This document shows, one piece after another, positions 1-64,000 of a stretch of 64,000 bases of DNA. The notes under the pieces were generated by a model. It had not been told where the DNA came from, ran no database searches, and was given only the letters and a program-made list of their open reading frames with translations. The position numbers were made by a program, and so were the translations under genes. How positions within the stretch are numbered: the first letter of the stretch is position 1; every line of letters begins with the position of its first letter. The stretch spans positions 159,016 through 223,015 of IMG/VR virus record IMGVR_UViG_3300021511_000003. The stretch is one strand, 5' to 3'.

Positions 1-236
1 AATCTACCATTTTCTGTCATGAGTTTTATATTGCTACCATCTAATTTTTCTACTGCAAAAGTATCTTTATCCTCAAATACCCACTCATATCCAGGAGTGA
101 TTTCAGTAGTTACTAAATATGCAGATGGTCTTCGTAATTGTAATTTTCTTCCATATTTTTTCCATTCAGTTATGTTCACGTCAAAGTCCTTTCTAATAAA
201 AGGACATTGTAGTTTTGGAAAGTTTGTTAGTACCAT
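1..236 (-). CDS. ATP-dependent RNA ligase-like protein, N-terminal part (runs off window edge)
   Basis: Not in ORF track. Manual translation from ATG at 236: MVLTNFPKLQCPFIRK...PGYEWVFEDKDTFAVEKLDGSNIKL, containing ligase motif I KxDG. Confidence 0.7.
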   Translation of the reverse strand, partial: MVLTNFPKLQCPFIRKDFDVNITEWKKYGRKLQLRRPSAYLVTTEITPGYEWVFEDKDTFAVEKLDGSNIKLMTENGR

Positions 237-262
237 TTTTACACCTATATGTATTATTGTGT

Positions 263-1174
263 TTATTCAGTTATTGTTCTTAATTTATTAATATACATTT
301 CCATTTCATCAAGAACTGAATTGATTGAGATATTCGTTGTAATTGCATTTTTTAAAGAACCATAATGATGCTCGAGACATTGAAGAAGTAAAGATTTGAT
401 TTTATCTTCATCTGGAGAATGTTGTAATGAACTAAATGTATATAATGACTCAAGTTCTTTTTCTTTTATTTTAAAGTATTCAACTAATTGGTCTTGACTC
501 CATTCACCACTTCTAATTGATTTTAACTGTTCTCTATTTCTTTCAAGATCAAGATTATGTTCAGTTAGTATTTGTTCTATTTCATTTAATAAACGAACTA
601 CATGATATGCAAATTTTAAATCATATCCATATTTCTGAATCATATCATATCGTGAACTTCCAGGTTCAGGATTTTTAATTTTCATTTTATGAAGTTGGCT
701 ATAAGCATACCCTTTAAATCTATACCATGCTCCTTTATGAAGAAACAATTTTCGGTTTTCTCTGACTAATTCACCTACAGCAGTAGAATGTAAAATACAC
801 CGTATAGGAACGAAAAGAGAGTCAATCATATTGGGATTATTTTGCATACACAATTGAAAATATTTAACAATTGAATATATAGTAAAATCATATTCTTTTT
901 TAGCACTTATATCATTTACATGGTGTTGTTGCCATTGTTCAAATCTTTTATGTTGTTTTCCAAACCCTTGAATTATTCCATTTAAATTAGGAAATACAAC
1001 ATGTTTTGGTGGAATACAAAATCCATAAATATCCATATCTGATGTATCAGATGAAACACCATAAGCAACAGACCCCATAATTACTTCATATTGTACATTG
1101 TTTTTTAGAAATCCAGGTGGTCGAATTAATTGCCTGGATGTTAGTCTATCAATAATTGATCCCATATATATCAC
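263..1174 (-). CDS. DNA polymerase beta-superfamily nucleotidyltransferase (RlaP/YcgL-like)
   Basis: GSVAYG...SDMDIYG pol-beta signature, NPNMIDSLF, YDLKFAYHVVRLL. Confidence 0.75.
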   Translation of the reverse strand: MIYMGSIIDRLTSRQLIRPPGFLKNNVQYEVIMGSVAYGVSSDTSDMDIYGFCIPPKHVVFPNLNGIIQGFGKQHKRFEQWQQHHVNDISAKKEYDFTIYSIVKYFQLCMQNNPNMIDSLFVPIRCILHSTAVGELVRENRKLFLHKGAWYRFKGYAYSQLHKMKIKNPEPGSSRYDMIQKYGYDLKFAYHVVRLLNEIEQILTEHNLDLERNREQLKSIRSGEWSQDQLVEYFKIKEKELESLYTFSSLQHSPDEDKIKSLLLQCLEHHYGSLKNAITTNISINSVLDEMEMYINKLRTITE

Positions 1175-1198
1175 CTTTTATATCATGACCTATATAAA

Positions 1199-2545
1199 TT
1201 AAATTTTTATTCTCTTTATAATTTTAATAAGGTCTTTTTTATTATTCACTATTGGATTTTCAATCACTGCATCAAGTAATATCTTGAGAATTTTACCAAC
1301 GTTTGGTCCTGGTGGAATATTTATACATTCCATTACATCTTTACCATTAATTGCTAAATCTGTAACATTAAATTCTCCAGATAAGGTTATGTGCCTAGCT
1401 TCATAAATCATCATAACCATTTTTTTCAATTCTGTTTTTGAATAATCAGAAACTCCCAAATTTCCTTTTTTATCAGCTACTTTTAATTTAAACCAATCTT
1501 TCCAATTGACCTTATGTTCAGAAAAGAGTCGTAGCATTCTTCTTACCCCTTTTCTTTTTATATCTTTTGATAAACTTCTCATATGAAATCTTGTTAGATC
1601 ACTTACTCGTTTAATTTCATCTTTACTAAATACATATTTGTTCATCCACTCTTTAACAAGTCTTTGACCAATATCTTCATGATCAACAAAATTTTCTTCG
1701 TTTGATTCTATCCATGCATCAGGTTTGCCAATATCATGAATATATCCTGTTAATCTTAATATAGGATCTTTTGGTGAAATATTATCACCAACTAATTTAA
1801 AATGTGTACATAAAGTTTCATTGTGATATTTACCACCAGGAAACCCATATAGTCTATCAAGTTCAGGAAATATATTTTTTAATAAGCCTGTTTCATGTAA
1901 TACATCGAAAAATATACTTGGTTTTTTGTATGGCATTGCTTTCATAAATTCAAGTCTTATTCTTTCCGGTGAAACTTTTAATATAAGATCGCAATTTTTT
2001 TTAATTGCTAAAAAGGTAGATTGATCTAAGGTTCCTTCAATCAGGCAAGTAAATCTTGCGGCACGGATCATTCTTAAATAGTCTTCATAAATTCGTTGTT
2101 CAGCATTTCCTACAAACCTTATAATTTTATTTTCAAGATCTTTTCTACCGTTGAATTTATCTATCACTTCACCAGTATAAGGACATACTGCCATGGCGTT
2201 AAATGTAAAATCTCTACGCATTAAATCATCATCTAAAGTTTCGCACGCAGTAGTAATACAATTATGACGCCCAGGTTTCATATTTTTATCAGATCTATAT
2301 GTTGAAACCTCAATACTATCTATTAATGTTACAAGAAAGCTTGCTCCTACAAGATCTACTTTACGATCAGGAAAGATATGTGCAAGATCATCGGGGGTTG
2401 CATCTGTAACAATATCATAATCATGAGGATCAAAATCTGCAAATATATCTCGTACTGCTCCTCCAACTAAATACGCACTCCAACCACATTCACATATTCT
2501 TTGAATTAACTTATCACTTAATTCTTCTTCAGTATTGCTTTTCAT
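1199..2545 (-). CDS. cca: CCA tRNA nucleotidyltransferase with HD domain
   Basis: LVGGAVRD, DYDIVT, DLMRRDFTFNAMA, EDYLRMIRAARF, HDIGKP (HD). Confidence 0.9.
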   Translation of the reverse strand: MKSNTEEELSDKLIQRICECGWSAYLVGGAVRDIFADFDPHDYDIVTDATPDDLAHIFPDRKVDLVGASFLVTLIDSIEVSTYRSDKNMKPGRHNCITTACETLDDDLMRRDFTFNAMAVCPYTGEVIDKFNGRKDLENKIIRFVGNAEQRIYEDYLRMIRAARFTCLIEGTLDQSTFLAIKKNCDLILKVSPERIRLEFMKAMPYKKPSIFFDVLHETGLLKNIFPELDRLYGFPGGKYHNETLCTHFKLVGDNISPKDPILRLTGYIHDIGKPDAWIESNEENFVDHEDIGQRLVKEWMNKYVFSKDEIKRVSDLTRFHMRSLSKDIKRKGVRRMLRLFSEHKVNWKDWFKLKVADKKGNLGVSDYSKTELKKMVMMIYEARHITLSGEFNVTDLAINGKDVMECINIPPGPNVGKILKILLDAVIENPIVNNKKDLIKIIKRIKI

Positions 2546-2563
2546 AACATACCTTTTTATTTA

Positions 2564-2640
2564 TGGGGTGACCAACGGGATTTGAACCCGTATAACAAGG
2601 GCCACAACCTTGCCTCTGAAACCATTCGAGTATAGCCACC
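2564..2640 (-). tRNA. tRNA-His(GUG), G-1 and CCA encoded
   Basis: Anticodon arm CAAGG-TTGTGGC-CCTTG; acceptor GTGGCTA/TGGTCAC, C73. Confidence 0.93.
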
Positions 2641-2644
2641 ATAA

Positions 2645-3046
2645 TTAGTTTAACTTATTTTCAAATGGAACAAACCAACTTTTCCATGATTTTTCTGTTA
2701 CAATTTCTTTTAATTTTGTTGTTGTTAAATTCATAGGAATGTCTTGTAATTTTTTATACGTCCCCAATTTTTTTGTGGCTTCTAAAATGGGAATGTTTTC
2801 ATTACATAACAAACACCTATATGTATCAGCGGTATTTATAATATTTTTAATTGAATTTGCAATATCTGGATATATGTATTCTAACATAGTTGCTCTAGTG
2901 AAAAGTTCTCCTGTTTGAACATGTATATTAATAAATTCTTTCATTAATAACCATATATTTTTATTTTCTCGTATTTTATATTCTTTTTTTATATATCTAT
3001 CATTAGTTTTGACAGATATATATTTTCTATTCTTTCTTTCCAACAT
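2645..3046 (-). CDS. hypothetical protein
   Basis: 133-aa ORF co-oriented with neighbours. Confidence 0.5.
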   Translation of the reverse strand: MLERKNRKYISVKTNDRYIKKEYKIRENKNIWLLMKEFINIHVQTGELFTRATMLEYIYPDIANSIKNIINTADTYRCLLCNENIPILEATKKLGTYKKLQDIPMNLTTTKLKEIVTEKSWKSWFVPFENKLN

Positions 3047-3299
3047 CTGTCACCTCAGTGTTTATTTTTCAATACATTGTAGGGCACATATATAACAGTA
3101 ATATTCTCGGTTCGGCATTTTGTAAGTACTTTCGTTAAAAATTGAAGGCTTTCCACCTTATCGCCAGGTTTGCTCATTGAGTAGTTAGCACTTTATTAAG
3201 ACGATTGGTCACGTCACCATTTCTGGCTTTGGTTGCCACTGGACTATTGCCAACGAAGATTGACCATATAGGGATATATCTTGAAGGCTCATTATTTTT

Positions 3300-3376
3300 T
3301 GGTGGAACTCCTCTGTATCGAACAGAGTTCTTTCGGGGATTCAACCGGACGATATGACCTCATTAGCTAGAATCGC
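3300..3376 (-). pseudogene. degenerate tRNA-like element (GAA/Phe-like anticodon)
   Basis: Perfect T arm CTCTG-TTCGATA-CAGAG and ACCA end, but mismatches in acceptor, D and anticodon stems; loop TTGAATC has a pyrimidine at 37. Confidence 0.5.
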
Positions 3377-3632
3377 CTCCTTTTCCACCTTCATGTAAAT
3401 TATAATAATTATTAGAAGATACACAGTTATATTTTTTATATAAAAAATCTCGAGTTTATTGAGTTCATCTTTACTTTTTGCTTTCTTGATAATTTTTATT
3501 TTAAACTTGGATTTCCATATTTTTTAATACAACACCACTACCAAGATTCAATGGTTTGAATTTTCCTTTGCTTTGCCCTATATATTTTTTACCATTGATA
3601 AGGTTTGTTGTCTCGTATATATAACCGTACAT
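3363..3632 (-). pseudogene. GIY-YIG (Seg-like) homing endonuclease remnant, frameshifted
   Basis: MYGYIYETTNLINGKKYIGQSKGKFKPLNLGSGVVLK then shifted frame KYG...DELNKLEIFYIKKYNC...YNLHEGGKGG. Confidence 0.75.
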
Positions 3633-3898
3633 TATTTCCCCTTAACATTAGCCCAAGCGGTTACTCCCATATACGCACCAATTATAGAGGTCATAGCAAA
3701 ATAAAACCATGTAATTGTTTCAGATAATATATTAAGTTTTTCATTTGAAATTGGAGCGAATAAAAGAATTAATGTAAACGTTAACATAGATAACAGTGCA
3801 ATCCAACCCATTTTTCTTCTACCTCTCCATTTATTCCGTTCTAATTCATATTCTTTTTCTTTTAAATCCAAATTATCTAAAGATATAGGGTCTACCAT
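3632..3898 (-). CDS. small two-TM membrane protein
   Basis: Two hydrophobic stretches (GWIALLSMLTFTLILLF; WFYFAMTSIIGAYMGV). Confidence 0.6.
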   Translation of the reverse strand: MVDPISLDNLDLKEKEYELERNKWRGRRKMGWIALLSMLTFTLILLFAPISNEKLNILSETITWFYFAMTSIIGAYMGVTAWANVKGK

Positions 3899-3923
3899 AG
3901 TATTACCTCTTATTATATTTAAC

Positions 3924-3998
3924 TGGAGCGGACAATGAGATTCGAACTCATAATCACCTGCTTGGCAAGCAGGTACTCTACCTTTGAGCTATGCCCGC
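3924..3998 (-). tRNA. tRNA-Gly(GCC)
   Basis: CCTGC-TTGCCAA-GCAGG; GCGGGCA acceptor, U73, CCA. Confidence 0.95.
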
Positions 3999-4230
3999 TG
4001 TGTTACTCATTGAAATTGTTAAATCATGATATTTTTGTGTTCTTACTTTTTTATGTTCAGCATTTATTGGATGAAGGGAACCAAACACATGACCGAAACC
4101 ATCCTGGTGTTGATGCATAATAATTTCAATCTTTTTCATTTTTGACTTTTTCATTTTTGACTTTTTCATTTTTATTCCTTTCTTGAATGTATAAAAACTT
4201 ATCTACTTTATCAAAATTATTTAAACCTTT

Positions 4231-4596
4231 TTAGATTCCATTTTTAATACAGTTTTTTATGTCACCAATTTTAAATACAAATGTGATCATTGATGGTCCA
4301 CGCCCAAAATCTATTTCAACCCCTCCTATATGCCCGCCAACAAAAGTCATTCCTTTATTTATTTTCATACTATCAAGCTGCTTTACCATGGCTGGTGGTA
4401 TTGGAGGACCAACTGTGATAGTAATATCTTCAGGAACTATAACTGGTTTGAAATGTCGTACTGGTATAAATTGCATTACTTTAGAATCTTTTTTTAAGAT
4501 ACAAGTTTGACCTTCTTCAAATGCATAAACAGAAGGTAATATACATATTGATATAATTAAAATTGATAATATTACTTTAACAATATTTTTTAACAT
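4231..4596 (-). CDS. hypothetical protein with signal peptide
   Basis: N-terminal hydrophobic leader ending VYA. Confidence 0.55.
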   Translation of the reverse strand: MLKNIVKVILSILIISICILPSVYAFEEGQTCILKKDSKVMQFIPVRHFKPVIVPEDITITVGPPIPPAMVKQLDSMKINKGMTFVGGHIGGVEIDFGRGPSMITFVFKIGDIKNCIKNGI

Positions 4597-4605
4597 AATT
4601 TAACC

Positions 4606-5100
4606 TCAATCCCACCAACTTTCTATATGTTTACTCATTAATTTAAATAAGTATTTAAGATCATTACGTTTTGAGTATTGTTCATGTTTATAAGATGCAT
4701 GAAAATCTTTTTTTTCCTGAATTTTGTCTTTTTCGGTTTTAACATTCGGACGAGTTAGGTGAAGCTGATGCAAGTCAGAATTATTTTTACACACTGTGTA
4801 TGACATTTTAAGTTCACCCCATTTTTTGTCTATATCTTTATATGCCATTATATGATATTCATCTTTGATTAATCGGTCCAGAAGATTAATACATACCTTT
4901 ATTTTATTAGCATCATGTTCTGCATTTAAACTTATTCCTTTATATCGAATAAATTGTTCAGTGAGATGAAGTTTGTGTCGAAGAATTATATAAATATAAT
5001 GATTGTCCCAATTTCTATCTTTCCATATAACAGGAAACCATTTTATTAAATTTTTAATACCATTTTTAAAATTGTATAATAATTCTTTAATTTTCTCCAA
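4606..5100 (-). CDS. hypothetical phage protein
   Basis: 164-aa ORF, WFPVIWKDRNWD...HIESWWD, RBS AAGGAG. Confidence 0.65.
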   Translation of the reverse strand: MEKIKELLYNFKNGIKNLIKWFPVIWKDRNWDNHYIYIILRHKLHLTEQFIRYKGISLNAEHDANKIKVCINLLDRLIKDEYHIMAYKDIDKKWGELKMSYTVCKNNSDLHQLHLTRPNVKTEKDKIQEKKDFHASYKHEQYSKRNDLKYLFKLMSKHIESWWD

Positions 5101-5122
5101 TTTATCTCCTTTTTAAGAGTTT

Positions 5123-5208
5123 TGGAGCGGGCGGCGGGATTCGAACCCGCGATGCATAAATGCGTCAACGTGGAAGGCTGATGGAGTACCGGACTCTCCA
5201 ACGCCCGC
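5123..5208 (-). tRNA. tRNA-Gly(UCC) with 14-nt variable arm
   Basis: TCAGC-CTTCCAC-GTTGA; variable region CGCATTTATGCATC; acceptor GCGGGCG/CGCCCGC, U73, CCA. Confidence 0.9.
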
Positions 5209-5313
5209 TATTTATTATTTGATAAATTATATAATTCTTCCATGATTTTTGGATTATCTATCTATATATTCTTCTGTTGCTTTTAACAGTTCCTTTCATT
5301 TGAAATTAAATGA

Positions 5314-5946
5314 CTAAGTTTTTGGAGTTAGATAAAAATATTTTCGTTCGTTATTATATTTACCCATGAAATATTGTCTTTCATATGTATAATATTTTTT
5401 TGTATGTTTTTTCATGTAATTAATTGTATTCATTGAATGAAAAGATATTATTAATATTGGACAATGTTTTGAAAAATCAAATGTACTGAGTATTTTATCT
5501 TCCCAATTCTCTACATCCATTTTTATTAAATCTGGAAGAGGTAGATTATTTTGTTTAATAAAGTCATAAAGAACAACTGTTTGTACTTCACTTTTATATA
5601 TCCTTGAACGATTATCTGTAGGATATTTTATTGAGTCATCATCCCTTCCTAATAAAAAGTTTTTGTCAAATGATGAACCCCCATCTTTTACAGGTACATT
5701 ATATAATGTTAATTTTTCATTTTTATTACTTACGCCAATATTGAAACTATTAATTTTATTTCCAAATTTACTGACTAATAAATTATATGGATTTGAAGCA
5801 GGATCAAATGCATATATATTGACATTGATTTTTATTAATTGATTGAATAAGTTAATTGTATCTCTATTTGGATATGCACCTAAATCATAATAATTTTTAT
5901 AATTATGAAGTTTACATAACTTAACTATCAACTCTTCTTTTGTCAT
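5314..5946 (-). CDS. FkbM-family SAM-dependent methyltransferase
   Basis: YDLGA (motif I), IYAFDP, PDLIKMDVE; ends in TAG. Confidence 0.7.
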   Translation of the reverse strand: MTKEELIVKLCKLHNYKNYYDLGAYPNRDTINLFNQLIKINVNIYAFDPASNPYNLLVSKFGNKINSFNIGVSNKNEKLTLYNVPVKDGGSSFDKNFLLGRDDDSIKYPTDNRSRIYKSEVQTVVLYDFIKQNNLPLPDLIKMDVENWEDKILSTFDFSKHCPILIISFHSMNTINYMKKHTKKYYTYERQYFMGKYNNERKYFYLTPKT

Positions 5947-6045
5947 ATTTTATATGTCCAGATTTTCAATGTTATTTTGTATAATGGTTCTCCATTAACT
6001 GAAATTGGGATTATTTCTGATATATTCAAATCCTTTATTTTAAAA

Positions 6046-6122
6046 TGGTAGCGACAACTGGAATTGAACCAGTGACCTATGCCTTATCAAGACATTGCTC
6101 TACCCGACTGAGCTATGCCGCT
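6046..6122 (-). tRNA. tRNA-Ile(GAU)
   Basis: ATGTC-TTGATAA-GGCAT; canonical cloverleaf, CCA. Confidence 0.95.
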
Positions 6123-6156
6123 ATTTAATATTTGTTCTAATTATTCTATAATAATG

Positions 6157-6236
6157 TGGCTGACGGGGTGGGAGTCGAACCCACATCTTCTTGGTTAACA
6201 GCCAAGCGCTTCACTGCCATTCTGAGCTACCCGTCA
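6157..6236 (-). tRNA. tRNA-Asn(GUU)
   Basis: CTTGG-CTGTTAA-CCAAG; U1-A72, G73, CCA. Confidence 0.93.
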
Positions 6237-6425
6237 AAAAACATTAATACCATTATCAATATGTTTTGCTTCAATGACCATTTTGATATAATCTTCTTCA
6301 GATTTGACTTTCCAATATTTTACAACATATGGAGAATTAAAATATTCAGGATCCGATTCGACTACAATAAAAGGCTTCCAAATTATTTGACCATTTGTAT
6401 GTAAATAATAATAACCTGGTTTCAT
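6234..6425 (-). CDS. small hypothetical protein (true start MKPGYYYLH)
   Basis: ORF-track upstream extension overlaps a tRNA; ATG at 6425 follows AAGGA. Confidence 0.55.
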   Translation of the reverse strand: MKPGYYYLHTNGQIIWKPFIVVESDPEYFNSPYVVKYWKVKSEEDYIKMVIEAKHIDNGINVF

Positions 6426-6443
6426 AAATATCCTTAAAAATTG

Positions 6444-6520
6444 TGGTAGTCCCGGGAGGACTTGAACCTCTCTTCTTACCGTTATAAGCGATGCGCTCTG
6501 ACCAGTTGAGCTACGGGACC
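6444..6520 (-). tRNA. tRNA-Ile(UAU)
   Basis: Loop CTTATAA, anticodon TAT; acceptor GGTCCCG/CGGGACT, A73, CCA. Confidence 0.88.
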
Positions 6521-6582
6521 ATATACATGATTTAATCATCTATATATATTAACTAATGATTTATATTAAATCATTTTTAAAT

Positions 6583-6658
6583 TGGTGGACCGGAAGGGAC
6601 TCGAACCCTCAACCTTTGCCTTGCAGGGGCATTGCTCACCCAATTGAGCTACCAGCCC
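6583..6658 (-). tRNA. tRNA-Ala(UGC), C33
   Basis: G3:U70 pair; loop CCTGCAA. Confidence 0.9.
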
Positions 6659-6666
6659 ATTATGAA

Positions 6667-6746
6667 TGGCGCCCATGACGGGAATTGAACCCGTAAATTA
6701 AGGTTGACAACCTTACGTAGTTCGCCTAACCTACTACCACATGGGC
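6667..6746 (-). tRNA. tRNA-Asp(GUC)
   Basis: TAAGG-TTGTCAA-CCTTA; GCCCATG/CATGGGC, G73, CCA. Confidence 0.93.
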
Positions 6747-7124
6747 ATTAAAATTTTATCTTTCTACTTTTGATCCAGCCTTTTGCTAACCATGATAAAA
6801 GGTCTATTGATAGAATAATTTTATTTTTTTCCTTTAAATAATATTTATATATCTAAAAAGTTTACATTAAAATGAAATATTTTTTTTCATTGAATAAATT
6901 TTTAATTACCTTCATTACAGGCATATTAATTTCCTCTGATTTCTTTTGTTTATAACATTCGACTATTAATCCTTGACTCAATGCAAATTTTTTTACCTCT
7001 TCAACAGTGAATATTTGCTCATAAGCAAAAATATCATTAATATCAAGTAATTTAAAAAAGTCAATATGATTTGTTAGAAATCTAAAATATCGTATTTTTT
7101 CATAATAAATCCTTTTTCAAAAAA

Positions 7125-7198
7125 TGGCAGGTCAGTGGGATTTGAATCCAACTTCTGGGTTTGGAGTCCAGTATTCTTACCGTTAGAACTACTGACCT
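7125..7198 (-). tRNA. tRNA-Trp(CCA), irregular T arm
   Basis: Loop CTCCAAA; AGGTCAG/CTGACCT, G73; T arm one nt short. Confidence 0.75.
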
Positions 7199-7210
7199 GT
7201 AAATATTTTT

Positions 7211-7289
7211 TGGTGACCCCGACGGGACTCGAACCCGTGTATTGAGGGTGAAGGCCTCATATCCTTATGCCTATTAGGACTACGGGGTC
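7211..7289 (-). tRNA. tRNA-Glu(UUC), C33
   Basis: TGAGG-CCTTCAC-CCTCA; GACCCCG/CGGGGTC, CCA. Confidence 0.9.
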
Positions 7290-7791
7290 ATTGTTTAACT
7301 TTTCTACACTTATCACATAATGTTGTAAGCCAACCATCACTATTTAATGTACCAGCTTTACCACATACTTCACATACATATTGAGACAATTCTTCAGCAT
7401 CATTAACAAAATCTTGAATTTTTTCCTCTGTAGATTTCCATATATATTTTCGTTTGAAATGTATGATACTATTATATTGTACACCTAATTTATGATTATA
7501 CATGAAGTTTCGAAATTTGTTTGCCAAAGAATCAATATAAGTTGGTTTATATTCAAGATGATAGTAAAAATTTAATACACCAAATTTTTCTTTGATTTGG
7601 TCAGCAATTATTTTTACTCCTGTTTTGTCAGATATAGTTTGAAGTTCTTGTAATAAATTTTCAAGAATAGCATACCAACCATCACCATGACTCATACCCC
7701 ATGCCATACAAGTATATCGCATATCACCACCATAGTCTTTGAGTATAACTGGGTATTTATTTTTTAGTTTCAATTCAAGTTCTACGTTCAT
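7288..7791 (-). CDS. hypothetical phage protein with C-terminal Cys pairs
   Basis: GDGWY...QIKEKFG...CEVCG...LCDKC. Confidence 0.65.
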   Translation of the reverse strand: MNVELELKLKNKYPVILKDYGGDMRYTCMAWGMSHGDGWYAILENLLQELQTISDKTGVKIIADQIKEKFGVLNFYYHLEYKPTYIDSLANKFRNFMYNHKLGVQYNSIIHFKRKYIWKSTEEKIQDFVNDAEELSQYVCEVCGKAGTLNSDGWLTTLCDKCRKVKQ

Positions 7792-8105
7792 GTGTATAAT
7801 TCCTTTATATCAAAATAAACTATTTTCGAAGGTCTTTTTTTAAAGACCACTGGACGAAGATCATCCGGATGCCATAAATAAGTTTTTATTATTGCAGCAC
7901 GGACATAATTTTCGGTTGTAATCTTGTCTATTTGATAAGGATGACCAGCCATTTTGCGCATAACAGAATTAACACCAAATAATTCTTTAGTAGTTTCTAT
8001 ATCCTCGTTTATAACAACTGTCATACCAACTTTCATTATATCTGGATGCATTTTTAAAATCCTTTTTATTGGTGGACCAGCTGGGAGTCGAACCCAGTTC
8101 CGCAA
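7788..8105 (-). CDS. hypothetical protein (true start probably downstream of tmRNA 3' end)
   Basis: ORF 5' part overlaps tmRNA end. Confidence 0.45.
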   Translation of the reverse strand: MRNWVRLPAGPPIKRILKMHPDIMKVGMTVVINEDIETTKELFGVNSVMRKMAGHPYQIDKITTENYVRAAIIKTYLWHPDDLRPVVFKKRPSKIVYFDIKELYT

Positions 8106-8455
8106 AAATTCAAATTAAGTATCTACACTCATAGTCAACTTTTAGATTTAGTTACCCCCACGTTCAAACACGGAGTTGACATAACAACGGAGCCAACGGT
8201 GTACATTTGCTGGTAAGTTTGAAAATAAGAATGCCAGTTTGCAGTACCATTGCCCATTCTTATTTCGATCTCTTTACGTCGATGCCCCATCCCAATTCAA
8301 GAGAATAATTGGGTGGAACAGATTAAGCAGCTTTTGCGAAATCGGTGTAATAATCGTCTGCAATTATTGTTAGTGATAATGTTTTTACGGAGTAACATAT
8401 CATTCTCCGGAGTGCAACTTTTTTTTCTTTTCCACGTCGAAACCTTTTCTGGCCC
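8070..8455 (-). ncRNA. ssrA: tmRNA, tag peptide (A)ADDYYTDFAKAA
   Basis: 5' GGGCCAGAAAAGGTTTCGAC; 3' T arm CTGGG-TTCGACT-CCCAG and CTGGTCC-ACCA with G3:U70; tag ORF at 8361-8323 after ATAATT. Confidence 0.93.
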
Positions 8456-8463
8456 ATATAAAT

Positions 8464-9021
8464 TTATAAGTTCAATAATATATTTTTAATAAAGTTTCCA
8501 TCAGATCCTTTAAATCGTTTCATGATTGGACCCATTGCTTGCATTTTATTCTTGAATCTACTCATATCAAGCCCTTTTATATATCTAATAATTTCTTCTT
8601 TATTTACTTGAGCAGGAAGATATTTTTTAGCGATTTTAATATTATGTGATATTAATTTATCGTCCAACTTTTGAATTTTATCTTTGACTATTTTTTTAAC
8701 TTCTGCTGGAGTCTTACCAGATACATCAGCTTCTTTTAAAAATTTTAGCTCATACAATCTTCTTTCTTTTTCTTGATTTATATATTTTTTCAATAACTTG
8801 ATGATATCATCATCGGTAATATCTTTTGATTTTTTTCCAGTTTCAGGGAACATACTTATAATTGCTCTTGAAACTGTTTTTTGTGCAATCATAATGTTAT
8901 ATGCTGTTTTAGTTTCTTTACTGTTAGCCAAAAATACAATAACTCCTTTCTTTCTATATTTTATTTCAATTTCCATTGCGTATTTCAGATCAGCTCTTAT
9001 TCTTTTTAATATTTTACTCAT
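8464..9021 (-). CDS. GatB/YqeY domain protein
   Basis: IRADLKYAM...DDDIIKLLKK...KKYLPAQVNKEEI...MGPIMK matches the YqeY pattern. Confidence 0.75.
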   Translation of the reverse strand: MSKILKRIRADLKYAMEIEIKYRKKGVIVFLANSKETKTAYNIMIAQKTVSRAIISMFPETGKKSKDITDDDIIKLLKKYINQEKERRLYELKFLKEADVSGKTPAEVKKIVKDKIQKLDDKLISHNIKIAKKYLPAQVNKEEIIRYIKGLDMSRFKNKMQAMGPIMKRFKGSDGNFIKNILLNL

Positions 9022-9046
9022 TATTTTATCCCATTTATTTTCTGTA

Positions 9047-9118
9047 TGGCCCAGGTGGGGATCGAACCCACGAATGAGGGTTTTAGAGACCCCTGCTCTA
9101 CCACTAAGCTACTGGGCC
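9047..9118 (-). tRNA. amber suppressor tRNA (anticodon CUA), CCA not encoded
   Basis: GGCCCAG/CTGGGCC acceptor, GCTT/GAGC D stem, GGGGT-CTCTAAA-ACCCT, GTGGG-TTCGATC-CCCAC, A73 then TAC. Confidence 0.9.
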
Positions 9119-9123
9119 TCTAA

Positions 9124-9447
9124 TTATAGTAGAAGACTCTTAAGATTATAACTATACATACAGTATGTATATACTAATATAACTAATGAAAAACATTTAA
9201 CTAAAAGAGTTGATTCCCTTTTAGTTAATTGTTTTTTTATTCCTTTGATTGTCAAATATAAAATTAATAATAGAAATGGTATTTTTGTTAATAACATTGT
9301 TGTTTGAATGCCAATAATTCCCATAAGGTAATTAATAATGGGGTTCATTTCTATAGCATCTTTGTCTAAAATAATTATAGTTGATATATAATCAAAAATA
9401 TTTATGAGCCAGATAAATACACAACTGATAATTAAAAATTTATTCAT
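9124..9447 (-). CDS. membrane protein (DUF5658-like)
   Basis: NIFDYISTIII...IEMNPII...TKIP; three hydrophobic helices. Confidence 0.6.
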   Translation of the reverse strand: MNKFLIISCVFIWLINIFDYISTIIILDKDAIEMNPIINYLMGIIGIQTTMLLTKIPFLLLILYLTIKGIKKQLTKRESTLLVKCFSLVILVYTYCMYSYNLKSLLL

Positions 9448-9734
9448 AATAAATTTAACCTTTCTGTAAACTTGCTATTCATATCAGTTGCTATTGCAGT
9501 TGTTTCATTATTCATATCTGGTTCTTTGAACTCAGTGTATGGAATTCCTTCTCTTTTAAATTTTATTTTTAAACTCTCTAACTGGTTCAAACCCTTAACA
9601 CCCAAGTATATTAAGGTACCATTGTTCCAGCGAGAGAGAGGGCTGTGAAGCATATAGTCAGCAACCGCATGACCTGCTTGCACAGCCCTTTGAGATATTG
9701 AAATATCTTTACGCACAATTACGTAGAGCTTCAT
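9444..9734 (-). CDS. peptidyl-tRNA hydrolase 2 (PTH2)-like protein
   Basis: True start MKLYVIVRKDISISQRAVQAGHAV...FKEPDMNNETTAIA. Confidence 0.75.
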   Translation of the reverse strand: MKLYVIVRKDISISQRAVQAGHAVADYMLHSPLSRWNNGTLIYLGVKGLNQLESLKIKFKREGIPYTEFKEPDMNNETTAIATDMNSKFTERLNLL

Positions 9735-10002
9735 CAATCTTACCTTCCCATGATAACATGTAATTTTCAATGACATGTTTACTTGGCTTGTCATTACATG
9801 AAATTTCAATCATATTATATGGAGTTCGATTAAATAATTGACAATAAGCTATATGTTTATGTCTATAGGTCCAACGATTTTCATCCAACCCATGAACAAA
9901 ACCAAAAACTTTATCTTTTCTTGTCTTTTTCTGCTCTTTGATCTTTTGTGCTAAAGATTTTTGCTCTTCTTTTATCTTATTTTTTAATTCCTTGAATGTC
10001 AT
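9709..10002 (-). CDS. hypothetical protein overlapping the PTH2-like gene
   Basis: MTFKELKNKIK...YRHKHIAYCQL; SD AAGGAG inside a hairpin. Confidence 0.7.
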   Translation of the reverse strand: MTFKELKNKIKEEQKSLAQKIKEQKKTRKDKVFGFVHGLDENRWTYRHKHIAYCQLFNRTPYNMIEISCNDKPSKHVIENYMLSWEGKIDEALRNCA

Positions 10003-10008
10003 GGTAAT

Positions 10009-10072
10009 CTCCTTTTTATTTCAGTTTAATTAATACAAAATACAATGTTTTACATTATAACTGAAATAGGAG
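10009..10072 (-). promoter_or_regulatory. SD-sequestering hairpin upstream of the 97-aa/PTH2 operon
   Basis: Transcript CTCCT-ATTTCAGTT ... AACTGAAAT-AAAA-AGGAG, 7 nt before ATG. Confidence 0.7.
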
Positions 10073-10109
10073 GTCCACGACATATCTATGGAAATTGTGA
10101 CTGTGCTAA

Positions 10110-10250
10110 CTAGTCATCAGTCCACTCAAAGTGGCATTCTGACTCGCAACACTTATTTGCACCGTGAGATTTATTAATCTCTTCGGCGTCTTTGGCTTCA
10201 TCTATTCGATGATCGCCAGAAATACCTTTATCCTCTGATTTTCTTTCCAT
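10110..10250 (-). CDS. 46-aa leader ORF ending in TAG
   Basis: Not in ORF track. AAGGAG RBS; MERKSEDKGISGDHRIDEAKDAEEINKSHGANKCCESECHFEWTDD*. Confidence 0.6.
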   Translation of the reverse strand: MERKSEDKGISGDHRIDEAKDAEEINKSHGANKCCESECHFEWTDD

Positions 10251-10346
10251 TATATTTTACTCCTTTGTTAACGTAATACTTCAACATTTATATTATGTTC
10301 TGATAAATGTTGTATAATAGTTTGAGAAATTGATATGGAGTGAAAA

Positions 10347-10433
10347 TGGTGGGGGGTGGAGGAGTTGAACCACTTGCCACCGCCTAACATATTTTGGCAA
10401 CGATTTTACAGACCGCAGTTAGGAACACCCCCC
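10347..10433 (-). tRNA. tRNA-Tyr(GUA)-like RNA lacking a D arm, with a 26-nt variable region
   Basis: GGGGGGT/ACCCCCC-ACCA; GCGGT-CTGTAAA-ATCGT; only GTTCCTAACT between acceptor and anticodon stems. Confidence 0.7.
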
Positions 10434-10642
10434 ATTATTTTAAGTCTTTACGTTTCCTCTCGATTACATATTCAATAACTTCTCCAAACTTATCAAATTC
10501 GATACATTTGAATTTTGTTCTTATATAAAAATAAAATAACCCAAATCTTTTTTTAACTCTATATTTACCCTTACCGTAATTAATTATACGATAAGTTCTA
10601 TTTGTATTTTTAACATGTGCTTTCCCATGATTTTATTCCTCC

Positions 10643-10891
10643 TTAACCTAGTTTTCTTCTAAAATCTTTATGATATATATAGTTACATCCCATACGAATG
10701 CACCATTTTGTAGCTTGATTATTAAGATATAAAAGACCACAATATTGACAATATAACCATGGGGTATTCTTTAATTTAATCGGTTTATGCCGTTCATATG
10801 AATAAGTAAGAGAGGTGTCTTTAATATTGTCTACTGTAATCCACATTCCTTTTTTAGACATATTATGCCTTTCAAAAATGATAATGTACAA
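10643..10891 (-). CDS. small Zn-finger-like hypothetical protein
   Basis: WLYCQYCGLLYLNN...CIRMGC. Confidence 0.55.
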   Translation of the reverse strand: MYIIIFERHNMSKKGMWITVDNIKDTSLTYSYERHKPIKLKNTPWLYCQYCGLLYLNNQATKWCIRMGCNYIYHKDFRRKLG

Positions 10892-10956
10892 GTGCTGAGC
10901 TTAATCTCAGTTTCGTTACCATCAGGAGTTACCCATCACATGGCACTTGTACGTAT

Positions 10957-11034
10957 TGGTAGACGTGGTAGGACTCGAACCTACATATACCATCTTGTAA
11001 GAATGGCGGCTAACCAATTCGCCTTCACACGTCC
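10957..11034 (-). tRNA. tRNA-Val(UAC)
   Basis: CCATT-CTTACAA-GATGG; CCA. Confidence 0.92.
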
Positions 11035-11361
11035 TTATAATTCATCTGTTAAAATTACAAAAGTTATAGAGCCACCTAAAAAAATTGTTACACCTTGTAA
11101 CCATCCAACTGATATAAGAAATATACAAAATAAAGCTAATTCCTGCCAAAATCCAAATGGGTCGATCATTAATCTTACTAATAAATATAACCATAAAGGA
11201 ATTAAAGCAATGATCCAGATGATTGTAATTATAACAAATTTTGCGATAATATTTAAATTTATAATTTTTTTTAATTTCTCTTTAATTGAATCATTTATTG
11301 TCAATATTGTTTTATTTTTTTTTATATTCATTATCTTTCCCTTTGGTTTCATTATTACCAA
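11035..11361 (-). CDS. membrane protein
   Basis: Two long hydrophobic segments. Confidence 0.55.
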   Translation of the reverse strand: MVIMKPKGKIMNIKKNKTILTINDSIKEKLKKIINLNIIAKFVIITIIWIIALIPLWLYLLVRLMIDPFGFWQELALFCIFLISVGWLQGVTIFLGGSITFVILTDEL

Positions 11362-12257
11362 AAACTTTTGTATAATTATCTCGATAGTTTTTATTTGTTG
11401 CCTTATGGGAAGAGTTCATCATGTTTTTACTCATATTAATCCTTTATATATCCATATTCTAAATCTTTTGGTGGTTCTTCTCCAAGACTAATCTTTAATT
11501 TTTCAAGGGCGATTTTAGCTTCTTCGGGCATTTGAAATCCACCAATTTTTGATCCTTGTCCTTCTGCGTGCCATCTCGGATCATTTTCTGAATATAACCA
11601 CCAACTTCCTGTTGTACTTTTGCTATAGAAGCCCATGAATCATCTCCTTCCATTGGTAACCATTGATAATCGTCTTTTTGTAAAGTCATTCCACTCCAAT
11701 ATGAATAAAGTTTTGCATCAATAATGGGTTTGATGTAATTGAATAACTTGCTAGGTATTCCTTCATCTTTTGATACACTGGTAAATCCAGTACAACCTGA
11801 TTCCTTCTTAAATTTACAACGAAAAAGTTTAGTTGTTGGAAGACTATGAGTGGTGTCAACATCATCAACGTAAAGCATCCCACTACATACTTTTAAAAAA
11901 GGACTAATATGGTCGAATTTAAATGTAATTCTAATCATACTATATAATTCTTTTTTTTATGTATTAACTATTTATTTTTCTTTTTCTTTTGTTCTTTCCA
12001 TTCTTGTTTGGAACAAAATTTATACCCGTCAGAATCAACTAAATTATGTGCTAGATCATTATTTACACGACGAATCTTTCCATTTTTTTTAATACACTTC
12101 ATCAAGATTTCCTTTTTTTAGAATTTTATTTACGATTATTTTTAATTCAGGTCTTTTATTTTTGATTTAATTTAAGTAATTATCAGATTTTTCTTTAAGA
12201 AGAAATTCTATTCTTCTTTCTTGTGCTTTAGAACTAAACATAATAACCTTTTTTATA

Positions 12258-12345
12258 TGGCGGAGGGAGTAGGATTCGAACCCACGGAGCTTTGACACCC
12301 AACGATTTTCAAGACCGCCGCCTTAAACCACTCAGCCATCCCTCC
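12258..12345 (-). tRNA. tRNA-Ser(UGA)
   Basis: Loop CTTGAAA, class II variable arm, G73, CCA. Confidence 0.95.
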
Positions 12346-12355
12346 ATAATTATTA

Positions 12356-12658
12356 TTATCCTATACCAAAACAACACACATTATTAAATCGTGATGGTTT
12401 CTCAATGAGTAAATCATACAATTCAGTTTGTGGATTCCATTTATACCATTTCTCCATTCTTGGGAAAAAATATATTCCAGGTTTAACTTCCTCAATTACA
12501 CAGTATGAATAATAACCCTCTTCAGATATATCTAAACTGTTATTTATTACTTCATCTTCTGCAATTTTGAGATTGAAAAAGAATCCAACACATCTAGAAA
12601 ATTTATGTGGTATGCGTGGAATAGTTGTTATAGTATAAATAACTTCATTTTTCAACAT
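12356..12658 (-). CDS. hypothetical phage protein
   Basis: 100-aa ORF, RCVGFF...YCVIEE...WYKW. Confidence 0.6.
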   Translation of the reverse strand: MLKNEVIYTITTIPRIPHKFSRCVGFFFNLKIAEDEVINNSLDISEEGYYSYCVIEEVKPGIYFFPRMEKWYKWNPQTELYDLLIEKPSRFNNVCCFGIG

Positions 12659-12677
12659 ACAGTACTCCTTTTAAAAA

Positions 12678-12763
12678 TGGCGGTGAGGACAGGAGTTGAA
12701 CCTGCATGACTGTTACATCGACTGATTAGCAATCAGCTGCTTTACCATTCAGCACACCTCACC
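12678..12763 (-). tRNA. tRNA-Ser(GCU)
   Basis: CTGA-TTGCTAA-TCAG, class II arm, G73, CCA. Confidence 0.95.
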
Positions 12764-13109
12764 GTTTGTTTTTAATATATTCTTTTCCTTCTATGAGAGC
12801 TTCTATAAAACCATCAATGTTACTTTCTTTTTGTAAAATGAAAGTTTCTTCAAGTTCAACATAACCTGTGAATAACATTATAAATGAGCATTTTATTCGT
12901 TTCCACATACCTTGAAGCCAATTAAGTTCACCCCAATGAGAAGCCCATGCAATTGTTTTATGAAAGTTTAAGAAAATTATTCCTGGAATTTCTTTATCAA
13001 TTTCAAACTCAATAACAACATCATGCTCATTGGAACCACAATCACATTCGACACGATAATATATAGAATCCTCAAAACTATGTGTTTTCATTACATTTTT
13101 ACTAATCAT
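12759..13109 (-). CDS. hypothetical protein
   Basis: 116-aa ORF. Confidence 0.55.
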   Translation of the reverse strand: MISKNVMKTHSFEDSIYYRVECDCGSNEHDVVIEFEIDKEIPGIIFLNFHKTIAWASHWGELNWLQGMWKRIKCSFIMLFTGYVELEETFILQKESNIDGFIEALIEGKEYIKNKR

Positions 13110-13247
13110 TATTTTTCCTTTTAAAGTATGCCCAACCTACCCTAATTGTATCAGTGGATATTCTTATAGAAAATTTTCCACTAAAACCAACTCCCAAGGA
13201 TTTCAATATCGGAAGTCTTTCATTACTCAACGATAGTAAAATATTAT

Positions 13248-13335
13248 TGGTAGCGGAGAGGGGATTCGAACCCCTGTTCTTATTACAAGATCTGGCTTAT
13301 GAGACCAGTGAGCTAGACCACTACTCGACTCCGCA
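13248..13335 (-). tRNA. initiator-like tRNA-Met(CAU) with 16-nt variable arm
   Basis: Unpaired 1:72 (U:U), A11:U24, loop CTCATAA; variable region ATCTTGTAATAAGAAC. Confidence 0.85.
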
Positions 13336-13342
13336 TTAAGTT

Positions 13343-13948
13343 TTATTCTATATTTATAACGACAGCACGTCTGTTTGTTTCCAATGTACTACCAAATATA
13401 TCAGTTTCACCGAATGCTCGGTAGGTGATACGTTTCATATCAATACCTTTGTCAACCAATTCTTTTCTAACTGATTCAGAACGTTTATATGCAAGACCCA
13501 TATTATATTTTTCAGATCCTTCTATGCTGGCATATGCCATAACCATTACTAAGGTATCTGGATACTCCTTCAACATATCAACGATTTTATTAACCTTTAC
13601 CATTTCAACATTGGTGATGATGGAACTATCATATGGAAAAAGGATTACTTCCTCTAATTCTGTAACCGTAATTGGTGCCGGTTTTAATTTCTTTAATGTC
13701 TCTACTTTCTTCAACCACTTGGAATCGGTAATCTCTTCAACTACTTCAGGAACTTCAACTTCTTTTGGACCATGATATAAAACATTATTGTTGGTTTTCG
13801 CTATAATAACATTTCCTTCATCAGTAACAGTTGCTTGATCTGAAAGAGGTGCAGAAAGATCTGTATGTGAAAGAACACTTACACTACTACAACCCATAAA
13901 CATAAATGCTAAAGCAATTGTCAATGTGATATTAATAATACTTTTCAC
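13343..13948 (-). CDS. OmpA C-terminal-like (peptidoglycan-binding) lipoprotein
   Basis: Lipobox FMGC; ILFPYDSS, ASIEGSEKYNMGLAYKRSESV, NRRAV. Confidence 0.85.
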   Translation of the reverse strand: MKSIINITLTIALAFMFMGCSSVSVLSHTDLSAPLSDQATVTDEGNVIIAKTNNNVLYHGPKEVEVPEVVEEITDSKWLKKVETLKKLKPAPITVTELEEVILFPYDSSIITNVEMVKVNKIVDMLKEYPDTLVMVMAYASIEGSEKYNMGLAYKRSESVRKELVDKGIDMKRITYRAFGETDIFGSTLETNRRAVVINIE

Positions 13949-13979
13949 GTTATTTCTCCTTTTTAATTATTCGTTTGTT

Positions 13980-14067
13980 TGGTGGCCCAGGTGGGACTCG
14001 AACCCACACGGGAATATTTCCCACAAGATTTTAAGTCTTGAGCGTCTACCAGTTCCGCCACTGAGCC
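13980..14067 (-). tRNA. tRNA-Leu(UAA)
   Basis: CAAGA-CTTAAAA-TCTTG, class II arm, A73, CCA. Confidence 0.95.
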
Positions 14068-14071
14068 AAAA

Positions 14072-14296
14072 TTAGTTACTAAGTTTATTTTTTACGGTTT
14101 CATCAGTAATTGGAAATCTTCCTTGTATTCTACCACAATCAAGGCAGATTTCAAAGTTAACATAATCACCCTCTCCTATATTTAGATCGGTTGGTACATG
14201 ACCATCTCTTCCCATTTCATTATACATTACACAACACATATCATTACATTTTGCATCGACTTCCATTAAACGGGTACTACCACATTTACATGACAT
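14072..14296 (-). CDS. small Cys-rich protein (true start MSCKCG)
   Basis: CKCGS...AKCNDMC...CLDCG; RBS GAAAGGA. Confidence 0.6.
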   Translation of the reverse strand: MSCKCGSTRLMEVDAKCNDMCCVMYNEMGRDGHVPTDLNIGEGDYVNFEICLDCGRIQGRFPITDETVKNKLSN

Positions 14297-14323
14297 TAAT
14301 ATATTCCTTTCAAAAATATGAAA

Positions 14324-14623
14324 TTGGATCCAAAAAGCAGCCAGAAGTGAATTGATGCTGATAAGAAGCTTCACTTAACCTGGATTTATATTGGTGTTAT
14401 TTTTAACACTCCCAAAACTTAATTCTTTATAACTTTAATCTTGACTGGCGCAATATTTATTCTCGTTGCGGTACGAGTTAAACTTAAGGCTTAATTCTTG
14501 AAACTTGATAATAAGTACCAATTTACATAGTAATATAGCTTTGTAGGCTATTATCAGTAAGATTCATATTTAACCCGATATGAGAGGGCTTATCTATTTC
14601 ATTGTTTACACTAGTGAATCCAA
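14324..14623 (-). ncRNA. candidate structured intergenic RNA
   Basis: 8-bp closing helix TTGGATTC/GGATCCAA spanning the spacer plus several internal hairpins. Confidence 0.45.
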
Positions 14624-14627
14624 AGTT

Positions 14628-15173
14628 TTAAGTTAATGACCGCGTTTTAGGTATGTCTTGAAGGTAGGTTGTTGCATTAATAACTTCAAGGCGTCCCTCA
14701 ATAGTCTTTCCTGATGTTAAATCTTCCCATTTTCTTTGTCCTGACCGTTTAACATTTTCATTATATAATCTTATGATCGTTGGTGCTGCCGAATCTTTCT
14801 CTCTATAACGAACTTGATTTCGATTTGCTTCATTTGTTGATAAAGACCTGAAAGTCTGAATTAATCGCTGACCTGTCTTTCTCAAAACAGTTAACCAATT
14901 ATGAATACTTCTTGTTTCATCATCAATTGTAACCATAGTAATTAGATTGGTGTAGTCGATCATTGCTTTGATATGACAATACTCTTTTTCTAAATCATTA
15001 TTGGATTGAATCAGTTTTACAACCTCTTCACTTTGTGCCTGTTCAGTACCAAAAATTGGTTTTTCATTTGAAAGAAGTGAAGAATATTTTTCAATTTCAT
15101 CACAGTTCTTTGCCATTCGTTTGTCAATGAGTTTTAATTTCTTAAGTCCTTCAATAATTGTCATATTATTCAT
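14628..15173 (-). CDS. coiled-coil hypothetical protein (DIP1984-like N-terminus)
   Basis: MTIIEGLKKLKLIDKRMAKN...; family resemblance recalled, not searched. Confidence 0.55.
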   Translation of the reverse strand: MNNMTIIEGLKKLKLIDKRMAKNCDEIEKYSSLLSNEKPIFGTEQAQSEEVVKLIQSNNDLEKEYCHIKAMIDYTNLITMVTIDDETRSIHNWLTVLRKTGQRLIQTFRSLSTNEANRNQVRYREKDSAAPTIIRLYNENVKRSGQRKWEDLTSGKTIEGRLEVINATTYLQDIPKTRSLT

Positions 15174-15679
15174 TTTTACAATTTCCTTTTGAATAAAAGT
15201 TTAGTTTTAGATGTTATCAATAATAACAAATTTGATAACTGCTACTATAATATTAATTATTGACATTATTATACATAATGAATTAAATTTCATAAAATTA
15301 ATATTACCATCTATATCACAATAACTCAAATAGTTTATTTTATTTTCACATAATACAGAACAACATGGTGAGACCAAACATTTTTTACATGGATCTTTAA
15401 CAAAGAAAATATAAAAAATCCTATGACGAAAACTTTTTGGTTTATTAATGTTTATGCTGTTGTATATCATTGAGTAATAGATTCCCCAAATTCAAATTTA
15501 GCAAAATCAACAAAATCTCTACATCGACATAATAAAGTTACTATATCAGATACGTTTATATTTTCTGCAATTATCGAATCCGGTGATACACATTCTAATT
15601 TATCAGACATGTTTATTATTGATGATTCGAGTTCTTCTATTTTTTTTTCTTTCATAAACATTCCTTTCAGAATCTAAAT

Positions 15680-15758
15680 TGGAAGCCCCTCCAGGATTCG
15701 AACCTGGGAAAATGACGGGTCCAAGGCCCGCCGTGTTAGGCCGCTTCACCAAGGGGCT
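15680..15758 (-). tRNA. tRNA-Gln(UUG), C33
   Basis: GCGGG-CCTTGGA-CCCGT; AGCCCCT/AGGGGCT, CCA. Confidence 0.88.
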
Positions 15759-15829
15759 ATAATATTACCTTTGTCTTTAGAATATTTAAATACAGAATTA
15801 TGTTCTAATTCACCTATATGGATTAAAGA

Positions 15830-15904
15830 TGGAACCCCCAGCAGGATTCGAACCAGCGACTATGAGATTAGAAATCTCATGCTCTTCCTCTGAGCTACGG
15901 GGGC
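15830..15904 (-). tRNA. tRNA-Arg(UCU)
   Basis: TGAGA-TTTCTAA-TCTCA; CCA. Confidence 0.93.
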
Positions 15905-16149
15905 ATTTTTTAAAACCAAACTACTGGAAATTCTATTATTCTATTATTTTCTAATTCATCATTTGCTTTTTGTATAATATTATGTAACTCTTATTTTCGA
16001 AATGTAATACCCATAATACATATACCAAGCAAATATATAAAATATGATTATATTCTTTTTCCCAACTATGCTCCAATAAATAAAAAAATAAAGGAATGAG
16101 TAGATCAAATCACGAAATATGAATTATTATATATATTTCGTTATAATTA

Positions 16150-16226
16150 TGGAGCCGCTGAGAGGATTCGAACCCCCGACCTTCTCATTACAAGTGAGAC
16201 ACTCTACCCAACTGAGTTACAGCGGC
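16150..16226 (-). tRNA. tRNA-Thr(UGU)
   Basis: TCTCA-CTTGTAA-TGAGA; U73, CCA. Confidence 0.95.
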
Positions 16227-16453
16227 TTATATATATCTTAATAATTGTTTAATTTTTATTTCAAGATCACATTTATCAAATTTATATTTTTTCTCCTTCT
16301 CTCCAACCAATATCAGATGATTTACCACATACAGTTTCATATAATTGTAATGGATCAACTTTGTTGTTAATGATACCATGAACAACACCGGTTAAATTAT
16401 TTTCTGATTTTTATATGATTGATTTCATAATTGCGGTCCTTTATTTAAAAAAT

Positions 16454-16540
16454 TGGTACCTGCGGAGGGAATCGAACCCACAAGTCATTTAAACACTAGA
16501 TCCTAAATCTAGCGCGTTTACCTAGTTTCGCCACGCAGGC
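16454..16540 (-). tRNA. tRNA-Leu(UAG)
   Basis: CTAGA-TTTAGGA-TCTAG, class II arm, CCA. Confidence 0.95.
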
Positions 16541-16548
16541 TTATATTT

Positions 16549-16895
16549 TTATTCTTTCGGGTTATCTTCTGATGGGTTTTCGTCAGGATCTGATTGAATC
16601 TCGTCAGTTTTCGGGAGGACTTCATCAACATCGTTTATACCATCATCATCAAGATCACAACTCAGAAGCTGTTCAATTTTTATCATAGTTGATTCTGACT
16701 TGTGAATTTCCATATTACTATCTTTTATGTCTGATCTTTTATCTTTTATTTCACTTTCAAGCTGTTTGATTTCAGTTTCAATGGTTTCAATAGTGTTTCC
16801 CTGATCTACAATGTATATTGACAGTTCAGATTCTATCTGTGTTAATGGAGAACAATACTTGCATAACTCTTCGGTGCTGCTTTAAAAATTCCCAT
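16549..16895 (-). pseudogene. acidic coiled-coil gene with a 1-nt frameshift
   Basis: MGIFKAAPKSYASIV then shifted frame SPLTQIESELS...EDNPKE*; GTTCTCCA lacks one T. Confidence 0.45.
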
Positions 16896-16936
16896 TTTCG
16901 CAATTCCCTTTCGATGGTCAGATTAATTCTTAATGT

Positions 16937-17013
16937 TGGTCTGGATGAGAGGATTCGAACCTCCGACTCCCTGATCCCAGGTCAGGTGCGCTACCAGACT
17001 GCGCTACATCCAG
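16937..17013 (-). tRNA. tRNA-Pro(UGG), C33
   Basis: CCTGA-CCTGGGA-TCAGG; C1-G72, A73, CCA. Confidence 0.92.
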
Positions 17014-17027
17014 ATGATTTTGATATT

Positions 17028-18194
17028 TTAATTATGTTCTAAGTTAAATACGGTTTTTAAGTAAGAAACGAACTGCTTATTTTCACACATACCTTTACCA
17101 GGGGAATTTGAAATTTTTGCTACAGGTTGACCATTACATTTGGTCATTTTGATTACCATATTGAGAGCAGGATTGGAAAAATTATTTGTTAGTTTTGTTC
17201 CGATACCAAAAGAAACTCCAATATGCATGTTAAGTGCATTGTAAATTTCTTTTGCTTTTTCAAAATCTAATCCATTGCTAAAAACAATGGTTTTTGTCAA
17301 CGGTTCAATTCCTCTATTTTTATAGAATTTAACCATACGAAAACCAAACTGAATAGGGTCAGGTTCGGAATCCTCACGAACACCATCAAATAGTTTATAC
17401 AATAATGGATCGTCAAAATCATGTAAGAAAGCATCTGTATTAATAACATCGGACAATGCTATTCCTAGATCGCCACGATATACTTTTATCCAATTTTCAA
17501 AAGCCATTTTTTGACTGAGATCTAATCTATATTCAAGTTGTTGATGTGCTTGCAACCATTCATGAGCCATAGTACCGATTGGTTTTACATTGTACTTCAT
17601 AGCCAATAATAAATTACTAGTGCCAATAAAATTATTGGTTGCATAGTTTTTACAATATTTTACAACTTTAGAATGCCATCTATAACTTCTTCTTCTTCTG
17701 GTACCAAAGTCTGCAAACTTCAATCCTTCTGGTAAATAATAAAGATTTTCACTCAGTCTCATCTCGGCATCTTTGTAATTGGATATACTAAGATTACAAA
17801 ATATTTCACTAATAATAGACATTAAAGGAACTTCAAAAAGAATAGTTTGAAACCAAGGTCCTTTGATATCAATATTCAGTTCACCAGTATTTGTATTAAT
17901 TGATGTTTTAACTAAATCTGTATTAAATTTATATTGTTTTAAAAACTCAATATATTCTTCACTAAAAAAACGGAGACTTCTTAAATAATCAAGTTCATCT
18001 CTATGAAAATATAGACTGCGTAAGGCATCAATATTAAGTTCAATATCTTGTATTGACTTTTTAAAATTTACACCTTCATAATTTCTACATTTGAATTTAT
18101 ATTCAACTGGAGTTGCTGCATAACCTAATTTTAATACTGCCTGTTGCATAGTAAATTTATACTGGTCATTATCAAGTAAACTATTCTGAATCAT
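17028..18194 (-). CDS. pncB: nicotinate phosphoribosyltransferase
   Basis: True start MIQNSLLDNDQYKFTMQQ; ADFGTRRR, GTSN, GTMAHE, FGIGTKL, KISNSPGK. Confidence 0.92.
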   Translation of the reverse strand: MIQNSLLDNDQYKFTMQQAVLKLGYAATPVEYKFKCRNYEGVNFKKSIQDIELNIDALRSLYFHRDELDYLRSLRFFSEEYIEFLKQYKFNTDLVKTSINTNTGELNIDIKGPWFQTILFEVPLMSIISEIFCNLSISNYKDAEMRLSENLYYLPEGLKFADFGTRRRRSYRWHSKVVKYCKNYATNNFIGTSNLLLAMKYNVKPIGTMAHEWLQAHQQLEYRLDLSQKMAFENWIKVYRGDLGIALSDVINTDAFLHDFDDPLLYKLFDGVREDSEPDPIQFGFRMVKFYKNRGIEPLTKTIVFSNGLDFEKAKEIYNALNMHIGVSFGIGTKLTNNFSNPALNMVIKMTKCNGQPVAKISNSPGKGMCENKQFVSYLKTVFNLEHN

Positions 18195-18566
18195 TGTTTC
18201 TCCTTTGTTATAGTTAAATAAGAAAATATAGAGAATGGATTCTATTCCGGTTCGCCAATTAGCCACCGGGGAAAATCCAGCTGGAAGCCTCAATCGTTTT
18301 GGGAGGCAACGGGTAAATATGTAGCTATTTTGTTAGTGTCACATAACGTTAGTTCATCTTGATATTCTGGTGGAACACCCCATATTAATTACTTAAAAAA
18401 TATAATAACTCTGCTTCATTAATTAATATATATAGATATAATTTTTAAAAATAAGAACATAAAAATGTAGGGTAGGTACAGACTATTTAAGTTTGTTTCC
18501 TTCCATTTATCTTAAACAATCAATTGGTTAAAAAAAATGTTTTGAGTAACAAAATAATAAAAGGAG

Positions 18567-19046
18567 ATGTTATTTATGGATAATGTTGTAATTGCTGCAC
18601 CTCATCCTGATGATGAAATAATTGGTTGTTATGAAGTATTAACAAATAGTATAAATCCAGTTATTATTTATTCAGATGAAACAGATGCAGATAGACGTGA
18701 AAAAGTATTGAAGTTGAAAGAACATGTTGATTGTAAATTACAATTATTTCAAATGTCAATTCCACAAACATTTATGAATAAAATAAATGTTTTTTATTTT
18801 CCAGATCCAATTTATGAAACTCATCCTTTACATAGACAATGGGGTATTATGGGTGAGACTATGGCAAGGAATGGATTTAATGTTATATTTTATTCAACAA
18901 ATATGGCATGTCCATATATTCATGAAGTAAAGTTTCCAGACAAAAAGGAAGAATTGTTAAATAAAGTGTATCCAGATCAAAAAACGTTGTGGCAGTATGA
19001 AAAGAAATATATTTTATTTGAAGGGTATAATAAGTGGTTGTTTTAA
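18567..19046 (+). CDS. PIG-L/LmbE-family deacetylase
   Basis: APHPDDEIIG and downstream HPLH metal-binding motifs. Confidence 0.8.
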   Translation: MLFMDNVVIAAPHPDDEIIGCYEVLTNSINPVIIYSDETDADRREKVLKLKEHVDCKLQLFQMSIPQTFMNKINVFYFPDPIYETHPLHRQWGIMGETMARNGFNVIFYSTNMACPYIHEVKFPDKKEELLNKVYPDQKTLWQYEKKYILFEGYNKWLF

Positions 19047-19276
19047 TTATGATTTATTAAAAATAATGGAGATATTTAAAATGAGCGCAGGCCCAATATT
19101 GATGAAGGAATTAAAGTTTAAAAAATATTATCATTTACGGTTAACAAAAAAAGATTGGTGTACATATTCAGGTAATTGCCCAACAGAAGAAAACCTTGTT
19201 GACGATTCTTATTGTTGGTTATGTAAGTATGCTAAAAAACTTGATTTACCGAAACTGTTATTAGAAAGGGGAATTT

Positions 19277-20233
19277 GTGAAAAGAATAATTTTGATACCA
19301 CAATATCCGACAGCGATGAGATACCAAGAGTGGTGGTTTTGGAAGCTAGAGGATGAATTTATAAAGGCTGGTTATGAAGTATTTGTTGTAGGAAAAGATA
19401 AAGCAAATAAAATGACAAAAATTGCAAGCAAAGCAGAAATGTTTTCTCCTATAAATGCAGCAATTGAATTTGAATGCGTTCAGATAGAAGAATATATGTC
19501 TCTTGAATTAAGAGATGATGATATTCTATTTTTATGTGATATAAGTTTTCCGGGCGTGTTTTGTAATACACTATTTCATAAAAGACCAAAAAAGATGTTC
19601 GCATTTTGTCATGCAACAAGCCTAAATATATTTGATTATTTTTCTAAAGATAGTCCTATCAAATTTTCAATTGAAACTGCACATGCTAAATTATTTGATA
19701 CTGTTTTTGTTGGAAGTAACTATCATAAAGAAAAACTTGGGTGGGATAATACATTTGTTACATATCTTCCATTTCATCCATTTGATTCATTTAGTGGTAT
19801 AAGAACTAATTTTATAGTTTCAGCCTCTCGTCCTACACCTCAAAAAGTTGATTCTGAATTAGAAAAAAGAGTTGAAAAAAGATTCTCGAAAATTATACGA
19901 AAAACAACAAATTCTTGGGAAGAATATTTTAGATTTTTAGGAAATTCGAAAGTTCTTCTTATTACCTCATACGAGGACACATTTGGTTATCAAATTGTAG
20001 ATGCAATCATGAATGGCTGTATTCCGATTGCTCCTAATAGGTGTGCATATCCGGAGTTATTACAGAATGAATATCTATATAATTCAGATGAAGAATTATT
20101 TAATATTCTTGATGCTGCTTTGTGGGGATTACTTGATGTACCTAAGTTGAAATGTAAAAATGAAATGAATAATTTTTATAATACTATTGTGGATGAAATG
20201 AAGAAGGAGACTTATATTGGAAAGTCCATATAA
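19277..20233 (+). CDS. GT-B fold glycosyltransferase (GT4-like)
   Basis: C-terminal EDTFGYQIVDAIMNGCIPIAP resembles E-x7-E / G-x-P-V signature. Confidence 0.7.
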   Translation: MKRIILIPQYPTAMRYQEWWFWKLEDEFIKAGYEVFVVGKDKANKMTKIASKAEMFSPINAAIEFECVQIEEYMSLELRDDDILFLCDISFPGVFCNTLFHKRPKKMFAFCHATSLNIFDYFSKDSPIKFSIETAHAKLFDTVFVGSNYHKEKLGWDNTFVTYLPFHPFDSFSGIRTNFIVSASRPTPQKVDSELEKRVEKRFSKIIRKTTNSWEEYFRFLGNSKVLLITSYEDTFGYQIVDAIMNGCIPIAPNRCAYPELLQNEYLYNSDEELFNILDAALWGLLDVPKLKCKNEMNNFYNTIVDEMKKETYIGKSI

Positions 20234-20744
20234 AATTTTTAATACTTGGCTCTTTGATGGGAGTAAAACGTCACCAATACCACCAGCAAGAGGAAAGGTT
20301 GATATATTAAAATATAATTCTCCAATAACACATACTTATATTCTTAGTTTATTTATGAGAAATAATAGTCTAAATAAATATTTAGATGAATATTTTAATA
20401 ATATTAACTTAAGATATATTCCAAAAGAAGAACTTTTTAAGTTTATAAAAAAATGTGTTCAAGATTTTAGAGTTAGACGTAATCAAACTGTATTTTATAA
20501 ATTCCAACGGCAGAATAAGCTGTATGGTATTTTAAGAGATAGATTCCCTCAATTAAAAAATAATGATGTTAGCCTTTTGTGTGAATTGATTGAAAAGTCA
20601 GAAGAAAAAGAAGCTATATATAATTCGCTTGGAATGGAGGTACCAAAGAAGAAAAAAATAAAGACGGGTGTAAAGAAGCCAAAAAAAGGAAAAATACCAT
20701 TGAAGTCCTTTTTGGCGGAGCACTTTTCCACTATTGCTATGTGA
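20217..20744 (+). CDS. hypothetical protein, possibly clamp-loader small subunit (gp62-like)
   Basis: Size and layout only. Confidence 0.35.
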   Translation: MESPYKIFNTWLFDGSKTSPIPPARGKVDILKYNSPITHTYILSLFMRNNSLNKYLDEYFNNINLRYIPKEELFKFIKKCVQDFRVRRNQTVFYKFQRQNKLYGILRDRFPQLKNNDVSLLCELIEKSEEKEAIYNSLGMEVPKKKKIKTGVKKPKKGKIPLKSFLAEHFSTIAM

Positions 20745-20762
20745 AAAAGTGCTCTATCAAAT

Positions 20763-21458
20763 CTACTTTATATCAAATGACTGTTGAATTTTTGCTGCAA
20801 GATCTGAGGATAAAACCGGATTACAAAGCTGTTTTTTTATTGTTGGTTTCTTCATTTTTTGTTTGACGACGATATTATTACTGATGAAGCCAAGTTGGTC
20901 ACAATGTTTGCATGGGGTAGTTGACTTTATCATATGACTGGTAACGAGCTTTTTCTTTTCCCCTTTACCACGGCATTTCTCACATTTTATATAAATTGTC
21001 TTTTTGGCGGAGCACTTTTCGCATGGTTTATTAATTATACCATCATGCTTCCAACTTTCAAGGTCTCTCCCGCTTCCGTTGCATGTTGGACATTTAATTT
21101 TGATATGGCCTTTTCCGCCACATATATGACATTTAACTACAACAGTCTTTCGCTCAAATTTGTAAATTTCTCCAGTACCATGACAGGCAATGCATGAATT
21201 TTTGTACGGGGACTCGATTTCAAAATATCGCCTGGCTTTCATTTGCTCAGAGATCAAATGCTGAATCAACTTATTTTTTGCATCAATTTCTGGTCCGATT
21301 TCATCAAGCTCCCCATTTTCTTTTCTGACCCAATGGGTAATCTCAAACGATTTGAGAATACCTTCGGGAGTAAAGTTGTTTTTACTAAGTTTAAGAATTT
21401 TCTTATAATCCTCAATTGATTTTTTTGGTTCGCTTGTTTCTGTCTGCATAGTTGTCAT
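20763..21458 (-). CDS. DnaJ-type CxxCxGxG zinc-finger protein
   Basis: CIACHGTG, CHICGGKG, CPTCNGSG, CEKCRGKG; no HPD J-domain seen. Confidence 0.7.
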   Translation of the reverse strand: MTTMQTETSEPKKSIEDYKKILKLSKNNFTPEGILKSFEITHWVRKENGELDEIGPEIDAKNKLIQHLISEQMKARRYFEIESPYKNSCIACHGTGEIYKFERKTVVVKCHICGGKGHIKIKCPTCNGSGRDLESWKHDGIINKPCEKCSAKKTIYIKCEKCRGKGEKKKLVTSHMIKSTTPCKHCDQLGFISNNIVVKQKMKKPTIKKQLCNPVLSSDLAAKIQQSFDIK

Positions 21459-21637
21459 AAGACTCTCCTTCTAATAATGTAATTGATGATAAAAATTAAG
21501 TGATTTGATTTTTGGTTCAATAAAATGTAAAACTTTTTATCCCTCCTATATTTATTAAATAAAATTATTGATTCAGAAATTAATATATATAGATATTAAT
21601 CATTAAAATAAGAACATAATAAAAAGGAGGTAAGTAT

Positions 21638-24600
21638 TTGTTTTCAATAAAAAATTCGTTTTCGAATTGTTCAATATGCGATTTACTTGAAGAAGGTTCT
21701 TGTATACTTGAAACAAATTGCAAAGGAGATTTGAAAAAGGTCGATGTTATTTTTGTTGCAGAAAATCCTGGTAAAGAAGAAGTAAAAATTGGAAGACCTC
21801 TTATAGGAAAAGCAGGTAAAAAATTCCGACAGTATTTTAATAAATTCGGAATCAATAAAATGAACTATTTATTAACAAATGTTGTTATGTGTCAAACAAT
21901 TAATGAGGATGGAACAACTGGGAATCCAACTCAAGAAACAATTGAATTATGTAAAAATAATTGCATGGAAATAATAAGAAATTGTAATCCAAAGCTTATT
22001 GTTTTAATGGGTACAAGTCCAATGTCTGCCTTTGGTATTGCAAAAGTGGGTATTACAAATATTCATGAAAGATATGAATTGTTTGAGTGGGAAGGGTTTA
22101 AAACGATGGTTATTGTTCATCCTTCTTTTGTAAATAGAAATCAATCATGGGATGGTAAATTTTCAGAAGCAATGTCTCGAATTGCTGAAATACTTGGTGG
22201 AAAATATGTTAAAATGCCAAAGAAAAGCCAAACCAAAACATTAGGTAAAGGTATATTCAGATATAGTATTCCAAAGAAATTTTATACAAATGATTATAGA
22301 CTTATTGATGTTCAATTTTTAAATAGAACAAGTCAGGTTTTATATATTTTTAGGGATAAAGATAATAATAAAATTTTTCATAAAGAAAATGATGATCATG
22401 TATGTTATCAAGCTCCAAAGGATGTTGAAGCAAGAAAAATTGTTCCATATAGCAAGTTAGATAAAGTTATGATTAAGTATAGAGATAGATATAATTTGGA
22501 TCCGAATATTACATATGAGGGTGATGTTAGATTAGCATCTAAACATGCTATGGATTATTACTATAACAATAAAGGTGAATGTCCTAAGACTACATCAAAT
22601 ATTATGTTTTTTGATATTGAGATTGACACTGGAAATGAAAGAGTTTTTCCAAAACCGGAAGATGCAGCATTCCCAATCAATCTGATAACAACAATTTATA
22701 ATGGTACCACAATTTGTTATGGAGTTGATAATAAAACAGAAGAAATAAAACGACGTCCTGATATAACTTATAAAATATTTAATAATGAAAAGCAGTTGAT
22801 GTGTTCATTTATTAAGGATTATAAGAAAACTGATCCAGATTTTTTAGCAGGGTGGAATAGTATTAGCTTTGATTTGGCATATATTTATAATAGATTGCCA
22901 CAGATCGGAATCCCTCAAACAAGTATGAATAAATTTGGGGAATTTTATGTTGAAGGTGCAAAATTTGTTTGTCATATCCCTGGTACAGTTCCAATAGATC
23001 AATATTTTTTGTATCGTACATTTACATTTACAAACATGGAAAATTATAAATTAGGGTTTATTGCTCAACATGAATTGGGTATAACAAAAATTGAATTACC
23101 ATTACCAATAAATGAAATGTACTGGAAAATGCAAAGTTTGACATATGAATATAATATTCGAGATAGTGAATTGTTGGAAAAGCTTGATGATAAACTGGGT
23201 CATATTAATCTATTAAATGAACTAAGAATTATTTGTAATACTAATTTTGAAGCAACTTCATCATTCGGTCAAATTGATTCATTAATGGTATCATATCTTA
23301 GGAACAAAGGTATAGCATCAAAAAATAGTGACCCACATATTATAAAAGAACGTTATCCAGGAGCATATGTACATCAACCAATTCCTGGTGTATATGATTG
23401 GATTACAGATTTCGATTTTACATCTCTGTATCCAAGTCTAATAATTACTTATAATATCGGTGTTAATAGTTTTGTTATGAAAACGAAAGATCCGCATATT
23501 GGTTACGATCTTGTATATGATAAAAAGAATGTTCCTGATGAAATTGAAATGATTATTGATCCATTATATAAAGCGAAGTCAGTTAAAATGTCATACAAGA
23601 AATTGTATGAAAACGTACAAAAAGATGATTTGATTCATACAATCAATGGTTGCTTTTTTCAACCACATAAAAAGGTATTATCTGTTTTCGGAGAAGTTGT
23701 TGACATGTTAATGGTCTCACGAAAAGAATATAAAGAAAAAATGTTTGATGCAATTGAAGCTAAAGATAAAGATTTAGAAAAGTTTTATTATACACGGCAG
23801 TTAGTATATAAAGTTCTAGCAAATACATTATATGGAGTTGTTGCAAATAAAGCATTTAGATTCTTTAATATTTCTTTAGCATCAGCTATTACACTTGCTG
23901 GTCAAGAAGTAATAAAAACATCAATTATTGAAGGCGATGCTTTTATGAGGCACCTTAATACAGGTAAACCTTATATATCACCAGCAAAACTTACAAAAAG
24001 AGAAATGTTTAGTGATGCAATGCCAGATAGAGGCAATGAATATATTCTTACAGGTGATACAGATTCAATATTTTGTTGTTTTGAGAAATTCAATGATGTA
24101 TCAGTTGATAACATTCGTAGTTGGTGTAAAGAGATTGAATTATTTTTAAATGAAGATAAAATTCTTGATGTTGTAAAAAGACATAATTGTGATCTTGATT
24201 TTAATAGAATGAAACTTAAAAATGAGTTGATTATTTCTCGTGGTTTATTTCTTGCAAAAAAGAGATATGCTATTCGTGTAATTAATAATGAAGGAAAAGA
24301 TGTTGATAAAATAAATTATATGGGCGTTGAAATTAAGAGATCAGATTATCCAAGTAAATCAAAAGAATTTTTATCCACATTATCAGAGTTAATTTTGAAA
24401 TCTGAAAAAGTTTCAATAGGTCAATTAATGAAATTTATTAATCGTCAAGAGAATGAATTTCTTGAATCTATTTATAAGGGAGAAAAAGTTATTGCTCGAC
24501 CTGTGTCATATGGTAAATTATTAAAGGATTATAAAAATATCCCTCAAGGAGTAAGGGCTATGGAAGCGTGGAATAAAATAATGTATAATGTTCATAAAAC

Positions 24601-24862
24601 AGGTAATAGAGCATATATGTATTGGGTTCAGGGTATTGATCTTGAAATAGCTCCTAAAGATGTAAGAGAAAAATATCATCAATATGTAAAAGATGGAAAT
24701 AAATTGGAAGTAATTGCAATACCAGATGAAGAAAAGAGGTTACCAAAATTCTTTATTCCAAATAAACAAGCAGCATTAAAATTTACATTTAAAGATAGAT
24801 ATGAACTAATGTTGAAACCATTAGAGTTGAAAGTAAAAAAGCAGGAAGTTCTTACTTTCTAA
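21638..24862 (+). CDS. family B DNA polymerase with N-terminal family-4 uracil-DNA glycosylase domain
   Basis: UDG4: AENPGKEE, GRPLIGKAG, LTNVVMC, VHPS; exo: FFDIEID; pol: DFTSLYPS, KVLANTLYG, GDTDS. Confidence 0.92.
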   Translation: MFSIKNSFSNCSICDLLEEGSCILETNCKGDLKKVDVIFVAENPGKEEVKIGRPLIGKAGKKFRQYFNKFGINKMNYLLTNVVMCQTINEDGTTGNPTQETIELCKNNCMEIIRNCNPKLIVLMGTSPMSAFGIAKVGITNIHERYELFEWEGFKTMVIVHPSFVNRNQSWDGKFSEAMSRIAEILGGKYVKMPKKSQTKTLGKGIFRYSIPKKFYTNDYRLIDVQFLNRTSQVLYIFRDKDNNKIFHKENDDHVCYQAPKDVEARKIVPYSKLDKVMIKYRDRYNLDPNITYEGDVRLASKHAMDYYYNNKGECPKTTSNIMFFDIEIDTGNERVFPKPEDAAFPINLITTIYNGTTICYGVDNKTEEIKRRPDITYKIFNNEKQLMCSFIKDYKKTDPDFLAGWNSISFDLAYIYNRLPQIGIPQTSMNKFGEFYVEGAKFVCHIPGTVPIDQYFLYRTFTFTNMENYKLGFIAQHELGITKIELPLPINEMYWKMQSLTYEYNIRDSELLEKLDDKLGHINLLNELRIICNTNFEATSSFGQIDSLMVSYLRNKGIASKNSDPHIIKERYPGAYVHQPIPGVYDWITDFDFTSLYPSLIITYNIGVNSFVMKTKDPHIGYDLVYDKKNVPDEIEMIIDPLYKAKSVKMSYKKLYENVQKDDLIHTINGCFFQPHKKVLSVFGEVVDMLMVSRKEYKEKMFDAIEAKDKDLEKFYYTRQLVYKVLANTLYGVVANKAFRFFNISLASAITLAGQEVIKTSIIEGDAFMRHLNTGKPYISPAKLTKREMFSDAMPDRGNEYILTGDTDSIFCCFEKFNDVSVDNIRSWCKEIELFLNEDKILDVVKRHNCDLDFNRMKLKNELIISRGLFLAKKRYAIRVINNEGKDVDKINYMGVEIKRSDYPSKSKEFLSTLSELILKSEKVSIGQLMKFINRQENEFLESIYKGEKVIARPVSYGKLLKDYKNIPQGVRAMEAWNKIMYNVHKTGNRAYMYWVQGIDLEIAPKDVREKYHQYVKDGNKLEVIAIPDEEKRLPKFFIPNKQAALKFTFKDRYELMLKPLELKVKKQEVLTF

Positions 24863-24968
24863 TTAGAACATAACATTAAATATGTGGGACATGTGATTGC
24901 AAACACTTTTCTTGCCCTATCAAGAATTACCACATATTTATATCTAATATCTATAGGGAGATATCAAA

Positions 24969-25137
24969 ATGTCAAATCAATTATATAAGTATGGATGCAG
25001 AAAGGAAGTAAATTTAAACTTAAGAATGGTGTTGTTCTGAAAAACATACTCACTGTCCAGCTTTTCAATCAAATGTAACATATGCTAAAAAAGTAATTAC
25101 ACAACATAAATGTTCATATGGGAAAAGATTTGTATAA
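24969..25137 (+). pseudogene. relic of the YGC..KNG.WCCS..CP zinc module found in this phage's HNH genes
   Basis: MSNQLYKYGCRKEV then shifted frame WCCSEKHTHCPAF. Confidence 0.55.
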
Positions 25138-25172
25138 AAAGAATACAAAATTTTGTAGAAAGGAAAAAAAGA

Positions 25173-25832
25173 ATGAAAGAAAAGACTGTTAAATTAATTG
25201 AATGTTTTAACACATATCAAGGTGAAGGACCAGATAGTGGTCAGGCAATGGTTATATTAAGATTTAAAACATGTAATTTAAAATGTCCTTGGTGTGATAC
25301 TTCTGTTAAAATGAGAATAAGTATGGAGGCTGAATATGAATTGAGTAAAATTCAAAAAGAAATTTATAATAATCGCCTGGGTATTCTTATTACAGGTGGT
25401 GAACCAACAGTATCAAGACACATTAATGAAACATTATGGTTATTGAATGAATTGGATTATCCAATTGCCAATGTTGAATCAAATGGATTCAATCTTGAAG
25501 AAGTGATAGAACGAACCGATCCTTTGAAAAATGTTCGTTATATGTTCTCGCCTAAAATCTTTTCAGAAAAAGATCTTGGTTCTGCAAAAGCTAAAACAAG
25601 ATCCCTCATAGAATATTCAAATTTATATATCAAAGTTGTTTACGAAAATAATGATCTTATATCTAACTATCTTGAGTGGCTTTCACCTCAAGCTGCAAAT
25701 AAAGTTTGGTTGATGCCAGAAGGTGTTAATAGAAGCGATTTAATCAGGAATTCTGAAAGTGTATTTGATGCGTGTGAAAAATATAAGTTTAATTTTTCAT
25801 CGCGTAATCATTTAATATTTGGTTTTGTATAA
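25173..25832 (+). CDS. queE: 7-carboxy-7-deazaguanine synthase (radical SAM)
   Basis: TYQGEG, CNLKCPWCDT, ITGGEP, VESNG. Confidence 0.85.
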   Translation: MKEKTVKLIECFNTYQGEGPDSGQAMVILRFKTCNLKCPWCDTSVKMRISMEAEYELSKIQKEIYNNRLGILITGGEPTVSRHINETLWLLNELDYPIANVESNGFNLEEVIERTDPLKNVRYMFSPKIFSEKDLGSAKAKTRSLIEYSNLYIKVVYENNDLISNYLEWLSPQAANKVWLMPEGVNRSDLIRNSESVFDACEKYKFNFSSRNHLIFGFV

Positions 25833-25840
25833 GGAAGGAG

Positions 25841-26230
25841 GTGAATACCATCAACGTAACTAGTTATTATAAACATTTTAAACCAGAAGAACAAAGCGGA
25901 ATGTGTGTAGTTCGTCGAAGAGGTGAAAAAGACGAAGACTTTATTAAAAGATTTCGTAAAAAAATTTCTAAAAGTGGGGTCGCAAAAGAGTTTCGTGACC
26001 GAATGTATTTTGAGAAACCAAGTGATAAAAAAAGACGTAAGAAAGCTCAATCAATTAGATTGATAAAGCGTGATGCAGAAAAGGCTGAAAAAATGAATGA
26101 GCGTTATATACGCATGAAAGCTAAACAAAAACGTAAGAGAGAAAAAGAAAACTTATTAAAAGGAGAACGACATGATAGAAGCAGTAGCAGACAAAATCGT
26201 AGTCGAATATCTAAGACAGACAGTGAGTGA
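25841..26230 (+). CDS. rpsU: ribosomal protein bS21 with N- and C-terminal extensions
   Basis: GEKDEDFIKRFRKKISKSGVAKEFRDRMYFEKPSDKKRRK. Confidence 0.85.
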   Translation: MNTINVTSYYKHFKPEEQSGMCVVRRRGEKDEDFIKRFRKKISKSGVAKEFRDRMYFEKPSDKKRRKKAQSIRLIKRDAEKAEKMNERYIRMKAKQKRKREKENLLKGERHDRSSSRQNRSRISKTDSE

Positions 26231-26531
26231 AGCAGGAATTCTAATTCCTGAAATGGCCCAGGATCCACAGGGTTATGGTAAGGTTTTATCAGTTGGAGAT
26301 TTGGTAAAAGATACTCCAATTGAAAAAGACGATATACTTATTTTTCACACAAGGGCAGGTATGGATTTTATTCAAGATAGAAAAGTAATGAAGTGTCTGA
26401 AATATGAAGAAGTTTATGGTATTGTTAGAGATGAAAAATTATCAAAGAGACTTCAACCTTTAGAATTTAAATCCAAAGAACAATCTAAAATCATTCAGCC
26501 TTCGAAAGGGGGTGGTATAGTTGTCGCTTAA
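26172..26531 (+). CDS. groES: GroES-like co-chaperonin
   Basis: DKIVVE...AGILIP...GKVLSVG...DDILIF. Confidence 0.75.
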   Translation: MIEAVADKIVVEYLRQTVSEAGILIPEMAQDPQGYGKVLSVGDLVKDTPIEKDDILIFHTRAGMDFIQDRKVMKCLKYEEVYGIVRDEKLSKRLQPLEFKSKEQSKIIQPSKGGGIVVA

Positions 26532-27324
26532 TTTACAATATATTAAAGCAACTAATCTTGATGATGCATGGCACCAAACATTATTTAAAATGCTTGAAGA
26601 AGGTAGTGTATTTAAAATTGATCGTGGTTCATATGCAGGACAAAAACGATTGGAATTTGACTGGATTACATGTCATATTAAAAATCCAGGTGTTCGTCCA
26701 TTACTGCCACAAATTCCAGACTCATATGGAGTTCCTAATCCTGTAGCAGAGGATTATTTGGATGATTATCTTCCTTATTTAATGACTGCAGAATTGAAAG
26801 ACGATGAGTCATATACTTATGGTCAACGTCTTAGTGGGTACCCAATTAAATATCCTTTATATTTATCAAAGGAAGGGCATTGGCCAAACATTCTTATTAA
26901 AGAAACTGATGAATTAATTGAAAAAGGTATTATTTATTCTACTGGCCAGTGGCATTTGAATCAAATTGAGCTTCTTATTTGGACGTACAAAAATAAGGGA
27001 TTCAGAAATAATCAGATGGTATTACAAGTAGCACATCCAACCGATATGTTGCTTCAAGATCCTCCATGTTTGAGAAGTATTGATACAAGGATTCAAGATG
27101 GAAAACTTCATTTCTATCCTTATTTTAGATCTTGGGATCTATGGGGTGGATTCCCTGCTAATTTAGGGGGTATTCAATTACTTAAGGAATATGTTTCAAG
27201 TGAGATTGGTGTTGATGATGGAGAAATTATTGCTACAAGTAAGGGAATGCATATTTATGATTATTCTTTTGACCTTGCAAAGTGCTTGAGAATGCGGGAT
27301 GATATAAAATTAAAAGGGGAATAA
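26521..27324 (+). CDS. thyA: thymidylate synthase (archaeal-type ThyA)
   Basis: YTYGQRL, DPPCL, FRSWD...PAN (Asn specifying dUMP), GMHIY. Confidence 0.88.
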   Translation: MSLNLQYIKATNLDDAWHQTLFKMLEEGSVFKIDRGSYAGQKRLEFDWITCHIKNPGVRPLLPQIPDSYGVPNPVAEDYLDDYLPYLMTAELKDDESYTYGQRLSGYPIKYPLYLSKEGHWPNILIKETDELIEKGIIYSTGQWHLNQIELLIWTYKNKGFRNNQMVLQVAHPTDMLLQDPPCLRSIDTRIQDGKLHFYPYFRSWDLWGGFPANLGGIQLLKEYVSSEIGVDDGEIIATSKGMHIYDYSFDLAKCLRMRDDIKLKGE

Positions 27325-27327
27325 TAT

Positions 27328-27858
27328 ATGTCAACTGTTGTTGGTATTGTTAATAATGGTAAGGTCTGGATGGGTGCAGATAGTTTTGCAACAACAATTG
27401 ATGGTGAACGTAGGCGAACTGTTTGTAACAAATTATTTATAAATGGACCATATCTTTTCGGTCATACTGGTAGTGTAAGACCTGGTCAAGTTTTAAGACG
27501 ACAATTTTTTACACCACCGAAAAATGTGTTAGAATTACCAGACTGTATTCGTGACCATTTAAAAAAAAAGGAGTGTCTTATAATTAATCCTGATACTCAA
27601 ACTCAGTTGTTAGAGGGCAATTTTTTGATTGCAACTAATCATGGGAAATTGTATGAATTTCTTTCTGATTTTCAAATGAATGAAGTTATAGATCATACTG
27701 CAATTGGATCTGGTGCACCCTTTTCTTTGGGTTCATTATATACAACCAGGAAAGTTTATAACAATACTCATAGACTTAAAGTAGCGCTTCATGCTGCTGC
27801 GGTATATGATCTTCATACAGGACCACCATTTATTATCAAAGAATTTCTTGAAGATTAA
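27328..27858 (+). CDS. Ntn-hydrolase (HslV/proteasome beta-like) peptidase
   Basis: MSTVVG...GADS...GHTGS...AIGSG. Confidence 0.65.
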   Translation: MSTVVGIVNNGKVWMGADSFATTIDGERRRTVCNKLFINGPYLFGHTGSVRPGQVLRRQFFTPPKNVLELPDCIRDHLKKKECLIINPDTQTQLLEGNFLIATNHGKLYEFLSDFQMNEVIDHTAIGSGAPFSLGSLYTTRKVYNNTHRLKVALHAAAVYDLHTGPPFIIKEFLED

Positions 27859-27877
27859 AAATATATTTGGCTATACA

Positions 27878-27916
27878 TCATTGAGTAGAAAATATTTAAC
27901 TGGTTCTACTCAATGA
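27878..27916. terminator. 13-bp perfect inverted repeat
   Basis: TCATTGAGTAGAA / TTCTACTCAATGA between genes. Confidence 0.5.
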
Positions 27917-28016
27917 TTACTTCCAACTGTATGTGTTATAGGAAACTGTGAAAATATAGGATATTATGTATAACATTAAGAACAAAGAATAAATACAAAC
28001 CAATACATTGGGGGGA

Positions 28017-29426
28017 ATGATGGCTAGAAGTGGTTACGTTTTAGCGGGTTTCGAAACATTAGCAACAATATTGAAATTATTTACCGACGGTAAACGCGGG
28101 AGATGGAATGATAACTTTACAAAAGAAAGCGTCTCTAATTTTTTATCTGAGACATGTTCTGGGTTTTTACATTCATATGGTCAAAATTTTCCAAACAAAA
28201 AGAAATATGATACATATAATTTAACTGAAGCAAATATGTTTAAAAAGTGTAGAGATTGGGGATTTTTTGATAAATGTAATTTTATTGTTGATAGTGGTGG
28301 TTTTCAAATTTCAACAGGTAGATTAACAAGACGAGAATCTGATTTACTTTTTCATATGTATTATGAATTTTTAGAAGAGTATCATGAAGTATATAATAGA
28401 GCTTTTATTTTAGATATCCCGCCAGGACCTGGTTGTGAAATATTTCATAATTTTGATGATGTATATAAACAAAATCTTGATTCATATGAAATAGCAAGAA
28501 ACATGCCTGAGCATGTAAAGAAAAAAATAATTTATATTCACCATTTTAGAACTCCCAAATTATGGGAAATATATACAAAAATTTTAAAAGATGGTGAGAT
28601 GTTTCCAGAATTTGAATATCACGGTACAGGTGGTATTGTAGCAAATATGTCAAGTGATATGTCAATACCGTGTATCATTTATGTCCTTCCTTTAATACCT
28701 CTTATTAATCAAGCAATTAAATATGGTAGAAATTATCTTAATTTTCATGTATTGGGTGGTGCAAATTTTAGAGATGTTTTATTTTATGAACTATTTAGAA
28801 TTACAATGAAAAAGAAACATAATTTTGATTTGAATATGACTTATGATTCATCTGGACCTTATAAACAGGTAATGCACGCTCGCTTTTTACATGCTAAAGA
28901 TGATAACGGTTATATAAGAAAAATGAGTATTAAACCAAATGATATGGACAAGAGATTTTGGGATGGACGAACAGTTGAACAACATTATCAGCATTTGTTG
29001 AACGATTTAGCAGACAGATGGGGATTTAAAAGGATTTTTACTGATACCGTATATGGTATGTATTTGAATAGATCAAAAGTATATACTGAAACTTTCCATG
29101 CTGATGTTAAGGCATATTCAATTTTATATGCATTAGATATTTATTGTGAAATCCACAATCAGATGAAAAAATTTGCAAATAAAGTATATCCAGTTTATGA
29201 ATCTGGTGATTTAGAAGAATTTTATGAAGAATGTTTTGAAATAACCCGAATTATTAATCAAGGAAAATTAACGAAAAAACAAAAAATTAAATCATTCAGT
29301 ATCCCAAAATCTTTGGATATGCTTGGTGATTTGGATGAAGAATACTGTAAATACTTGATAACAAAATATTTAGCAAAGGATGAATTTATTGAACTAAATG
29401 ATAAAACTAGGGTACTCACTATATGA
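28017..29426 (+). CDS. TGT-fold (DpdA-like) guanine transglycosylase
   Basis: IVDSGGFQ, AFILDIPP, FHVLG, YDSS in TGT order; queE nearby. Confidence 0.65.
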   Translation: MMARSGYVLAGFETLATILKLFTDGKRGRWNDNFTKESVSNFLSETCSGFLHSYGQNFPNKKKYDTYNLTEANMFKKCRDWGFFDKCNFIVDSGGFQISTGRLTRRESDLLFHMYYEFLEEYHEVYNRAFILDIPPGPGCEIFHNFDDVYKQNLDSYEIARNMPEHVKKKIIYIHHFRTPKLWEIYTKILKDGEMFPEFEYHGTGGIVANMSSDMSIPCIIYVLPLIPLINQAIKYGRNYLNFHVLGGANFRDVLFYELFRITMKKKHNFDLNMTYDSSGPYKQVMHARFLHAKDDNGYIRKMSIKPNDMDKRFWDGRTVEQHYQHLLNDLADRWGFKRIFTDTVYGMYLNRSKVYTETFHADVKAYSILYALDIYCEIHNQMKKFANKVYPVYESGDLEEFYEECFEITRIINQGKLTKKQKIKSFSIPKSLDMLGDLDEEYCKYLITKYLAKDEFIELNDKTRVLTI

Positions 29427-29629
29427 TAGAAGAAAGATATAATAAGGTTAAAAAATGTTTGATAAGATTAAATAAAGGTGAAGAATGGTGTAAGAAATGT
29501 GAAGGTAGTGGGAGTATTATATATAAAAGAGGGACAGGAATGTTTATAGACGGGTGTTCTCTTATATGTAACAGATGTAAGGGTGATGGAAAGGTGGATT
29601 GGCTTGAAAAAGCAATAGGAAAAAAATAG
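29423..29629 (+). CDS. small CxxCxGxG zinc-finger protein
   Basis: CKKCEGSG, CNRCKGDG. Confidence 0.55.
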   Translation: MIEERYNKVKKCLIRLNKGEEWCKKCEGSGSIIYKRGTGMFIDGCSLICNRCKGDGKVDWLEKAIGKK

Positions 29630-29865
29630 AGAAATACATCTTGAAGAAAGTGACATGATATGTATTCAATGCCATGGTACTGGGTTATATGTAACGTTTT
29701 ATAATAGCGGTGAAGATATTTGGCTATAGTATAGTAAAAAATGGCAGACAAAGAAGATAAAGAAATCCTGGTATCCTTACAAAACCATTCAGAACAAACA
29801 TATAAAATAGAAATCGTAAACATGCTAAACAGTTAAAGTTTTGAGTGAAATAGAGGGGGTAATTT

Positions 29866-31374
29866 TTGATAACAGAATCATTTCTTAATTCATGTTTTTC
29901 CTTAATATTGAATAAAAATTCGAATGTTAAAAGAACTGGAGCTTTGTATCGTGATGTTCTTGATGTTTTAAATTTTACTGATTCAAGAGAAACATATGAA
30001 ATACCATTACCAGTTAAAAGTAAATTGGAGTTTTTGAAAAAAATAACAGAAATGTTAATTGGTGGTAAAACTCCTGAAAGTGTTAGAGATAGTATATCAT
30101 TAAGTGAAAAATTTAAACAGCATCAAGATTTTTTAGATTTAAAAGTTACAGAAGACTTAAATGAAAATATGTTTCAAGATTTTTTACGTCAACTTAGAAT
30201 CCGAAAAAAAATCGGAGCATTATTTCAAAATTATGATGAACTAAACCATGTATTAGAGTCAATAAAAGATGGGTCATTTGATTCAATTGATGATTTAGTT
30301 GATGATTATGAAGTTACAATCAAAACTCTTTATACCAATATGATGGAAAGTAATAGAGCAGTAACAATTGAGTCTGCTGCTTCTCTTGATTTAGCAAAAG
30401 ATGATTATTCATCTGTAGTTGAAATGATTACTAAAAAATATGAGAAAACAAATAAAACATCAAGCGGGTTTATACTACTTGATGAACCAGAATATTTAAA
30501 TGGTGGTTATGAACCATCAAGATTATATATATGGGGTGGTGGCTCAGGAGCAGGTAAATCAACTATGTTGAATAATTCAATATACAGAGCTGCTTTAAGC
30601 CATCAAAACCTTACAGTTGATGGAACATCAAAACCACCAGTAGCAGGTGAAATTCATAATGTATATCTTTATGTAACTTTAGAAAATACAATTGAAGAAG
30701 CCTTAATGAGAACATATCAACCAATGTTTAATGTATCTATACCTCAAATGCTTACACAGATTAAAGAAGGTATTAATATTGGTTCTACAATTCAAAGTGA
30801 ATTAGCAAAAAATAGTTCTACAATTATTATGAAATATTTCCCAGCAATGAGTATTAGTACACTCGATTTGATGGGTGTTGTTGATGAAGCTATTGAAATG
30901 TATGGTGTTGATTCTATTAGAGGTTTGTATATTGATTATCTTGATTTATTAAAAACTGATATGAGATATGATGTTTATAGAATGGAGTTGGGTCATATTA
31001 CATTATCCCTTAAAACATTAGCTGTTCAGTATAACATTCCTGTAATTACAGCAACTCAGCTTGCAAGGCGTGTATATAACATTCAAGAGTCAAGAGAATT
31101 AAATCTTGATCAAATGTCTGAATCTATTAAAAAAGTTGAACATGCTGACTTTGTTGGTTTATTGGGTAAAGATAGTAATGATAATTCAATAGTTCATGGA
31201 AAAATTGGAAAAAATAGAGCTGGTAAAAGTAATGTATCATTAGAATTTCAAGTCGATTTTTCTAAATTCAAATTTACGGATGCTTCAGTTGTTGCAAATA
31301 AATCTAAAGCAGATGCAACCGATAGTCTTCATATTTTAACAACATCATTTAATGGACTTGATTCACAATTTTAA
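29866..31374 (+). CDS. replicative helicase (DnaB/gp41-like)
   Basis: Walker A GGSGAGKS, YIDYLDL, ITATQL, KNRAG. Confidence 0.88.
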   Translation: MITESFLNSCFSLILNKNSNVKRTGALYRDVLDVLNFTDSRETYEIPLPVKSKLEFLKKITEMLIGGKTPESVRDSISLSEKFKQHQDFLDLKVTEDLNENMFQDFLRQLRIRKKIGALFQNYDELNHVLESIKDGSFDSIDDLVDDYEVTIKTLYTNMMESNRAVTIESAASLDLAKDDYSSVVEMITKKYEKTNKTSSGFILLDEPEYLNGGYEPSRLYIWGGGSGAGKSTMLNNSIYRAALSHQNLTVDGTSKPPVAGEIHNVYLYVTLENTIEEALMRTYQPMFNVSIPQMLTQIKEGINIGSTIQSELAKNSSTIIMKYFPAMSISTLDLMGVVDEAIEMYGVDSIRGLYIDYLDLLKTDMRYDVYRMELGHITLSLKTLAVQYNIPVITATQLARRVYNIQESRELNLDQMSESIKKVEHADFVGLLGKDSNDNSIVHGKIGKNRAGKSNVSLEFQVDFSKFKFTDASVVANKSKADATDSLHILTTSFNGLDSQF

Positions 31375-31472
31375 GTTGGAATCTTAAAATATTATACACC
31401 CCAGATTAGAACATAATATTAAACATGAAAATGTTATTAAAATATATATTTTTATCCTTAGGAGGAAAAACA

Positions 31473-32468
31473 ATGAGTACGAAAAAAACTTATATGAGTT
31501 TGCTAAAAGAAGCTATTGCTGAATTTGATACCAGTGATAGTGTTGATGTTAAAGGACCGATGTTAGACCCGATCTTATCGTGGGATGGTGATGGTGAGCT
31601 CCCAACAAATAAAGATGCCGCTAGTATTCTCGAAAGGTATTATTTCAACGAAAATAAAGATAATGGTATTGAAACTGTTGAAGAGGTTCATGAATCTAAA
31701 TATCAGAATGACAAAGGATCTTCAGCAGGTGATTCAATGAAACATACTGATGGTGCAGGTACTGAACAAGCTGGCACAAGTGATGCAAAAACAATTCCAG
31801 CTTCAAAAACTGAAAAAGCAAAAGATATTGCAAAAGAAGATATTCAACTTGAAGATGATGATAAAGATGATGATAAAGATACTGATGAAAAAGAAGTCGA
31901 AGAGTCAGAAGAATTAGAAATGGAAAATGCAATTATAGAAAAACTCATTGCAGAGATGGAAGAAGAAGACGAAGAAGAAGAGGAAGAAGATGACAAAAAA
32001 TCTGAAGTTGAAGAAGCTGAAATTATGACTCAAACAGGTTCTGGTCCAAAAACAAATGCTCCAAAAGAAAAGAAAGCAACAGGATCAGAAGACGATACAA
32101 AAGGTGCTGGTACTGAACAAGCTGGTACTGGAACAGCTGCTGGTGAAATCCCACCTCGTAAAGACCAAGCTGACAAAATGGTTAAACCAAAAAACTACAC
32201 AGATGAAAATGCTATGATTGAAGCAGCTCTTGCGGAATTGGAACAAGAAATTGCTGAGCAAGCTGATGTTGATGTTGATGTTGATGTTGATGATGATGAT
32301 GAAAAAGAACTTGATGTAGATAAAGAACTGACAAAAGAACAATCCCCACCTCCAAGCGCAGTTCCAGGTGGTCCTGGTCCAAAAGACAAAGGCGACGATA
32401 AAGATGATGATGAGGCTGCTTATTCGGAGGCCTTCAAACTTTTCAAAGATGCAATTGATGCTGAATAA
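31473..32468 (+). CDS. acidic prohead core/scaffold-like protein
   Basis: Very D/E-rich, GAGTEQAGT duplicated, precedes portal. Confidence 0.5.
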   Translation: MSTKKTYMSLLKEAIAEFDTSDSVDVKGPMLDPILSWDGDGELPTNKDAASILERYYFNENKDNGIETVEEVHESKYQNDKGSSAGDSMKHTDGAGTEQAGTSDAKTIPASKTEKAKDIAKEDIQLEDDDKDDDKDTDEKEVEESEELEMENAIIEKLIAEMEEEDEEEEEEDDKKSEVEEAEIMTQTGSGPKTNAPKEKKATGSEDDTKGAGTEQAGTGTAAGEIPPRKDQADKMVKPKNYTDENAMIEAALAELEQEIAEQADVDVDVDVDDDDEKELDVDKELTKEQSPPPSAVPGGPGPKDKGDDKDDDEAAYSEAFKLFKDAIDAE

Positions 32469-32476
32469 ATAAAATA

Positions 32477-32512
32477 AAGAAGAAAGTAGAAGAATATCTC
32501 TACTTTCTTCTT
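32477..32512 (+). terminator. intrinsic terminator-like hairpin
   Basis: AAGAAGAAAGTAGA / TCTACTTTCTTCTT followed by T-run. Confidence 0.6.
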
Positions 32513-32517
32513 TTCCA

Positions 32518-32850
32518 ATGAAAGGTGAAAATATGGAAAATGTTTTGACATATCGAGTGAAAGTATTTACAAAAAATGCTTTTATTATTTTTCGAGGAAA
32601 AAGGATACGAACACCAGTTGATTGTTATGGTGTATTTGATCATGAACTTCCATTATTAAAATTACAGATGTCAAAAGATGCCTTAAAATTTAGTATCACT
32701 AAAGAGTCAGTTATAAAAGAAACAATAATTGAACCGTTAGTTATTGAAAAATGTGATGAAGATGTAAAAATTGAAGAATTATATGATCCAGATATTGAAA
32801 ATAATTCAATTATGGATAGATTATTATCAGATGAAAAGGCAAGAAAATAA
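32518..32850 (+). CDS. hypothetical protein
   Basis: Contiguous co-oriented ORF. Confidence 0.55.
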   Translation: MKGENMENVLTYRVKVFTKNAFIIFRGKRIRTPVDCYGVFDHELPLLKLQMSKDALKFSITKESVIKETIIEPLVIEKCDEDVKIEELYDPDIENNSIMDRLLSDEKARK

Positions 32851-33128
32851 TGATGAAAATAACTATACATCAAAGTGAGTCAGGAGATATTGAAGTTTAT
32901 GATGATAGTGATGACTCTATTGACCAATGTTGTGATCGCTTGACAGAATTGATGAAAATGGGAAATATTGCTATCCTTAAAACATCTACATCTCATGTAG
33001 TTCTTAGACCAAGTAAGATTGTTAGCATTAGAGTTGAAGATAGTCCAAATTCTCAAGATGTAATTCAACCTGAAGAATCACTTGATAAAGAACCAGTAGA
33101 GGATATTATAACTGATGTTGACGCATAA
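32850..33128 (+). CDS. hypothetical protein
   Basis: Stop/start overlap with previous ORF. Confidence 0.55.
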   Translation: MMKITIHQSESGDIEVYDDSDDSIDQCCDRLTELMKMGNIAILKTSTSHVVLRPSKIVSIRVEDSPNSQDVIQPEESLDKEPVEDIITDVDA

Positions 33129-33549
33129 TATATTAGTGTTAATTGAAATAATTATATTTGCTGGATGTTTTATATTTGGACTTAAATCTATCCTTAATTT
33201 TTTAAAACATAAACAAATTATAATAAATTTTGCTGATTATACTGCTGTATTACAGTATTATATGGACAAGGGATATGATATGATCCATAAAGATCGTATA
33301 CTTGTTTATTCTCTTGAGGCAACAAAAGTACCAGAGGAAAAAATTAATGTAGTTTCAAGAGATTTTATTACATTGGTTGAAAAACTTTTAGGACCAAGAC
33401 TTCGTAGCGAAATTATATTTCTTTGTGGAAATTATGAAACATTTGTATTTGTTTTGGTAGAATATTTTAGTACTAGATATGAAAACGATGCAATAAGAAG
33501 AGATTCAGTTAGTGAGATGATGGAGTCTGGTTCCCATTTGGAGACATAA
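33115..33549 (+). CDS. hypothetical protein with N-terminal TM helix
   Basis: ILVLIEIIIFAGCFIFGL. Confidence 0.55.
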   Translation: MLTHNILVLIEIIIFAGCFIFGLKSILNFLKHKQIIINFADYTAVLQYYMDKGYDMIHKDRILVYSLEATKVPEEKINVVSRDFITLVEKLLGPRLRSEIIFLCGNYETFVFVLVEYFSTRYENDAIRRDSVSEMMESGSHLET

Positions 33550-33550
33550 A

Positions 33551-33793
33551 ATGGATTTATTAGATGAATATCTCAATATTTTAAATGAAAAACCGAAGAG
33601 GACTACTAGATCGACTATTTCTCGTAATACAAAAATTAAACGTGCAACTGGTCAGATGGGTACAGCAATGGCGAGAAAAAAGAATGATCCTATATATAAG
33701 AGAATGATTTATTTTCGTGATAATTATTTCAAATATAGAGAAATGATAAGAAAAAAATATTCGCCAAGAGTTAGATCTAGAGCAAGGAGATAG
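33551..33793 (+). CDS. small basic protein (possibly DNA-binding head protein)
   Basis: K/R-rich; ends in TAG. Confidence 0.55.
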   Translation: MDLLDEYLNILNEKPKRTTRSTISRNTKIKRATGQMGTAMARKKNDPIYKRMIYFRDNYFKYREMIRKKYSPRVRSRARR

Positions 33794-33804
33794 GAGGATG
33801 TGTT

Positions 33805-33972
33805 ATGGCATTGGAATATAAAGTTATAACAATTGAAGATTTTTCAGATGATACAGAAACAAAAGCCCTTCTTGATGTACAAGGAGCGGATGACTGGGAA
33901 TTGGTACAGGCAACATTTTCTCCTGATGCAAATACCGGAAAGGCAACTGCATTATGCATCTTTAAGAAATAA
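33805..33972 (+). CDS. small DUF4177-like protein
   Basis: Not in ORF track. MALEYKVITI...GADDWELVQ...ALCIFKK; RBS GGAGG. Confidence 0.55.
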   Translation: MALEYKVITIEDFSDDTETKALLDVQGADDWELVQATFSPDANTGKATALCIFKK

Positions 33973-33998
33973 AAGAGAATTAATATAGGAGATAAAAT

Positions 33999-35933
33999 AT
34001 GGCGGGTATTAATAATATACTCAATAAACTAAAAACTACAATAGTCCAGACACAAACAAAAAAAATTGATGCAAAACTGGATCAAGCTGTTAAGGATATT
34101 GTTTCATACCGGAGTCATTCGGGTAGAAATGGTTATATTGAGTTAGTCCGTAGTTTAATTTCAAAAACTGCTGATGTTAAGATCTCCGGTTCTGGTGGTG
34201 GTCTTTTTTCTCAAGGCACAACACCTACAGCATTTGGTCAAGGTGCAAGAATATCAAGATATAAATCATATCAAGCAACAATTTCTATGATTAACTATGC
34301 TATACGTGCATTAAATGTACTTGTTGATAATATTCTTTCACCTGATGATATTACAAAACAAGCTCTTGAAATAAAACCAAAACTATTTTTAAGTGATGAT
34401 ACATCGGTCGCTTCAAAAGTTAGATATGTAAAAGAAGTAATTAAAGAGGTAGATCTTGAAAGACGTCTTGATTTGATTGTTAGAAACACACTTTTATTTG
34501 GAGATCTATTTTGTGAAGTTGGTGGACCCAAGGCAGCTTTAACAAGTCAAACTCTTTTATCAGAAGGACGTCAATATCAACAAACAATTAAAGAACAATA
34601 TGAATTAGGATTAAGAGAAAAAATAGTTCATAAAGTTGGTAAAGAAGGTACCCTTGAGTTTAATATGGATTATACCTCTTTACAGGAGGCATTAGTTGAT
34701 CCAAAACCTGATACCAAAAAACAAAAGAAAAAATCAAAACGATTGTCAAATCTTCATTTAATATTTCACGATGCACAATTTGTAGTTAAACTTCAAAGTT
34801 CAATGTTTCCTATGTGTTTTGGATATTTAATCTTTCCTGTTAGAACAGTCATGGCTGGTTCAACTCTTGCGGATGATGCAATAAATAATATATGTATTTC
34901 CATTATAAAAAGTTTACAACAAAAAATACCCCAAATGGCAGATTTTAAAGATGATAAAGAATTAAAAGATATTATTAGTGCTCTTGTTAGTAATGCAGAT
35001 TTAAATAAAGCTATGGATATTAGATATTTGCCGCCGGATAAAATGGTTCATTTTTATGTACCAACAACTAAATATCATCCGTATGGCGAATCAATATTCG
35101 ATAGTACACAATTCACTTCAAAAGTTTTAGCATCTTTGGAAACGGCATTAGCAGTTCAAAGAATATCACGTTCAACAGAAAAACGTAAAATTGCGATTGA
35201 AATTGGATTACCACGTGATGCTCGTAAAGCAATTGAGGCTATGAAAGAGGAATTTCGTAAAAGGAAAGTTAGTCTTGATAGTTTCGGAAGTGTTGATACT
35301 ATTCCAAGTATGATTACAACATTTGAAGATGTTTATATTCCACAAAAAGATGGTAAACCGTTTGTTGATATTTCTACATTCAATGAAGGTAATGTAGATG
35401 TTAGAAGTAAAGTTGATGAATTAAAATTTTTAAGGGACCAAATGGTCTCTAGTTTGGGTGTTCCTCCATCCTTTATTGGGATTGAAGAAAACCTTTCAAA
35501 TAAAGGAGCTCTTAGTGAAGAAAATATTCTATTTGCAAGAACTGTTATTGGTCATCAAAAATATTTAACACATCAAATATGTGAGTTAGTACAAAAAATA
35601 TTTGATGTAATTGATCCAGAAGAAGCTCTTACAATCTTAGAGCATGTTGATGTTTCATTGCCTGTACCCAGATCATTACAATTTGAAAGAGAAGCCAGAT
35701 ATATGAATGAACTTTCTACTCTGGTAGAAAATCTTGAACGAATTGGTATTCCTAAAGGGTACTCTACTCGTAAATATTTGTCACAAATTGATTGGGAAGA
35801 AGTCAAAAAATATGAAATTGATGATAAGATTGATAAAATCATCGATCCTTCCAAAAAAGATGATGACGGTATGGGAGGCATGGGCGGAATGGGCGGAATG
35901 GGAGGTGAGGGTGGATTTGGAGGCGGGATATAA
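33999..35933 (+). CDS. portal protein (T4 gp20-like)
   Basis: 644 aa; LETALAVQRISRS...EDVYIP...SSLGVPPSFIG; upstream of protease and MCP. Confidence 0.85.
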   Translation: MAGINNILNKLKTTIVQTQTKKIDAKLDQAVKDIVSYRSHSGRNGYIELVRSLISKTADVKISGSGGGLFSQGTTPTAFGQGARISRYKSYQATISMINYAIRALNVLVDNILSPDDITKQALEIKPKLFLSDDTSVASKVRYVKEVIKEVDLERRLDLIVRNTLLFGDLFCEVGGPKAALTSQTLLSEGRQYQQTIKEQYELGLREKIVHKVGKEGTLEFNMDYTSLQEALVDPKPDTKKQKKKSKRLSNLHLIFHDAQFVVKLQSSMFPMCFGYLIFPVRTVMAGSTLADDAINNICISIIKSLQQKIPQMADFKDDKELKDIISALVSNADLNKAMDIRYLPPDKMVHFYVPTTKYHPYGESIFDSTQFTSKVLASLETALAVQRISRSTEKRKIAIEIGLPRDARKAIEAMKEEFRKRKVSLDSFGSVDTIPSMITTFEDVYIPQKDGKPFVDISTFNEGNVDVRSKVDELKFLRDQMVSSLGVPPSFIGIEENLSNKGALSEENILFARTVIGHQKYLTHQICELVQKIFDVIDPEEALTILEHVDVSLPVPRSLQFEREARYMNELSTLVENLERIGIPKGYSTRKYLSQIDWEEVKKYEIDDKIDKIIDPSKKDDDGMGGMGGMGGMGGEGGFGGGI

Positions 35934-36634
35934 TGCAATATAATACTTTTTTAAAACATTTAAAAAATTTAGTTGAGCAAACTATAACATATACTCCACC
36001 AAATAGACAACGTGATTATCATGATAATTATGATAGATATGTTGATTTTCCTCATGTTGATGATGATCAAACCTATATAACACATCGTTCAATGGAAAAA
36101 ACCGATATTGATGAACAAGACTGGGGTAGTGATTCAAGTCATGCGGCAGGTACACCGCCTCATATAAAAAAATCTATAGCAACAGAACAAGAAACTGAAC
36201 CCGCAATAAAACCGGAAGAAAAGGGTGCAGCAGCTGGTGGTGAAGAAATGCCTGGTATGGATGATAGTACGTTGGGAGCTGATGTTTCTGCTGGTGGAGT
36301 TCCGGGTATGGATGTAGGAATGGGCGCTGGAATGGGCACTGGAATGGGCGAACCACTAGTAAAGTTAACTTCAACAGAAGTCGGTAGAGTATATGAACTC
36401 AAAAAGATTTATTCCAGACTTTCATCAGTTGAATCATATTTATCAAGAGCAACAGATCAATCAATATTAGAATTGAGAAAATATGTTGCTCAGTCAATTG
36501 ATTTATTTGAAATTGTAATGGCAAATTATGATCAATTTAAAGAGAACGTTGATGAGATTATAATTCAATATTATGAGTTTTTGGATGTTATATATAGTTC
36601 TCTAAGAAAATTCTATAAAGATATTAGGAGTTAA
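35933..36634 (+). CDS. hypothetical head-region protein with Gly/Met-rich linker
   Basis: Between portal and protease. Confidence 0.6.
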   Translation: MQYNTFLKHLKNLVEQTITYTPPNRQRDYHDNYDRYVDFPHVDDDQTYITHRSMEKTDIDEQDWGSDSSHAAGTPPHIKKSIATEQETEPAIKPEEKGAAAGGEEMPGMDDSTLGADVSAGGVPGMDVGMGAGMGTGMGEPLVKLTSTEVGRVYELKKIYSRLSSVESYLSRATDQSILELRKYVAQSIDLFEIVMANYDQFKENVDEIIIQYYEFLDVIYSSLRKFYKDIRS

Positions 36635-36638
36635 AAAA

Positions 36639-37307
36639 ATGACAGGACCAAATTTAATAATGGAACAAGCTCTTTTTTCTGAGGCAAAAGTTTTAAAGAG
36701 TACACCAACAAAAGCTATATTCTCGTGTCCTATACAATCTGTTGATGAAGTTAACCAAAACCATAGACTATACCCAAGTTCTGTTTTACAGGAAGGTATG
36801 GGTAATTGTGATTCGAGAATGAAGAGAAGAGCTTTTTATTCTGAACTTGATCATCCTTTTCCTTCTGGTGTAGACGCTGTAGATGGTATTAGACAGACCA
36901 CTGTTTCTCTTGAAAAGGTATCACATATTTTAAGAAGCTATGACTTTAAAGGAAAACAATTAGTCGGAGAAATGGAAACAACCAGTACACCCAATGGTAA
37001 TATTCTTTGTGGTCTTTTAAGGGATAAAACAGGTGTTGGTTTTAGTATGAGAGGTCTTGCTGAACTTGAAAGAGGTCAAGATCATAATGTTGTTAAATCT
37101 CCTCTTACTATTATTGCATTTGATGCAGTTTCTATGCCATCACATAAATCAGCAGTTGTTGATTTCAATGAAATGAAGTTTGAAAGTAATATGTTATTTG
37201 AAAGTAAAAGTGGTGTCGTATGTGTCAATGGTAAATGTTTTATGCCTAACTACTTTGACAAACTAGTCGAAACTAAGATGGTTACTTTTTTTGATAGGTG
37301 GGTATAA
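36639..37307 (+). CDS. prohead protease (T4 gp21-like)
   Basis: ELDHP and VGFSMRGL motifs, FDAVSMPS. Confidence 0.88.
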   Translation: MTGPNLIMEQALFSEAKVLKSTPTKAIFSCPIQSVDEVNQNHRLYPSSVLQEGMGNCDSRMKRRAFYSELDHPFPSGVDAVDGIRQTTVSLEKVSHILRSYDFKGKQLVGEMETTSTPNGNILCGLLRDKTGVGFSMRGLAELERGQDHNVVKSPLTIIAFDAVSMPSHKSAVVDFNEMKFESNMLFESKSGVVCVNGKCFMPNYFDKLVETKMVTFFDRWV

Positions 37308-38237
37308 ATGCAATTTTGCGAATATGGTTGTGGTCAAGAAGCAAAATATCAATTTAAAAATGGTAAATGGTGTTGTGAAAAAAGTAAAAATTCATGCCCT
37401 AAACAGAAAAAAATACTTGCTCAAAAAAACAAAGGTAAAAAACGAAGTGCTGAAACAATACAAAAATTAAAAGAAGCAAGGAGAAATATATCAAATGAAA
37501 CTCGGGATAAAATGAGTAAAAGTCACTTAGGTAAAAAACAACCATATTCTGTAAAAAGAAAAATAGGTATATCTCTTAAACAAGCATATAATGAAGGTAG
37601 AAAAAAATATGTCCCTATTTCAAAAAAACGAAAATATACAAATGAATTTAAGGAGAAATTGATATATAGATGTAAAAATGAGTTAATAATTATAAATAAA
37701 TTAACAATTGAAAAAATAAAAAAGAAGTACCCATTTTTTTCAAAAATAGAAGAAATGAGATATAATCCAGACAAACCTGAAGAAAAAGAAATACAAGTTC
37801 ATTGTAAAAATCATAATTGTCCAAATTCGAAAGAACAAGGTGGCTGGTTTACACCAACTTATCAACAAATAAAAACAAGAAGAGATTGGCTTGAACATGA
37901 AGGAAAAGATTTATGTTATTTTTATTGTTCTGATGAATGTAAAAATGAATGTCCTCTATTTCGTTTAAAGGGTAATCCTTTGAAAGAGTCCCAAAAATTA
38001 TATACTATTCAAGAATATCAAATATTCCGTGAATATGTTCTTGAAAGAGATAATTACATATGTCAATACTGTGGTGAAAAGGCTGAACATATACATCATG
38101 AAAGACCACAAAAAATAGAACCATTTTTTGCACTTGATCCAGATTTATCATGGAGTGTTTGTAAAAAATGTCATTATAAATATGGACATAAAGATGAATG
38201 CTCAACTGGTAACTTAGCAAACCAAATATGTATATAA
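37308..38237 (+). CDS. HNH endonuclease with N-terminal Cys module and NUMOD3-like repeats
   Basis: CEYGCGQEAKYQFKNGKWCC; SAETIQKL/SNETRDKMS; RDNYICQYCG..HIHH..CKKCH. Confidence 0.8.
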   Translation: MQFCEYGCGQEAKYQFKNGKWCCEKSKNSCPKQKKILAQKNKGKKRSAETIQKLKEARRNISNETRDKMSKSHLGKKQPYSVKRKIGISLKQAYNEGRKKYVPISKKRKYTNEFKEKLIYRCKNELIIINKLTIEKIKKKYPFFSKIEEMRYNPDKPEEKEIQVHCKNHNCPNSKEQGGWFTPTYQQIKTRRDWLEHEGKDLCYFYCSDECKNECPLFRLKGNPLKESQKLYTIQEYQIFREYVLERDNYICQYCGEKAEHIHHERPQKIEPFFALDPDLSWSVCKKCHYKYGHKDECSTGNLANQICI

Positions 38238-38539
38238 AGGAAAATAAAATGGAAATCATTAGTGAATCACACAATCTTGAATCAAAAGAATTATTACCAC
38301 AAATATTACTTCGTATTTTTTCAATATGTAAAAATGATTCAACCTTTCCACTTAAAAGTCAATTGAATGAAATTGAGAAGAAAGTTTATACGTTACAAGA
38401 GAAACTTCAACGTCAAACAGCGTTATATAAAAAATCTTCTGAATTACGGAATGACTTACAAAAAAGAGTTGATATTTTAGAGCAGAAAAATTATGATGTG
38501 AAAAATAGACTGATAGAAGAATTGGGGAGTGAAATATGA
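38228..38539 (+). CDS. coiled-coil hypothetical protein
   Basis: Between protease and MCP. Confidence 0.55.
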   Translation: MYIKENKMEIISESHNLESKELLPQILLRIFSICKNDSTFPLKSQLNEIEKKVYTLQEKLQRQTALYKKSSELRNDLQKRVDILEQKNYDVKNRLIEELGSEI

Positions 38540-38952
38540 ATATTACAGAAACTAGAATCCCAGACGTAACAAATGAAAATATTCCAAAATCTAAAAAAAT
38601 ACTTGTTGATAATATTATAAAAAATGTGTATCCACTTTTTGATGAAGTTTACACAGAAAAAACAGAGATAATTCAAAATTTAAAGACCAATATTAAAATT
38701 AAAACTCGTGAGCTTCAATCTGAAAAGAAAACCATGGAAAAATTAATGGAACAATATACCCGTTCAAAAAAGGTTGCAAAACTTCTTGATAGATTGGATA
38801 AATTGGTTGGTTCTGGTCTTATTTATGATGGAACATTGAAACATGAAACAGTTATTTTATTAAAAATAATTCATAAACTTCCAATTGAAAAAATTGATAA
38901 ACAATTAGCAAAAACAATTCATCTCATAAATAAAAGATTTATAAAAATTTAA
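38536..38952 (+). CDS. coiled-coil hypothetical protein
   Basis: Between protease and MCP. Confidence 0.6.
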   Translation: MNITETRIPDVTNENIPKSKKILVDNIIKNVYPLFDEVYTEKTEIIQNLKTNIKIKTRELQSEKKTMEKLMEQYTRSKKVAKLLDRLDKLVGSGLIYDGTLKHETVILLKIIHKLPIEKIDKQLAKTIHLINKRFIKI

Positions 38953-39821
38953 TTACCACATTTCATATCATTATAATTACAACCCTCTATTTTATGAACT
39001 TCTTTATGACAATCTTTACATAAAGTAATTACTTTATCAAGATCAGCACTTTCAAGAGGTTCCCATCTAATTCCTTCTATATGATGACAGTGTAATCCTG
39101 TTTCAAGTTCATCTTGATGTTTATTACATCTTTGACAAGTATAATTATCAAGTTCAAATCTCATTTGACGAAGTTCAGGTTGAACTTCTCTGGATGTAGC
39201 TGGTTTATAATTTTTAGAATAGGATATTTGGTGAAAAATTGGGCATTCTCTTTTACATTGTTCTGAACAGTATAATCTTTGTTCCCCATGATTTCTACCT
39301 TCTAAAGATCTAATTCTTTCATATATATTTATGACTCCAGGAGTAAACCATTTACCACAATATGCACATGTTACTTGTAAGATATTTTTATCATTGGGGT
39401 CTCTTCTGCATTTTTCAGCATATGAAATTTTTACAGCATATGTATCATACATTGGAATATTATTATTATAATAACCACCTGACCATTTTGGATGTTTTTC
39501 TTTTTTGAAATTTGGTCTTGTTAATCTTATTTTCTTAAGAATCTCAGGTTTATTCATAGCTTCTTTAGTGGTTTTACTTATTTTTTCCTTTTCTTCATCA
39601 GTTCTTGGTATACCTTTATTCCATGCTTTTTTACCTTTATTTTGTTTTCCACATTTTTGTTTATTTTCATCACTATGTTTTTTTCCATAGAATGGATTGT
39701 TAACTCCTTTATATTTTTTATTTTGTGATGGACATTTTAAATAATGAGAGGAACAACACCATTTACCATTTTTAAATTGATATTTTGCTTCTTGTTCACA
39801 ACCATATTCACAAATAACCAT
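38949..39821 (-). CDS. HNH endonuclease, antisense to head operon
   Basis: CEYGCEQEAKYQFKNGKWCC; DNYTCQRC..LHCHHIE..LCKDCHKEVH. Confidence 0.82.
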   Translation of the reverse strand: MVICEYGCEQEAKYQFKNGKWCCSSHYLKCPSQNKKYKGVNNPFYGKKHSDENKQKCGKQNKGKKAWNKGIPRTDEEKEKISKTTKEAMNKPEILKKIRLTRPNFKKEKHPKWSGGYYNNNIPMYDTYAVKISYAEKCRRDPNDKNILQVTCAYCGKWFTPGVINIYERIRSLEGRNHGEQRLYCSEQCKRECPIFHQISYSKNYKPATSREVQPELRQMRFELDNYTCQRCNKHQDELETGLHCHHIEGIRWEPLESADLDKVITLCKDCHKEVHKIEGCNYNDMKCGN

Positions 39822-40094
39822 ATTGCAATTACTCCTTTTTTTAATTTTGTTCTTACGCTTATTGGAGTCGACCCATCTATATAATTAAAGAATAAAACTT
39901 ATAAAAAAATTAACTCTCAGATTAAAACTCATAACAAAAAACTACATTGAGAATTAAACTAATTATAATTTTTGGTACTATTTATAAAAGTTAATAACTT
40001 ATATAACATAATTTTAAGAACATAATATAAATCGTAGGACATTTTATCTAAGTCGTTTATTACTAATAAACCTTAAAAGGGGGATTATAAAATA

Positions 40095-41546
40095 ATGAAA
40101 GAGTTACTGACAGAAGTATATAAAACTACAAAAAAAATTTCAGGAGTTGACCCATCAAAACCTGGCAATATGAAAGCAGTTCTTGTTGATGATGCCGCCT
40201 GGGAATCATATGTGACAGGTCTGGCAGAGTCAATTGAGAATAAAAAAGATCGTACTGCATTTGTACAACTGGCAGAAAATACAAGAATTAATTTACTTGA
40301 AAATTCAATGTTTCAAATCAATCCATATGAAACTTTGACCCTTCCAATTCTTCGTGTATTTTACCCTAAACTAGTGGCTAAAGAACTAGTAACAGTTTCA
40401 CCGATGGATAAACCTGAAACTGTAAAAGCATTTGTTAAAGCACAATTTTCACCATCAAACAGTTCTACACAGTATGATGCACCTGTTACCAATACAGATA
40501 TTTCACGCGGTGTTGCTTTTGGTACTCCTATTGCTGCTTCATTATCTGTTCCAAGTAGTGGTTATGATGTTTTGAATACAGCTGGTTTAAATTCAACTGA
40601 AGCTCATTTAGAGAGAGATTTTGAAATTACTGGTGTTTCTGCTGATGGAACTACTTGGGTTGATGTTTCAATTGTACCTGCTGTTGAAGGACATTTTTCA
40701 GCAAGTGTTAGTATCGGTGGTGCTGCTGATGTTATTTCTGGTAAAGTTGATTACTTAAATGGTTTAGTTGATATTTCTAGTACTACAAGTACTGTTCTGT
40801 TCGCTCGCTATCAAGTAACTACTTCTCTGGAAGAAAACAGAATTAACCCAAGAGTTACTTTAAATGTTGATAAAATCAGATTGTATGCAAGAGATAGACA
40901 AATCAGTGCAAATTGGACCATTAATATGGAACAAGATATGAGAGCTCTGTTTGATATTTCAATGCAAGCTGAAATTGTTAATATTCTTGGCCAACAAGTT
41001 GCATTAGACATTGATAGAGAAATTATCAATGCTCTTATTACTGCTAATACAAGATTGAATGCTGCAGATCACCAAGGTACATTCAATAAAACTCCACCTG
41101 TTACATACACTTGGGGAACTAAGTATTGGCACGAAAACATTATTCCTGAATTGAATGCTCTATCAGGTCAGATCTACACTGATACAAACATTGAAGCTGG
41201 TAACGTAATTGCTGCCAATCCACTTGATGTTGCTATTCTTGAAGATCTACAAACATTTAATTACACTGGTACTTCTTCAGTTGATGGTGACCTTGGTTAT
41301 CGTTCAGCTACAGTTGCTGGTGGAAAATGGAAGATCCTGACAAGTTCAGTTGTAACACAAGGAACAATGTTGATGGTTTATAAACCAGTTGAAGAACTGA
41401 AGGCTATTTATTTTTACAGTCCTTATGTGCCAGCAGTTTTACATCCTTATCCATTGGGTTACACACCAAGCTTGACAATTCTTAGTCGATATGCCACAGC
41501 GCTTGTAAGATCATCGGGCGTAGCTACTTTAAGTATTGGTGCATAA
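40095..41546 (+). CDS. major capsid protein (T4 gp23-like)
   Basis: LPILRVFYPKLVAKELVTVSPM, EQDMRA, EIDREII, FYSPYVP, SRYA. Confidence 0.9.
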   Translation: MKELLTEVYKTTKKISGVDPSKPGNMKAVLVDDAAWESYVTGLAESIENKKDRTAFVQLAENTRINLLENSMFQINPYETLTLPILRVFYPKLVAKELVTVSPMDKPETVKAFVKAQFSPSNSSTQYDAPVTNTDISRGVAFGTPIAASLSVPSSGYDVLNTAGLNSTEAHLERDFEITGVSADGTTWVDVSIVPAVEGHFSASVSIGGAADVISGKVDYLNGLVDISSTTSTVLFARYQVTTSLEENRINPRVTLNVDKIRLYARDRQISANWTINMEQDMRALFDISMQAEIVNILGQQVALDIDREIINALITANTRLNAADHQGTFNKTPPVTYTWGTKYWHENIIPELNALSGQIYTDTNIEAGNVIAANPLDVAILEDLQTFNYTGTSSVDGDLGYRSATVAGGKWKILTSSVVTQGTMLMVYKPVEELKAIYFYSPYVPAVLHPYPLGYTPSLTILSRYATALVRSSGVATLSIGA

Positions 41547-41594
41547 CGATGTTTTAAAGGTTTACCTTGAGACAGTGCAATAGTCTCAATTTAC

Positions 41595-41650
41595 CCGACA
41601 GGAATGACTCCTGCTTATCTACGAATGAGTAGGAGTCATTTTTCCGTCGG
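41595..41650 (+). terminator. long hairpin after MCP
   Basis: CCGAC..TGACTCCTGCTTAT / ATGAGTAGGAGTCA..GTCGG followed by T-rich run. Confidence 0.65.
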
Positions 41651-41677
41651 TATTTTTATAATATAGAACAAAATTAT

Positions 41678-42469
41678 ATGAGACGAATAACAAGAAAAGA
41701 AAGAAATAGAATACATCTTGTAAAAGATGTTCCTTATGTAACTTGCCCATATTGTGGAAAACAAATGCAATTTTTACACTGGCAACATTTAAAGTTACAC
41801 AATAAAAATATTAAAGATGTTAGAAAAGAGTTTCCTGATATTCCAACAATGACAAAAAAAGATACAGAAAAAAGAAGTAAAAGAAGAGTAAAATGTGAAA
41901 AACAAATTATTGATACATGTAATCAACTTTATGGAGGAATGGGATATTCTAGTGATAAACTATTAAAAAAATCTGAAACTACAACAAGGAATAAATATGG
42001 CAATAAAAATGTTATGAAAACCGATCATGGAAAAAGTTATTTTAAAGGAGATAAGAACCCTTTGAAAGATCCAGAATCTGCAAAAAAAGTTTCGGAATCA
42101 ATGAAAGGAAGAAAATCACCACTTAAAGGAAAAACATATGTTGAAATACTTGGGGAAAGAAAAGCATTAGAAAGAAAATTAGAACTAAAGAAATCTGGTG
42201 CTTATGGTTGTTCTATAACACCTCGTATTTCAGCTCCTCAACTACAACTCTTTGAACTGGTTAAAAAGAAATACCCTACTGCTGTATTGGAGTATCCAGT
42301 TCTTGATTATTGCCTTGATATAGCTGTTCCTGAATTGAAATTGTGTTTTGAATATGATGGTTCATATTGGCATGATATTGAAAAAGATGCAATTAGAGAT
42401 CATATATTAGAAAGTTATGGATGGACTATTAAACGATTTATTGATAAATTACCAGAATATATTAATTAA
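41678..42469 (+). CDS. Zn-finger + DUF559/Vsr-like PD-(D/E)XK endonuclease
   Basis: CPYCG..HLKLH; LDIAVPELKLCFEYDGSYWH; GWTIKRF. Confidence 0.75.
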   Translation: MRRITRKERNRIHLVKDVPYVTCPYCGKQMQFLHWQHLKLHNKNIKDVRKEFPDIPTMTKKDTEKRSKRRVKCEKQIIDTCNQLYGGMGYSSDKLLKKSETTTRNKYGNKNVMKTDHGKSYFKGDKNPLKDPESAKKVSESMKGRKSPLKGKTYVEILGERKALERKLELKKSGAYGCSITPRISAPQLQLFELVKKKYPTAVLEYPVLDYCLDIAVPELKLCFEYDGSYWHDIEKDAIRDHILESYGWTIKRFIDKLPEYIN

Positions 42470-42619
42470 AACTATATTTTTTTCCGTCGGAACATTTAAG
42501 AACATTTTGTATTTGCAAGATTTGATGTCGAACATAACCCATAATGTAATGTAAATAACGAGTCTATATTCATACTAACATATAGACCCATTATTTACAT
42601 TATAACCCCTTAAATGCAT

Positions 42620-43081
42620 TTATTTAAAATCTAACGAGGTTACTTCTACATTGGCGATCATACGACCGCCCACCATTTGCGTATTAATGAGTTTACCGAG
42701 AACACATACTTCTTTCTTTTTGGTATCATGTGGTGGTTTGGTCTCATGTGGTGGTTTGGTCTCATGTGGTGGTTTGGTCTCATGTGGTGGTTTGGTAATT
42801 TCTATCTTGTCATATACCATGGCAAGTTTGTTTGATTTCTCCGGTTTCTTGACGTAAGAAGTCAACTGGGTGTCCTTGGTATAATAATCCTTGTAAACTT
42901 TCTGAATTTCATTTCTTCTGGCCATACCATACAGACTTATACGAATTACTTTATCAGGTGCCATCTTTTTAGCCTCGGGTAAAAGACTACGTACTTGGTT
43001 ATATGAAATACGACCTTTGATAACACCATCATTGATCCCTCTACGAACTACATTGGTAATACCGCGAAATCTTGTTTTCAT
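42620..43081 (-). CDS. hypothetical protein with KPPHET repeats
   Basis: 153-aa ORF. Confidence 0.6.
   Translation of the reverse strand: MKTRFRGITNVVRRGINDGVIKGRISYNQVRSLLPEAKKMAPDKVIRISLYGMARRNEIQKVYKDYYTKDTQLTSYVKKPEKSNKLAMVYDKIEITKPPHETKPPHETKPPHETKPPHDTKKKEVCVLGKLINTQMVGGRMIANVEVTSLDFK
42727..42796. repeat. 18-bp tandem repeat, ~3.9 copies
   Basis: Unit CATGTGGTGGTTTGGTCT. Confidence 0.9.
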
Positions 43082-43674
43082 ACTGTTTCCTTTTTTTTAT
43101 TTCTGTGTATTCTATGCCTTATTAAATCATTGATATAATCAATTATTCCTTCTTAAAAAAAGACTGACATATGCCAATCTTTTTCTTATTTGGCTACACT
43201 TATGCACTTTCGATGATATGTTCACACAAACCTCGTATAATTTCAAAATTTGTATAAAGATTAGGGTTGTCCCGATGCCCAAGATGTTTACCACAATGAT
43301 TACATTCATAACCCAGCCAACCTGTATCATCATAACCTGCATCTAAACATGACAAATTATCTATAGGATTTTTACAATACCAGCAATGAGTTATATACAA
43401 TGGCTGAACATCCTCAAGTAAATGATTCATAGTAATAATCTCCTTTAAAATAAATTATTATTTATATTCACATATTAATATATATAGTTAAATCATTTAT
43501 CCTTCGTTTTCTAATTTATAAACAGATTCTTCAATAACATTAACGATGGTTTCATTTGTATGACCGAATTTTTTAGTTCTAAAATAATTCTGGATTAAAG
43601 CAACAAATTCCCCACATTCACCAGATATTTAAAGTAGTTATAGAAGAAGTTCAGGGTCGAGTTACATCATAATA

Positions 43675-44832
43675 TTATCCCTTTATATTTATTAGTGGTT
43701 TGGCATGATCAATTATATTTATAACTATTCCATTTTGTTTTTTGATTACTTCATAGACATTCTTATAAGCGTCAGGTGCTTCATCTATTGTTGACTGATC
43801 GACCTTAGCAACAATACCTTTCATTTGATTTTTGAAAAGTTTCATGTCAATTGTAGATTTGGCTTTCTTTCTACTCATCGTTCGTCCAGCACCATGTGAA
43901 GCTGAATTTAAGTATTTTTCATTACCTAAACCTTCTGTAACATATACACCAGTTTTCATATTACCAGGAATAATTCCAATTTGCCCTTTTTCAGCAGGTG
44001 TTGCACCTTTTCTGTGTAGAACATGCGTCCCTTTTACCTCTGCATGATTATGATTTTCATTAATCATATGATCATGGACTAAAATACTTATTTCGTGCTC
44101 ATTATAACCAAGCAGTAAAAGAATTTCACTTATCATTAATTTTCTATTATCAATAGCGTACTCAAGGGCAAAATTCATATCTTTGAGATATTGCTGCCCT
44201 GATTCACTATTGAGATGAAAGAAACCTTTTGGCAAATCAATATCAATTTTCTTTGAAAGTTTCATATAATAGCTGGCAATCGAATGACCAATATTTCTTG
44301 AACCAGAATGAACAGTTATAGTTAGGTAACCTTTATTATTTTCACCTATTTCAATGAAATGATTGCCGCCACCTAAAGTACCAAGTTGAACATTTAGTTT
44401 ATTATCAACTTTTTTCTGTAGTTCTTTATCTCTAGATGCGCTTTGAAAATCATAATAAACGTATCCATTTTTTCTAGAATTAAACCCAACAGGTATCGTT
44501 TTATAAATATGTTCAAAAAGTTTTATTTTTTCTGATTCTTGTTTAAAGAACTCTTTTGCTTTAATTTTTGTTGCAATATAACACATACCACAACCAATAT
44601 CATATCCTACATATTCAGGAGATATTACATTATCAAGTAATGCTACACCACCAATCGGTAATGTGTAACCTGTATGACAATCAGGCATTACCGCTAATTT
44701 GATTAAAAAGTCAAGTGCAAGGGCTTCATATATTTGTTGTTGTGCAGTCTGTTCTAATTCATGAATAGGAATTAAACTAAAGAGTTTTTCTAATTTTTTA
44801 ACAGGATTTAAATTTTCTGTGTTTTTAGACAT
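43675..44832 (-). CDS. rtcB: RtcB RNA ligase
   Basis: MPDCH, GYDIGCG, LGGGNHFIE, HSGSR, HNH, HRKGAT, HGAGR. Confidence 0.95.
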   Translation of the reverse strand: MSKNTENLNPVKKLEKLFSLIPIHELEQTAQQQIYEALALDFLIKLAVMPDCHTGYTLPIGGVALLDNVISPEYVGYDIGCGMCYIATKIKAKEFFKQESEKIKLFEHIYKTIPVGFNSRKNGYVYYDFQSASRDKELQKKVDNKLNVQLGTLGGGNHFIEIGENNKGYLTITVHSGSRNIGHSIASYYMKLSKKIDIDLPKGFFHLNSESGQQYLKDMNFALEYAIDNRKLMISEILLLLGYNEHEISILVHDHMINENHNHAEVKGTHVLHRKGATPAEKGQIGIIPGNMKTGVYVTEGLGNEKYLNSASHGAGRTMSRKKAKSTIDMKLFKNQMKGIVAKVDQSTIDEAPDAYKNVYEVIKKQNGIVINIIDHAKPLINIKG

Positions 44833-45769
44833 AATTTACCTTTTTAATACAGTTGTTATACATTGTCTTTTTTCACTCCATACTACTCGTATGGGGTCGC
44901 AATATACAAATTCTAAATCATAAATTATCTGAATATTGTTTTTGCCGCCTTCTTTTTTAACCATTATAGTATTCTGAGAATTTAATATTTTTTTACACAT
45001 ATTATCATATTGTTTTATTGTAAGATCATCAATATTGTATCTTTGTTTTAAACGTAATTTTGTATGGTTAAAACTATAAGTTCTATCTTTTTTTGTTTTC
45101 ATAATTTTTTTGGCATCATTCTTTCAAAATGGTTCAAATGAAGTTGTTCAACTTTTTTATTAAGATTTGCTTCCAGCTCTTTATTGATATTCAAATTTTG
45201 TGTTTTCAATTCACCAATATGAAGTGCTCTATTAGCAAGGATGTGACCAAATCTTTCTGGATCTACTTCTATCATTTCAAGACATTCTGGATGGTAAAAA
45301 ATTCTTTTACCAAGTTCACCATAAATACCATATTGATGTACAGCATGAAAGAAACCCGTTTTTTTACCGCAAAAGTAACATTTTAGTTTACCTATTATTA
45401 ATGCCATATTTTCCTTTCATAAATAACAAAGTCATCTTACTTAATAAGTCAAATTGACTCTGTTATTTATAATTTACATTTTTATATATTATCAGTAAAT
45501 TTTTTCCAGGCGCCTTCCATTTCTTCTTTTAAGTTTTCATGAAGGGTGTTTAATAATTCTGTAGAATCAGGATTGTCTCCATATTTTGGATTGGTCCAAC
45601 TTTCATATGCACTTTCTAGTTTTTCCAAAAGATATTGGCCAACAGATTCTTTCTTCATATGACCTCTTGGTCGAAAAACATCTGAAAAATCGTACATATG
45701 TACCTGAACTGCTCCTTTTGGTATATCTTTTGAATTAACAAATTTAACTTTTGACCAGTCTACCATTAT

Positions 45770-47449
45770 TCACCTCATTTTAATTTCATAAAGTTTGTTA
45801 CTTCTAAAGAATCTAACTTGATTTCCTTCTTTACAAAGTCTCATTGTTGAGTTGATAATAGGATCCTCAATTCGTTTGATATTATTTTTATCAAATTTAT
45901 TGAGAAATATTTCCACTGCATCAGTATCTGTAATTAATACACATACCCCATTATCAAGACATGTAAAATTAATTGGTGTATAATCTACATTCTCTTCTAT
46001 ACGACATTTATATTTATTATGTTTATTATCAAATATAATAATGAATCTGTTATATACACCACCTTTATGACCAGTTATAACACAAATCTTATTTTCATAT
46101 TTAGCATCCATGATTTGAAAGTCATTAAGTTCAGGAATAGATTTGATAATAAAATAACTTTTATCAAATGAGGGTAATGGTATTACCACATATTTTTTTC
46201 CAATAATACTCTGAATTATAACATTACTAAACATTTGACTTGAGTTAGGTTCTATATTCCATACAGTTTTAACAATGGGATGAATTTTTTCACCCATATG
46301 TTTGAATGTTAATTCTATCAGTTTCTCTTTATTTTTTAAAAATAGGACATTGTTGGTTATCATCAGGTCAGTACATTCAAGATCAATTTCTGGATTAATT
46401 CCGCCCATAGATTTAAATTTTACTCTTTTATTTTTAATTTTAACAAGAATAGGATGATTCCTTAAAGGAGTAAAAAGTATCTCAACACCAATAGGGAGTT
46501 CATAATCTGTTTTACCTAAATATAATCTCTCTTTTGTTTTAGTAATACCAAGAGATGCATTATGATAAAGAACATCCCCTAAAAATTCCTGTAACTCTAT
46601 GATTTCAAAATTATCAGTATTTTGAACAAGTTGAACAACAATCTGTGCAACTCCTGCTACACCAGGCATAGCAGGCGGTGGCTTTCGTAAACCATTTTCA
46701 AAAATATTATAGAACCAATCTTTATAAGATGCTGGAATTAAAGAAAAATCTCTGGTTGTTGGAGGTAAGGATACAGAACCATTGAAAACTGATACACAAT
46801 CAATAATTCTTTTTTTAAAATCATTCTTTTTATATCCTCTATGTTTTCCCTTAAATGGATGTATTCCGATAAATAATTGAAAAGCAATAATTCCAAATGA
46901 AAACCAATCTGATAATACTGTAAACTCTTTGGTTGTCCAATCTCTAATTGAAGGCATAATTGCTGTTGGTGGATATGATGGAGTTTTCCATGCATTTACA
47001 TCGATAAAATATGGGGTCACAAAGTCTTTTGAAACCATGTAATTCAGCTCATTATTATCAACTATCAAACATTTTTTATCATGAATAAATTGAGTAGTAT
47101 GTTTAATATTTTCAACCAATTCAATAATTTGATCGTTTTCAATTGCATTGTTATTTCGAAAAGTGTTTGTAAATAATTTGCATAAAGTAACAATATCTTC
47201 TCCTAACCAATTCATTGTAAAACCAATTTCGTGCTTTTTTTCATCGAATACTACATCCTGAGGTCTTACAATACTATCATGATTAAGTCTAGATAGTTCC
47301 CCAATTTTTGCAATAGGGATCATTTTTGTTAAATCATTATATATTTTGAAGGCTATGTTACCTTTTTTGTATATACTACCTTCGCCACCTTTGGTAACAT
47401 AATCATTTTGGACTAAATTCACCTTATGCCCATTTACATAGACAATCAT
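45770..47449 (-). CDS. atypical Ser/Thr kinase (TerY-P-type) with C-terminal extension
   Basis: GGEGSIY, AFKIY, DNNELN, FIDVN, DWFSFGIIAFQLFIGIHPFKG. Confidence 0.8.
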   Translation of the reverse strand: MIVYVNGHKVNLVQNDYVTKGGEGSIYKKGNIAFKIYNDLTKMIPIAKIGELSRLNHDSIVRPQDVVFDEKKHEIGFTMNWLGEDIVTLCKLFTNTFRNNNAIENDQIIELVENIKHTTQFIHDKKCLIVDNNELNYMVSKDFVTPYFIDVNAWKTPSYPPTAIMPSIRDWTTKEFTVLSDWFSFGIIAFQLFIGIHPFKGKHRGYKKNDFKKRIIDCVSVFNGSVSLPPTTRDFSLIPASYKDWFYNIFENGLRKPPPAMPGVAGVAQIVVQLVQNTDNFEIIELQEFLGDVLYHNASLGITKTKERLYLGKTDYELPIGVEILFTPLRNHPILVKIKNKRVKFKSMGGINPEIDLECTDLMITNNVLFLKNKEKLIELTFKHMGEKIHPIVKTVWNIEPNSSQMFSNVIIQSIIGKKYVVIPLPSFDKSYFIIKSIPELNDFQIMDAKYENKICVITGHKGGVYNRFIIIFDNKHNKYKCRIEENVDYTPINFTCLDNGVCVLITDTDAVEIFLNKFDKNNIKRIEDPIINSTMRLCKEGNQVRFFRSNKLYEIKMR

Positions 47450-47459
47450 AGGATTCTCC

Positions 47460-47774
47460 TTATATATTAATTCCAGGAATTAAATTAAATACTTGTGGAT
47501 CAAAAACATCAAAGATATAACATTTTCTAAACGTGAGAGTATCTTCAATTGCATATGAATTAATTCCTAATTGATAATAAATTTTTCCGGTTATATTATC
47601 ACCATTAATCTCTTTTACTTCTACCCAGAAGTATTCACATTCATTTCTTATTTTAACATAATGTCCAACCTTAATATTATTGAAATAAACTGGGTTGATA
47701 GCTCGAGTGTTAGTCGGGCATAATTCTTTCATTATTTTTGGTTCTGTAAGATCAGTTGGATTATAGTGTGCCAT
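47460..47774 (-). CDS. hypothetical protein (DUF2314-like)
   Basis: YVKIRNECEYFWVEV. Confidence 0.5.
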   Translation of the reverse strand: MAHYNPTDLTEPKIMKELCPTNTRAINPVYFNNIKVGHYVKIRNECEYFWVEVKEINGDNITGKIYYQLGINSYAIEDTLTFRKCYIFDVFDPQVFNLIPGINI

Positions 47775-48580
47775 TAATCTATCCTCATATATGCTCCTAC
47801 TGAAAGATCATCGTAGTGAACGATATCATCTTTGGTAAATTGATTCAGAGCTTTTTTTAATCTTCGTTTAAGAAATTCCCCTTTGATGGTTTTAAATGCC
47901 ATTATACTGGATAAAACTTCAAAAATAGATATCATATCTTTTTCAGTTGGGGTCTTCTTTATAAAAGATTGAATACCATCTGAGCAAATTAAAAGAGACT
48001 GGTATTCTGACATTTGATAACGTCTAGTAATTTGTGCATCATATGCATATTCTTTTGAGATTGAAACTGTTTCACTCATTTGTGTTTTAAATATTTTTGA
48101 ATTTTTATTTATGTGATATATCTTATCTCGATCTTCATCAATGTAATATGTTAAATAATAAGGAGCATTTTTATCAAATTCAACAGAATTAAATTCTATA
48201 ATACCAGAATTATTTTTGCATATAATAGCACCATCTCCATACATAAATACATTGATAATCCCATCTAATTCAAATGAAATAATTAGGGTTGCATCAAGGC
48301 AGCTAATGGGCAAACCCAATTGTCTAGCTGTCAATTCAGCATTATGAATTATCCAACTTCCCATTTTATAATAATCAAGATTATGAAGATTACTCTGTCG
48401 ATATTTTAAATATTGTTTAGCCAGATGACAAAGTATTCCTGCACCCATTTCAGTATTATTAGATGAAGAACATCCATCAGATAAAATTAAGAAAGGAGTA
48501 GGGGTATTACCTTGAATTATATAGTCTTGACAAATTTTATGACTATCTCCTATCTTCAAAAATGTATCAGTATTTATCAT
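47774..48580 (-). CDS. PP2C-like protein phosphatase
   Basis: CQDY, SDGCSS, GDG, CSDG, DDLS. Confidence 0.85.
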   Translation of the reverse strand: MINTDTFLKIGDSHKICQDYIIQGNTPTPFLILSDGCSSSNNTEMGAGILCHLAKQYLKYRQSNLHNLDYYKMGSWIIHNAELTARQLGLPISCLDATLIISFELDGIINVFMYGDGAIICKNNSGIIEFNSVEFDKNAPYYLTYYIDEDRDKIYHINKNSKIFKTQMSETVSISKEYAYDAQITRRYQMSEYQSLLICSDGIQSFIKKTPTEKDMISIFEVLSSIMAFKTIKGEFLKRRLKKALNQFTKDDIVHYDDLSVGAYMRID

Positions 48581-48740
48581 TGTTAGTTCCTTTATAATTG
48601 TTTATTACCTTTTTACTCGTCCATATCTAGCATTTTTCGTAAGGTTTGTGAATTGTGTGCATGACCAGCTTCGCGTACATAAAATTGATATGGGAGGAGC
48701 GCTGTAGATGGTGTTATCTCGACTCCTCCTCCCATTAAAA

Positions 48741-49850
48741 TTAGGCAGCCACTCGGGCTGATTTTATATATGTTCGTTTTAGAATTGAAACTGAATGTTC
48801 ACCAACTGCTGGTTGAAATAATTTCAGTCGTTGCCATTTGATTCGTTTTCCTGGCATGACAAAATCCTCTTCCCATTTTACATTTTTGAACCAGGATGGC
48901 ATTCTTTCAGGATTTATATAGTGGGCGTATTCTGATGCTCTGGTCATAAAGCGCAGTTTGGAGTTAACTTTCATTAGTTCTTTTCTGTCTGTATATGCAG
49001 CTACAAGCCCTTTTTGTGTTTCGGGATATATATGATATGTACCGGATCTAAATGTGTCTGGTGTATAAACCATAGATTCAAATGCAACAAATTTCTTTTG
49101 AATTGAATCCCCATATGTATAGTTATGGGTTTCTGGTTTTTCACTTGTTGTTGGAAAGTCTATACCGGCAGCCTTAATACGTTTTATTTCCTTGTTCAAA
49201 AAGGCAGCCTGGTCTGTCAATCGGTCTTCCAACATTTTGGTAATAATATAATGATGACCGAAAAATGATGTCCATCGATTCGGGTGAATGAAATTTTTAA
49301 ATATGATTTTATTTCCAGACCATAGTTTGTTTTCTGTAATGAAACGATTTTCTCTTATGGTAGGATCGAATTGAATTGTTTCCCATCCTGAGTAAAATTT
49401 ACCATCCTTTCCGGTAATTGAAAATGTGCGAACATCACCAACTTTGTCTTCACCAATAATATTCTGATCTATTATATTGACATTGAAAGAAAAGAAAAAT
49501 TTATTGGCTCCAACACTGATAAGCTCCCCGTTACGATTAAATCTAGATTTTAATACCTGATCTTCACGTATTTTCGTTTGAGTGTGGGGTTTGTAAGTTG
49601 GAATGTTAATTATAGCACCACGACCGGCAAGCGAATATAGAAAACATGCTAAATCCAAATCTGTACCTTTAAATATTCCATAATCATCATATGCAGGACT
49701 GGGTTTCCTGGTAAAAAGGTCATAGTTCCACCATTCAATGACTTGATCACAAATTGGTTGAATTTCAGCGTTTCGGTTAAGGATTGATACAACAAGTGGA
49801 TTCGACAAAATAGTTTTAATACTTTGGGCAACATGCTTTGGTGCTGTCAT
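48741..49850 (-). CDS. hypothetical protein (369 aa)
   Basis: Long ORF, no motif recognised. Confidence 0.7.
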   Translation of the reverse strand: MTAPKHVAQSIKTILSNPLVVSILNRNAEIQPICDQVIEWWNYDLFTRKPSPAYDDYGIFKGTDLDLACFLYSLAGRGAIINIPTYKPHTQTKIREDQVLKSRFNRNGELISVGANKFFFSFNVNIIDQNIIGEDKVGDVRTFSITGKDGKFYSGWETIQFDPTIRENRFITENKLWSGNKIIFKNFIHPNRWTSFFGHHYIITKMLEDRLTDQAAFLNKEIKRIKAAGIDFPTTSEKPETHNYTYGDSIQKKFVAFESMVYTPDTFRSGTYHIYPETQKGLVAAYTDRKELMKVNSKLRFMTRASEYAHYINPERMPSWFKNVKWEEDFVMPGKRIKWQRLKLFQPAVGEHSVSILKRTYIKSARVAA

Positions 49851-49865
49851 ATATTTGTTCCTTTT

Positions 49866-50411
49866 TTATGGTTGCATATTAGCAACACGGTTAAGTTCAC
49901 GAACAACATTAGTTGCTTCTTCTGCACAAAATTCATCTGGTACTATCAATGATTTATATAAAACTTCTTTTTCATGAAAATAAAATTCCTGGGTAATAAT
50001 TAAACAATCTGGTAAACTTCCTCCTAACTCATAAATAATAGTTGCAGCTCTTTTATGGACTGTATTGTATGCTACTATATTTCCTTGAGAATAGATTGTA
50101 TTCTTACGATTAATCCACTTTATATCCTTTTTAAATGTTCCATCTTTAGGACGAAGTGTTGTAATCAATATATATTTATCTGTATTATTGTGTTTCCATA
50201 CATGATATTCTCGAATTGCTATAGACTTCTCTATATTAACACTTTTACTACCCAGGTATTTATATGTTGGAAATATTGCGATTTCATTATGATATAGTGG
50301 GCGAAAATAATTAATATCTTCAATAACATCAGTTTCTATTTTTTCTACTCCAACACAACCTATTGTTATTAATAAAGATATTAACAGAATAAATTTTAAA
50401 ATATTTTTCAT
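49866..50411 (-). CDS. putative lipoprotein
   Basis: Signal peptide ending LITIGC. Confidence 0.6.
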   Translation of the reverse strand: MKNILKFILLISLLITIGCVGVEKIETDVIEDINYFRPLYHNEIAIFPTYKYLGSKSVNIEKSIAIREYHVWKHNNTDKYILITTLRPKDGTFKKDIKWINRKNTIYSQGNIVAYNTVHKRAATIIYELGGSLPDCLIITQEFYFHEKEVLYKSLIVPDEFCAEEATNVVRELNRVANMQP

Positions 50412-50422
50412 ATATGATCCTT

Positions 50423-50475
50423 TCTGAAAACTTTTGACATAAAAACACCTATATTTTTATGTCAAAAGTTTCAGA
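50423..50475. terminator. ~22-bp inverted repeat after vWA gene
   Basis: TCTGAAAACTTTTGACATAAAAA / TTTTTATGTCAAAAGTTTCAGA. Confidence 0.65.
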
Positions 50476-50480
50476 TAAAA

Positions 50481-51239
50481 TTAGAAGGTCAAGGTTTGGC
50501 TTGGTGCGCCAGTTCCAAGAGCTTGACTTTGGCTACTGATACTTTCACTTACAAAGTTGGCCAGCTTTGCCAGTTTGCCAGCTGTTGCATCTCCGATATC
50601 AATAAACTGCGTTAACCCGGCATCCTTGCAAAACCTTTCCAGTGAATCTATAACCTGTTGTTGTTTATTAACTTGTGGATCTTTCAAAGCAACCACAATG
50701 ATAACATTTGATTCGATTTCTTCATTCAACATGGCATCCGTATTTTTATCTTTGATTGATTTGGGTGTCATGGTAGATCGGTTATCCATTCCATCGGTAA
50801 TGATATAAATTGCACCATTACAATCAAAATCCTGATCAATCAACCGCTTAGAATATTCCAAGGTGGCACATACTGCATCATACGTAGCATCAAAGAGACT
50901 GGTCATACCATCGGGATACAAAGGAGAATAAGAATTTATGTCGATATCTCCAAGATTAATGAAACCATGAACTTCAATGATATTTTCGTTAAACAGTAAA
51001 ATACGAAGCAGTAGATTTTCTGACCGGGGGCTTTTCTGACATGCTTCAATTATGGATTTGATAGCATCCAGTAGATCATCGGCGAATCTGATTACGCTAC
51101 CGGAAATATCGCACACAATGGTCACCAGTGTATATTCGGTTGCACCCAATTCTTCAATTCTTATAGCAGAGAACTTGAATGAACCAGGTCCTTTAATATC
51201 AATTACTTGTGTATCATCTTTCCCCATCATTTTTGGCAT
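50481..51239 (-). CDS. vWA domain protein (TerY-like)
   Basis: MIDAS DISGS, DGMTSLFDA, IITDGMDNRS. Confidence 0.85.
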   Translation of the reverse strand: MPKMMGKDDTQVIDIKGPGSFKFSAIRIEELGATEYTLVTIVCDISGSVIRFADDLLDAIKSIIEACQKSPRSENLLLRILLFNENIIEVHGFINLGDIDINSYSPLYPDGMTSLFDATYDAVCATLEYSKRLIDQDFDCNGAIYIITDGMDNRSTMTPKSIKDKNTDAMLNEEIESNVIIVVALKDPQVNKQQQVIDSLERFCKDAGLTQFIDIGDATAGKLAKLANFVSESISSQSQALGTGAPSQTLTF

Positions 51240-51254
51240 TGTATATTACTCCTT

Positions 51255-51533
51255 TTAAAATGTTATATTATTGTCAATGATGTATCTCCCAATACGGCAC
51301 TCATAATCTGGACTGCTTTCAATTTGTGTGTGACTGTAACATGGGGTTTCTTTATACCACCATTTTGAATGAATACTACATGAATATTCTCCAGGTTTTG
51401 AACCTCTTAAATGTTTACAAGGACCATTCCCTTCATGTATGTCTATATTGTTTTCACTTATGGGTTTTTCTGGATCATCAACAATTACAACTATATATTT
51501 ATGACAGCAATACCCACAACGAAGACATATCAT
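51255..51533 (-). CDS. CxxCxxCC (YkgJ-like) Cys-cluster protein
   Basis: CLRCGYCC...CKHL...CSIH. Confidence 0.7.
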   Translation of the reverse strand: MICLRCGYCCHKYIVVIVDDPEKPISENNIDIHEGNGPCKHLRGSKPGEYSCSIHSKWWYKETPCYSHTQIESSPDYECRIGRYIIDNNITF

Positions 51534-52354
51534 AATAAATATTCTTTAGTTGTACTGACTTGCATTCCTCTTGCTTGCATATCCGCAACAAACTTATTAC
51601 CAATGTCCGAAAATAGTGTGGTGCCGGGAGGATCAGCTACATCAGATGTGGCATCTGTAAGGAGTACCATCTTTTTGATACTTTCCTTGCCAAATTCATC
51701 GGCAATGTCGATAACTGTATTTGCCAAACAATGTGATCTGGCTTCACCGGCAAGTAGGATAACATCTGCTTTTTCAAGGGTGTCAATCAACTTCATATTG
51801 ATATTTGTATCAGGATCTGATGTGTCAACCACGTCAGCCTTAACGGCAGAGTAATGTTCAGTTCGATAATTGGACCCCTTAGTTACATAATCAATGATAC
51901 CAAATTGTTCCTCCCATTCAAGAAATGCATCAAATAGAGGAGCATCAGGCTTTTCATTTATAACAGAACCACCCCAGCTACCGATAAGACAATGTGGAGG
52001 CCAAATACAAAGCGGATAACGTTGGTTATCTTCTAGAGCCTGAACATAATCCTGAACACGCTTCTGAAACTGTGGGTTTGTAGAACGATATAATCCTTGT
52101 TTTACATCTGATACACTGATGACTGTAAATGGGTCGGGATGTTTGCCGGCGGAATTGATCCAGAAAATCGGGTGGGCGATGTCAACAAAATGATGACTGT
52201 CGAGGGTAACATGAATATCATCAATCTTTTTTTTAAGTCGTATTATCATTGCTGCTAATCGTGCCATATCTTCGGTTGCTCCGGGAACATACAAAGAACC
52301 ATTTGGATGACAAAAATCATTCTGTGGGTCAACAACTAATAATTCAATTTGCAT
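51530..52354 (-). CDS. nicotinamidase/isochorismatase-family cysteine hydrolase (PncA-like)
   Basis: VVDPQNDF, LDSH, WPPHC, VTKG, GEARSHC catalytic triad D/K/C. Confidence 0.85.
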   Translation of the reverse strand: MQIELLVVDPQNDFCHPNGSLYVPGATEDMARLAAMIIRLKKKIDDIHVTLDSHHFVDIAHPIFWINSAGKHPDPFTVISVSDVKQGLYRSTNPQFQKRVQDYVQALEDNQRYPLCIWPPHCLIGSWGGSVINEKPDAPLFDAFLEWEEQFGIIDYVTKGSNYRTEHYSAVKADVVDTSDPDTNINMKLIDTLEKADVILLAGEARSHCLANTVIDIADEFGKESIKKMVLLTDATSDVADPPGTTLFSDIGNKFVADMQARGMQVSTTKEYLL

Positions 52355-52413
52355 TTTTTCTCCTTTTGAAGTTTTTTGTTTAACTATACAAGAAACCTAT
52401 AAGTATTGCAAAG

Positions 52414-52797
52414 TTATCTGGTTAGTAAATCTGCTTCTTTATTGAAACCACGTTTTACATGTTCAAGTTTCCACTCAGTAAAATAATGTTTTAATTTATA
52501 TCTTACTTGATTGCAAAGTATTAATAGTTTTGAATCTTTAACTTTCCATTTACCGTTTACTTGATTTACCACAAGAGCTGAATCTCCAAATATTTCAATA
52601 CTTTTGATATCAGCTTTTATAGCTTCATCCAATAATCTTTTCAATGACAAATATTCAGACTGATTATTTGTACCATAATCTAACTCTTCTGAATACTTAA
52701 TAATAACGGTATTGGATTTGTCTTTTATAACTCCTCCTATTGTCATAATACCAGGATTGGGTTTAGAAGAACCATCAAAAAATCCTTTAAATTTCAT
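52414..52797 (-). CDS. rnhA: ribonuclease HI
   Basis: FDGSS, TNNQSEY, GDSALVVNQV, NKEADLL. Confidence 0.9.
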   Translation of the reverse strand: MKFKGFFDGSSKPNPGIMTIGGVIKDKSNTVIIKYSEELDYGTNNQSEYLSLKRLLDEAIKADIKSIEIFGDSALVVNQVNGKWKVKDSKLLILCNQVRYKLKHYFTEWKLEHVKRGFNKEADLLTR

Positions 52798-53279
52798 CCC
52801 ATAAATCCTTTAAATTTAGATGTTTTATTCTCTTGAATATAATATACTACATTTTTGATAATATACTTTACGTCTTCATTTGAATAATTCAAATTTTCTA
52901 ATTCATTTCTGAAACCTCTTATAAGTAAAGCTGTACTATCACTTGATCTAAATGGTTCTGCTCCATAAGCTTTTAAAAAAGCTTGAAACATAGTAGGGAT
53001 TTGAGGATATGAATAATTGGTTGCAGCCCTACTACGTTTTTTAACATCATTTCTCCATGAGTTTAAATTACTACAACAACCAGCCCCGGCGTATAATTCT
53101 TTTCGGTAACCTTCTCCAATTAATCCTGGAAGACGCATAAGACCACAAAAATATCGTCCCTCAGATTCATCCCATTCAAGTTGGGGGCATTCAGTTACTC
53201 CTGGATATAATCTTCTTGCTGCCTCACATGGAGTTTTTAAACAACAATAACCACAACCAACACAAGATTTAATTTTCAT
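52794..53279 (-). CDS. CxxCxxCC Cys-cluster protein
   Basis: CVGCGYCCLKTPC...CPQL...CG...GCC. Confidence 0.65.
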   Translation of the reverse strand: MKIKSCVGCGYCCLKTPCEAARRLYPGVTECPQLEWDESEGRYFCGLMRLPGLIGEGYRKELYAGAGCCSNLNSWRNDVKKRSRAATNYSYPQIPTMFQAFLKAYGAEPFRSSDSTALLIRGFRNELENLNYSNEDVKYIIKNVVYYIQENKTSKFKGFMG

Positions 53280-53461
53280 AATTTTATTTTTTTAAAATCC
53301 AAATATATGTGGAGTTTTACAAGGGCATGTCAACAATCGATCTCCACGCTTTAGATCAGCCTCCTAATATATTTTTTTTAAATTAGTGTTTGTTTTCTAC
53401 TATATATATAATCTAGGAGGAGGTGTGTAAACACCCCCTCCTTTAACAATTCCTTAAAAAC

Positions 53462-55267
53462 CTACTCCTTTTTATTATTACGTGATAGACCTAAACTCAA
53501 ATTACTGGCACCAAGAATGGCTGCTGCACCCTCAAGACCACCTGCCTGACCCATAACAAATGTAGTCGGGAATTTGATCATATTGGGATGTGACGATGCT
53601 GCCGCAAGAACTTCTTTTACATATGCAAGTTCAAATGCCTTATCTTGGCCAAGCACGAGAGCCTGAGCTTTCTGTCCAGAGGCAACTGCTTTCAAATAAT
53701 TTTCTTCACCTATACCCTCTTTCTTACGGGCGGCTGCATTATTATCTGCAATAGTAATACCGATTTGGGATTTCATCAAACGACCTTGTTCATCGGCACG
53801 TGCTCGCTCTTTTTCAGTTTCAACACGTTCGCTCTGTGCGATCTTTTCCTGTTTATACGTAGCCATTAAAGATTCGGCAAGTTGTTTTCTTTTACCAGGA
53901 ATCAGAAGTGACGGCGGAACAGCAGGATCTCCAAAACGTACCCATTGAACAGTAAGACCAGCTTGGGCGCCGGCAGGTATTAACTTACGTGCAACTTCTT
54001 TTTCCAGTTCTTCTCTATGATAAAGAAGGTCAAGAACTTCACGGGGGCGAGTAATTTTCTGCATCTTGGGTTCACCCTTTGAATCGGGAATTTCATTACC
54101 ATCTTTGTCAATTGCAAGATTATACACTGGCTCACCTTCTTTATCAAGGACAGGTTCTTCAACAGTGACAACCTGTGATACAACATTCCGCAGGATTGAA
54201 CGATAATTGGGAGTAATGATTTTGTTTTCAACAGCTTCTAGACTCCCAACAGATGCAACAACAAACGGTGCATTCTCAGGTGTAACCTGAACTTGGACTC
54301 TGGAATCCTGAAATACATCCCATCCTTGAACACGAAGAACAATTGCCATATCGGCGGCATTTTCTGGAGTTATAATTTTTTCTTCATGAGGAGATTGAAC
54401 AATCTTTCCATCATCCCCAATTGTCAAATCAATCCATTTTCGAGTATACCCACCAATATATTTCCAGGTTTGAACTCTGGTATCAACGATTGTAACATCA
54501 TAGGCTTTCTCATTGAGATAATATTCACCTGCATTATATACATCATTCCAAACACCACGATAACCTTTAGGTACTATGGGAACAGACAGGTCAGTTTGTG
54601 TAATACCAGTTGGTAGAATTGGTGGTCCTTTATAATCTTCACCAACATTCGATTTAATAACAGCAACATGACCAGCTGGAACAGGAGTTGATGATCCCTC
54701 ATATGCTTCAAATAGATAACGATTTATTCTGTATTCACCAGGAGGTAATATGGTCAACTGCGGACCTTTGATACCTTTGGGGACACCATCTTTATTATCA
54801 TATCCCATAAATATCATTGCGTTAATCATACTACTTAAATCATCCCATTCCGAAGCAATGAATTGACCTTTTGGCATGGGATTTCCATCTTTGGCAACAA
54901 GTAGACCATATTTGCCTTGTTCAACTCTAAGTATTGGTAATTCTTCAATATCATGTGTAACCCGTATGAAAGGAATTAAATGAAAACCAGGAGCTAGAAT
55001 TTTTGCCTGGGGTCCTTTTTCATTTATATTAGCAATAATTCGCCCAGACGGCATCTGATTTCCGAAATAAATACGTTTGAGATGACCAACACTGTTCGAA
55101 TCAATAATAAGGCAACTGGTTGCCAAAAACGCTGTAAATGCAATACCAATTGCTGAACCACGAATCGTCAAACGAATCCACTTATTATTACTATCCCTAT
55201 CTGGAAACAAGTGAGGCACAGTAAAAGCTACAATAATACATATAACGATTAGAAACAAAAGTACCAT
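53462..55267 (-). CDS. SPFH/band-7 (flotillin-like) membrane protein
   Basis: Two N-terminal TMs, GPQAKILAPGFH, repeated PG/GEY modules, coiled-coil C-terminus. Confidence 0.8.
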   Translation of the reverse strand: MVLLFLIVICIIVAFTVPHLFPDRDSNNKWIRLTIRGSAIGIAFTAFLATSCLIIDSNSVGHLKRIYFGNQMPSGRIIANINEKGPQAKILAPGFHLIPFIRVTHDIEELPILRVEQGKYGLLVAKDGNPMPKGQFIASEWDDLSSMINAMIFMGYDNKDGVPKGIKGPQLTILPPGEYRINRYLFEAYEGSSTPVPAGHVAVIKSNVGEDYKGPPILPTGITQTDLSVPIVPKGYRGVWNDVYNAGEYYLNEKAYDVTIVDTRVQTWKYIGGYTRKWIDLTIGDDGKIVQSPHEEKIITPENAADMAIVLRVQGWDVFQDSRVQVQVTPENAPFVVASVGSLEAVENKIITPNYRSILRNVVSQVVTVEEPVLDKEGEPVYNLAIDKDGNEIPDSKGEPKMQKITRPREVLDLLYHREELEKEVARKLIPAGAQAGLTVQWVRFGDPAVPPSLLIPGKRKQLAESLMATYKQEKIAQSERVETEKERARADEQGRLMKSQIGITIADNNAAARKKEGIGEENYLKAVASGQKAQALVLGQDKAFELAYVKEVLAAASSHPNMIKFPTTFVMGQAGGLEGAAAILGASNLSLGLSRNNKKE

Positions 55268-55356
55268 TTTTTTAAATCTCCTTTTTTAAAATATAAATAG
55301 ATCGACATTAATAACACAAACGTTTATAAAGACACCTCCTTTCATATAGTAATTTA

Positions 55357-56109
55357 TTATTTGCATTTCATATCATTATAACCGCATCCTTCTATTCTAT
55401 GAACTTCTTTATGACAATCTTTACATAAAGTAATTACTTTATCAAGATCAGCACTTTCAAGAGGTTCCCATCTAATTCCTTCTATATGATGACAATGTAA
55501 CCCAACCTCCAACTTATCTTGATGTTTATTACATCTTTGACAAGTATAATTATCAAGTTCAAATCTCATTTGACGAAGTTCAGGTTGAACTTCTCTGGAT
55601 GTAGCTGGTTTATACTCTTTAGGATAATATTGTTGATTATATATTGAGCATTCTGTTTTACATTTCTCCGAGCAGTAAAATCTATGTTCTCCAAAGCCAA
55701 TGGAATTTATAGATCTTATTCTGTCAATAACGGTATGCAACTTTGGTATAAACCATTTACCACAATAAACACATCTAACCTCTAGTATATTTTGATCGTT
55801 TATACATCTTCGACATTTTTCAATAAACGATAATTGTGGGTTGTATGTATCATATTTTGGGATATTAATTTTATTATACCCTCCTTTCCAGTTATTATTA
55901 CCAGAACTCATCTGTGTTTTTTTCATTTTATTACTCATTATTTCTTTAGTTTTCAAAGAACGTTTTTTTCCAAGGTTTTTACCTTTTGTATTTTTACTGT
56001 TTATTTTTTTCATAGCTGGGCAAGAGTTATGACTTTTACTACAACACCATTTACCATTTTTTAACTGATAAATTGCTTTTTGATTGCAACCGTAATTACA
56101 TAATGGCAT
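55357..56109 (-). CDS. HNH endonuclease, paralog of 38949..39821
   Basis: Near-identical C-terminal HNH domain. Confidence 0.82.
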   Translation of the reverse strand: MPLCNYGCNQKAIYQLKNGKWCCSKSHNSCPAMKKINSKNTKGKNLGKKRSLKTKEIMSNKMKKTQMSSGNNNWKGGYNKINIPKYDTYNPQLSFIEKCRRCINDQNILEVRCVYCGKWFIPKLHTVIDRIRSINSIGFGEHRFYCSEKCKTECSIYNQQYYPKEYKPATSREVQPELRQMRFELDNYTCQRCNKHQDKLEVGLHCHHIEGIRWEPLESADLDKVITLCKDCHKEVHRIEGCGYNDMKCK

Positions 56110-56120
56110 ATTGCAATCCT

Positions 56121-56786
56121 TTATCTTTTATCTGGTAACCACATCCACCATCTATCTCCGAAACCTGGTGCACTGAGAGCATACCACTTTGTAGTATCCA
56201 GTAATGTCCCTTTATTATAAGTGTGCCAATGACCGAAAAACCATAAATCAGGTTTGTACATATCCCATAATGAAGATAGAGCTTGATTTGATGGTTCGTG
56301 TGTTTTTTCTGGATAAAATTTAATCAATTGTGGTACTAACTCACTTGGGCACGTATGAGTTATAAATATATCGATCTTGACATCTGGGAGATCTACTAAA
56401 TCTGCTTGTGTAATAATTTCTTCGGGAAACCAAGTAATACCAATAGTTCTCATATGTTGATCAATTGACCAAGCACCCCCCATAAACATTATGGTTCGAC
56501 CATCAGGTAATGTATAAATTGAACCTCTTGGCATATAAATAATTCCGGGTTCCAGTTCATCACTTTCTCTATTCTTTAACGACCAATGATCTTCATGATT
56601 TCCATCACACCATAATAATTTTTCTGCCCCTTGAAGTTTTATAGATGAAAGCGGAACACTCCAGCTTACCTTTGGCCAATATCCAAAGTCACCACAACAT
56701 ATAATAAGTTCTGGTTTCCTTCGGTTTATAAGTTCATTTAATTGACTAAAATTATTATGAACATCACCTGTTATTAGAACTTTCAT
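56121..56786 (-). CDS. calcineurin-like metallophosphoesterase
   Basis: GDVH, CGDFG, DGNHE, THTCP, FGHWH. Confidence 0.88.
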   Translation of the reverse strand: MKVLITGDVHNNFSQLNELINRRKPELIICCGDFGYWPKVSWSVPLSSIKLQGAEKLLWCDGNHEDHWSLKNRESDELEPGIIYMPRGSIYTLPDGRTIMFMGGAWSIDQHMRTIGITWFPEEIITQADLVDLPDVKIDIFITHTCPSELVPQLIKFYPEKTHEPSNQALSSLWDMYKPDLWFFGHWHTYNKGTLLDTTKWYALSAPGFGDRWWMWLPDKR

Positions 56787-57238
56787 AATAGACTCCTTAT
56801 TGTCATTAAAAGTTTACCCAACTGATTTTGACCAATTATTTTTTTACATTTTTTACATTTACAATCACCCCAATAATTATCATGCCAATAGTTTCCTTCT
56901 ATAAGTTTAGCATCCCCAGTTGATAAAATAAATTCTTTAAATTGATTTTGACTGAACTTTTGAAGTAAAAAATTTTTCATTCTTGCTATTTTAATAAGAT
57001 CCCAATCCTTTCTTAAATAAATTTTTCTTCCCATTAGTTTTGCTTTTCCAGCTTGGCCAGATTTAAGTTTGGAAATTTTATACCAGAATTCAGGCTTAAT
57101 ACTTTTACTGGCAACGAAGGCATGTTCAACAGTTGGGAAGTTGATATTATTGAATTTTATAATAACGGGATAAAAATTACTAAGTTGTTCATATTCATTC
57201 GCAAATCTATCAATTACTTTTAATTCTTGCATTATCAA
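56783..57238 (-). CDS. NADAR (YbiA-like) ADP-ribose N-glycosidase
   Basis: LSNFY, PTVEHAF, LIEGNYWHDNYWG, GQNQLGKLLM. Confidence 0.88.
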   Translation of the reverse strand: MIMQELKVIDRFANEYEQLSNFYPVIIKFNNINFPTVEHAFVASKSIKPEFWYKISKLKSGQAGKAKLMGRKIYLRKDWDLIKIARMKNFLLQKFSQNQFKEFILSTGDAKLIEGNYWHDNYWGDCKCKKCKKIIGQNQLGKLLMTIRSLL

Positions 57239-57626
57239 GTTCCTTCCTTACAGACACGACATTATTTGATAAATCAACATATGTTTGAAACCAATCATCT
57301 TCAATTAAATGTGTTGATGAAAAATGATGTAATGTTGCCTGATTAGTTGCTGCTGCTAATCTAAGACCATACATTTCGACTATAATTGAACGACAATTAT
57401 ACATCATAGATGCTTCTTTTAATGTTGTTTTAAATACTTTATCAACACTCATGAGTGTAGCATTTTGTATATTTTTAATATCTTTATGATGAAAATATAT
57501 AGGTCCATATTTTAAGAAAACTTTACCTCTTTTATTTAAACTGGCAGTCATTGGGTAAACTGCAACTCCTATAATATAATGATGAGGAATTTTTGGATCT
57601 GCTTTTAGTTCTGTTAAATTATACAT
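57210..57626 (-). CDS. hypothetical protein
   Basis: First gene of the minus-strand block. Confidence 0.55.
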   Translation of the reverse strand: MYNLTELKADPKIPHHYIIGVAVYPMTASLNKRGKVFLKYGPIYFHHKDIKNIQNATLMSVDKVFKTTLKEASMMYNCRSIIVEMYGLRLAAATNQATLHHFSSTHLIEDDWFQTYVDLSNNVVSVRKELDNARIKSN

Positions 57627-57665
57627 TAAACACCTCTATTTTTTAGAACAAAATTTAAATAAACA

Positions 57666-58325
57666 ATGAATATTTTAAATAAGGAGAATACTATGAATGA
57701 ATATCCATATCCATTATTTGATGAAAAGGGTAAAGTCAATTGCCAAATATGTGGTAAACCATTTCTTGTAATATCGCCAAAACATTTACAAAAACATAAT
57801 GTAAAACATGCTGATTATGTAAACAGATTTCCAAATGCTCCTTTATCAAATAAAGAATTTGCAGCTCGTGGAAAGTATGGTAAAATCAATAACGATATGT
57901 TTATACAATCTGAAAGTGAACCAGTAATTGGTGAGCATATTCTTGTTACTGAACCAGAAATAGAGGAAATGGACGACATTGAAAAGTTCATTAAAACTGA
58001 AATGAAATCCACAAATCCTATGAAAGCAATGAAAAATAAATTGCGAGATCATTTAAGACTTTACTTTTCAAACATCAAAGTTGATTACTTGATTAGACAG
58101 TTTGGAACTGATAAGAAATTAAAGTATGAGTTTATAACTGATTTTTGTGATCCAATATTAAAGGTTGTAATTCAATTTCCAGATACCTTTTGGCACAACC
58201 ATGATATGGCGATTGATCTTAATAAAACAATAAAATTAAATAAATATGGATGGAAAGTTTATGAGATTCATTCTAACAACCCTTCGTTTGAAAAAATTGA
58301 CAAAATACTAGGAAAATGTAACTAA
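57666..58325 (+). CDS. Zn-finger + DUF559-like nuclease-fold protein (possibly inactive)
   Basis: CQICG..HLQKH; ITDFCD..IQFPDTFWH (Q in place of catalytic E). Confidence 0.6.
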   Translation: MNILNKENTMNEYPYPLFDEKGKVNCQICGKPFLVISPKHLQKHNVKHADYVNRFPNAPLSNKEFAARGKYGKINNDMFIQSESEPVIGEHILVTEPEIEEMDDIEKFIKTEMKSTNPMKAMKNKLRDHLRLYFSNIKVDYLIRQFGTDKKLKYEFITDFCDPILKVVIQFPDTFWHNHDMAIDLNKTIKLNKYGWKVYEIHSNNPSFEKIDKILGKCN

Positions 58326-58399
58326 TGTGTTTTAATATTTAGAACAAATAACTAATAAATTACTAATCAATTATATAGTAAAGTTAATAAAAATGTTAC

Positions 58400-58425
58400 G
58401 GGGCACTACGAATGGGTGGTGCCCC
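58400..58425. terminator. GC-rich hairpin
   Basis: GGGGCACTAC / GTGGTGCCCC followed by ATTTT. Confidence 0.55.
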
Positions 58426-58596
58426 ATTTTCCCACCTAAAAAACCTACCTAAAAAAATAATACAAAGAATGTGGTTCTCTTTGTTATTAATATATATAGA
58501 TTCTATTAATAAAACCAATTATGCATCTCGCAAAAAATAATCTAATTAGACTATAAGTTTAGAACAAAAAATAAATAAATAGAGGTTAGATTATAT

Positions 58597-59451
58597 ATGG
58601 TTTATAAGCATTCCGAATCAACAAAACAAAAAATAAGTGATTCTTTGAAAGGTAAAAAACTTTCGATAGAAACGAGAAATAAAAAGAGTAAAGCTTTAAA
58701 GGGAAAAACATATGAAGATCTTTGCGGAAGGGAGAAAGCTATTGAACGGAAAAATAAATTAAGCGAATCCTTAAAAGGAGAAAATAATCCGATGTATGGC
58801 AGACATCTTTCTGATGATGCTAAAATAAAAATCAGTAAATATAATACAGGCAAAAAACTTTCCGAAGAAACAAAACAAAAAATAAGTAAAAAACTTTATG
58901 GTATTCAATCACATAATAAATATACAATCCAAAAAATAAAAAATAAATATCCATTTTTTTCAAAAATAGAAGAAATGAGATATAAACCAGACGAAAAAGA
59001 AATACAAGTTCATTGTAAAAATCATAATTGTACAAATTCTAAGGAACAAGGTGGTTGGTTTACACCGAGTAGATATCAACTATCAGAAAGAATACGTCAA
59101 CTTGAAAATGATGATGGTAATGGCGGTAGTTATTTTTATTGTTCTGATGAATGTAAAAACAATTGTCCCTTATATGGATTACAATCGGATCCATTTAAAG
59201 CAAATAATAAATTATATACAGATTCAGAATATCAAACTTTCAGAGAATTTGTTTTAAAAAGAGATAATTATAAATGTCAATATTGTGGTAAAAAAGCAGA
59301 ACATATACATCATGAAAAACCACAAAAAATAGAACCATTTTTTGCGCTTGATCCAGATTTAGCATGGTCTGTATGTAAAAAGTGTCATTATAAGTACGGT
59401 CATAGAGATGAATGTTCAACTGGTAAATTAGCAAATATAATTTGTGGATAA
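58597..59451 (+). CDS. NUMOD3-repeat HNH endonuclease, paralog of 37308..38237
   Basis: HSESTKQKIS repeats; RDNYKCQYCG..HIHHEKPQKIEPFFALDPD..CKKCH. Confidence 0.82.
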   Translation: MVYKHSESTKQKISDSLKGKKLSIETRNKKSKALKGKTYEDLCGREKAIERKNKLSESLKGENNPMYGRHLSDDAKIKISKYNTGKKLSEETKQKISKKLYGIQSHNKYTIQKIKNKYPFFSKIEEMRYKPDEKEIQVHCKNHNCTNSKEQGGWFTPSRYQLSERIRQLENDDGNGGSYFYCSDECKNNCPLYGLQSDPFKANNKLYTDSEYQTFREFVLKRDNYKCQYCGKKAEHIHHEKPQKIEPFFALDPDLAWSVCKKCHYKYGHRDECSTGKLANIICG

Positions 59452-59465
59452 AAGGAGATATAATT

Positions 59466-61229
59466 ATGGCAAGCCCTTCGCCAAATCAAGCAAGAGCGGT
59501 AGACCCGTTCGCATCGTATAATAGCGATACTGTTAATAAATTTACACGAATGCTTACTTATGGGGAAAATGGTATTGCGACACCTGCATCATGTGATGTA
59601 ACACTTGATTCAACATCAATCACACAAGTTATTGTTAAAGAGGGTTTCGTTTATATGGACGATGTGTGGTTAAATATTTCCAGTCCGCATATAGTTGATT
59701 TTGAAGATCCTGATCATTATTATGATTTCGGTTTAGGTTTTGATCGAGCAGGAGAGTATTATATTGTACTCGAGTATACATTTCAAAAATCGAGACCTGC
59801 TCCACACGCTGAAATAAAAATTGTAAAACCAAATCAACGAAGTGCATATATACCTGGAAGGTCATGGTTATTTCTTAAATCTGTTACAGTTGAAGGTGTT
59901 GGTCCATTTTATATAACAGGAGTTAGTGACGCTGATCCAGAAAACCTTCAAAATAAACGACAATATATTAGAAGTTATGCTGGTGGCGAAGTTTTCATTC
60001 CAACTCATAGTAGAGAAAGAGATCAAGGAAGAATCACTTACGGTGTAGATGATGATAACTTCTTTTTTGGTTTATCAGATAAATGGGTTGCATTAGGTTC
60101 AGGTGATACATTTGAAATAAATACAACTGGTTTTAATCTTGGTGAACTTGTTTATGTAAATCAGTTTGGGAATTTAATAAAAGCTGTTTCTACCTTACCA
60201 ATGTCAACAGCAGACGGTGTTGTTAAAAAAATCGGAACTACAGATGGTCTTGTACAAATGAATGGAAAAATTAATGACGTTAAGGGAGAAGTAGGAGAAT
60301 CTATTAATATTGGAGACCTTGTTTATTTATCCAAAGTTGATCCTGGTACAGTAACAACACAAAAACCAGCCCCGATTTCACAATTTACAGGTAGATGTGT
60401 TGGTGTTGAAGATAGTACTTCATATACAATCTTATTCCATAGAGGTGAACCAACAGGACTTAGTGGTACAAATCTTGCATATACCATACCACAAATATCA
60501 TTACCATCTGGTGGTGCATGGATTTCAAGTGGTTCATCTTATTATCAAGAAATAGATATCTCAGATTTTGATGAAAAGGGTGTAGTCTTTACAATTTGGG
60601 ATTCTACAAGTGGAATGGTAATATACCCCGAAAATATCGAATTTGTTTCAAACAATATTGTAAGAATCTGGATGCCTTTTAATACAATTGCATTAGAAGT
60701 GTTAATTATAGGTCCTCCTTCCTCAACAATTACATCAAGCAATCTTATAAGCATTACTAATACCTTATCATCTGGTGGTGCATGGTTATCAAGTGGATCT
60801 TTATATTATCAGGATATCGATGTCTCAAATATAGAAGATCTGGGATGTTCTGTAACTGTAACGGATACAACATCTAATGAACAAATCACTCCAAGTGGTA
60901 TTCAATTTGACTCAACTGGTATCCTTAGAATCTGGATGCCAGTAAATACATTAGAATTGGAAGTAACTGCTATCGGTAAAACTTCAACCACACAAAGTAC
61001 ATCTAGTTTAGTAACTATTTTACCAAGTGGTGGTTCATGGGTATTAGATAGTGGTTTATACTATCAAGATATAAATACATCAATATTTAATAATAATGAA
61101 ATAACTTTTCAGTTTTATGATATTGACACAGATGAAATAGTTATACCATCTGTTGTATTTTCAGTTGGTAATATGAGAATTTGGATGCCAGATAATACAC
61201 ACCAACTAAATGCCACATTAATTGGATAA
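59466..61229 (+). CDS. virion structural (tail/baseplate-like) protein with three ~85-aa repeats
   Basis: True start MASPSP; repeats LPSGG.W..SG..YYQ.I...RIWMP.NT. Confidence 0.6.
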   Translation: MASPSPNQARAVDPFASYNSDTVNKFTRMLTYGENGIATPASCDVTLDSTSITQVIVKEGFVYMDDVWLNISSPHIVDFEDPDHYYDFGLGFDRAGEYYIVLEYTFQKSRPAPHAEIKIVKPNQRSAYIPGRSWLFLKSVTVEGVGPFYITGVSDADPENLQNKRQYIRSYAGGEVFIPTHSRERDQGRITYGVDDDNFFFGLSDKWVALGSGDTFEINTTGFNLGELVYVNQFGNLIKAVSTLPMSTADGVVKKIGTTDGLVQMNGKINDVKGEVGESINIGDLVYLSKVDPGTVTTQKPAPISQFTGRCVGVEDSTSYTILFHRGEPTGLSGTNLAYTIPQISLPSGGAWISSGSSYYQEIDISDFDEKGVVFTIWDSTSGMVIYPENIEFVSNNIVRIWMPFNTIALEVLIIGPPSSTITSSNLISITNTLSSGGAWLSSGSLYYQDIDVSNIEDLGCSVTVTDTTSNEQITPSGIQFDSTGILRIWMPVNTLELEVTAIGKTSTTQSTSSLVTILPSGGSWVLDSGLYYQDINTSIFNNNEITFQFYDIDTDEIVIPSVVFSVGNMRIWMPDNTHQLNATLIG

Positions 61230-61244
61230 AGGAGCTTCAATAAT

Positions 61245-61541
61245 ATGTCAAGTACTGACACCCTAATGCAAAGGTTCTTAAGAGAACTAAACTCTGAAGA
61301 AGTACAGGAAGCGTTTCAATCGCTCGATGTCCTTCTGGATCATCTTGAAAAGAAAAATGATCCGGAGCCATTCGAAATGCATATTGTCGATACTGCATAC
61401 CAGACAATAGAAAAATTAAAAACTCTTGAAGGAATAATAAAAAATCGTATTATAGAGTCTAGTATGCTAGATGGCAATAAATTGCAAGGATTATATGATA
61501 AAACTCTTACCAATATTGGTACCGGAGTTTTATTTGATTAA
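61245..61541 (+). CDS. hypothetical protein
   Basis: RBS AAGGAG. Confidence 0.55.
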   Translation: MSSTDTLMQRFLRELNSEEVQEAFQSLDVLLDHLEKKNDPEPFEMHIVDTAYQTIEKLKTLEGIIKNRIIESSMLDGNKLQGLYDKTLTNIGTGVLFD

Positions 61542-61574
61542 AAAAGAGATGACAATCAAAGGACAAAAAATGTA

Positions 61575-62153
61575 ATGGCTGATAAAAAAATATCACAACT
61601 TAATCCATTACTTACAAGTGCTGCAGGTGACCTCGTTGCCATTGTAGATATAAGTGGCTCAAACGAAACCAAAAGGATTACTGTAAGTAATTTAATGGGC
61701 GCTCCGGGACCAATAGGTAACAATATACCAAATACCGGAACATTTACATCTTTAGAATTAACAACTGGCCCACAAGTTGATGAAATTTCAACCGACACAA
61801 GTTTAGGACTTAGTAATACTATATTACCAACACAAAAAGCTATTAAGGGATATGTTGATAATAGCATTGCTGGGGTAGTTTCATCAAGTGTGAATCCAAT
61901 TCATGTGTCAACAGATTCGACAGCCAATGCCGGAGATGTAGTACTTGTTGATACAGTTGGTGGTAATGTATCTATAACAATGATAGAAACCCCGAAAGGA
62001 AAAATCATAGTAAAGAAAACAAGTGCAGATTCAAATGAAGTAATTGTAATTCCCAACACAGGAACAATTGATGGAAATTCCTACGCAAGTTTAACAACAG
62101 AAAACGAATCTTTATCTATTATTACAGATACAATTAATTTTTATATAGTTTAA
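61575..62153 (+). CDS. tail fiber-associated structural protein
   Basis: MADKKISQL...; beta-rich, VLVDTVGGNVSIT. Confidence 0.55.
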   Translation: MADKKISQLNPLLTSAAGDLVAIVDISGSNETKRITVSNLMGAPGPIGNNIPNTGTFTSLELTTGPQVDEISTDTSLGLSNTILPTQKAIKGYVDNSIAGVVSSSVNPIHVSTDSTANAGDVVLVDTVGGNVSITMIETPKGKIIVKKTSADSNEVIVIPNTGTIDGNSYASLTTENESLSIITDTINFYIV

Positions 62154-62207
62154 AAAAGTATATACTCCTATTTACTAAAAAATAAATAGGTTAGGAGGAA
62201 ATAAGTA

Positions 62208-64000
62208 ATGAGTTATAATCCTAAATGGAGTTTATTTAATCAAATTTTCAAAGACGATTCGAATATTGAAATAATAGATGAAGGAACTGCTGCTAGTGTT
62301 GTTACGCAACTTGATAATAAAGATGTTGCAACATTTAAAGCTGCCGGTCTTAAATTGGCAGATACTGGTACAAGTTCCCGAGTAAGCGAATTTAGTACAG
62401 ATACAAAAATGGGTGGAGATGGAATTTTTGGTCAAGTAGATGTCGAAGGGGCGGATACGATAGTATCTACACAGAAAGCAGTTAGATCATATGTTGAAGA
62501 AATACATGCTGGTATGCAAGAACCAACAGGAGTTCTTGATAGAAGTGAAACTACATATGGTCTTGATACAAGTGGAACAACAACTGTTAAATATTATATT
62601 CAACCTACGGGTTCTACAGCAGATTTTTATGCTGCCGGAAAGAAATATGTATTAGATTCGAAAAAGGAAATAGAACTTTCTGATGTTGAGGGGTTACATT
62701 ATATATATTTTGATGTATCCAATAATATGACTCTTGCCGAAACAACAACGTTTAGTGATAGTATTATTACAAGTCAAGTTTTTGTTTCTGTAATATATTG
62801 GGATGCAACTAATAAAGTAGCTTCATATCATGGTGATGAACGACATGGTACTGTGATGGATGGTCAGACTCATCTTAATATCCATAGTTATCGTGGGACT
62901 CTTTATGTTTCTGGTCATGCTCTTAGTGATATTGTTGCAGATAGTACATCAGCAGTTAATGCAAATGCACAGTTATCTATTGATTCTGGGTATATATATG
63001 ATGAAGATATTCCTTTTAATCATGCAGCAGCTTCAGCACCTGCCAATGTACCTATTTGGTATAAAAGCGGCGGTGCTGGTAACTGGAGAAAAATAACAGC
63101 AACAAATTTTCCAATTACTACAACAGGAACTGGTAGAGCAGCATGGAATGAATATACTGGTGGTACATGGCAATTATCAGAAGCTGGTGATGGAAATTTT
63201 GTTCTTGTTCATATTTTTGTTACAAATGATTCAAGTATGCCTTATATCTCTGTTGTTGGCCAGGATGAATATACTACAATTCAAGAAGCAAGAATTGGAG
63301 CAACGGAAGAATTAACTACACTTGTTAAATCTGGTTTACCATTTTTAGAATTTGTTGCACTTGGTACTGTTATTTATGAAACTGACAATACATTTGCAAA
63401 TACAGTAAAATCTATTATTAGAACAACAGATGAAAATGATACATATGTAGATTGGAGAACGTCAAATATTAGTCCAGCTGCCAGTTCAACTACTGATCAT
63501 GGTGCTCTATCAGGTTTGGGGAATGATGATCATACCCAATATCTAAGAGTTGACGGTTCTAGAGCTGCAACTGGTGCATATACATTTGAAGCAGGCGTTC
63601 AAATTACAGGTGGAAACTTTGGGTTGCCATTTGGAGTGGATGTAAATGAAATTTCAAATGATTCTACATCTTCAGATACAGATCAGTTATTAACTGCAAG
63701 TGCAATTCAAAATGCAATTGTTGATGCAACTCTTGTTGGTACATCTGGAACATCAGGTAGTTCAGGTAGTTCAGGTTCAAGCGGTACTTCTGGTAGTTCA
63801 GGAACCAGTGGTAGTTCAGGTTCAAGTGGTACATCAGGTTCTTCAGGTTCAAGTGGTACATCTGGTAGTTCAGGAAGTAGTGGTACGTCAGGAACATCTG
63901 GATCGTCAGGAACTAGTGGAACTAGTGGTACATCTGGTAGTTCAGGAACTAGTGGTACTTCTGGTACAAGTGGTTCGTCAGGAACATCAGGAACTAGTGG
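62208..64000 (+). CDS. large tail fiber/structural protein, runs off window edge
   Basis: Not in ORF track (no stop in window). ATG after AGGAGG; MSYNPKWSLFNQIF...; G-S/T-S repeat in frame from 63738. Confidence 0.75.
   Translation, partial: MSYNPKWSLFNQIFKDDSNIEIIDEGTAASVVTQLDNKDVATFKAAGLKLADTGTSSRVSEFSTDTKMGGDGIFGQVDVEGADTIVSTQKAVRSYVEEIHAGMQEPTGVLDRSETTYGLDTSGTTTVKYYIQPTGSTADFYAAGKKYVLDSKKEIELSDVEGLHYIYFDVSNNMTLAETTTFSDSIITSQVFVSVIYWDATNKVASYHGDERHGTVMDGQTHLNIHSYRGTLYVSGHALSDIVADSTSAVNANAQLSIDSGYIYDEDIPFNHAAASAPANVPIWYKSGGAGNWRKITATNFPITTTGTGRAAWNEYTGGTWQLSEAGDGNFVLVHIFVTNDSSMPYISVVGQDEYTTIQEARIGATEELTTLVKSGLPFLEFVALGTVIYETDNTFANTVKSIIRTTDENDTYVDWRTSNISPAASSTTDHGALSGLGNDDHTQYLRVDGSRAATGAYTFEAGVQITGGNFGLPFGVDVNEISNDSTSSDTDQLLTASAIQNAIVDATLVGTSGTSGSSGSSGSSGTSGSSGTSGSSGSSGTSGSSGSSGTSGSSGSSGTSGTSGSSGTSGTSGTSGSSGTSGTSGTSGSSGTSGTS
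63738..64000 (+). repeat. Gly-(Ser/Thr)-Ser tripeptide repeat tract
   Basis: GTSGTSGSSGSSGSSGTS... 9-bp degenerate units. Confidence 0.9.

What the first reader, a model, noticed from the sequence alone, without database searches (positions are those of the whole stretch)
9047..9118. Amber-suppressor tRNA in a phage that is not TAG-recoded, and the only tRNA needing CCA addition
Seen: a canonical 72-nt cloverleaf with loop CTCTAAA (CUA). Long genes (1074-aa polymerase, portal, MCP) are intact in code 11, and TAG ends several genes (5314, 29629, 33793, 53462). Every other tRNA here encodes CCA; this one ends A73-TAC. The body (G1-C72, A73) is not Gln-like (U1-A72, G73) and not Pyl-like. Known: Sup-CUA tRNAs usually accompany TAG->Gln recoding in large phages. 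Inference: conditional readthrough rather than recoding, possibly gated by the phage CCA enzyme; the inserted amino acid is unclear.
Basis: partly seen in the sequence, partly recalled or inferred. Interest (0 to 1): 0.75.

Follow-up and report, generated by a model that had tools for sequence, protein, structure and literature searches.

The report
Amber-suppressor tRNA in non-recoded jumbo phage
A large phage from deep-sea sediments carries a well-formed tRNA that should read the stop codon UAG, although the phage uses UAG only as a stop; this tRNA is kept across a whole group of related phages, a puzzle already reported for other giant phages and still unexplained.

Summary
The tRNA is real. 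It is a canonical 72-nt class-I cloverleaf with anticodon CUA, on the minus strand at 9047-9118 (Rfam 69.5 bits), followed by TAC instead of CCA.

The 223-kb contig holding the window and a 248-kb relative with the orthologous tRNA both use the standard code:
- Code 15 adds at most 0.6% coding density.
- No orthologue alignment spans an in-frame TAG.
- TAG ends 9-13% of ORFs.
- No release-factor, GluRS/GlnRS or TrpRS/TyrRS domain was found in this contig.

The tRNA sits at a fixed position (DUF5658-Sup-YqeY/tmRNA) in the tRNA island of at least 10 metagenomic jumbo-phage lineages. CUA is invariant and the stems show compensatory changes, so selection maintains it.

The missing CCA is not a family trait:
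- 9 of 11 intact orthologues encode N73-CCA.
- The window's end fits a 3-nt deletion.
- tRNA-Lys, just outside the window, also lacks CCA.
- The relative without a CCA-adding enzyme encodes CCA on all 30 tRNAs.

"CCA gating" is therefore unsupported. Relaxed selection under a phage CCA enzyme fits better.

The same puzzle was published for cultured phage XacN1 in 2018, and Borges et al. place suppressor acquisition before recoding. The inserted amino acid and the benefit remain unresolved. This is a new member of a known kind.

The parts
9047..9118 (-). tRNA with anticodon CUA (amber suppressor): 72 nt, class I, G1-C72, A73
   Evidence: ARAGORN; Rfam RF00005 69.5 bits; sequence read; orthologues with covariation in alignment A1
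9044..9046 (-). 3' trailer TAC where the other tRNAs have CCA. Best read as the result of deleting U73-C74-C75 from an ancestral ...CTGGGCC-TCCA
   Evidence: L045 has CTGGGCC-T-CCA-tat, the window has CTGGGCC-A-TAC. Identical in contigs of other samples
9022..9043 (-). AT-rich stretch making up most of the 25-nt spacer (9022-9046) before the next ORF; no ribozyme or terminator detected
   Evidence: Rfam E-value scan of 8850-9250 finds only the tRNA; terminator scan
8464..9021 (-). 185-aa YqeY/GatB-tail-like ORF directly downstream of the tRNA
   Evidence: Pfam YqeY 26.1 bits, just under the 27-bit cut-off; PHROG 1460 'tRNA amidotransferase'. 177 metagenomic homologues, most carrying PF09424. 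Syntenic in relatives
8070..8455 (-). phage tmRNA, tag ADDYYTDFAKAA
   Evidence: ARAGORN; Rfam RF00023 137.8 bits; conserved next to Sup in the clade
9124..9447 (-). DUF5658 ORF directly upstream of the tRNA; this position is conserved in relatives
   Evidence: Pfam PF18902 33.3 bits. The same domain lies directly upstream of Sup in L006 and L007
9444..9809 (-). PTH2-like peptidyl-tRNA hydrolase ORF
   Evidence: Pfam PF01981 26.6 bits, cut-off 23; orthologue in G001 at 65.5% identity
1199..2545 (-). CCA-adding tRNA nucleotidyltransferase with HD domain
   Evidence: Pfam PolyA_pol, PolyA_pol_RNAbd, tRNA_NucTran2_2 and HD; PHROG 2244; NCBIfam best hits are CCA tRNA nucleotidyltransferases; absent from relative G001
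263..1174 (-). RlaP-family nucleotidyltransferase next to the CCA enzyme
   Evidence: Pfam PF10127 76.7 bits; no homologue in G001
2564..17013 (-). tRNA island: 22 tRNAs plus the tmRNA in the window, continuing 2.3 kb beyond the window start with Arg, Cys and Lys. It covers 19 amino acids; Tyr is missing

Best explanation
This is a genuine, selectively maintained amber-suppressor tRNA gene. It has orthologues across a clade of standard-code jumbo phages from marine sediment and hydrothermal-vent communities. It occupies a fixed place in their tRNA/tmRNA island (PTH2 - DUF5658 - Sup(CUA) - YqeY-like - tmRNA).

Shown: it is not needed to read any phage gene, because TAG occurs only as a terminator in this contig and in the 248-kb relative.

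Inferred mechanism:
- The transcript is cut by RNase P and its 3' trailer is removed.
- CCA is added by the host or the phage CCA-adding enzyme.
- A host aminoacyl-tRNA synthetase that tolerates or favours C34-U35 charges it. Gln is most likely by precedent and Lys is next; the sequence does not decide.
- In the infected cell it competes with RF1 at UAG, giving partial readthrough.
- The phage tolerates this because TAG is its rarest stop (27 of 292 ORFs) and its core genes end in TAA.

The benefit is not visible in the sequence. It is most likely directed at host or competitor translation, or it buffers amber mutations in an AT-rich 220-kb-plus genome.

The missing CCA is a secondary, lineage-specific 3-nt deletion, permitted by the phage's own CCA-adding enzyme. 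It is not a conserved regulatory gate.
For: Real tRNA:
-.

Orthologues:
- They lie at the same position in the order Ser-Ser-Val-(Tyr)-Sup-tmRNA-Glu-(Trp)-Asp-Ala-Ile-Asn-Ile-Gly in the window, L004/L057, L006 (=G001), L027, L045/L071, L076/L087, L065, L089, L086 and L030.
- In alignment A1 of 12 sequences, 97.6% of cells are paired, 10 of 21 pairs show compensatory changes, none of 500 shuffles reaches this, and CUA is invariant.

Standard code:
- G000 coding density is 0.907 (code 11) versus 0.913 (code 15).
- G001 is 0.926 under both codes.
- MCP is 88% identical between the two with no stops.
- 172 reciprocal-best orthologues were found. The 13 TAG stops not conserved as TAG (of 15) are replaced at the same protein end, 12 by TAA and 1 by TGA.
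- No alignment spans an in-frame TAG in either direction.
- Long continuations after TAG are separate genes.
- No RF domain, GluRS/GlnRS or Trp/TyrRS in G000.

CCA:
- 9 of 11 intact orthologues encode CCA.
- G000 tRNA-Lys also lacks it.
- G001 has no CCA enzyme and encodes CCA on 30 of 30 tRNAs.
- About 24% of 84 unique metagenomic Sup(CUA) tRNAs of this body type lack CCA.
- CBB's CUA tRNA also lacks CCA, and CBB has a CCA enzyme.

Stability:
- The allele is identical in contigs from other samples.

Precedent:
- XacN1.
- The Borges model.
Against: - Charging and suppression are not shown.
- The discriminator is U73 in 7 lineages and A73 in 4, so no single E. coli-type identity rule fits. The body does not match GlnRS rules at 1-72, 3-70 and 73.
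- One relative (L007/L008) carries a copy with a 3-nt duplication at the T-stem/acceptor junction that scores only 34 bits. The gene can therefore decay.
- TAG-ended genes show no excess of nearby back-up stops. One might expect such an excess if suppression were strong.
- The contigs are rated 71% and 79% complete, so an unseen recoded segment cannot be excluded.
Confidence: 0.6

Rival explanations
1. Neutral passenger or pre-recoding intermediate. The suppressor was acquired by a low-GC, TAG-poor standard-code lineage, as in the Borges pathway. It currently does little and is simply tolerated.
For: - Borges et al. propose the order low GC, then TAG/TGA depletion, then suppressor acquisition, then recoding, and they saw a standard-code relative with a suppressor.
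- TAG is the rarest stop: 27 versus 58 TGA in G000 and 48 versus 81 in G001.
- One lineage has a damaged copy.
- Two lineages lost the encoded CCA. By a rough count, Sup lost CCA more often than other tRNAs (2 of 11 versus about 3 of 150, p about 0.04).
Against: - The gene keeps its position, an invariant CUA and compensatory stem changes across lineages whose proteins are only about 50% identical. That is hard to reconcile with neutrality.
- No clade member examined shows recoding.
Confidence: 0.2
2. Hidden recoding. TAG-containing genes, for example a lysis cassette, lie in the part of the genome missing from the contig, and the tRNA serves them.
For: - CheckV-type completeness is 71% for G000 and 79% for G001, and both are linear.
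- In recoded phages the recoding can be limited to late and lysis genes.
- A 2.9-kb contig with a similar tRNA (L032) has an in-frame TAG in the PTH2-like gene next to it.
Against: - 223 kb plus 248 kb were examined without one in-frame TAG in a conserved gene.
- G001 extends about 29 kb beyond both ends of G000, and the bins holding those ends (1-20 kb and 240-248 kb) gain nothing under code 15 (0.92 vs 0.93; 0.95 vs 0.91).
- Structural genes (MCP, portal) are standard-code.
- No RF2 gene.
Confidence: 0.07
3. Readthrough is conditional and switched on by the phage CCA-adding enzyme, because this tRNA alone must receive CCA.
For: - The tRNA lacks CCA, and the phage encodes a CCA-adding enzyme 6.5 kb away in the same island.
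- CCA-less phage tRNAs and phage CCA enzymes co-occur elsewhere (Kienbeck et al.; CBB).
Against: - The state is not conserved: 9 of 11 intact orthologues encode CCA.
- tRNA-Lys in the same genome also lacks CCA.
- G001 keeps the suppressor with CCA and has no CCA enzyme.
- Most bacteria carry their own CCA-adding enzyme (control genomes), so the phage enzyme need not be limiting.
Confidence: 0.06
4. Programmed readthrough of particular phage genes. The tRNA extends or fuses specific TAG-terminated proteins.
For: 6 of 21 TAG-ended ORFs of at least 80 aa in G000 continue in frame for 50 codons or more, against 24 of 228 for other stops (p = 0.027).
Against: - Each continuation has its own SD and ATG within 1-7 codons.
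- The five with an orthologue in G001 end there at the same residue, four in TAA and one in TGA.
- There is no such enrichment in G001: 9 of 40 versus 55 of 260.
- TAG identity is conserved in only 2 of 15 orthologue pairs, which is about chance.
- The XacN1 authors made the same search and found nothing.
Confidence: 0.04

Closest known systems
Tandem tRNA-Sup(CUA) genes of Xanthomonas jumbo phage XacN1 (Yoshikawa et al. 2018, PMC5852040)
   Same: - A cultured, standard-code jumbo phage with a large tRNA set, a CCA-type nucleotidyltransferase and CUA-anticodon class-I tRNAs.
- The first copy has a very similar body: GGCCCGT..., identical T stem GTGGG/CCCAC, and loop CTCTAAA.
- The authors read through all 18 amber stops in silico and found no target.
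   Different: - XacN1 has two copies, with A73 and G73, both with encoded CCA, inside 66-kb terminal repeats.
- There is no adjacent tmRNA, YqeY or DUF5658.
- The polymerase is only about 26% identical.
tRNA 'Pyl' (anticodon CTA) of Pectobacterium jumbo phage CBB (KU574722)
   Same: - A CUA tRNA in a cultured phage annotated in the standard code.
- It lacks an encoded CCA (ends A73-Caa).
- The phage has a CCA-type enzyme and a PTH2 gene in the tRNA region.
   Different: The acceptor stem and the neighbouring genes differ, and no tmRNA lies beside it.
Suppressor tRNAs of TAG-to-Gln recoded phages (Lak, crAss-like and others; Borges et al., Peters et al.)
   Same: - Phage-encoded CUA tRNA, low-GC genome and TAG as the rarest stop.
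- The expected mode of action is competition with RF1 and charging by a host enzyme.
   Different: - Here there is no in-frame TAG, no coding-density gain and no RF2 gene.
- The phage comes from marine sediment and vent samples rather than the gut.
Theta-ribozyme-associated phage tRNAs (Kienbeck et al. 2024, PMC10879173)
   Same: A CCA-less phage tRNA, often a suppressor, in genomes enriched for a CCA-adding enzyme.
   Different: No HDV-like element follows this tRNA. Only 25 AT-rich bases separate it from the next ORF.
CCA-less tRNAs of phage T4 and the T4 psu1+ serine amber suppressor (from my own knowledge, not checked here)
   Same: A phage tRNA without encoded CCA that depends on host 3' trimming (RNase BN/Z) and CCA addition before it can suppress amber codons.
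   Different: psu1+ is a laboratory mutant of a sense tRNA. The tRNA here is a natural, conserved suppressor.

Membership tests
Canonical elongator tRNA (Rfam RF00005) | Cloverleaf with 7-bp acceptor stem, D arm with G18G19, 5-bp anticodon stem, 7-nt loop with U33, and a T-loop TTCGA | tested here: met
   69.5 bits over the full model; sequence read; covariation in 12 orthologues
Amber suppressor tRNA | Anticodon CUA at positions 34-36 of a standard 7-nt loop | tested here: met
   Loop C32 U33 C34 U35 A36 A37 A38; CUA invariant in 12 orthologues
Amber suppressor tRNA | Is aminoacylated and inserts an amino acid at UAG in vivo | not testable with these tools
   No RNA or proteome data are available; only DNA runs hold the sequence
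tRNA-Pyl | 6-bp anticodon stem, 3-nt variable loop, small D loop without G18G19, one base between the acceptor and D stems | tested here: not met
   5-bp anticodon stem, 5-nt variable loop, D loop AGTGGTA with GG, U8 A9, and a canonical T loop. The ARAGORN label 'Pyl' follows from the anticodon only
tRNA-Pyl | Accompanying pylS and pylBCD genes | not tested
   No search for PylRS was run
TAG-recoded (code 15) phage | Coding density at least 5% higher under code 15 for genomes over 100 kb (criterion quoted) | tested here: not met
   +0.6% in G000 and 0.0% in G001, by my own ORF-cover method rather than Prodigal
TAG-recoded (code 15) phage | In-frame TAG inside conserved genes | tested here: not met
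   No orthologue alignment spans a TAG in either direction; MCP, portal and polymerase are intact
TAG-recoded (code 15) phage | Phage RF2 or a matching aaRS (an accessory feature, present in some) | tested here: not met
   PF00472, PF00749 and PF00579 are absent from G000, with positive controls
Theta-ribozyme-associated tRNA | HDV-like self-cleaving ribozyme starting directly after the tRNA 3' end | tested here: not met
   Permissive Rfam scan of 8850-9250 finds no ribozyme, and a 25-nt AT-rich spacer leads to the next ORF. Rfam may lack a dedicated theta model
tRNA-Gln by E. coli GlnRS rules (from my own knowledge) | U1-A72, G73, G2-C71, G3-C70, G10, U35 | tested here: inconclusive
   Met: U35, G10, G2-C71. 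Not met: G1-C72, C3-G70, A73 (U73 in most orthologues). The host is unknown, and the phage's own tRNA-Gln has A1-U72 with U73, A73 or G73 depending on lineage, so E. coli rules may not apply
tRNA-Tyr turned suppressor (supF type) | Bacterial class-II body with a long variable arm | tested here: not met
   5-nt variable loop. Relative L004 has both a class-II Tyr(GTA) tRNA and the Sup tRNA side by side

The most novel reading that the evidence does not exclude
The conserved block PTH2 - DUF5658 - Sup(CUA) - YqeY-like - tmRNA is a dedicated termination-interference module.
- The suppressor drives ribosomes through host UAG stops.
- The phage tmRNA, with its own tag ADDYY..., and the peptidyl-tRNA hydrolase then handle the resulting stalled or run-on complexes.
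- The outcome would be shut-down or recycling of host translation while the TAA-terminated phage genes are spared.
- The YqeY/GatB-tail protein would act as a trans-acting tRNA-binding helper for charging the suppressor.
Probability: 0.1. Interest if true: 0.7.

Novelty: new member of a known kind. Interest (0 to 1): 0.3.

Why it matters
Suppressor tRNAs are usually discussed as the tool of stop-codon-recoded phages. Here a whole clade of standard-code jumbo phages keeps one under selection, which adds weight to the older single-genome observation in XacN1. It suggests that amber suppression has a use of its own during infection, or that it is a stable stage on the way to recoding.

The clade gives a comparative set for testing what such tRNAs do: 11 intact orthologues, one damaged copy, and variants with and without CCA and with U73 or A73.

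For annotation, it shows that a CUA tRNA is not enough to call a phage recoded. It also shows that a missing CCA on one tRNA need not be regulatory.

Tried and rejected
- **Derived from the missing tRNA-Tyr:** rejected. The body is class I, and L004 has both Tyr(GTA) and Sup.
- **Derived from phage tRNA-Leu(UAA):** the window's Leu shares the acceptor and T arm. G001 and L086 show no such likeness, so this is a lineage-specific coincidence.
- **Nearest isoacceptor by pairwise identity among clade tRNAs:** no clear winner.
- **Inferring the amino acid from in-frame TAGs aligned to G000/G001 proteins:** only the unrelated recoded contig L075 (about 32% identity, uninformative) and one site in L032 turned up.
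- **Back-up stops after TAG:** no difference from other stops.
- **Faster turnover of TAG than TGA stops:** nominal p = 0.009, but 19 of 30 TGA stops sit in ATGA overlaps. Without them p = 0.09.
- **Ribozyme or terminator after the tRNA:** none.
- **Host inference from the NAPRTase gene:** scattered MAG hits, uninformative.
- **DNA similarity to cultured phages:** none by megablast. The YqeY-like protein has no tblastn hit in cultured phages. The exact anticodon-arm pattern is absent from IMG/VR.
- **Shared gene context with the XacN1 and CBB suppressors:** none.
- **First script for calling CCA ends:** it was out of register and its output was discarded. The simpler rule is lenient, so its counts are approximate.

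Full report
**Observation**

ARAGORN finds 20 tRNAs and one tmRNA in the window, all on the minus strand between 2.5 and 17 kb. One has anticodon cta, at 9047-9118. Rfam's tRNA model scores it at 69.5 bits over the full model, the second-best tRNA in the window. Rfam also finds two tRNAs that ARAGORN missed, Trp(CCA) at 7128-7198 and Glu(TTC) at 7214-7289.

Read from the minus strand, the gene is a textbook class-I cloverleaf:
- GGCCCAG-TA-GCTT-AGTGGTA-GAGC-A-GGGGT-CTCTAAA-ACCCT-CATTC-GTGGG-TTCGATC-CCCAC-CTGGGCC-A, followed by TAC.
- 25 AT-rich bases then lead to the next ORF.

Every other tRNA in the window has CCA after its discriminator. Contigs from three other sequencing runs reproduce the tRNA and its 3' flank without a difference, so the CCA-less end is not an assembly error.

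**Is the phage recoded?**

The window is the last 64 kb of a single 223,015-bp contig with 30% GC. A greedy cover with ORFs of at least 60 aa gives a coding density of 0.907 under code 11, 0.913 with TAG as sense and 0.903 with TGA as sense. No 10-kb bin stands out apart from the tRNA island and the contig end, where any removed stop helps equally. Stops of 292 chosen ORFs are TAA 207, TGA 58 and TAG 27.

Six TAG-ended ORFs continue in frame for 50 codons or more.
- Each continuation has its own ATG within 1-7 codons.
- Several also show a Shine-Dalgarno-like motif overlapping the stop, as in TAGGAG.
- One pair is a tandem duplicate of a P-loop gene.

A relative, G001 (248,136 bp, 35% GC), has an MCP 88% identical with no internal stops. 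It was fetched whole.
- Its density is 0.926 under both codes, and TAG ends 48 of 356 ORFs.
- Among 172 reciprocal-best orthologues (mean identity 53%), alignments run to both C-termini.
- Of the 15 TAG stops in G000, 12 face TAA, 1 TGA and 2 TAG in G001.
- Translating both genomes with TAG as X and aligning against the other genome's proteins gives no credible alignment across an X.
- G000 has no release-factor domain, no GluRS/GlnRS and no Trp/TyrRS catalytic domain, with positive controls in reference genomes.

So TAG is a terminator here and nothing in about 470 kb of clade sequence needs the tRNA. The caveat is that both records are linear and rated 71% and 79% complete. G001 extends about 29 kb past both ends of G000. 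The bins holding those ends gain nothing under code 15 (0.92 vs 0.93 and 0.95 vs 0.91).

**The tRNA is a conserved family member**

The ORF directly downstream is YqeY-like and has 177 metagenomic homologues. Their contigs, together with a metagenome scan for the anticodon-arm pattern, show a clade of large phage contigs with the same gene order: Ser-Ser-Val-(Tyr)-Sup(CUA)-tmRNA-Glu-(Trp)-Asp-Ala-Ile-Asn-Ile-Gly....

Twelve orthologous Sup sequences align with 83% mean column identity and an invariant CTCTA in the anticodon loop. On the cloverleaf, 97.6% of cells pair and 10 of 21 pairs show changes on both sides. Examples are GGTCCAG/CTGGACC, AGCCCAG/CTGGGCT, GGGCCAG/CTGGCCC and TCCCCAG/CTGGGGA. 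None of 500 shuffles and no slid register comes close. That is the signature of a tRNA kept functional over a divergence at which proteins are about half identical.

One lineage (L007/L008, from the same sample as the window) has a copy with a CAC duplication between the T stem and the acceptor strand, and G37. It scores only 34 bits, so the gene can be lost.

Loci carrying tRNAs of this body type mostly show no TAG-specific gain in coding density. Only the unrelated L075 looks truly recoded.

**The missing CCA**

Of the 11 intact orthologues:
- 7 end U73-CCA and 2 end A73-CCA.
- Only the window (A-TAC) and L004/L057 (A-TCA) lack CCA.

The nearest relative, L045, reads CTGGGCC-TCCA-TAT and the window reads CTGGGCC-ATAC. 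Deleting TCC turns one into the other, so the window's 'A73' is probably the former A76. L004 differs by two substitutions, so that loss is independent.

In the full contig, tRNA-Lys(UUU), 2.3 kb before the window, also lacks CCA (A-CTA). Its G001 orthologue has A-CCA.

G001 encodes CCA on all 30 tRNAs and has no homologue of the CCA-adding enzyme or of the adjacent RlaP gene. G000, XacN1 and CBB each have a CCA-type nucleotidyltransferase, and CBB's CUA tRNA also lacks CCA. About a quarter of 84 unique metagenomic Sup(CUA) tRNAs of this type lack CCA.

The simplest reading is relaxed selection on encoded CCA where the phage brings its own CCA-adding and repair enzyme. A switch specific to the suppressor is not needed to explain the data. 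No HDV-like or theta ribozyme follows the tRNA (compare Kienbeck et al.).

**Which amino acid?**

This is not resolved.
- The tRNA is not Pyl-like.
- It is not a converted Tyr tRNA, because L004 has both.
- It is not a converted Leu tRNA, because the likeness to Leu(UAA) is confined to this genome.
- Pairwise identity to the clade's own tRNAs names no parent.
- The discriminator varies between U and A, and the phages' own tRNA-Gln has U73, A73 or G73. Rules learned in E. coli therefore cannot be transferred to an unknown host.
- By precedent (TAG to Gln in all recoded phages infecting standard-code hosts; host GlnRS recognises C34-U35) Gln is my first guess. Lys is second. I hold both weakly.

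**What is it for?**

Tests for a phage-internal target were negative:
- No conserved readthrough extensions.
- No conservation of TAG as such (2 of 15, about chance).
- No excess of nearby back-up stops.
- The nominal enrichment of long in-frame continuations after TAG in G000 (p = 0.027) is absent in G001.

The apparent faster turnover of TAG than of TGA stops disappears when ATGA start-stop overlaps are set aside.

What remains is a conserved suppressor embedded between a PTH2-like hydrolase, a DUF5658 protein, a YqeY/GatB-tail-like protein and a phage tmRNA. The same island holds a CCA enzyme and RlaP, and an RtcB gene lies about 35 kb away in the window. Together these look like a translation-maintenance or take-over toolkit.

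I therefore favour an active suppressor whose effect falls mainly on host or competitor messages, or which buffers amber mutations. The rival is a tolerated passenger on the Borges path to recoding.

**Comparison with what is known**

The same situation was described for the cultured Xanthomonas phage XacN1. It has two CUA tRNAs and 18 amber stops, and in-silico readthrough found no targets (PMC5852040). Its first copy resembles this tRNA closely.

Pectobacterium phage CBB carries a CCA-less CUA tRNA annotated 'Pyl'.

Borges et al. propose suppressor acquisition by low-GC, TAG-poor standard-code phages as the step before recoding.

The finding is therefore a new member of a known and still unexplained kind. 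What is new here is the evidence for long-term conservation in a clade from marine sediment and hydrothermal-vent metagenomes, and the fixed association with the tmRNA block.

**Verdict**

- Observation: confirmed, with two corrections. The gene is on the minus strand, and a second CCA-less tRNA lies just outside the window.
- Interpretation: partly supported. 'Not recoded' holds. 'CCA-gated readthrough' does not.
- Interest: 0.3.

Noticed in passing
G000:C1:156688-156761 (2.3 kb before window position 1): tRNA-Lys(UUU) of the same contig ends A73-CTA rather than A73-CCA. The G001 orthologue has CCA. This is a second CCA-less tRNA in the genome.
   Followed up: yes
window 8070-8455 (-): Phage-encoded one-piece tmRNA with tag ADDYYTDFAKAA. 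It is conserved next to the suppressor across the clade, with tags ADDYYTEYAQAA, ADDYYTEVALAA and ADDYYEDLALAA.
   Followed up: partly
window 8464-9021 (-): YqeY/GatB-tail-like 185-aa protein 25 nt downstream of the suppressor tRNA. It has 177 metagenomic homologues at 50-70% identity, none in cultured phages. It always lies near the tmRNA, including in L007 where the Sup copy is damaged.
   Followed up: partly
window 263-2545 (-): The CCA-adding enzyme (with HD domain) and the RlaP nucleotidyltransferase form a block that the otherwise collinear relative G001 lacks entirely.
   Followed up: yes
whole contig G000, and G001: The phage tRNA set covers 19 amino acids, and Tyr is the only one missing in both G000 and G001. 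Relative L004 has a class-II Tyr(GTA) between Val and Sup.
   Followed up: partly
L007:9051-9129 (and L008): The Sup(CUA) orthologue carries a 3-nt CAC duplication at the T-stem/acceptor junction and G37, and scores 34 bits in Rfam. It is a probable decaying copy, in a 128-kb relative from the same metagenome as the window.
   Followed up: partly
alignment A1, columns 30 and 42 (tRNA positions 29 and 41): Five orthologues (L087, L089, L065, L086, L030) keep a U-U mismatch in the middle of the anticodon stem.
   Followed up: no
L032:1614-1979: A 2.9-kb contig has an in-frame TAG inside the PTH2-like gene that lies directly upstream of its own Sup(CUA) tRNA. This could be a recoded relative or a self-regulating arrangement.
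   Followed up: no
G000:C1:8826-9794, 89823-91817, 145204-146859 (outside the window): Several TAG stops form part of the next gene's ribosome-binding site (TAGGAG...), and the next gene starts in the same frame a few codons later. One case is a tandem pair of P-loop paralogues.
   Followed up: yes
window 5123-5208, 13248-13335, 6157-6236 (-): Some tRNAs are unusually long for their type: Gly(TCC) 86 nt, Met(CAT) 88 nt, Asn(GTT) 80 nt. Ile(TAT) reaches 97 nt in relatives. This suggests long variable regions or insertions.
   Followed up: no
window 43675-44832 (-) and 17028-18293 (-): An RtcB RNA ligase (PHROG 1075, E 1e-105) and a nicotinate phosphoribosyltransferase lie in the window. Together with PTH2 and the CCA enzyme they point to a broad RNA-repair and translation-maintenance repertoire.
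   Followed up: no
L075:242-2539: An unrelated 24%-GC contig with a similar Sup(CUA) tRNA is clearly TAG-recoded. Coding density rises from 0.57 to 0.82, and at least 9 in-frame TAGs aligned to G000/G001 homologues lie in an RNA-polymerase-like gene homologous to G000 genes at contig 71818-74838 and 35637-38348.
   Followed up: partly

What the first reader, a model, noticed from the sequence alone, without database searches (positions are those of the whole stretch)
17028..57238. PncA-like + PncB + NADAR: possible Preiss-Handler-type NAD+ reconstitution against NADase defences
Seen: PncB (17028), a nicotinamidase-like hydrolase (51530) and NADAR (56783) in one phage. Known: Thoeris/SIR2/TIR defences split NAD+ into nicotinamide + ADPR; the described phage counter-pathways are NARP1 (ADPR-PP route) and NARP2 (Nampt + Nmnat); NADAR removes ADP-ribose from DNA (DarT1 antitoxin activity). 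Inference: Nam -> NA (PncA) -> NaMN (PncB) would be a third, deamidated route, needing host or phage NadD/NadE.
Basis: partly seen in the sequence, partly recalled or inferred. Interest (0 to 1): 0.62.

Follow-up and report, generated by a model that had tools for sequence, protein, structure and literature searches.

The report
Phage nicotinamide salvage genes with kinase switch
This large marine-sediment phage really does carry a divergent nicotinamidase and a nicotinate phosphoribosyltransferase (the first two steps of Preiss-Handler NAD+ salvage), but the nicotinamidase's constant partner is an undescribed vWA / PP2C phosphatase / protein-kinase trio, and the NADAR gene is most likely a separate DNA de-ADP-ribosylase.

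Summary
All three genes exist at the stated coordinates. PncB scores above NCBIfam equivalog cut-offs. NADAR passes Pfam and keeps the Glu/Lys pair. The "PncA-like" protein fails the Pfam and NCBIfam cut-offs. It does keep the nicotinamidase Asp-Lys-Cys triad and the Asp/His/His metal site, invariant in 40 homologues, and its AF2 model (pLDDT 91) matches nicotinamidases first.

New here: in 82 viral loci this nicotinamidase is followed by a vWA/MIDAS protein (75), a PP2C phosphatase (72) and a Ser/Thr kinase fused to a beta-propeller (70). In 37 of the 82, PncB, NadD-like or NadE genes lie within 10 kb, often interleaved (PncA-vWA-PncB-NadE-PP2C-NadD-kinase). The same operon, often headed by an NrtR-like regulator, sits in bacterial chromosomes.

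The window's 223-kb record (about 71% complete) has no NadD, NadE, Nampt, Prs or PnuC. So only Nam -> NA -> NaMN is phage-encoded here, and the last two steps need the host or the missing DNA.

Preiss-Handler genes in jumbo phages were already reported (Li 2024). An anti-defence role is untested. NARP3 is already taken, so this would not be "the third route". Verdict: partly supported; a new variant of a known kind.

The parts
17028..18194 (-). pncB, nicotinate phosphoribosyltransferase (388 aa from the ATG at 18194; the mechanical ORF runs to the TTG at 18293). It appears to be monocistronic, lying directly upstream of a tRNA array on the same strand.
   Evidence: Pfam NAPRTase + NAPRTase_N. 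NCBIfam NF003704 476 bits > 379 and TIGR01514 389 bits > 269.55. Start and Shine-Dalgarno. GTMAHE His211 is invariant in 21 phage and bacterial PncBs.
51530..52354 (-). Divergent nicotinamidase (PncA/Pnc1-like, 274 aa). Triad D9-K159-C209; metal ligands D52, H54, H121 (plus invariant H55, D58, H61). About 60 aa longer than yeast Pnc1.
   Evidence: There are 6845 homologues in the metagenomic protein set.
51255..51533 (-). 92-aa ORF inserted between the nicotinamidase and the vWA gene. It has a weak CxxCxxCC zinc/iron-chelating match and is absent at this place in most relatives.
   Evidence: E 0.0049, below cut-off; relatives have the two genes abutting.
50481..51239 (-). vWA-domain protein (252 aa) with a complete MIDAS motif (D44-x-S-x-S48 ... 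T113 ... D149). It has a conserved Ser/Gln-rich C-terminal tail (FVSxSISSQSQ...), a candidate phospho-acceptor.
   Evidence: Alignments. ESM Atlas: features score 0.97 to VWA clusters, structure TM 0.70-0.89. Found downstream of the nicotinamidase in 75 of 82 viral loci.
48741..50411 (-). Two ORFs of unknown function (49866-50411, 181 aa; 48741-49850, 369 aa) that interrupt the module in this phage only.
   Evidence: No Pfam or PHROG match. Not in the conserved clusters.
47774..48580 (-). PP2C-type protein phosphatase (268 aa).
   Evidence: Pfam PP2C_2 54.4 bits > 24. Present in 72 of 82 viral loci.
45770..47449 (-). Ser/Thr protein kinase (residues 1-255) fused to a C-terminal beta-propeller (about 280-559).
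   Evidence: Pfam Pkinase 27.2 bits (below GA 31.7). Kinase motifs are invariant in 50 homologues. AF2 pLDDT 92.9. Foldseek matches: LRRK2 kinase-WD40, CDKs, Nup133 propeller. Present in 70 of 82 viral loci.
56783..57238 (-). NADAR-family protein (about 149 aa from the ATG at 57232) with an E38/K45 pair. Probably an independent ADP-ribosyl-glycohydrolase of the AdfN/DarG1 type.
   Evidence: paper read.
56121..56786 (-). Calcineurin-like metallophosphoesterase (221 aa), overlapping the NADAR stop by 4 nt. The NADAR-then-phosphoesterase pair recurs in at least two relatives (L077, L078).
   Evidence: Pfam Metallophos 61.2 bits; phrog_1649.

Best explanation
The phage encodes the first two enzymes of the deamidating (Preiss-Handler) salvage of nicotinamide. 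A divergent metal-dependent nicotinamidase (51530-52354) turns nicotinamide into nicotinate. PncB (17028-18194) turns nicotinate plus PRPP, using ATP, into NaMN. NaMN must then be adenylylated and amidated by NadD and NadE. These come either from the host or from the roughly 29% of the genome that is not held.

The nicotinamidase is not a free-standing gene. It heads a conserved module with a vWA/MIDAS protein, a PP2C phosphatase and a Ser/Thr kinase-beta-propeller. The module is shared by about a hundred large phages and by bacterial chromosomes. It frequently has PncB, NadD-like, NadE and an NrtR-like (ADP-ribose-responsive) regulator woven into it.

My reading is that the trio is a phosphorylation switch or sensor gating this salvage branch. 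The vWA protein's conserved Ser-rich tail is the likely phospho-target. The benefit to the phage would be faster recycling of nicotinamide released by NAD+ cleavage, whether by NADase defences or otherwise, back into NAD+. NADAR and its metallophosphoesterase neighbour form a separate unit that most likely removes ADP-ribose from guanine in DNA (anti-DarT1).

Shown: gene identities, conserved catalytic residues, folds, and gene linkage. Inferred: enzyme activities, the regulatory role of the trio, and any counter-defence effect.
For: Nicotinamidase identity:
- phmmer alignment to yeast Pnc1 places D9, D52, H54, H121, K159 and C209 on Pnc1's catalytic and Zn residues.
- All six are invariant in 40 homologues.
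- AF2 pLDDT is 91.4, and the top ten Foldseek PDB hits are nicotinamidases.

PncB: above both NCBIfam cut-offs.

Linkage in 82 viral loci:
- vWA 75, PP2C 72, kinase 70, all on the same strand.
- PncB 26, NadE (NH3 type) 12-22, NadE (Gln type, NF002730 839 bits) 13, NadD-like 11, NrtR-like 7-8.
- 37 of 82 loci have at least one of PncB, NadD or NadE within 10 kb.
- The NAD genes sit at different positions inside the module in different loci. Examples are L032/L067 (PncA-vWA-PncB-NadE-PP2C-NadD-kinase) and L013 (PncA-vWA-PP2C-NadE-PncB-kinase). This argues for selection on proximity rather than inherited synteny.
- The seven loci that lack the trio still mostly carry PncB or NadE.

Whole records of at least 90% completeness: NAPRTase family in 11 of 14 and NadE in 10 of 14.

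Cellular copies: 374 loci. Among the best 80, vWA is in 60, NrtR-like in 33 and PncB in 12. In a complete 6.18-Mb Capsulimonadaceae chromosome the operon PncA-vWA-PP2C-kinase-PncB is flanked by ordinary cellular genes.

Folds of the trio.

The held record has no NadD, NadE, second NAPRTase-family gene, Prs or PnuC.

NADAR: E38/K45 have the same spacing as AdfN E36/K43 (paper).
Against: - No enzyme activity, expression or infection phenotype is known. No RNA run holds the locus.
- The nicotinamidase fails the Pfam and NCBIfam family cut-offs, so another amide substrate is possible.
- In this phage PncB is 33 kb from the nicotinamidase, and NadD and NadE are missing from the held DNA.
- Some near-complete relatives carry the nicotinamidase module with no NAPRTase or NadE at all (G012 at 97%, G029 at 100%). 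The module therefore has a function that does not require phage PncB.
- A nicotinamidase alone would relieve nicotinamide inhibition of sirtuin-type NADases, which would not help the phage.
- The interaction test between nicotinamidase and vWA gave no answer.
- The trio's regulatory role is inferred only from gene linkage and from the published hypothesis for TerY-P triads (PMC11090510).
Confidence: 0.6

Rival explanations
1. This is housekeeping metabolic augmentation, not counter-defence. As in the published 'NAD-jumbo phages' and KVP40-type salvage, the genes simply raise the NAD+ supply for a large phage's own replication in a nutrient-poor sediment host, independent of any NADase immunity.
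For: Li et al. 2024 (PMC11662467) interpret phage Preiss-Handler and salvage sets this way. The same operon is a normal chromosomal operon in bacteria, with an NrtR-type metabolic regulator. No anti-defence gene is tightly linked to it.
Against: The held record has no NAD-dependent ligase and no other recognised large NAD+ consumer was found. All experimentally tested phage NAD+ pathways (NARP1-3) turned out to counter NAD+-depleting defences. Nicotinamide, the substrate, is exactly what NADase defences release.
Confidence: 0.3
2. The conserved four-gene unit is a TerY-P-like conflict or signalling system in which the nicotinamidase is the effector. It would work by destroying nicotinamide, for example starving rival phages' Nam-dependent NARP1/NARP2, or by superinfection exclusion. 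On this reading PncB and NadE are secondary additions.
For: The vWA + PP2C + kinase architecture matches the TerY-P triad, versions of which act as stand-alone antiphage systems (PMC11090510). Some complete genomes have the module without PncB or NadE. Weak PADLOC hits of the kinase are to defence kinases.
Against: No PADLOC TerY-P model matches any of the three proteins. The kinase carries a beta-propeller, not the Zn-ribbon or OB fold of TerY-P. Linkage to PncB, NadD, NadE and NrtR is far above chance, which fits flux into NAD+.
Confidence: 0.1
3. The PncA-like protein is an isochorismatase-superfamily amidase for a different substrate (for example NMN or NR deamidation, or another pyridine or heterocyclic carboxamide), so Nam -> NA does not occur.
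For: It scores below family cut-offs. It is about 60 residues longer than Pnc1, with extra invariant residues (H55, D58, H61). Foldseek also finds carbamoylsarcosine, maleamate and biuret amidases at lower rank.
Against: The DxH...H metal site plus the WPxHC motif and the D-K-C triad are all present and invariant; by recalled knowledge this combination is specific to nicotinamidases. The ten best structural matches are all nicotinamidases. The genomic partners are PncB, NadD and NadE, which need nicotinate.
Confidence: 0.1

Closest known systems
Preiss-Handler gene sets of 'NAD-jumbo phages' (Li et al. 2024, Microbiome, PMC11662467)
   Same: Both are large phages encoding pncB, with nadD and nadE in relatives. 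Both concern phage-borne NAD+ synthesis from nicotinate or nicotinamide, and both show clustering of the NAD genes.
   Different: That work does not describe this nicotinamidase family or its vWA-PP2C-kinase partners; pncA is mentioned only in passing. The window's phage has only PncA + PncB in the held DNA, so it would not meet their 'complete pathway' definition.
NARP1, NARP2 and NARP3 phage NAD+ reconstitution pathways (bioRxiv 10.1101/2024.02.11.579819; PMC13464706)
   Same: All are phage-encoded enzymes that rebuild NAD+ from its breakdown or precursor molecules. Nicotinamide is the input, as in NARP1 and NARP2.
   Different: The chemistry differs: a deamidated route through nicotinate, NaMN and NaAD. 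It needs four enzymes, two of them absent here. The held record has no Adps/Prs, Nampt/Namat, NadR or PnuC homologue. No experimental evidence of counter-defence exists.
Bacterial and yeast nicotinamidases PncA / Pnc1 (PDB 2h0r, 2wta, 3pl1)
   Same: Same fold, same Asp-Lys-Cys triad and same Asp/His/His metal site.
   Different: Only 17-22% identity. Length is 274 aa against about 180-216 aa, with extra segments. It falls below the Pfam and NCBIfam cut-offs and has an obligate operon context with signalling proteins.
TerY-P triad (vWA TerY + PP2C + Ser/Thr kinase; Anantharaman et al. 2012 as summarised in PMC11090510)
   Same: Three-gene architecture: a MIDAS-bearing vWA protein, a PP2C phosphatase and a protein kinase, found as a mobile cassette attached to other systems.
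   Different: There is no profile match to PADLOC TerY-P models. The kinase C-terminus is a beta-propeller rather than a zinc ribbon or OB fold. It is attached to NAD+ salvage genes rather than to tellurite-resistance or restriction genes.
AdfN / DarG1-type NADAR (bioRxiv 10.1101/2024.07.11.602962)
   Same: NADAR domain with the Glu...Lys catalytic pair, carried as an orphan gene in a phage.
   Different: By sequence it is closest to the YbiA branch. Activity on ADP-ribosyl-guanine has not been tested. It is paired with a metallophosphoesterase.

Membership tests
Nicotinamidase (PncA/Pnc1, isochorismatase-like superfamily) | Catalytic triad Asp-Lys-Cys | tested here: met
   D9, K159 and C209 align with Pnc1 D8, K122 and C167 (Pnc1 residue roles from memory). 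They are invariant in 40 homologues.
Nicotinamidase (PncA/Pnc1, isochorismatase-like superfamily) | Metal site Asp/His/His (DxH ... WPxHC) | tested here: met
   D52, H54 and H121 (in IWPPHC) align with Pnc1 D51, H53 and H94. They are invariant.
Nicotinamidase (PncA/Pnc1, isochorismatase-like superfamily) | Fold most similar to solved nicotinamidases | tested here: met
   The Foldseek PDB top 10 are all nicotinamidases, E 1.3e-14 to 8.4e-11, TM (by target) 0.51-0.82. Model pLDDT is 91.4.
Nicotinamidase (PncA/Pnc1, isochorismatase-like superfamily) | Scores above curated family cut-offs | tested here: not met
   Pfam PF00857 20.3 bits < 27. NCBIfam NF008623 21.7 bits < 174.
Nicotinamidase (PncA/Pnc1, isochorismatase-like superfamily) | Deamidates nicotinamide to nicotinate | not testable with these tools
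   Needs an enzyme assay.
Nicotinate phosphoribosyltransferase PncB | Both NAPRTase domains and equivalog-level score | tested here: met
   PF17767 + PF04095. NF003704 476 bits > 379 and TIGR01514 389 bits > 269.55.
Nicotinate phosphoribosyltransferase PncB | Conserved histidine of the GTxAHE motif (site of ATP-driven phosphorylation; role recalled from memory) | tested here: met
   The sequence reads IGTMAHEW. H211 is invariant in 21 sequences.
Complete phage Preiss-Handler pathway ('NAD-jumbo phage' sense) | NadD present | tested here: not met
   The only CTP_transf_like gene in the 223-kb record is an RfaE-domain-II heptose-1-P adenylyltransferase. tblastn with a relative's NadD-like protein was negative. 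The record is about 71% complete.
Complete phage Preiss-Handler pathway ('NAD-jumbo phage' sense) | NadE present | tested here: not met
   No PF02540 match. tblastn with four relatives' NadE proteins was negative.
NARP1 / NARP2 / NARP3 | Adps (Prs-like) + Namat; Nampt + Nmnat; PnuC + NadR | tested here: not met
   No Pribosyltran_N match. The single NAPRTase-family gene is PncB. No PnuC. No NMNAT-type cytidylyltransferase.
TerY-P triad | vWA protein with intact MIDAS motif | tested here: met
   D44, S48, T113 and D149 are invariant in 56 sequences. The Atlas assigns VWA clusters.
TerY-P triad | PP2C phosphatase and Ser/Thr kinase in the same operon | tested here: met
   PP2C_2 54.4 bits. Kinase fold and motifs. 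Co-occurrence in 70-72 of 82 loci.
TerY-P triad | Kinase fused to a C-terminal zinc ribbon or OB fold; homology to TerY-P models | tested here: not met
   The C-terminus is a beta-propeller. No PADLOC TerY-P hit at E <= 0.01 for any of the three proteins.
NADAR (AdfN/DarG1-type ADP-ribosylglycohydrolase) | NADAR domain above the family cut-off, with the Glu/Lys catalytic pair | tested here: met
   PF08719 80.1 bits > 35.1. TVEHAFVASK gives E38/K45, the same 7-residue spacing as AdfN E36/K43.
NADAR (AdfN/DarG1-type ADP-ribosylglycohydrolase) | Removes ADP-ribose from guanine in DNA / rescues from DarT1 | not testable with these tools
   Needs a DarT1 neutralisation or dot-blot assay.

The most novel reading that the evidence does not exclude
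The nicotinamidase-vWA-PP2C-kinase(beta-propeller) module, with its frequently interleaved PncB, NadD, NadE and NrtR genes, is a previously unrecognised signal-gated NAD+ reconstitution system shared by bacteria and large phages. On this reading, a phosphorylation switch senses NAD+ breakdown and turns on the deamidating salvage of nicotinamide. In phages it would act as a fourth kind of NAD+ reconstitution pathway that defeats NADase immunity (Thoeris, DSR, SIR2-HerA).
Probability: 0.25. Interest if true: 0.8.

Novelty: new variant of a known kind. Interest (0 to 1): 0.55.

Why it matters
NAD+ depletion is one of the commonest bacterial antiphage strategies. Every phage NAD+ pathway tested so far has proved to be a counter-defence.

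A deamidating route would use the nicotinamide that NADases release, but through chemistry that NARP-directed host countermeasures may not block. An example of such a countermeasure is aRES, which makes ADPR-1''-phosphate.

The near-obligate coupling of a metabolic amidase to a vWA/PP2C/kinase trio, in both phages and bacterial chromosomes, points to post-translational control of NAD+ salvage. I found no description of this in the searched literature. It also gives the enigmatic TerY-P-like triads a concrete, assayable metabolic partner.

Finally, it flags a large nicotinamidase family (thousands of metagenomic members) that current Pfam and NCBIfam thresholds miss.

Tried and rejected
- Nucleotide search of the phage collection with both regions found nothing. 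Only protein-level relatives exist, in uncultured huge phages LR756511, LR745208 and LR756500.
- The CTP_transf_like gene just upstream of the window (C1:154317-154694) was considered as NadD and rejected. It is an RfaE domain II heptose-1-P adenylyltransferase.
- A faint Pribosyl_synth hit on the 252-aa protein (E 0.088) suggested a Prs/Adps-like enzyme. This was rejected: it is a vWA/MIDAS protein.
- A profile search of that protein against PDB sequences gave no hit.
- PADLOC gave no TerY-P match.
- Complex prediction on nicotinamidase + vWA returned 'no answer' (score 0.00). This is no evidence either way.
- The aRES-countering phage phosphatase was checked as an analogue of the metallophosphoesterase next to NADAR and rejected. 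That phosphatase appears to be a Macro-domain protein, judging from the paper's outline only, and the record has no Macro domain.
- An amber-suppressor-like tRNA suggested TAG recoding. No sign of it was found.
- Rfam found no NAD+ riboswitch, only tRNAs and a tmRNA.
- The Anantharaman 2012 TerY-P paper could not be read. Its content is cited second-hand from PMC11090510.
- Read laying was not used. All holders are contig-only DNA runs and cannot show expression.

Full report
**Source of the window.** The window is the last 64 kb of a 223,015-bp linear IMG/VR virus record (CheckV about 71% complete, GC 30%). Near-identical DNA occurs in marine-sediment and hydrothermal-vent metagenomes from nine studies. 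None of these is an RNA run. There is no nucleotide-level relative in the phage collection. Protein-level relatives lie in uncultured huge phages of 460-600 kb.

**Observation: the three genes.**
- **PncB.** The ORF is 17028-18293 (-), and the likely start is the ATG at 18194 behind an AAAGGAG site. It carries both NAPRTase domains. It scores above two NCBIfam cut-offs: NF003704 at 476 bits against 379, and TIGR01514 at 389 bits against 269.55. The GTMAHE histidine is invariant in 21 PncBs.
- **NADAR.** The gene is 56783-57238 (-). It passes Pfam (80.1 bits against 35.1) and TIGR02464 (77.7 bits against 73.7). Its best solved relative is E. coli YbiA. Its TVEHAFVASK segment supplies a Glu38/Lys45 pair with the same spacing as the catalytic E36/K43 of the T4 anti-DarT factor AdfN.
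- **'Nicotinamidase-like hydrolase'.** The gene is 51530-52354 (-), 274 aa. It is the weak point by profile: Pfam Isochorismatase 20.3 bits (below GA 27, N-terminus only) and NCBIfam PncA 21.7 bits against 174.

**Is the 274-aa protein a nicotinamidase?**
- phmmer against all PDB sequences finds yeast Pnc1 first (E 1.7e-6).
- In that alignment D9, D52/H54, H121 (in IWPPHC), K159 and C209 fall on Pnc1 D8, D51/H53, H94, K122 and C167. These are the Asp-Lys-Cys triad and the zinc ligands (Pnc1 residue roles recalled from the literature).
- All six are invariant in an alignment of 40 homologues at 49-76% identity, together with H55, D58 and H61.
- An AlphaFold2 model (pLDDT 91.4, pTM 0.89) has nicotinamidases from yeast, Acinetobacter, Pyrococcus, Leishmania, Drosophila and M. 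tuberculosis as its ten best Foldseek PDB matches. Other isochorismatase-superfamily amidases rank below them.
- The family is large: 6845 hits in the metagenomic protein set.

I therefore accept it as a divergent nicotinamidase that curated thresholds miss. Its activity remains unassayed.

**The unexpected context.**
- I fetched 82 viral loci encoding this family and clustered their ORFs.
- Almost all flanking genes vary, but three follow the nicotinamidase on the same strand. These are a ~250-aa protein (75 of 82), a ~280-aa protein (72 of 82) and a ~560-aa protein (70 of 82).
- **The ~250-aa protein** (window 50481-51239) is a vWA domain with a complete MIDAS motif: D44-x-S-x-S48, T113 and D149, invariant in 56 sequences. 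The ESM Atlas places it among VWA clusters by features (0.97) and by structure (TM 0.70-0.89). It also has a strongly conserved Ser/Gln-rich C-terminal tail.
- **The ~280-aa protein** (47774-48580) is a PP2C phosphatase (PP2C_2, 54 bits).
- **The ~560-aa protein** (45770-47449) has invariant kinase motifs. Its AF2 model (pLDDT 92.9) is a protein-kinase domain followed by a beta-propeller, matching LRRK2 kinase-WD40, CDKs and Nup133.
- In the window the order is preserved, but four extra small ORFs of unknown function are inserted.
- The architecture is that of the TerY-P triad (vWA + PP2C + kinase). That triad is hypothesised to be a metal-sensing phosphorylation switch and is known in some forms as a stand-alone antiphage system (PMC11090510).
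- Two features differ from TerY-P. None of the three proteins matches PADLOC's models. The kinase tail is a propeller rather than a zinc ribbon or OB fold.

**Link to NAD+ synthesis.**
- Other recurrent neighbours are PncB (26 of 82) and ammonia-type NadE (12 by clustering, 22 by BLAST).
- Glutamine-type NadE is in 13 loci (NF002730, 839 bits) and a 203-aa NadD-like protein in 11 (all top NCBIfam hits are NadD; TIGR00482 95 bits, below its 112 cut-off).
- An NrtR-like Nudix + winged-helix protein is in 7-8 loci.
- Thirty-seven of the 82 loci have at least one of PncB, NadD-like or NadE within 10 kb.
- These genes are inserted at different points of the module. L032, L033 and L067 read PncA-vWA-PncB-NadE-PP2C-NadD-kinase. 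L013 reads PncA-vWA-PP2C-NadE-PncB-DUF5662-kinase. L010 reads PP2C-kinase-PncA-vWA-NadE.
- The seven loci without the trio still mostly carry PncB or NadE.
- Among whole records that are at least 90% complete, 11 of 14 have a NAPRTase-family gene and 10 of 14 have NadE.
- For scale, PncB relatives occur in about 529 of 2.9 million IMG/VR contigs.
- Seen from the PncB side, its commonest phage neighbour is NadE (28 of 49 non-boundary loci). The nicotinamidase is present in 9 of those 49.
- So the published pncB-nadE(-nadD) cluster is the base, and the nicotinamidase + trio is an extension found in a subset.

**Not phage-only.**
- A scan of species-representative genomes found 374 loci. Among the best 80, vWA is present in 60, the kinase in 41, PP2C in 39, an NrtR-like gene (usually immediately upstream) in 33, and PncB in 12.
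- Many are MAG contigs that could be mis-binned phages. Four, however, are complete Capsulimonadaceae chromosomes.
- In one of these (L095, 6.18 Mb) the operon PncA-vWA-PP2C-kinase-PncB is flanked by an ABC transporter, a BlaR1-type peptidase, a flavin reductase and an ECF sigma factor.
- The module is thus a cellular NAD-salvage operon variant that large phages also carry. The direction of transfer is undetermined.

**What this phage has and lacks.**
- The held 223 kb has one NAPRTase-family gene, which is PncB.
- It has no NAD synthase. Its only cytidylyltransferase-fold gene is an RfaE-type heptose-1-P adenylyltransferase.
- It has no Prs/Adps, no PnuC, no Macro domain and no NAD-dependent ligase. 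It has one unlinked Nudix gene.
- tblastn with relatives' NadE, NadD-like, NrtR-like and CoaD proteins is negative.
- The closest PncB relatives (L242 at 72% identity, L168 at 63%) have NadE beside PncB. In the window a tRNA array occupies that side.
- Hence only Nam -> NA -> NaMN is phage-encoded in the DNA at hand. NadD and NadE, which as recalled are near-universal in bacteria, must come from the host or from the missing ~29%.

**NADAR.**
- It lies 4.4 kb from the nicotinamidase, and its stop is overlapped by the start of a calcineurin-like metallophosphoesterase gene. That pair recurs in L077 and L078.
- A NADAR is within 10 kb of the nicotinamidase in only 11-12 of 82 loci.
- All phage NADARs tested experimentally remove ADP-ribose from guanine in DNA and counter DarTG1.
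- I therefore treat it as an independent function, not a step in NAD+ rebuilding.

**Mechanism proposed.**
- **Shown:** gene identities, conserved catalytic residues, folds and linkage.
- **Inferred:** the nicotinamidase hydrolyses nicotinamide to nicotinate. PncB converts nicotinate, using PRPP and ATP, to NaMN. NadD and NadE finish the synthesis.
- **Role of the trio:** the vWA/PP2C/kinase trio acts as a phosphorylation switch or sensor on this branch, with the vWA Ser-rich tail as the candidate phospho-acceptor and the propeller as a candidate sensor or docking domain.
- **NrtR link:** where an NrtR-like repressor is present, ADP-ribose, the other product of NAD+ cleavage, would plausibly induce the operon. 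This is NrtR's recalled behaviour in bacteria, not shown here.
- **Purpose:** the benefit may be counter-defence or plain NAD+ supply, and this cannot be decided here.
- **What argues against PncB dependence:** some near-complete relatives (G012, G029) carry the module without any NAPRTase or NadE. The module must therefore also work with host enzymes, or do something else.

**Comparison with the literature.**
- Li et al. 2024 (PMC11662467) already reported jumbo phages with complete salvage or Preiss-Handler gene sets, including pncB-nadD-nadE clusters. They mention phage pncA only in passing.
- NARP1 and NARP2 are described in bioRxiv 10.1101/2024.02.11.579819, which does not mention nicotinate, PncA or PncB.
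- NARP3, made of PnuC + NadR, is described in PMC13464706.
- Full-text searches found no paper linking a nicotinamidase to vWA/PP2C/kinase genes. They also found none testing a Preiss-Handler route as counter-defence. The library is incomplete, and the original TerY-P paper could not be read.

**Verdict.** The ordinary part, phage pncB and Preiss-Handler genes, is known. The new part is a large, threshold-evading nicotinamidase family locked to a TerY-P-like signalling trio and woven together with PncB, NadD, NadE and NrtR in both phages and bacteria. I rate it a new variant of a known kind, with interest 0.55.

Noticed in passing
window 2564-17013 (- strand): A dense array of 20 tRNA genes plus a tmRNA (8070-8455, tag peptide ADDYYTDFAKAA) lies directly downstream of pncB on the same strand.
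   Followed up: partly
window 9047-9118 (-): One tRNA has anticodon CTA (ARAGORN labels it 'Pyl'), making it an amber-suppressor candidate. A stop-codon test on the whole 223-kb record shows no sign of TAG recoding. Coding cover is 88.5% under code 11 against 90.6% with TAG as sense, and the longest ORFs are unchanged.
   Followed up: yes
window 43675-44832 (-); L063:1430-2494, L084:5093-5914, L053:1183-2346: RNA and DNA repair genes recur around the nicotinamide module. RtcB lies 1 kb from the kinase in the window. Relatives carry an RNA ligase (9 loci), a Thg1-like tRNA-His guanylyltransferase (6) and an ATP-dependent DNA ligase (7).
   Followed up: partly
window 52414-52797 (-) and 55357-56109 (-): An RNase H-like protein (RVT_3, 64.5 bits) sits immediately upstream of the nicotinamidase. 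An HNH/zinc-ribbon protein, possibly a homing endonuclease, lies between the metallophosphoesterase and a 601-aa protein.
   Followed up: no
G000:C1:152817-156194 (L002), just upstream of the window: A cupin protein, an RfaE-domain-II heptose-1-phosphate adenylyltransferase, a HAD-like phosphatase fragment, a GH108 muramidase with a PG-binding domain, and a staphylococcal-nuclease-like gene. Together these form a possible heptose-nucleotide sugar module next to the lysis enzyme.
   Followed up: no
L095:6286-9288 (-), Capsulimonadaceae chromosome: A 1000-aa protein with a WGR domain and an ATP-dependent DNA-ligase domain is encoded divergently, immediately upstream of the chromosomal PncA-vWA-PP2C-kinase-PncB operon. 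As recalled, WGR domains also occur in PARPs, so a link to ADP-ribosylation or DNA-break sensing is conceivable.
   Followed up: no
L013:14967-15440; L067:13681-14094: DUF5662 and DUF3307 proteins are inserted among the NAD genes of the module in several relatives (DUF3307 in 6 loci). Their functions are unknown, and they are possible further pathway components.
   Followed up: no
L216-L247 (IMG/VR proviruses): About 31 of the best 80 viral PncB hits lie exactly at the edge of short provirus records, with the match ending ~24 nt from the contig end. These look like host pncB genes captured at provirus boundaries, so they inflate counts of 'phage PncB'.
   Followed up: partly

What the first reader, a model, noticed from the sequence alone, without database searches (positions are those of the whole stretch)
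45770..52354. Phage-borne vWA / PP2C / kinase set (TerY-P-like) dispersed among extra genes and linked to a nicotinamidase
Seen, in transcription order: PncA-like, CxxCxxCC, vWA, lipoprotein, 369-aa unknown, PP2C, DUF2314-like, kinase; RtcB follows. The vWA and PncA-like genes look GC-richer than the phage backbone. Known: the TerY(vWA)-PP2C-kinase triad is a bacterial stress/anti-phage module. Inference: a captured phospho-switch used for superinfection exclusion, inter-phage competition or counter-defence; the 369-aa protein and lipoprotein are candidate new components.
Basis: partly seen in the sequence, partly recalled or inferred. Interest (0 to 1): 0.62.

Follow-up and report, generated by a model that had tools for sequence, protein, structure and literature searches.

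The report
Nicotinamidase-linked vWA/PP2C/kinase operon in jumbo phage
A T4-like jumbo phage from marine sediment carries a conserved four-gene set, a nicotinamidase followed by a vWA protein, a PP2C phosphatase and a YegI-type protein kinase, which it shares with sediment bacteria; this ties a poorly understood "TerY-P" phospho-switch to NAD+ salvage.

Summary
The genes are real and lie in the stated order on the minus strand. The core is four genes: a PncA-type nicotinamidase, a MIDAS-bearing vWA protein, a PP2C_2 phosphatase, and a Ser/Thr kinase fused to a 7-bladed beta-propeller. All catalytic residues are invariant.

These four keep the same order and strand in about 35 loci of uncultivated jumbo or huge phages. 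They also occur in chromosomal contigs of Desulfobacterales and sulfur-oxidising Gammaproteobacteria. Some loci hold the four genes with nothing between them.

The kinase is specifically YegI-like, and the order vWA-PP2C-kinase copies E. coli yegL-pphC-yegI. The set is therefore TerY-P-like. It differs in the kinase C-terminus, matches no PADLOC model, and adds an obligatory nicotinamidase.

The phage also encodes PncB. PncA and PncB co-vary in related phages. Some bacterial copies sit next to the NAD regulator NrtR.

The CxxCxxCC gene, the lipoprotein and the 104-aa gene are lineage-specific inserts, and "DUF2314-like" is not supported. The 369-aa protein is a widely conserved orphan-fold phage protein. 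It is not part of the core, but in seven loci it is fused to a vWA domain.

Best reading: a phospho-regulated nicotinamide-to-NAD+ salvage module exchanged between phages and hosts. A role in defence or counter-defence is untested.

The parts
51530..52354 (-). PncA-type nicotinamidase (274 aa), the first gene of the conserved four-gene core
   Evidence: Invariant in 18 homologues: D9/K159/C209 triad, D52-x-H54 (+H61) metal site, W118-P-x-H121-C122 motif. Yeast Pnc1 (2h0r) E 2e-6. NCBIfam nicotinamidase E 1e-4. Pfam Isochorismatase is below its cut-off. Always directly upstream of the vWA gene.
51255..51533 (-). CxxCxxCC (YkgJ-like) small Cys-rich protein (92 aa); lineage-specific insert
   Evidence: The motif is in the sequence. 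PF03692 E 0.005, below cut-off. Its start overlaps the PncA stop by 4 bp. No homologue in about 80 related loci. Present in independent contigs of the same phage.
50481..51239 (-). vWA protein (252 aa) with MIDAS motif, a conserved N-terminal extension and an invariant Ser-rich C-terminal tail; second core gene
   Evidence: D44-x-S46-x-S48, T113 and D149-G150 are invariant, also in E. coli YegL. ESM Atlas model pTM 0.90 matches VWA clusters at TM 0.70-0.89. JGI names relatives 'YegL'. Tail S231/S233/S235/S238...F252 invariant. hhalign to YegL is weak (E 0.033).
49866..50411 (-). Putative lipoprotein or secreted protein (181 aa); lineage-specific insert
   Evidence: N-terminal hydrophobic segment (KD 2.58), then Cys19. 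No family hit. Homologue only in L005 (41% identity).
48741..49850 (-). 369-aa conserved orphan-fold phage protein; not part of the four-gene core, but recurrently linked or fused to vWA domains
   Evidence: 343 homologues, 55-78% identity among the best 120, lengths mostly 367-375 aa. AF2 pLDDT 85 with no convincing PDB or Atlas fold match. BFVD match to a Bacillus phage SP-15 protein. Only 5 of 41 loci have the module nearby. Fused to a vWA domain in 7 loci. Terminator-like hairpin at its 3' end.
47774..48580 (-). PP2C-type Ser/Thr phosphatase (268 aa), PP2C_2 family as E. coli PphC; third core gene
   Evidence: PF13672 E 1.6e-14. PphC is in the same family, E 6e-52. D35-G36, G115-D116-G117, D201-G202 and D257-D258 are invariant across 17 homologues and PphC.
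47460..47774 (-). 104-aa protein; accessory insert, not DUF2314
   Evidence: No Pfam hit at E<=1. BLAST against YegJ E 0.25. Homologue only in L005.
45770..47449 (-). YegI-type Hanks Ser/Thr kinase (residues 1-260) fused to a 7-bladed beta-propeller (residues about 275-559); fourth core gene
   Evidence: G21-G22-E23, K35, D131, N136, D150, D181-W182 and R255 invariant, E51 nearly invariant. hhalign to YegI probability 98%, E 2e-13 over 289 columns. The only hit of the profile in the E. coli K-12 chromosome is yegI. AF2 of residues 262-559 gives pLDDT 88; VIA Z 13-15 over 250-275 residues and Foldseek hits to Nup133/DDB1 propellers. No transmembrane segment.
17028..18293 (-). PncB nicotinate phosphoribosyltransferase (421 aa); the enzyme that uses the nicotinamidase's product, encoded 33 kb away in the same phage
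   Evidence: NF003704 476 bits (cut-off 379) and TIGR01514 389 bits (cut-off 270). PF04095 E 1e-67. PncA and PncB co-vary in related contigs. PncB lies directly downstream of the kinase in L062.
43675..44832 (-). RtcB RNA ligase (385 aa); downstream backbone neighbour, not part of the module
   Evidence: PF01139 E 1.7e-84. Found next to the 369-aa gene also in loci that lack the module.

Best explanation
The region holds a four-gene operon, expanded here by unrelated inserts.

Shown:
- The four genes are a PncA-type nicotinamidase, a MIDAS vWA protein, a PP2C_2 phosphatase, and a YegI-type Ser/Thr kinase with a C-terminal 7-bladed beta-propeller.
- All four look catalytically competent.
- Their order and strand are conserved in many jumbo and huge phages and in sediment bacteria.
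- The phage also encodes PncB.

Inferred:
- The nicotinamidase converts nicotinamide to nicotinate. Nicotinamide is the product of NAD+-consuming enzymes, including NADase-type immunity.
- Phage PncB converts nicotinate to NaMN, and host NadD and NadE complete NAD+ synthesis.
- The vWA/PP2C/kinase triad is a TerY-P-type phospho-switch attached to this enzyme.
- The propeller senses a protein or ligand cue.
- The kinase and PP2C set the phosphorylation state of the vWA protein, most likely on its invariant Ser-rich C-tail.
- The vWA protein, through its MIDAS site, binds or releases a partner, most likely PncA or something it acts with. This would gate nicotinamide recycling during infection.

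The module has been exchanged repeatedly between phages and their hosts.
For: Gene calls and domains.

Catalytic residues are invariant in PncA, the kinase, PP2C and the vWA MIDAS site.

TerY-P likeness:
- The kinase is related to YegI.
- The PP2C is in PphC's family.
- The gene order equals yegL-pphC-yegI.

Co-occurrence in viral loci:
- PncA is upstream of vWA in 19 of 19 evaluable loci.
- PP2C is present in 18 of 19.
- The kinase is present in 16 of 17.
- L051, L054, L055, L056 and L063 are compact operons with nothing between the four genes.

Three huge GenBank phages (LR756511, LR745208, LR756500) hold PncA, vWA and the kinase together.

The same operon lies in chromosomal contexts in Desulfobacterales (L066, L071, L080). 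The PncA-vWA pair alone occurs in five further bacterial contigs.

Link to NAD:
- PncB is in this genome.
- PncA and PncB are both present in G006, G007 and G008 and both absent from G009 and G010. PncB is also present in G002.
- PncB is immediately downstream of the kinase in L062.
- NrtR (NUDIX + NrtR_WHD) follows PncA-vWA-PP2C in two Competibacteraceae contigs.
- A NADAR gene lies in the same leftward gene block.

The PncA+vWA tree interleaves phage and cellular copies.
Against: - There is no biochemical or expression evidence. No RNA run holds the locus.
- A physical PncA-vWA contact is not shown. The complex prediction gave no verdict.
- The similarity of the vWA protein to TerY/YegL is weak by sequence (hhalign E 0.033, probability 1.5%; no HMMER hit in E. 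coli).
- No PADLOC model matched the vWA protein or the PP2C, and the kinase gave only weak hits to models of other systems.
- PncB was found in only 2 of the 6 module-bearing large contigs tested (the window's own genome and G002). Those records are 36-94% complete, so the host may supply PncB.
- Two related phages have PncA and PncB without the vWA gene, so salvage does not need the triad.
- Five bacterial loci have PncA-vWA without PP2C or kinase, so the phospho-switch is dispensable for the pair.
- The substrate of the kinase is unknown.
Confidence: 0.45

Rival explanations
1. The triad works as TerY-P does in bacteria, as an anti-phage module. The jumbo phage carries it for superinfection exclusion or inter-phage competition. 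The nicotinamidase would be its effector or helper, for example by removing the nicotinamide that a competitor's NAD+-rebuilding pathway needs.
For: The triad is homologous to yegL-pphC-yegI. TerY-P-like modules are reported as stand-alone defence systems (Gao et al. 2020, as cited in PMC10542128). The module is mobile between phages and hosts.
Against: The vWA protein and the PP2C hit no PADLOC model, and the kinase gave only weak hits to models of other systems. The kinase C-terminus is a propeller, not the OB fold or zinc ribbon of described TerY-P kinases. The flanks of the bacterial copies scanned were housekeeping genes, not recognisable defence genes. The same phage encodes PncB, which uses the nicotinamidase's product constructively.
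Confidence: 0.2
2. These are two unrelated functions that travel together. PncA is simply an NAD+ salvage gene working with PncB. The vWA/PP2C/kinase triad is a separate host-takeover or signalling device, in the manner of phage-encoded kinases that phosphorylate host proteins. On this view the adjacency reflects co-mobility, not a shared mechanism.
For: PncA occurs without the vWA gene in G006 and G007. The PncA-vWA complex prediction gave no support. PncA and vWA differ from PP2C and the kinase in GC content and in degree of conservation.
Against: The order PncA then vWA is kept across genomes of 27-64% GC, in phages and in two bacterial phyla. This includes loci where PP2C and the kinase are lost but the pair stays. 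The two genes are often separated by only a few bases. In L062 the NAD enzymes PncA and PncB bracket the triad. NrtR adjoins PncA-vWA-PP2C.
Confidence: 0.2
3. The vWA protein is a MIDAS-type metallochaperone or assembly factor. It loads or stabilises the metal site of the nicotinamidase, or of the 369-aa protein in phages where that protein is fused to a vWA domain. The kinase and PP2C are only accessory regulators.
For: PncA has an invariant metal site. vWA proteins are known cochaperones (stated in PMC7824862 and PMC9503650). The PncA-vWA pair persists without PP2C and kinase. The 369-aa protein is fused to a vWA domain in 7 loci.
Against: No MoxR-type AAA+ partner was seen beside the genes. 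Canonical nicotinamidases need no chaperone. The fused vWA domains belong to a different subgroup from the module's vWA protein.
Confidence: 0.15

Closest known systems
TerY-P triad (Anantharaman, Iyer & Aravind 2012, as summarised in PMC10542128); reference example E. coli K-12 yegL-pphC-(yegJ)-yegI
   Same: A vWA protein with a MIDAS site, a PP2C_2 phosphatase and a YegI-family Ser/Thr kinase, in the same transcription order. YegI and PphC are an experimentally shown kinase/phosphatase pair (bioRxiv 10.1101/819920 and 10.1101/303594).
   Different: [quoted passage not shown] The vWA protein is very divergent from YegL. A nicotinamidase gene is an obligatory first gene. There is no DUF2314 partner.
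TerY-P anti-phage defence system (Gao et al. 2020; in PADLOC)
   Same: Three-component vWA/PP2C/kinase logic. It is mobile and found in conflict-prone genomes.
   Different: That kinase carries a C-terminal OB fold. Here the vWA protein and the PP2C hit no PADLOC model, and the kinase gave only weak hits to models of other systems. The module sits in a phage and in housekeeping neighbourhoods of bacteria. Defence activity is untested.
PncA/PncB Preiss-Handler NAD+ salvage, and phage NAD+ salvage or reconstitution genes in jumbo phages (PMC11662467; PncA-like gp275 of phage G, PMC12484599)
   Same: A nicotinamidase with the full catalytic and metal-binding signature, plus a nicotinate phosphoribosyltransferase in the same phage. 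Jumbo phages are known to carry NAD+ synthesis genes.
   Different: This nicotinamidase subfamily is about 265-305 aa long and is coupled to a vWA/PP2C/kinase switch. No paper in the searchable library mentions such a coupling. No cultured phage has it.
NrtR regulon of NAD metabolism (Nudix-related transcriptional regulator)
   Same: In two Competibacteraceae contigs an NrtR-type gene (NUDIX + NrtR winged helix) directly follows PncA-vWA-PP2C. This is the kind of neighbourhood NrtR keeps with NAD salvage genes (established knowledge).
   Different: The phage has no NrtR in the region. NrtR binding sites were not searched for.

Membership tests
TerY-P triad | vWA-fold protein with an intact MIDAS site (DxSxS...T...D) | tested here: met
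   D44/S46/S48, T113 and D149 are invariant. The vWA fold is seen in the ESM Atlas.
TerY-P triad | The vWA protein belongs specifically to the TerY/YegL family | tested here: inconclusive
   hhalign to YegL gives E 0.033 and probability 1.5%, but the MIDAS site and the Ser-rich C-tail align. There is no HMMER hit in E. coli. JGI's COG-based name for relatives is 'YegL'.
TerY-P triad | PP2C-type phosphatase of the PphC/YegK kind | tested here: met
   PF13672 E 1.6e-14. PphC is in the same family. The metal-binding Asp residues are invariant in an alignment that includes PphC.
TerY-P triad | Ser/Thr kinase of the YegI kind with catalytic residues intact | tested here: met
   hhalign probability 98%, E 2e-13. 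yegI is the only hit in the K-12 chromosome. K35, D131, N136 and D150 are invariant.
TerY-P triad | Kinase C-terminus is a zinc ribbon (classical) or an OB fold (Gao 2020 defence version) | tested here: not met
   The C-terminal 300 residues fold as a 7-bladed beta-propeller. Definition taken from PMC10542128.
TerY-P triad | The three genes are co-directional and conserved together | tested here: met
   Order vWA-PP2C-kinase on one strand in 16 viral loci and several MAG loci.
TerY-P defence system (PADLOC) | Proteins match the defence-system HMMs | tested here: not met
   No PADLOC hit for the vWA protein or the PP2C at E<=0.1. The kinase hits only MADS6, MkoA and PD-T4-6 models weakly.
TerY-P defence system (PADLOC) | Confers resistance to phage | not testable with these tools
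   Needs expression and plaque assays.
Nicotinamidase (PncA) | Asp-Lys-Cys catalytic triad | tested here: met
   D9, K159 and C209 are invariant in 18 sequences.
Nicotinamidase (PncA) | Metal site (Asp, His, His) and WPxHC motif | tested here: met
   D52, H54 and W118-P119-x-H121-C122 are invariant; H61 is nearly invariant. The motif assignment rests on my knowledge of Pnc1/PncA structures.
Nicotinamidase (PncA) | Passes curated family thresholds | tested here: not met
   Pfam Isochorismatase 20.3 bits against a cut-off of 27. NCBIfam PRK11609 21.7 bits against 174. Yeast Pnc1 structure E 2e-6. It is a divergent subfamily.
Nicotinamidase (PncA) | Hydrolyses nicotinamide | not testable with these tools
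   Needs an enzyme assay. Supporting context: PncB co-occurs.
DUF2314 (YegJ-like), for the 104-aa protein | Matches PF10077 or YegJ | tested here: not met
   No Pfam hit at E<=1. BLAST against YegJ E 0.25.
CxxCxxCC / YkgJ (PF03692), for the 92-aa protein | CxxCxxCC motif and family score | tested here: inconclusive
   The motif is present at residues 3-10. The score is 18 bits against a cut-off of 23.

The most novel reading that the evidence does not exclude
TerY-P-type vWA/PP2C/kinase triads may be switches that read or control the nicotinamide/NAD+ state of the cell. In this subfamily the switch would directly gate a nicotinamidase. Jumbo phages would have taken the whole unit from their hosts, or given it to them, to keep NAD+ up against NAD+-depleting immunity. 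This would give the first mechanistic handle on what TerY-P systems sense and do. The 369-aa orphan-fold protein, which other phages fuse to a vWA domain, would then be a second client of such vWA switches.
Probability: 0.25. Interest if true: 0.75.

Novelty: new variant of a known kind. Interest (0 to 1): 0.62.

Why it matters
The way TerY-P works is unknown, both as a stress module and as an anti-phage system. Here a large natural family couples the triad invariably to one enzyme whose chemistry is known, a nicotinamidase. The family has about 900 kinase clusters and 1600 vWA clusters in metagenomes. In places the enzyme is accompanied by PncB or NrtR.

This gives a concrete, testable hypothesis: phospho-control of nicotinamide recycling. 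It links two active fields, NAD+-centred phage-host conflict and bacterial Ser/Thr signalling. It also documents repeated exchange of a four-gene operon between jumbo phages and sediment bacteria (Desulfobacterales, Beggiatoa-like Gammaproteobacteria), which hints at the hosts of these uncultivated phages.

Tried and rejected
- **Cultured or GenBank phages.** A near-identity search against GenBank phages found nothing. Protein-level searches found only three uncultured huge phages, one faecal fragment and a weak hit in Rhodococcus phage Trina. The 369-aa protein has no match there.
- **Family scans.** PHROGs, PADLOC and NCBIfam gave no informative names for the vWA protein, the lipoprotein, the 369-aa, 104-aa or 94-aa proteins.
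- **PDB sequence searches.** A single-sequence search and a profile search for the vWA protein both found nothing.
- **Fold of the 369-aa protein.** Foldseek against the PDB, VIA-align wide and the ESM Atlas (by shape and by features) found no convincing match; only helical-hairpin matches at Z<6 appeared. I first suspected a capsid protein. That is rejected, because a gp23-type major capsid protein is at 40095-41546.
- **PncA-vWA complex.** The prediction returned no verdict, so it counts neither for nor against binding.
- **Promoters and terminators.** The scan did not exceed the shuffled expectation for promoters.
- **Expression.** No RNA run holds the locus.
- **Other candidate NAD genes.** The CTP_transf_like hit is a heptose-1-phosphate adenylyltransferase (RfaE domain II), not an NMN adenylyltransferase. 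The weak NAD_synthase hit is QueC-like.
- **'Recently acquired foreign DNA' as the reason for high GC in PncA and vWA.** I do not favour this. The genes are conserved across the whole phage clade. The other GC-rich genes here (the 369-aa and 601-aa proteins) are also among the best conserved, so selection or expression-linked composition is as likely.

No alternative genetic code was used.

Full report
**Setting**

The window is the last 64 kb of a 223-kb viral contig: GC 30%, CheckV completeness 71%. It is a T4-like jumbo myovirus. It has:
- a gp23-type major capsid protein at 40095-41546;
- a gp20-type portal at 33999-35933;
- a family-B DNA polymerase fused to a UDG domain at 21638-24862;
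- a DnaB-like helicase.

Near-identical DNA occurs in marine-sediment and hydrothermal-vent metagenomes from at least six studies. Their independent contigs bridge the junctions of the region, so the gene order is not an assembly artefact.

**Observation**

On the minus strand, tightly packed and each with a Shine-Dalgarno-like motif, the genes run in this order:
- PncA-like, 274 aa, 52354-51530;
- a CxxCxxCC protein, 92 aa;
- vWA, 252 aa;
- a putative lipoprotein, 181 aa;
- a 369-aa unknown;
- PP2C, 268 aa;
- a 104-aa protein;
- a 559-aa kinase;
- three small ORFs, then RtcB.

Upstream in the same direction are NADAR, a calcineurin-like phosphoesterase, an HNH endonuclease, a 601-aa membrane-anchored protein, a 161-aa protein and RNase H.

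PncA (GC 0.399) and vWA (0.389) are at the 97th percentile of gene GC in this genome. PP2C and the kinase are average.

'DUF2314-like' has no support for the 104-aa protein.

**What the four main proteins are**

*PncA-like.* Curated family scores are below threshold. However, the yeast nicotinamidase Pnc1 is hit at E 2e-6. In 18 homologues the D9/K159/C209 triad, the D52-x-H54 metal site and the WPxHC motif are invariant.

*vWA.* The window protein has no Pfam hit of its own. The MIDAS residues D44/S46/S48, T113 and D149 are invariant. The ESM Atlas model (pTM 0.90) matches VWA clusters at TM 0.70-0.89. The protein also has a conserved N-terminal extension of about 35 residues and an invariant Ser-rich C-terminal tail (S231, S233, S235, S238 ... 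F252). That tail aligns with the Ser-rich C-terminus of E. coli YegL.

*PP2C.* PF13672, E 1.6e-14. The four Asp-containing motifs are shared with E. coli PphC.

*Kinase.* The Hanks residues are invariant (GGE 21-23, K35, D131, N136, D150, D181-W182, R255; E51 nearly so). Residues 262-559 fold with pLDDT 88 into an all-beta domain of about 28 strands. It matches 7-bladed propellers (VIA Z 13-15 over 250-275 residues; Foldseek hits to Nup133 and DDB1).

**Is it TerY-P-like?**

I fetched E. coli K-12 yegL (vWA) - pphC (PP2C_2) - yegJ (DUF2314, opposite strand) - yegI (kinase) as the reference triad. YegI and PphC are experimentally characterised.

- The phage kinase profile aligns to YegI with hhalign probability 98%, E 2e-13, over the whole kinase domain.
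- Searched against the entire K-12 chromosome, the profile finds only yegI (E 8e-12).
- YegI itself is too divergent for Pfam Pkinase, so this looks like a specific family relationship.
- The PP2C family and the gene order also agree.

Differences:
- The vWA protein is only weakly alignable to YegL.
- The vWA protein and the PP2C hit no PADLOC model, and the kinase gave only weak hits to models of other systems.
- The kinase C-terminus is a propeller. Described TerY-P kinases end in a zinc ribbon or an OB fold (PMC10542128), and YegI is membrane-embedded.

I therefore call it TerY-P-like, a new variant, and not a member of the defence family as currently modelled.

**Which genes belong together**

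*Anchoring on the vWA protein.* This search found 20 viral loci. In these:
- PncA lies directly upstream in 19 of 19 evaluable loci;
- PP2C lies downstream in 18 of 19;
- the kinase lies downstream in 16 of 17;
- all are on one strand;
- L051, L054, L055, L056 and L063 have the four genes with nothing between them;
- other loci carry different small inserts.

The CxxCxxCC gene occurs in no other locus. The lipoprotein and the 104-aa gene recur only in L005.

*Anchoring on the 369-aa protein.* This search found 41 loci, and only 5 have the module within 10 kb. That protein is therefore a widely conserved backbone gene, not a core component. It has 343 homologues, at 55-78% identity among the best 120, mostly 367-375 aa long.

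Iterated searches then showed something further. In seven loci (L024, L025, L031, L034, L035, L036, L045) the 369-aa protein is fused to a C-terminal vWA domain of a sister subgroup. L004 carries a free paralogue of that subgroup. So there is a recurrent link between the 369-aa protein and vWA domains that deserves follow-up.

The fold of the 369-aa protein (pLDDT 85) has no convincing match in the PDB or the Atlas. The only convincing match found is an uncharacterised protein of Bacillus phage SP-15.

**Beyond phages**

A scan of one genome per species returned only MAG contigs.

- Two of them (Thermoplasmatales and Promethearchaeota bins) look like mis-binned phage. They also carry the 369-aa gene and RNase H.
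- Others are clearly cellular.
  - L066, L071 and L080 (Desulfobacterales) carry the compact PncA-vWA-PP2C-kinase operon. Their kinases are 563-581 aa. The flanks hold alanine racemase, MoaA, a hybrid histidine kinase, a ketoacyl synthase, an ABC transporter, LptF/G and transketolase.
  - Five contigs keep only the PncA-vWA pair, next to housekeeping genes. They come from Desulfonema, a deltaproteobacterium, a gammaproteobacterium, Thiotrichaceae and Beggiatoa.
  - Two Competibacteraceae contigs have PncA-vWA-PP2C followed by an NrtR-type regulator (NUDIX + NrtR winged helix).

A maximum-likelihood tree of PncA+vWA interleaves phage and cellular copies. The labels need 3-5 changes, and at least 2 are forced by well-supported branches. 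This indicates repeated exchange. The tree is unrooted, so the direction is open.

The families are large but known only from metagenomes: 1600 vWA clusters and 932 kinase clusters. No cultured phage or isolate genome was found.

**Link to NAD+**

- The same phage encodes a bona fide nicotinate phosphoribosyltransferase, PncB, at window 17028-18293. NF003704 scores 476 bits against a cut-off of 379.
- In five related large contigs, PncA and PncB are either both present and 4-10 kb apart (G006, G007, G008) or both absent (G009, G010).
- G002, which carries PncA-vWA, also has PncB.
- In L062, PncB lies immediately downstream of the kinase, so the two NAD enzymes bracket the triad.

Together with the NrtR neighbourhood, this makes nicotinamide to nicotinate to NaMN salvage the best-supported biochemical role of the first gene.

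G006 and G007 have PncA and PncB without the vWA gene. The triad is therefore an add-on to a PncA subfamily and not a requirement for salvage.

**Mechanism (inferred)**

The tightest and best-conserved pair is PncA-vWA, often only a few bases apart. PP2C and the kinase are more divergent and sometimes missing.

I propose that the vWA protein is the output element. Through its MIDAS site it would bind PncA or a partner of PncA. Its state would be set by phosphorylation of the invariant Ser-rich tail by the propeller-kinase and reversed by the PP2C. The propeller would be the input domain.

In the phage this would gate the recycling of nicotinamide, the product of NAD+-consuming enzymes including NADase immunity, into NAD+ via PncB and the host's NadD and NadE.

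None of these contacts is shown. The one complex prediction I ran gave no verdict, and no RNA data exist.

Rival readings are given with their tests in the Rival explanations section:
- mere co-mobility of two unrelated functions;
- a vWA metallochaperone.

**Literature**

- The jumbo-phage survey of Iyer et al. (PMC7824862) does not mention PP2C or TerY.
- Their NAD+/ADPr survey (PMC9503650) does not mention nicotinamidase.
- Papers that mention phage PncA treat it as a stand-alone gene (PMC12484599, PMC11662467).
- No paper in the library combines nicotinamidase with vWA, or PncA with von Willebrand and PP2C.

**Verdict**

This is a new variant of the TerY-P kind: a nicotinamidase-coupled triad with a propeller-kinase, shared by jumbo phages and sediment bacteria. 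The annotation-level claims are solid. The functional model is a moderately supported hypothesis, with confidence about 0.45.

Noticed in passing
window 48741-49850 (-); L024, L025, L031, L034, L035, L036, L045 around 10000-11780: The 369-aa protein is one of the best-conserved genes of this phage clade: 343 homologues, lengths mostly 367-375 aa. Its confident AF2 model matches no convincing solved or Atlas fold; the only convincing hit is an uncharacterised Bacillus phage SP-15 protein. In seven loci it is fused to a C-terminal vWA domain.
   Followed up: partly
window 17028-18293 (-): A full-length PncB nicotinate phosphoribosyltransferase scoring above NCBIfam equivalog cut-offs. With PncA it forms a phage-encoded entry into Preiss-Handler NAD+ salvage.
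   Followed up: yes
window 56121-57238 (-): A NADAR-domain gene (151 aa) overlaps by 4 bp a calcineurin-like phosphoesterase (221 aa). Both are in the same leftward block as RNase H, the module and RtcB. The same pair is conserved in L005. This looks like an ADP-ribose/RNA-repair cluster.
   Followed up: no
window 53462-55267 (-): A 601-aa protein with an N-terminal transmembrane segment and a faint SPFH/Band-7 match. It is as GC-rich (0.399) as PncA and vWA, and it is conserved at 60-70% identity in L005 and L046.
   Followed up: no
window 38949-39821 (-), 41678-42469 (+), 55357-56109 (-), 57666-58325 (+), 58597-59451 (+): Several homing-endonuclease-like genes (NUMOD3, HNH, DUF559/Vsr-like) are scattered around the capsid gene and the module. 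This may help explain the variable small inserts between core genes.
   Followed up: no
window 21638-24862 (+): The family-B DNA polymerase carries an N-terminal uracil-DNA-glycosylase-superfamily domain (1074 aa fusion).
   Followed up: no
L003 10037-10561 (IMG/VR contig of 390 kb): A stand-alone 174-aa ORF is 30% identical to residues 352-538 of the kinase's beta-propeller. So part of the propeller also occurs as a free gene in another huge phage.
   Followed up: no
L078 9603-10754 and L079 6037-6774 (Competibacteraceae MAG contigs): NrtR-type regulators (NUDIX + NrtR winged helix) directly follow PncA-vWA-PP2C. These loci lack the kinase.
   Followed up: partly
L032 11286-13993 (IMG/VR contig of 416 kb): Downstream of the 369-aa gene lie a 342-aa unknown and a 570-aa protein with a canonical Pfam Pkinase domain (E 7e-24). 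This is a different kinase in the same position.
   Followed up: no
G008:C1:182691-183443 (contig of L021): The vWA homologue next to PncA in this contig has one in-frame TAG. It could be a pseudogene, a sequencing error or recoding; this was not examined.
   Followed up: no
window 62208-63998 (+); genome G000:C1:141347-141679 and 154317-154694: A collagen-repeat protein lies at the window's end. Elsewhere in the genome are a QueC-like gene (a possible deazaguanine DNA modification pathway) and a heptose-1-phosphate adenylyltransferase-like gene.
   Followed up: no
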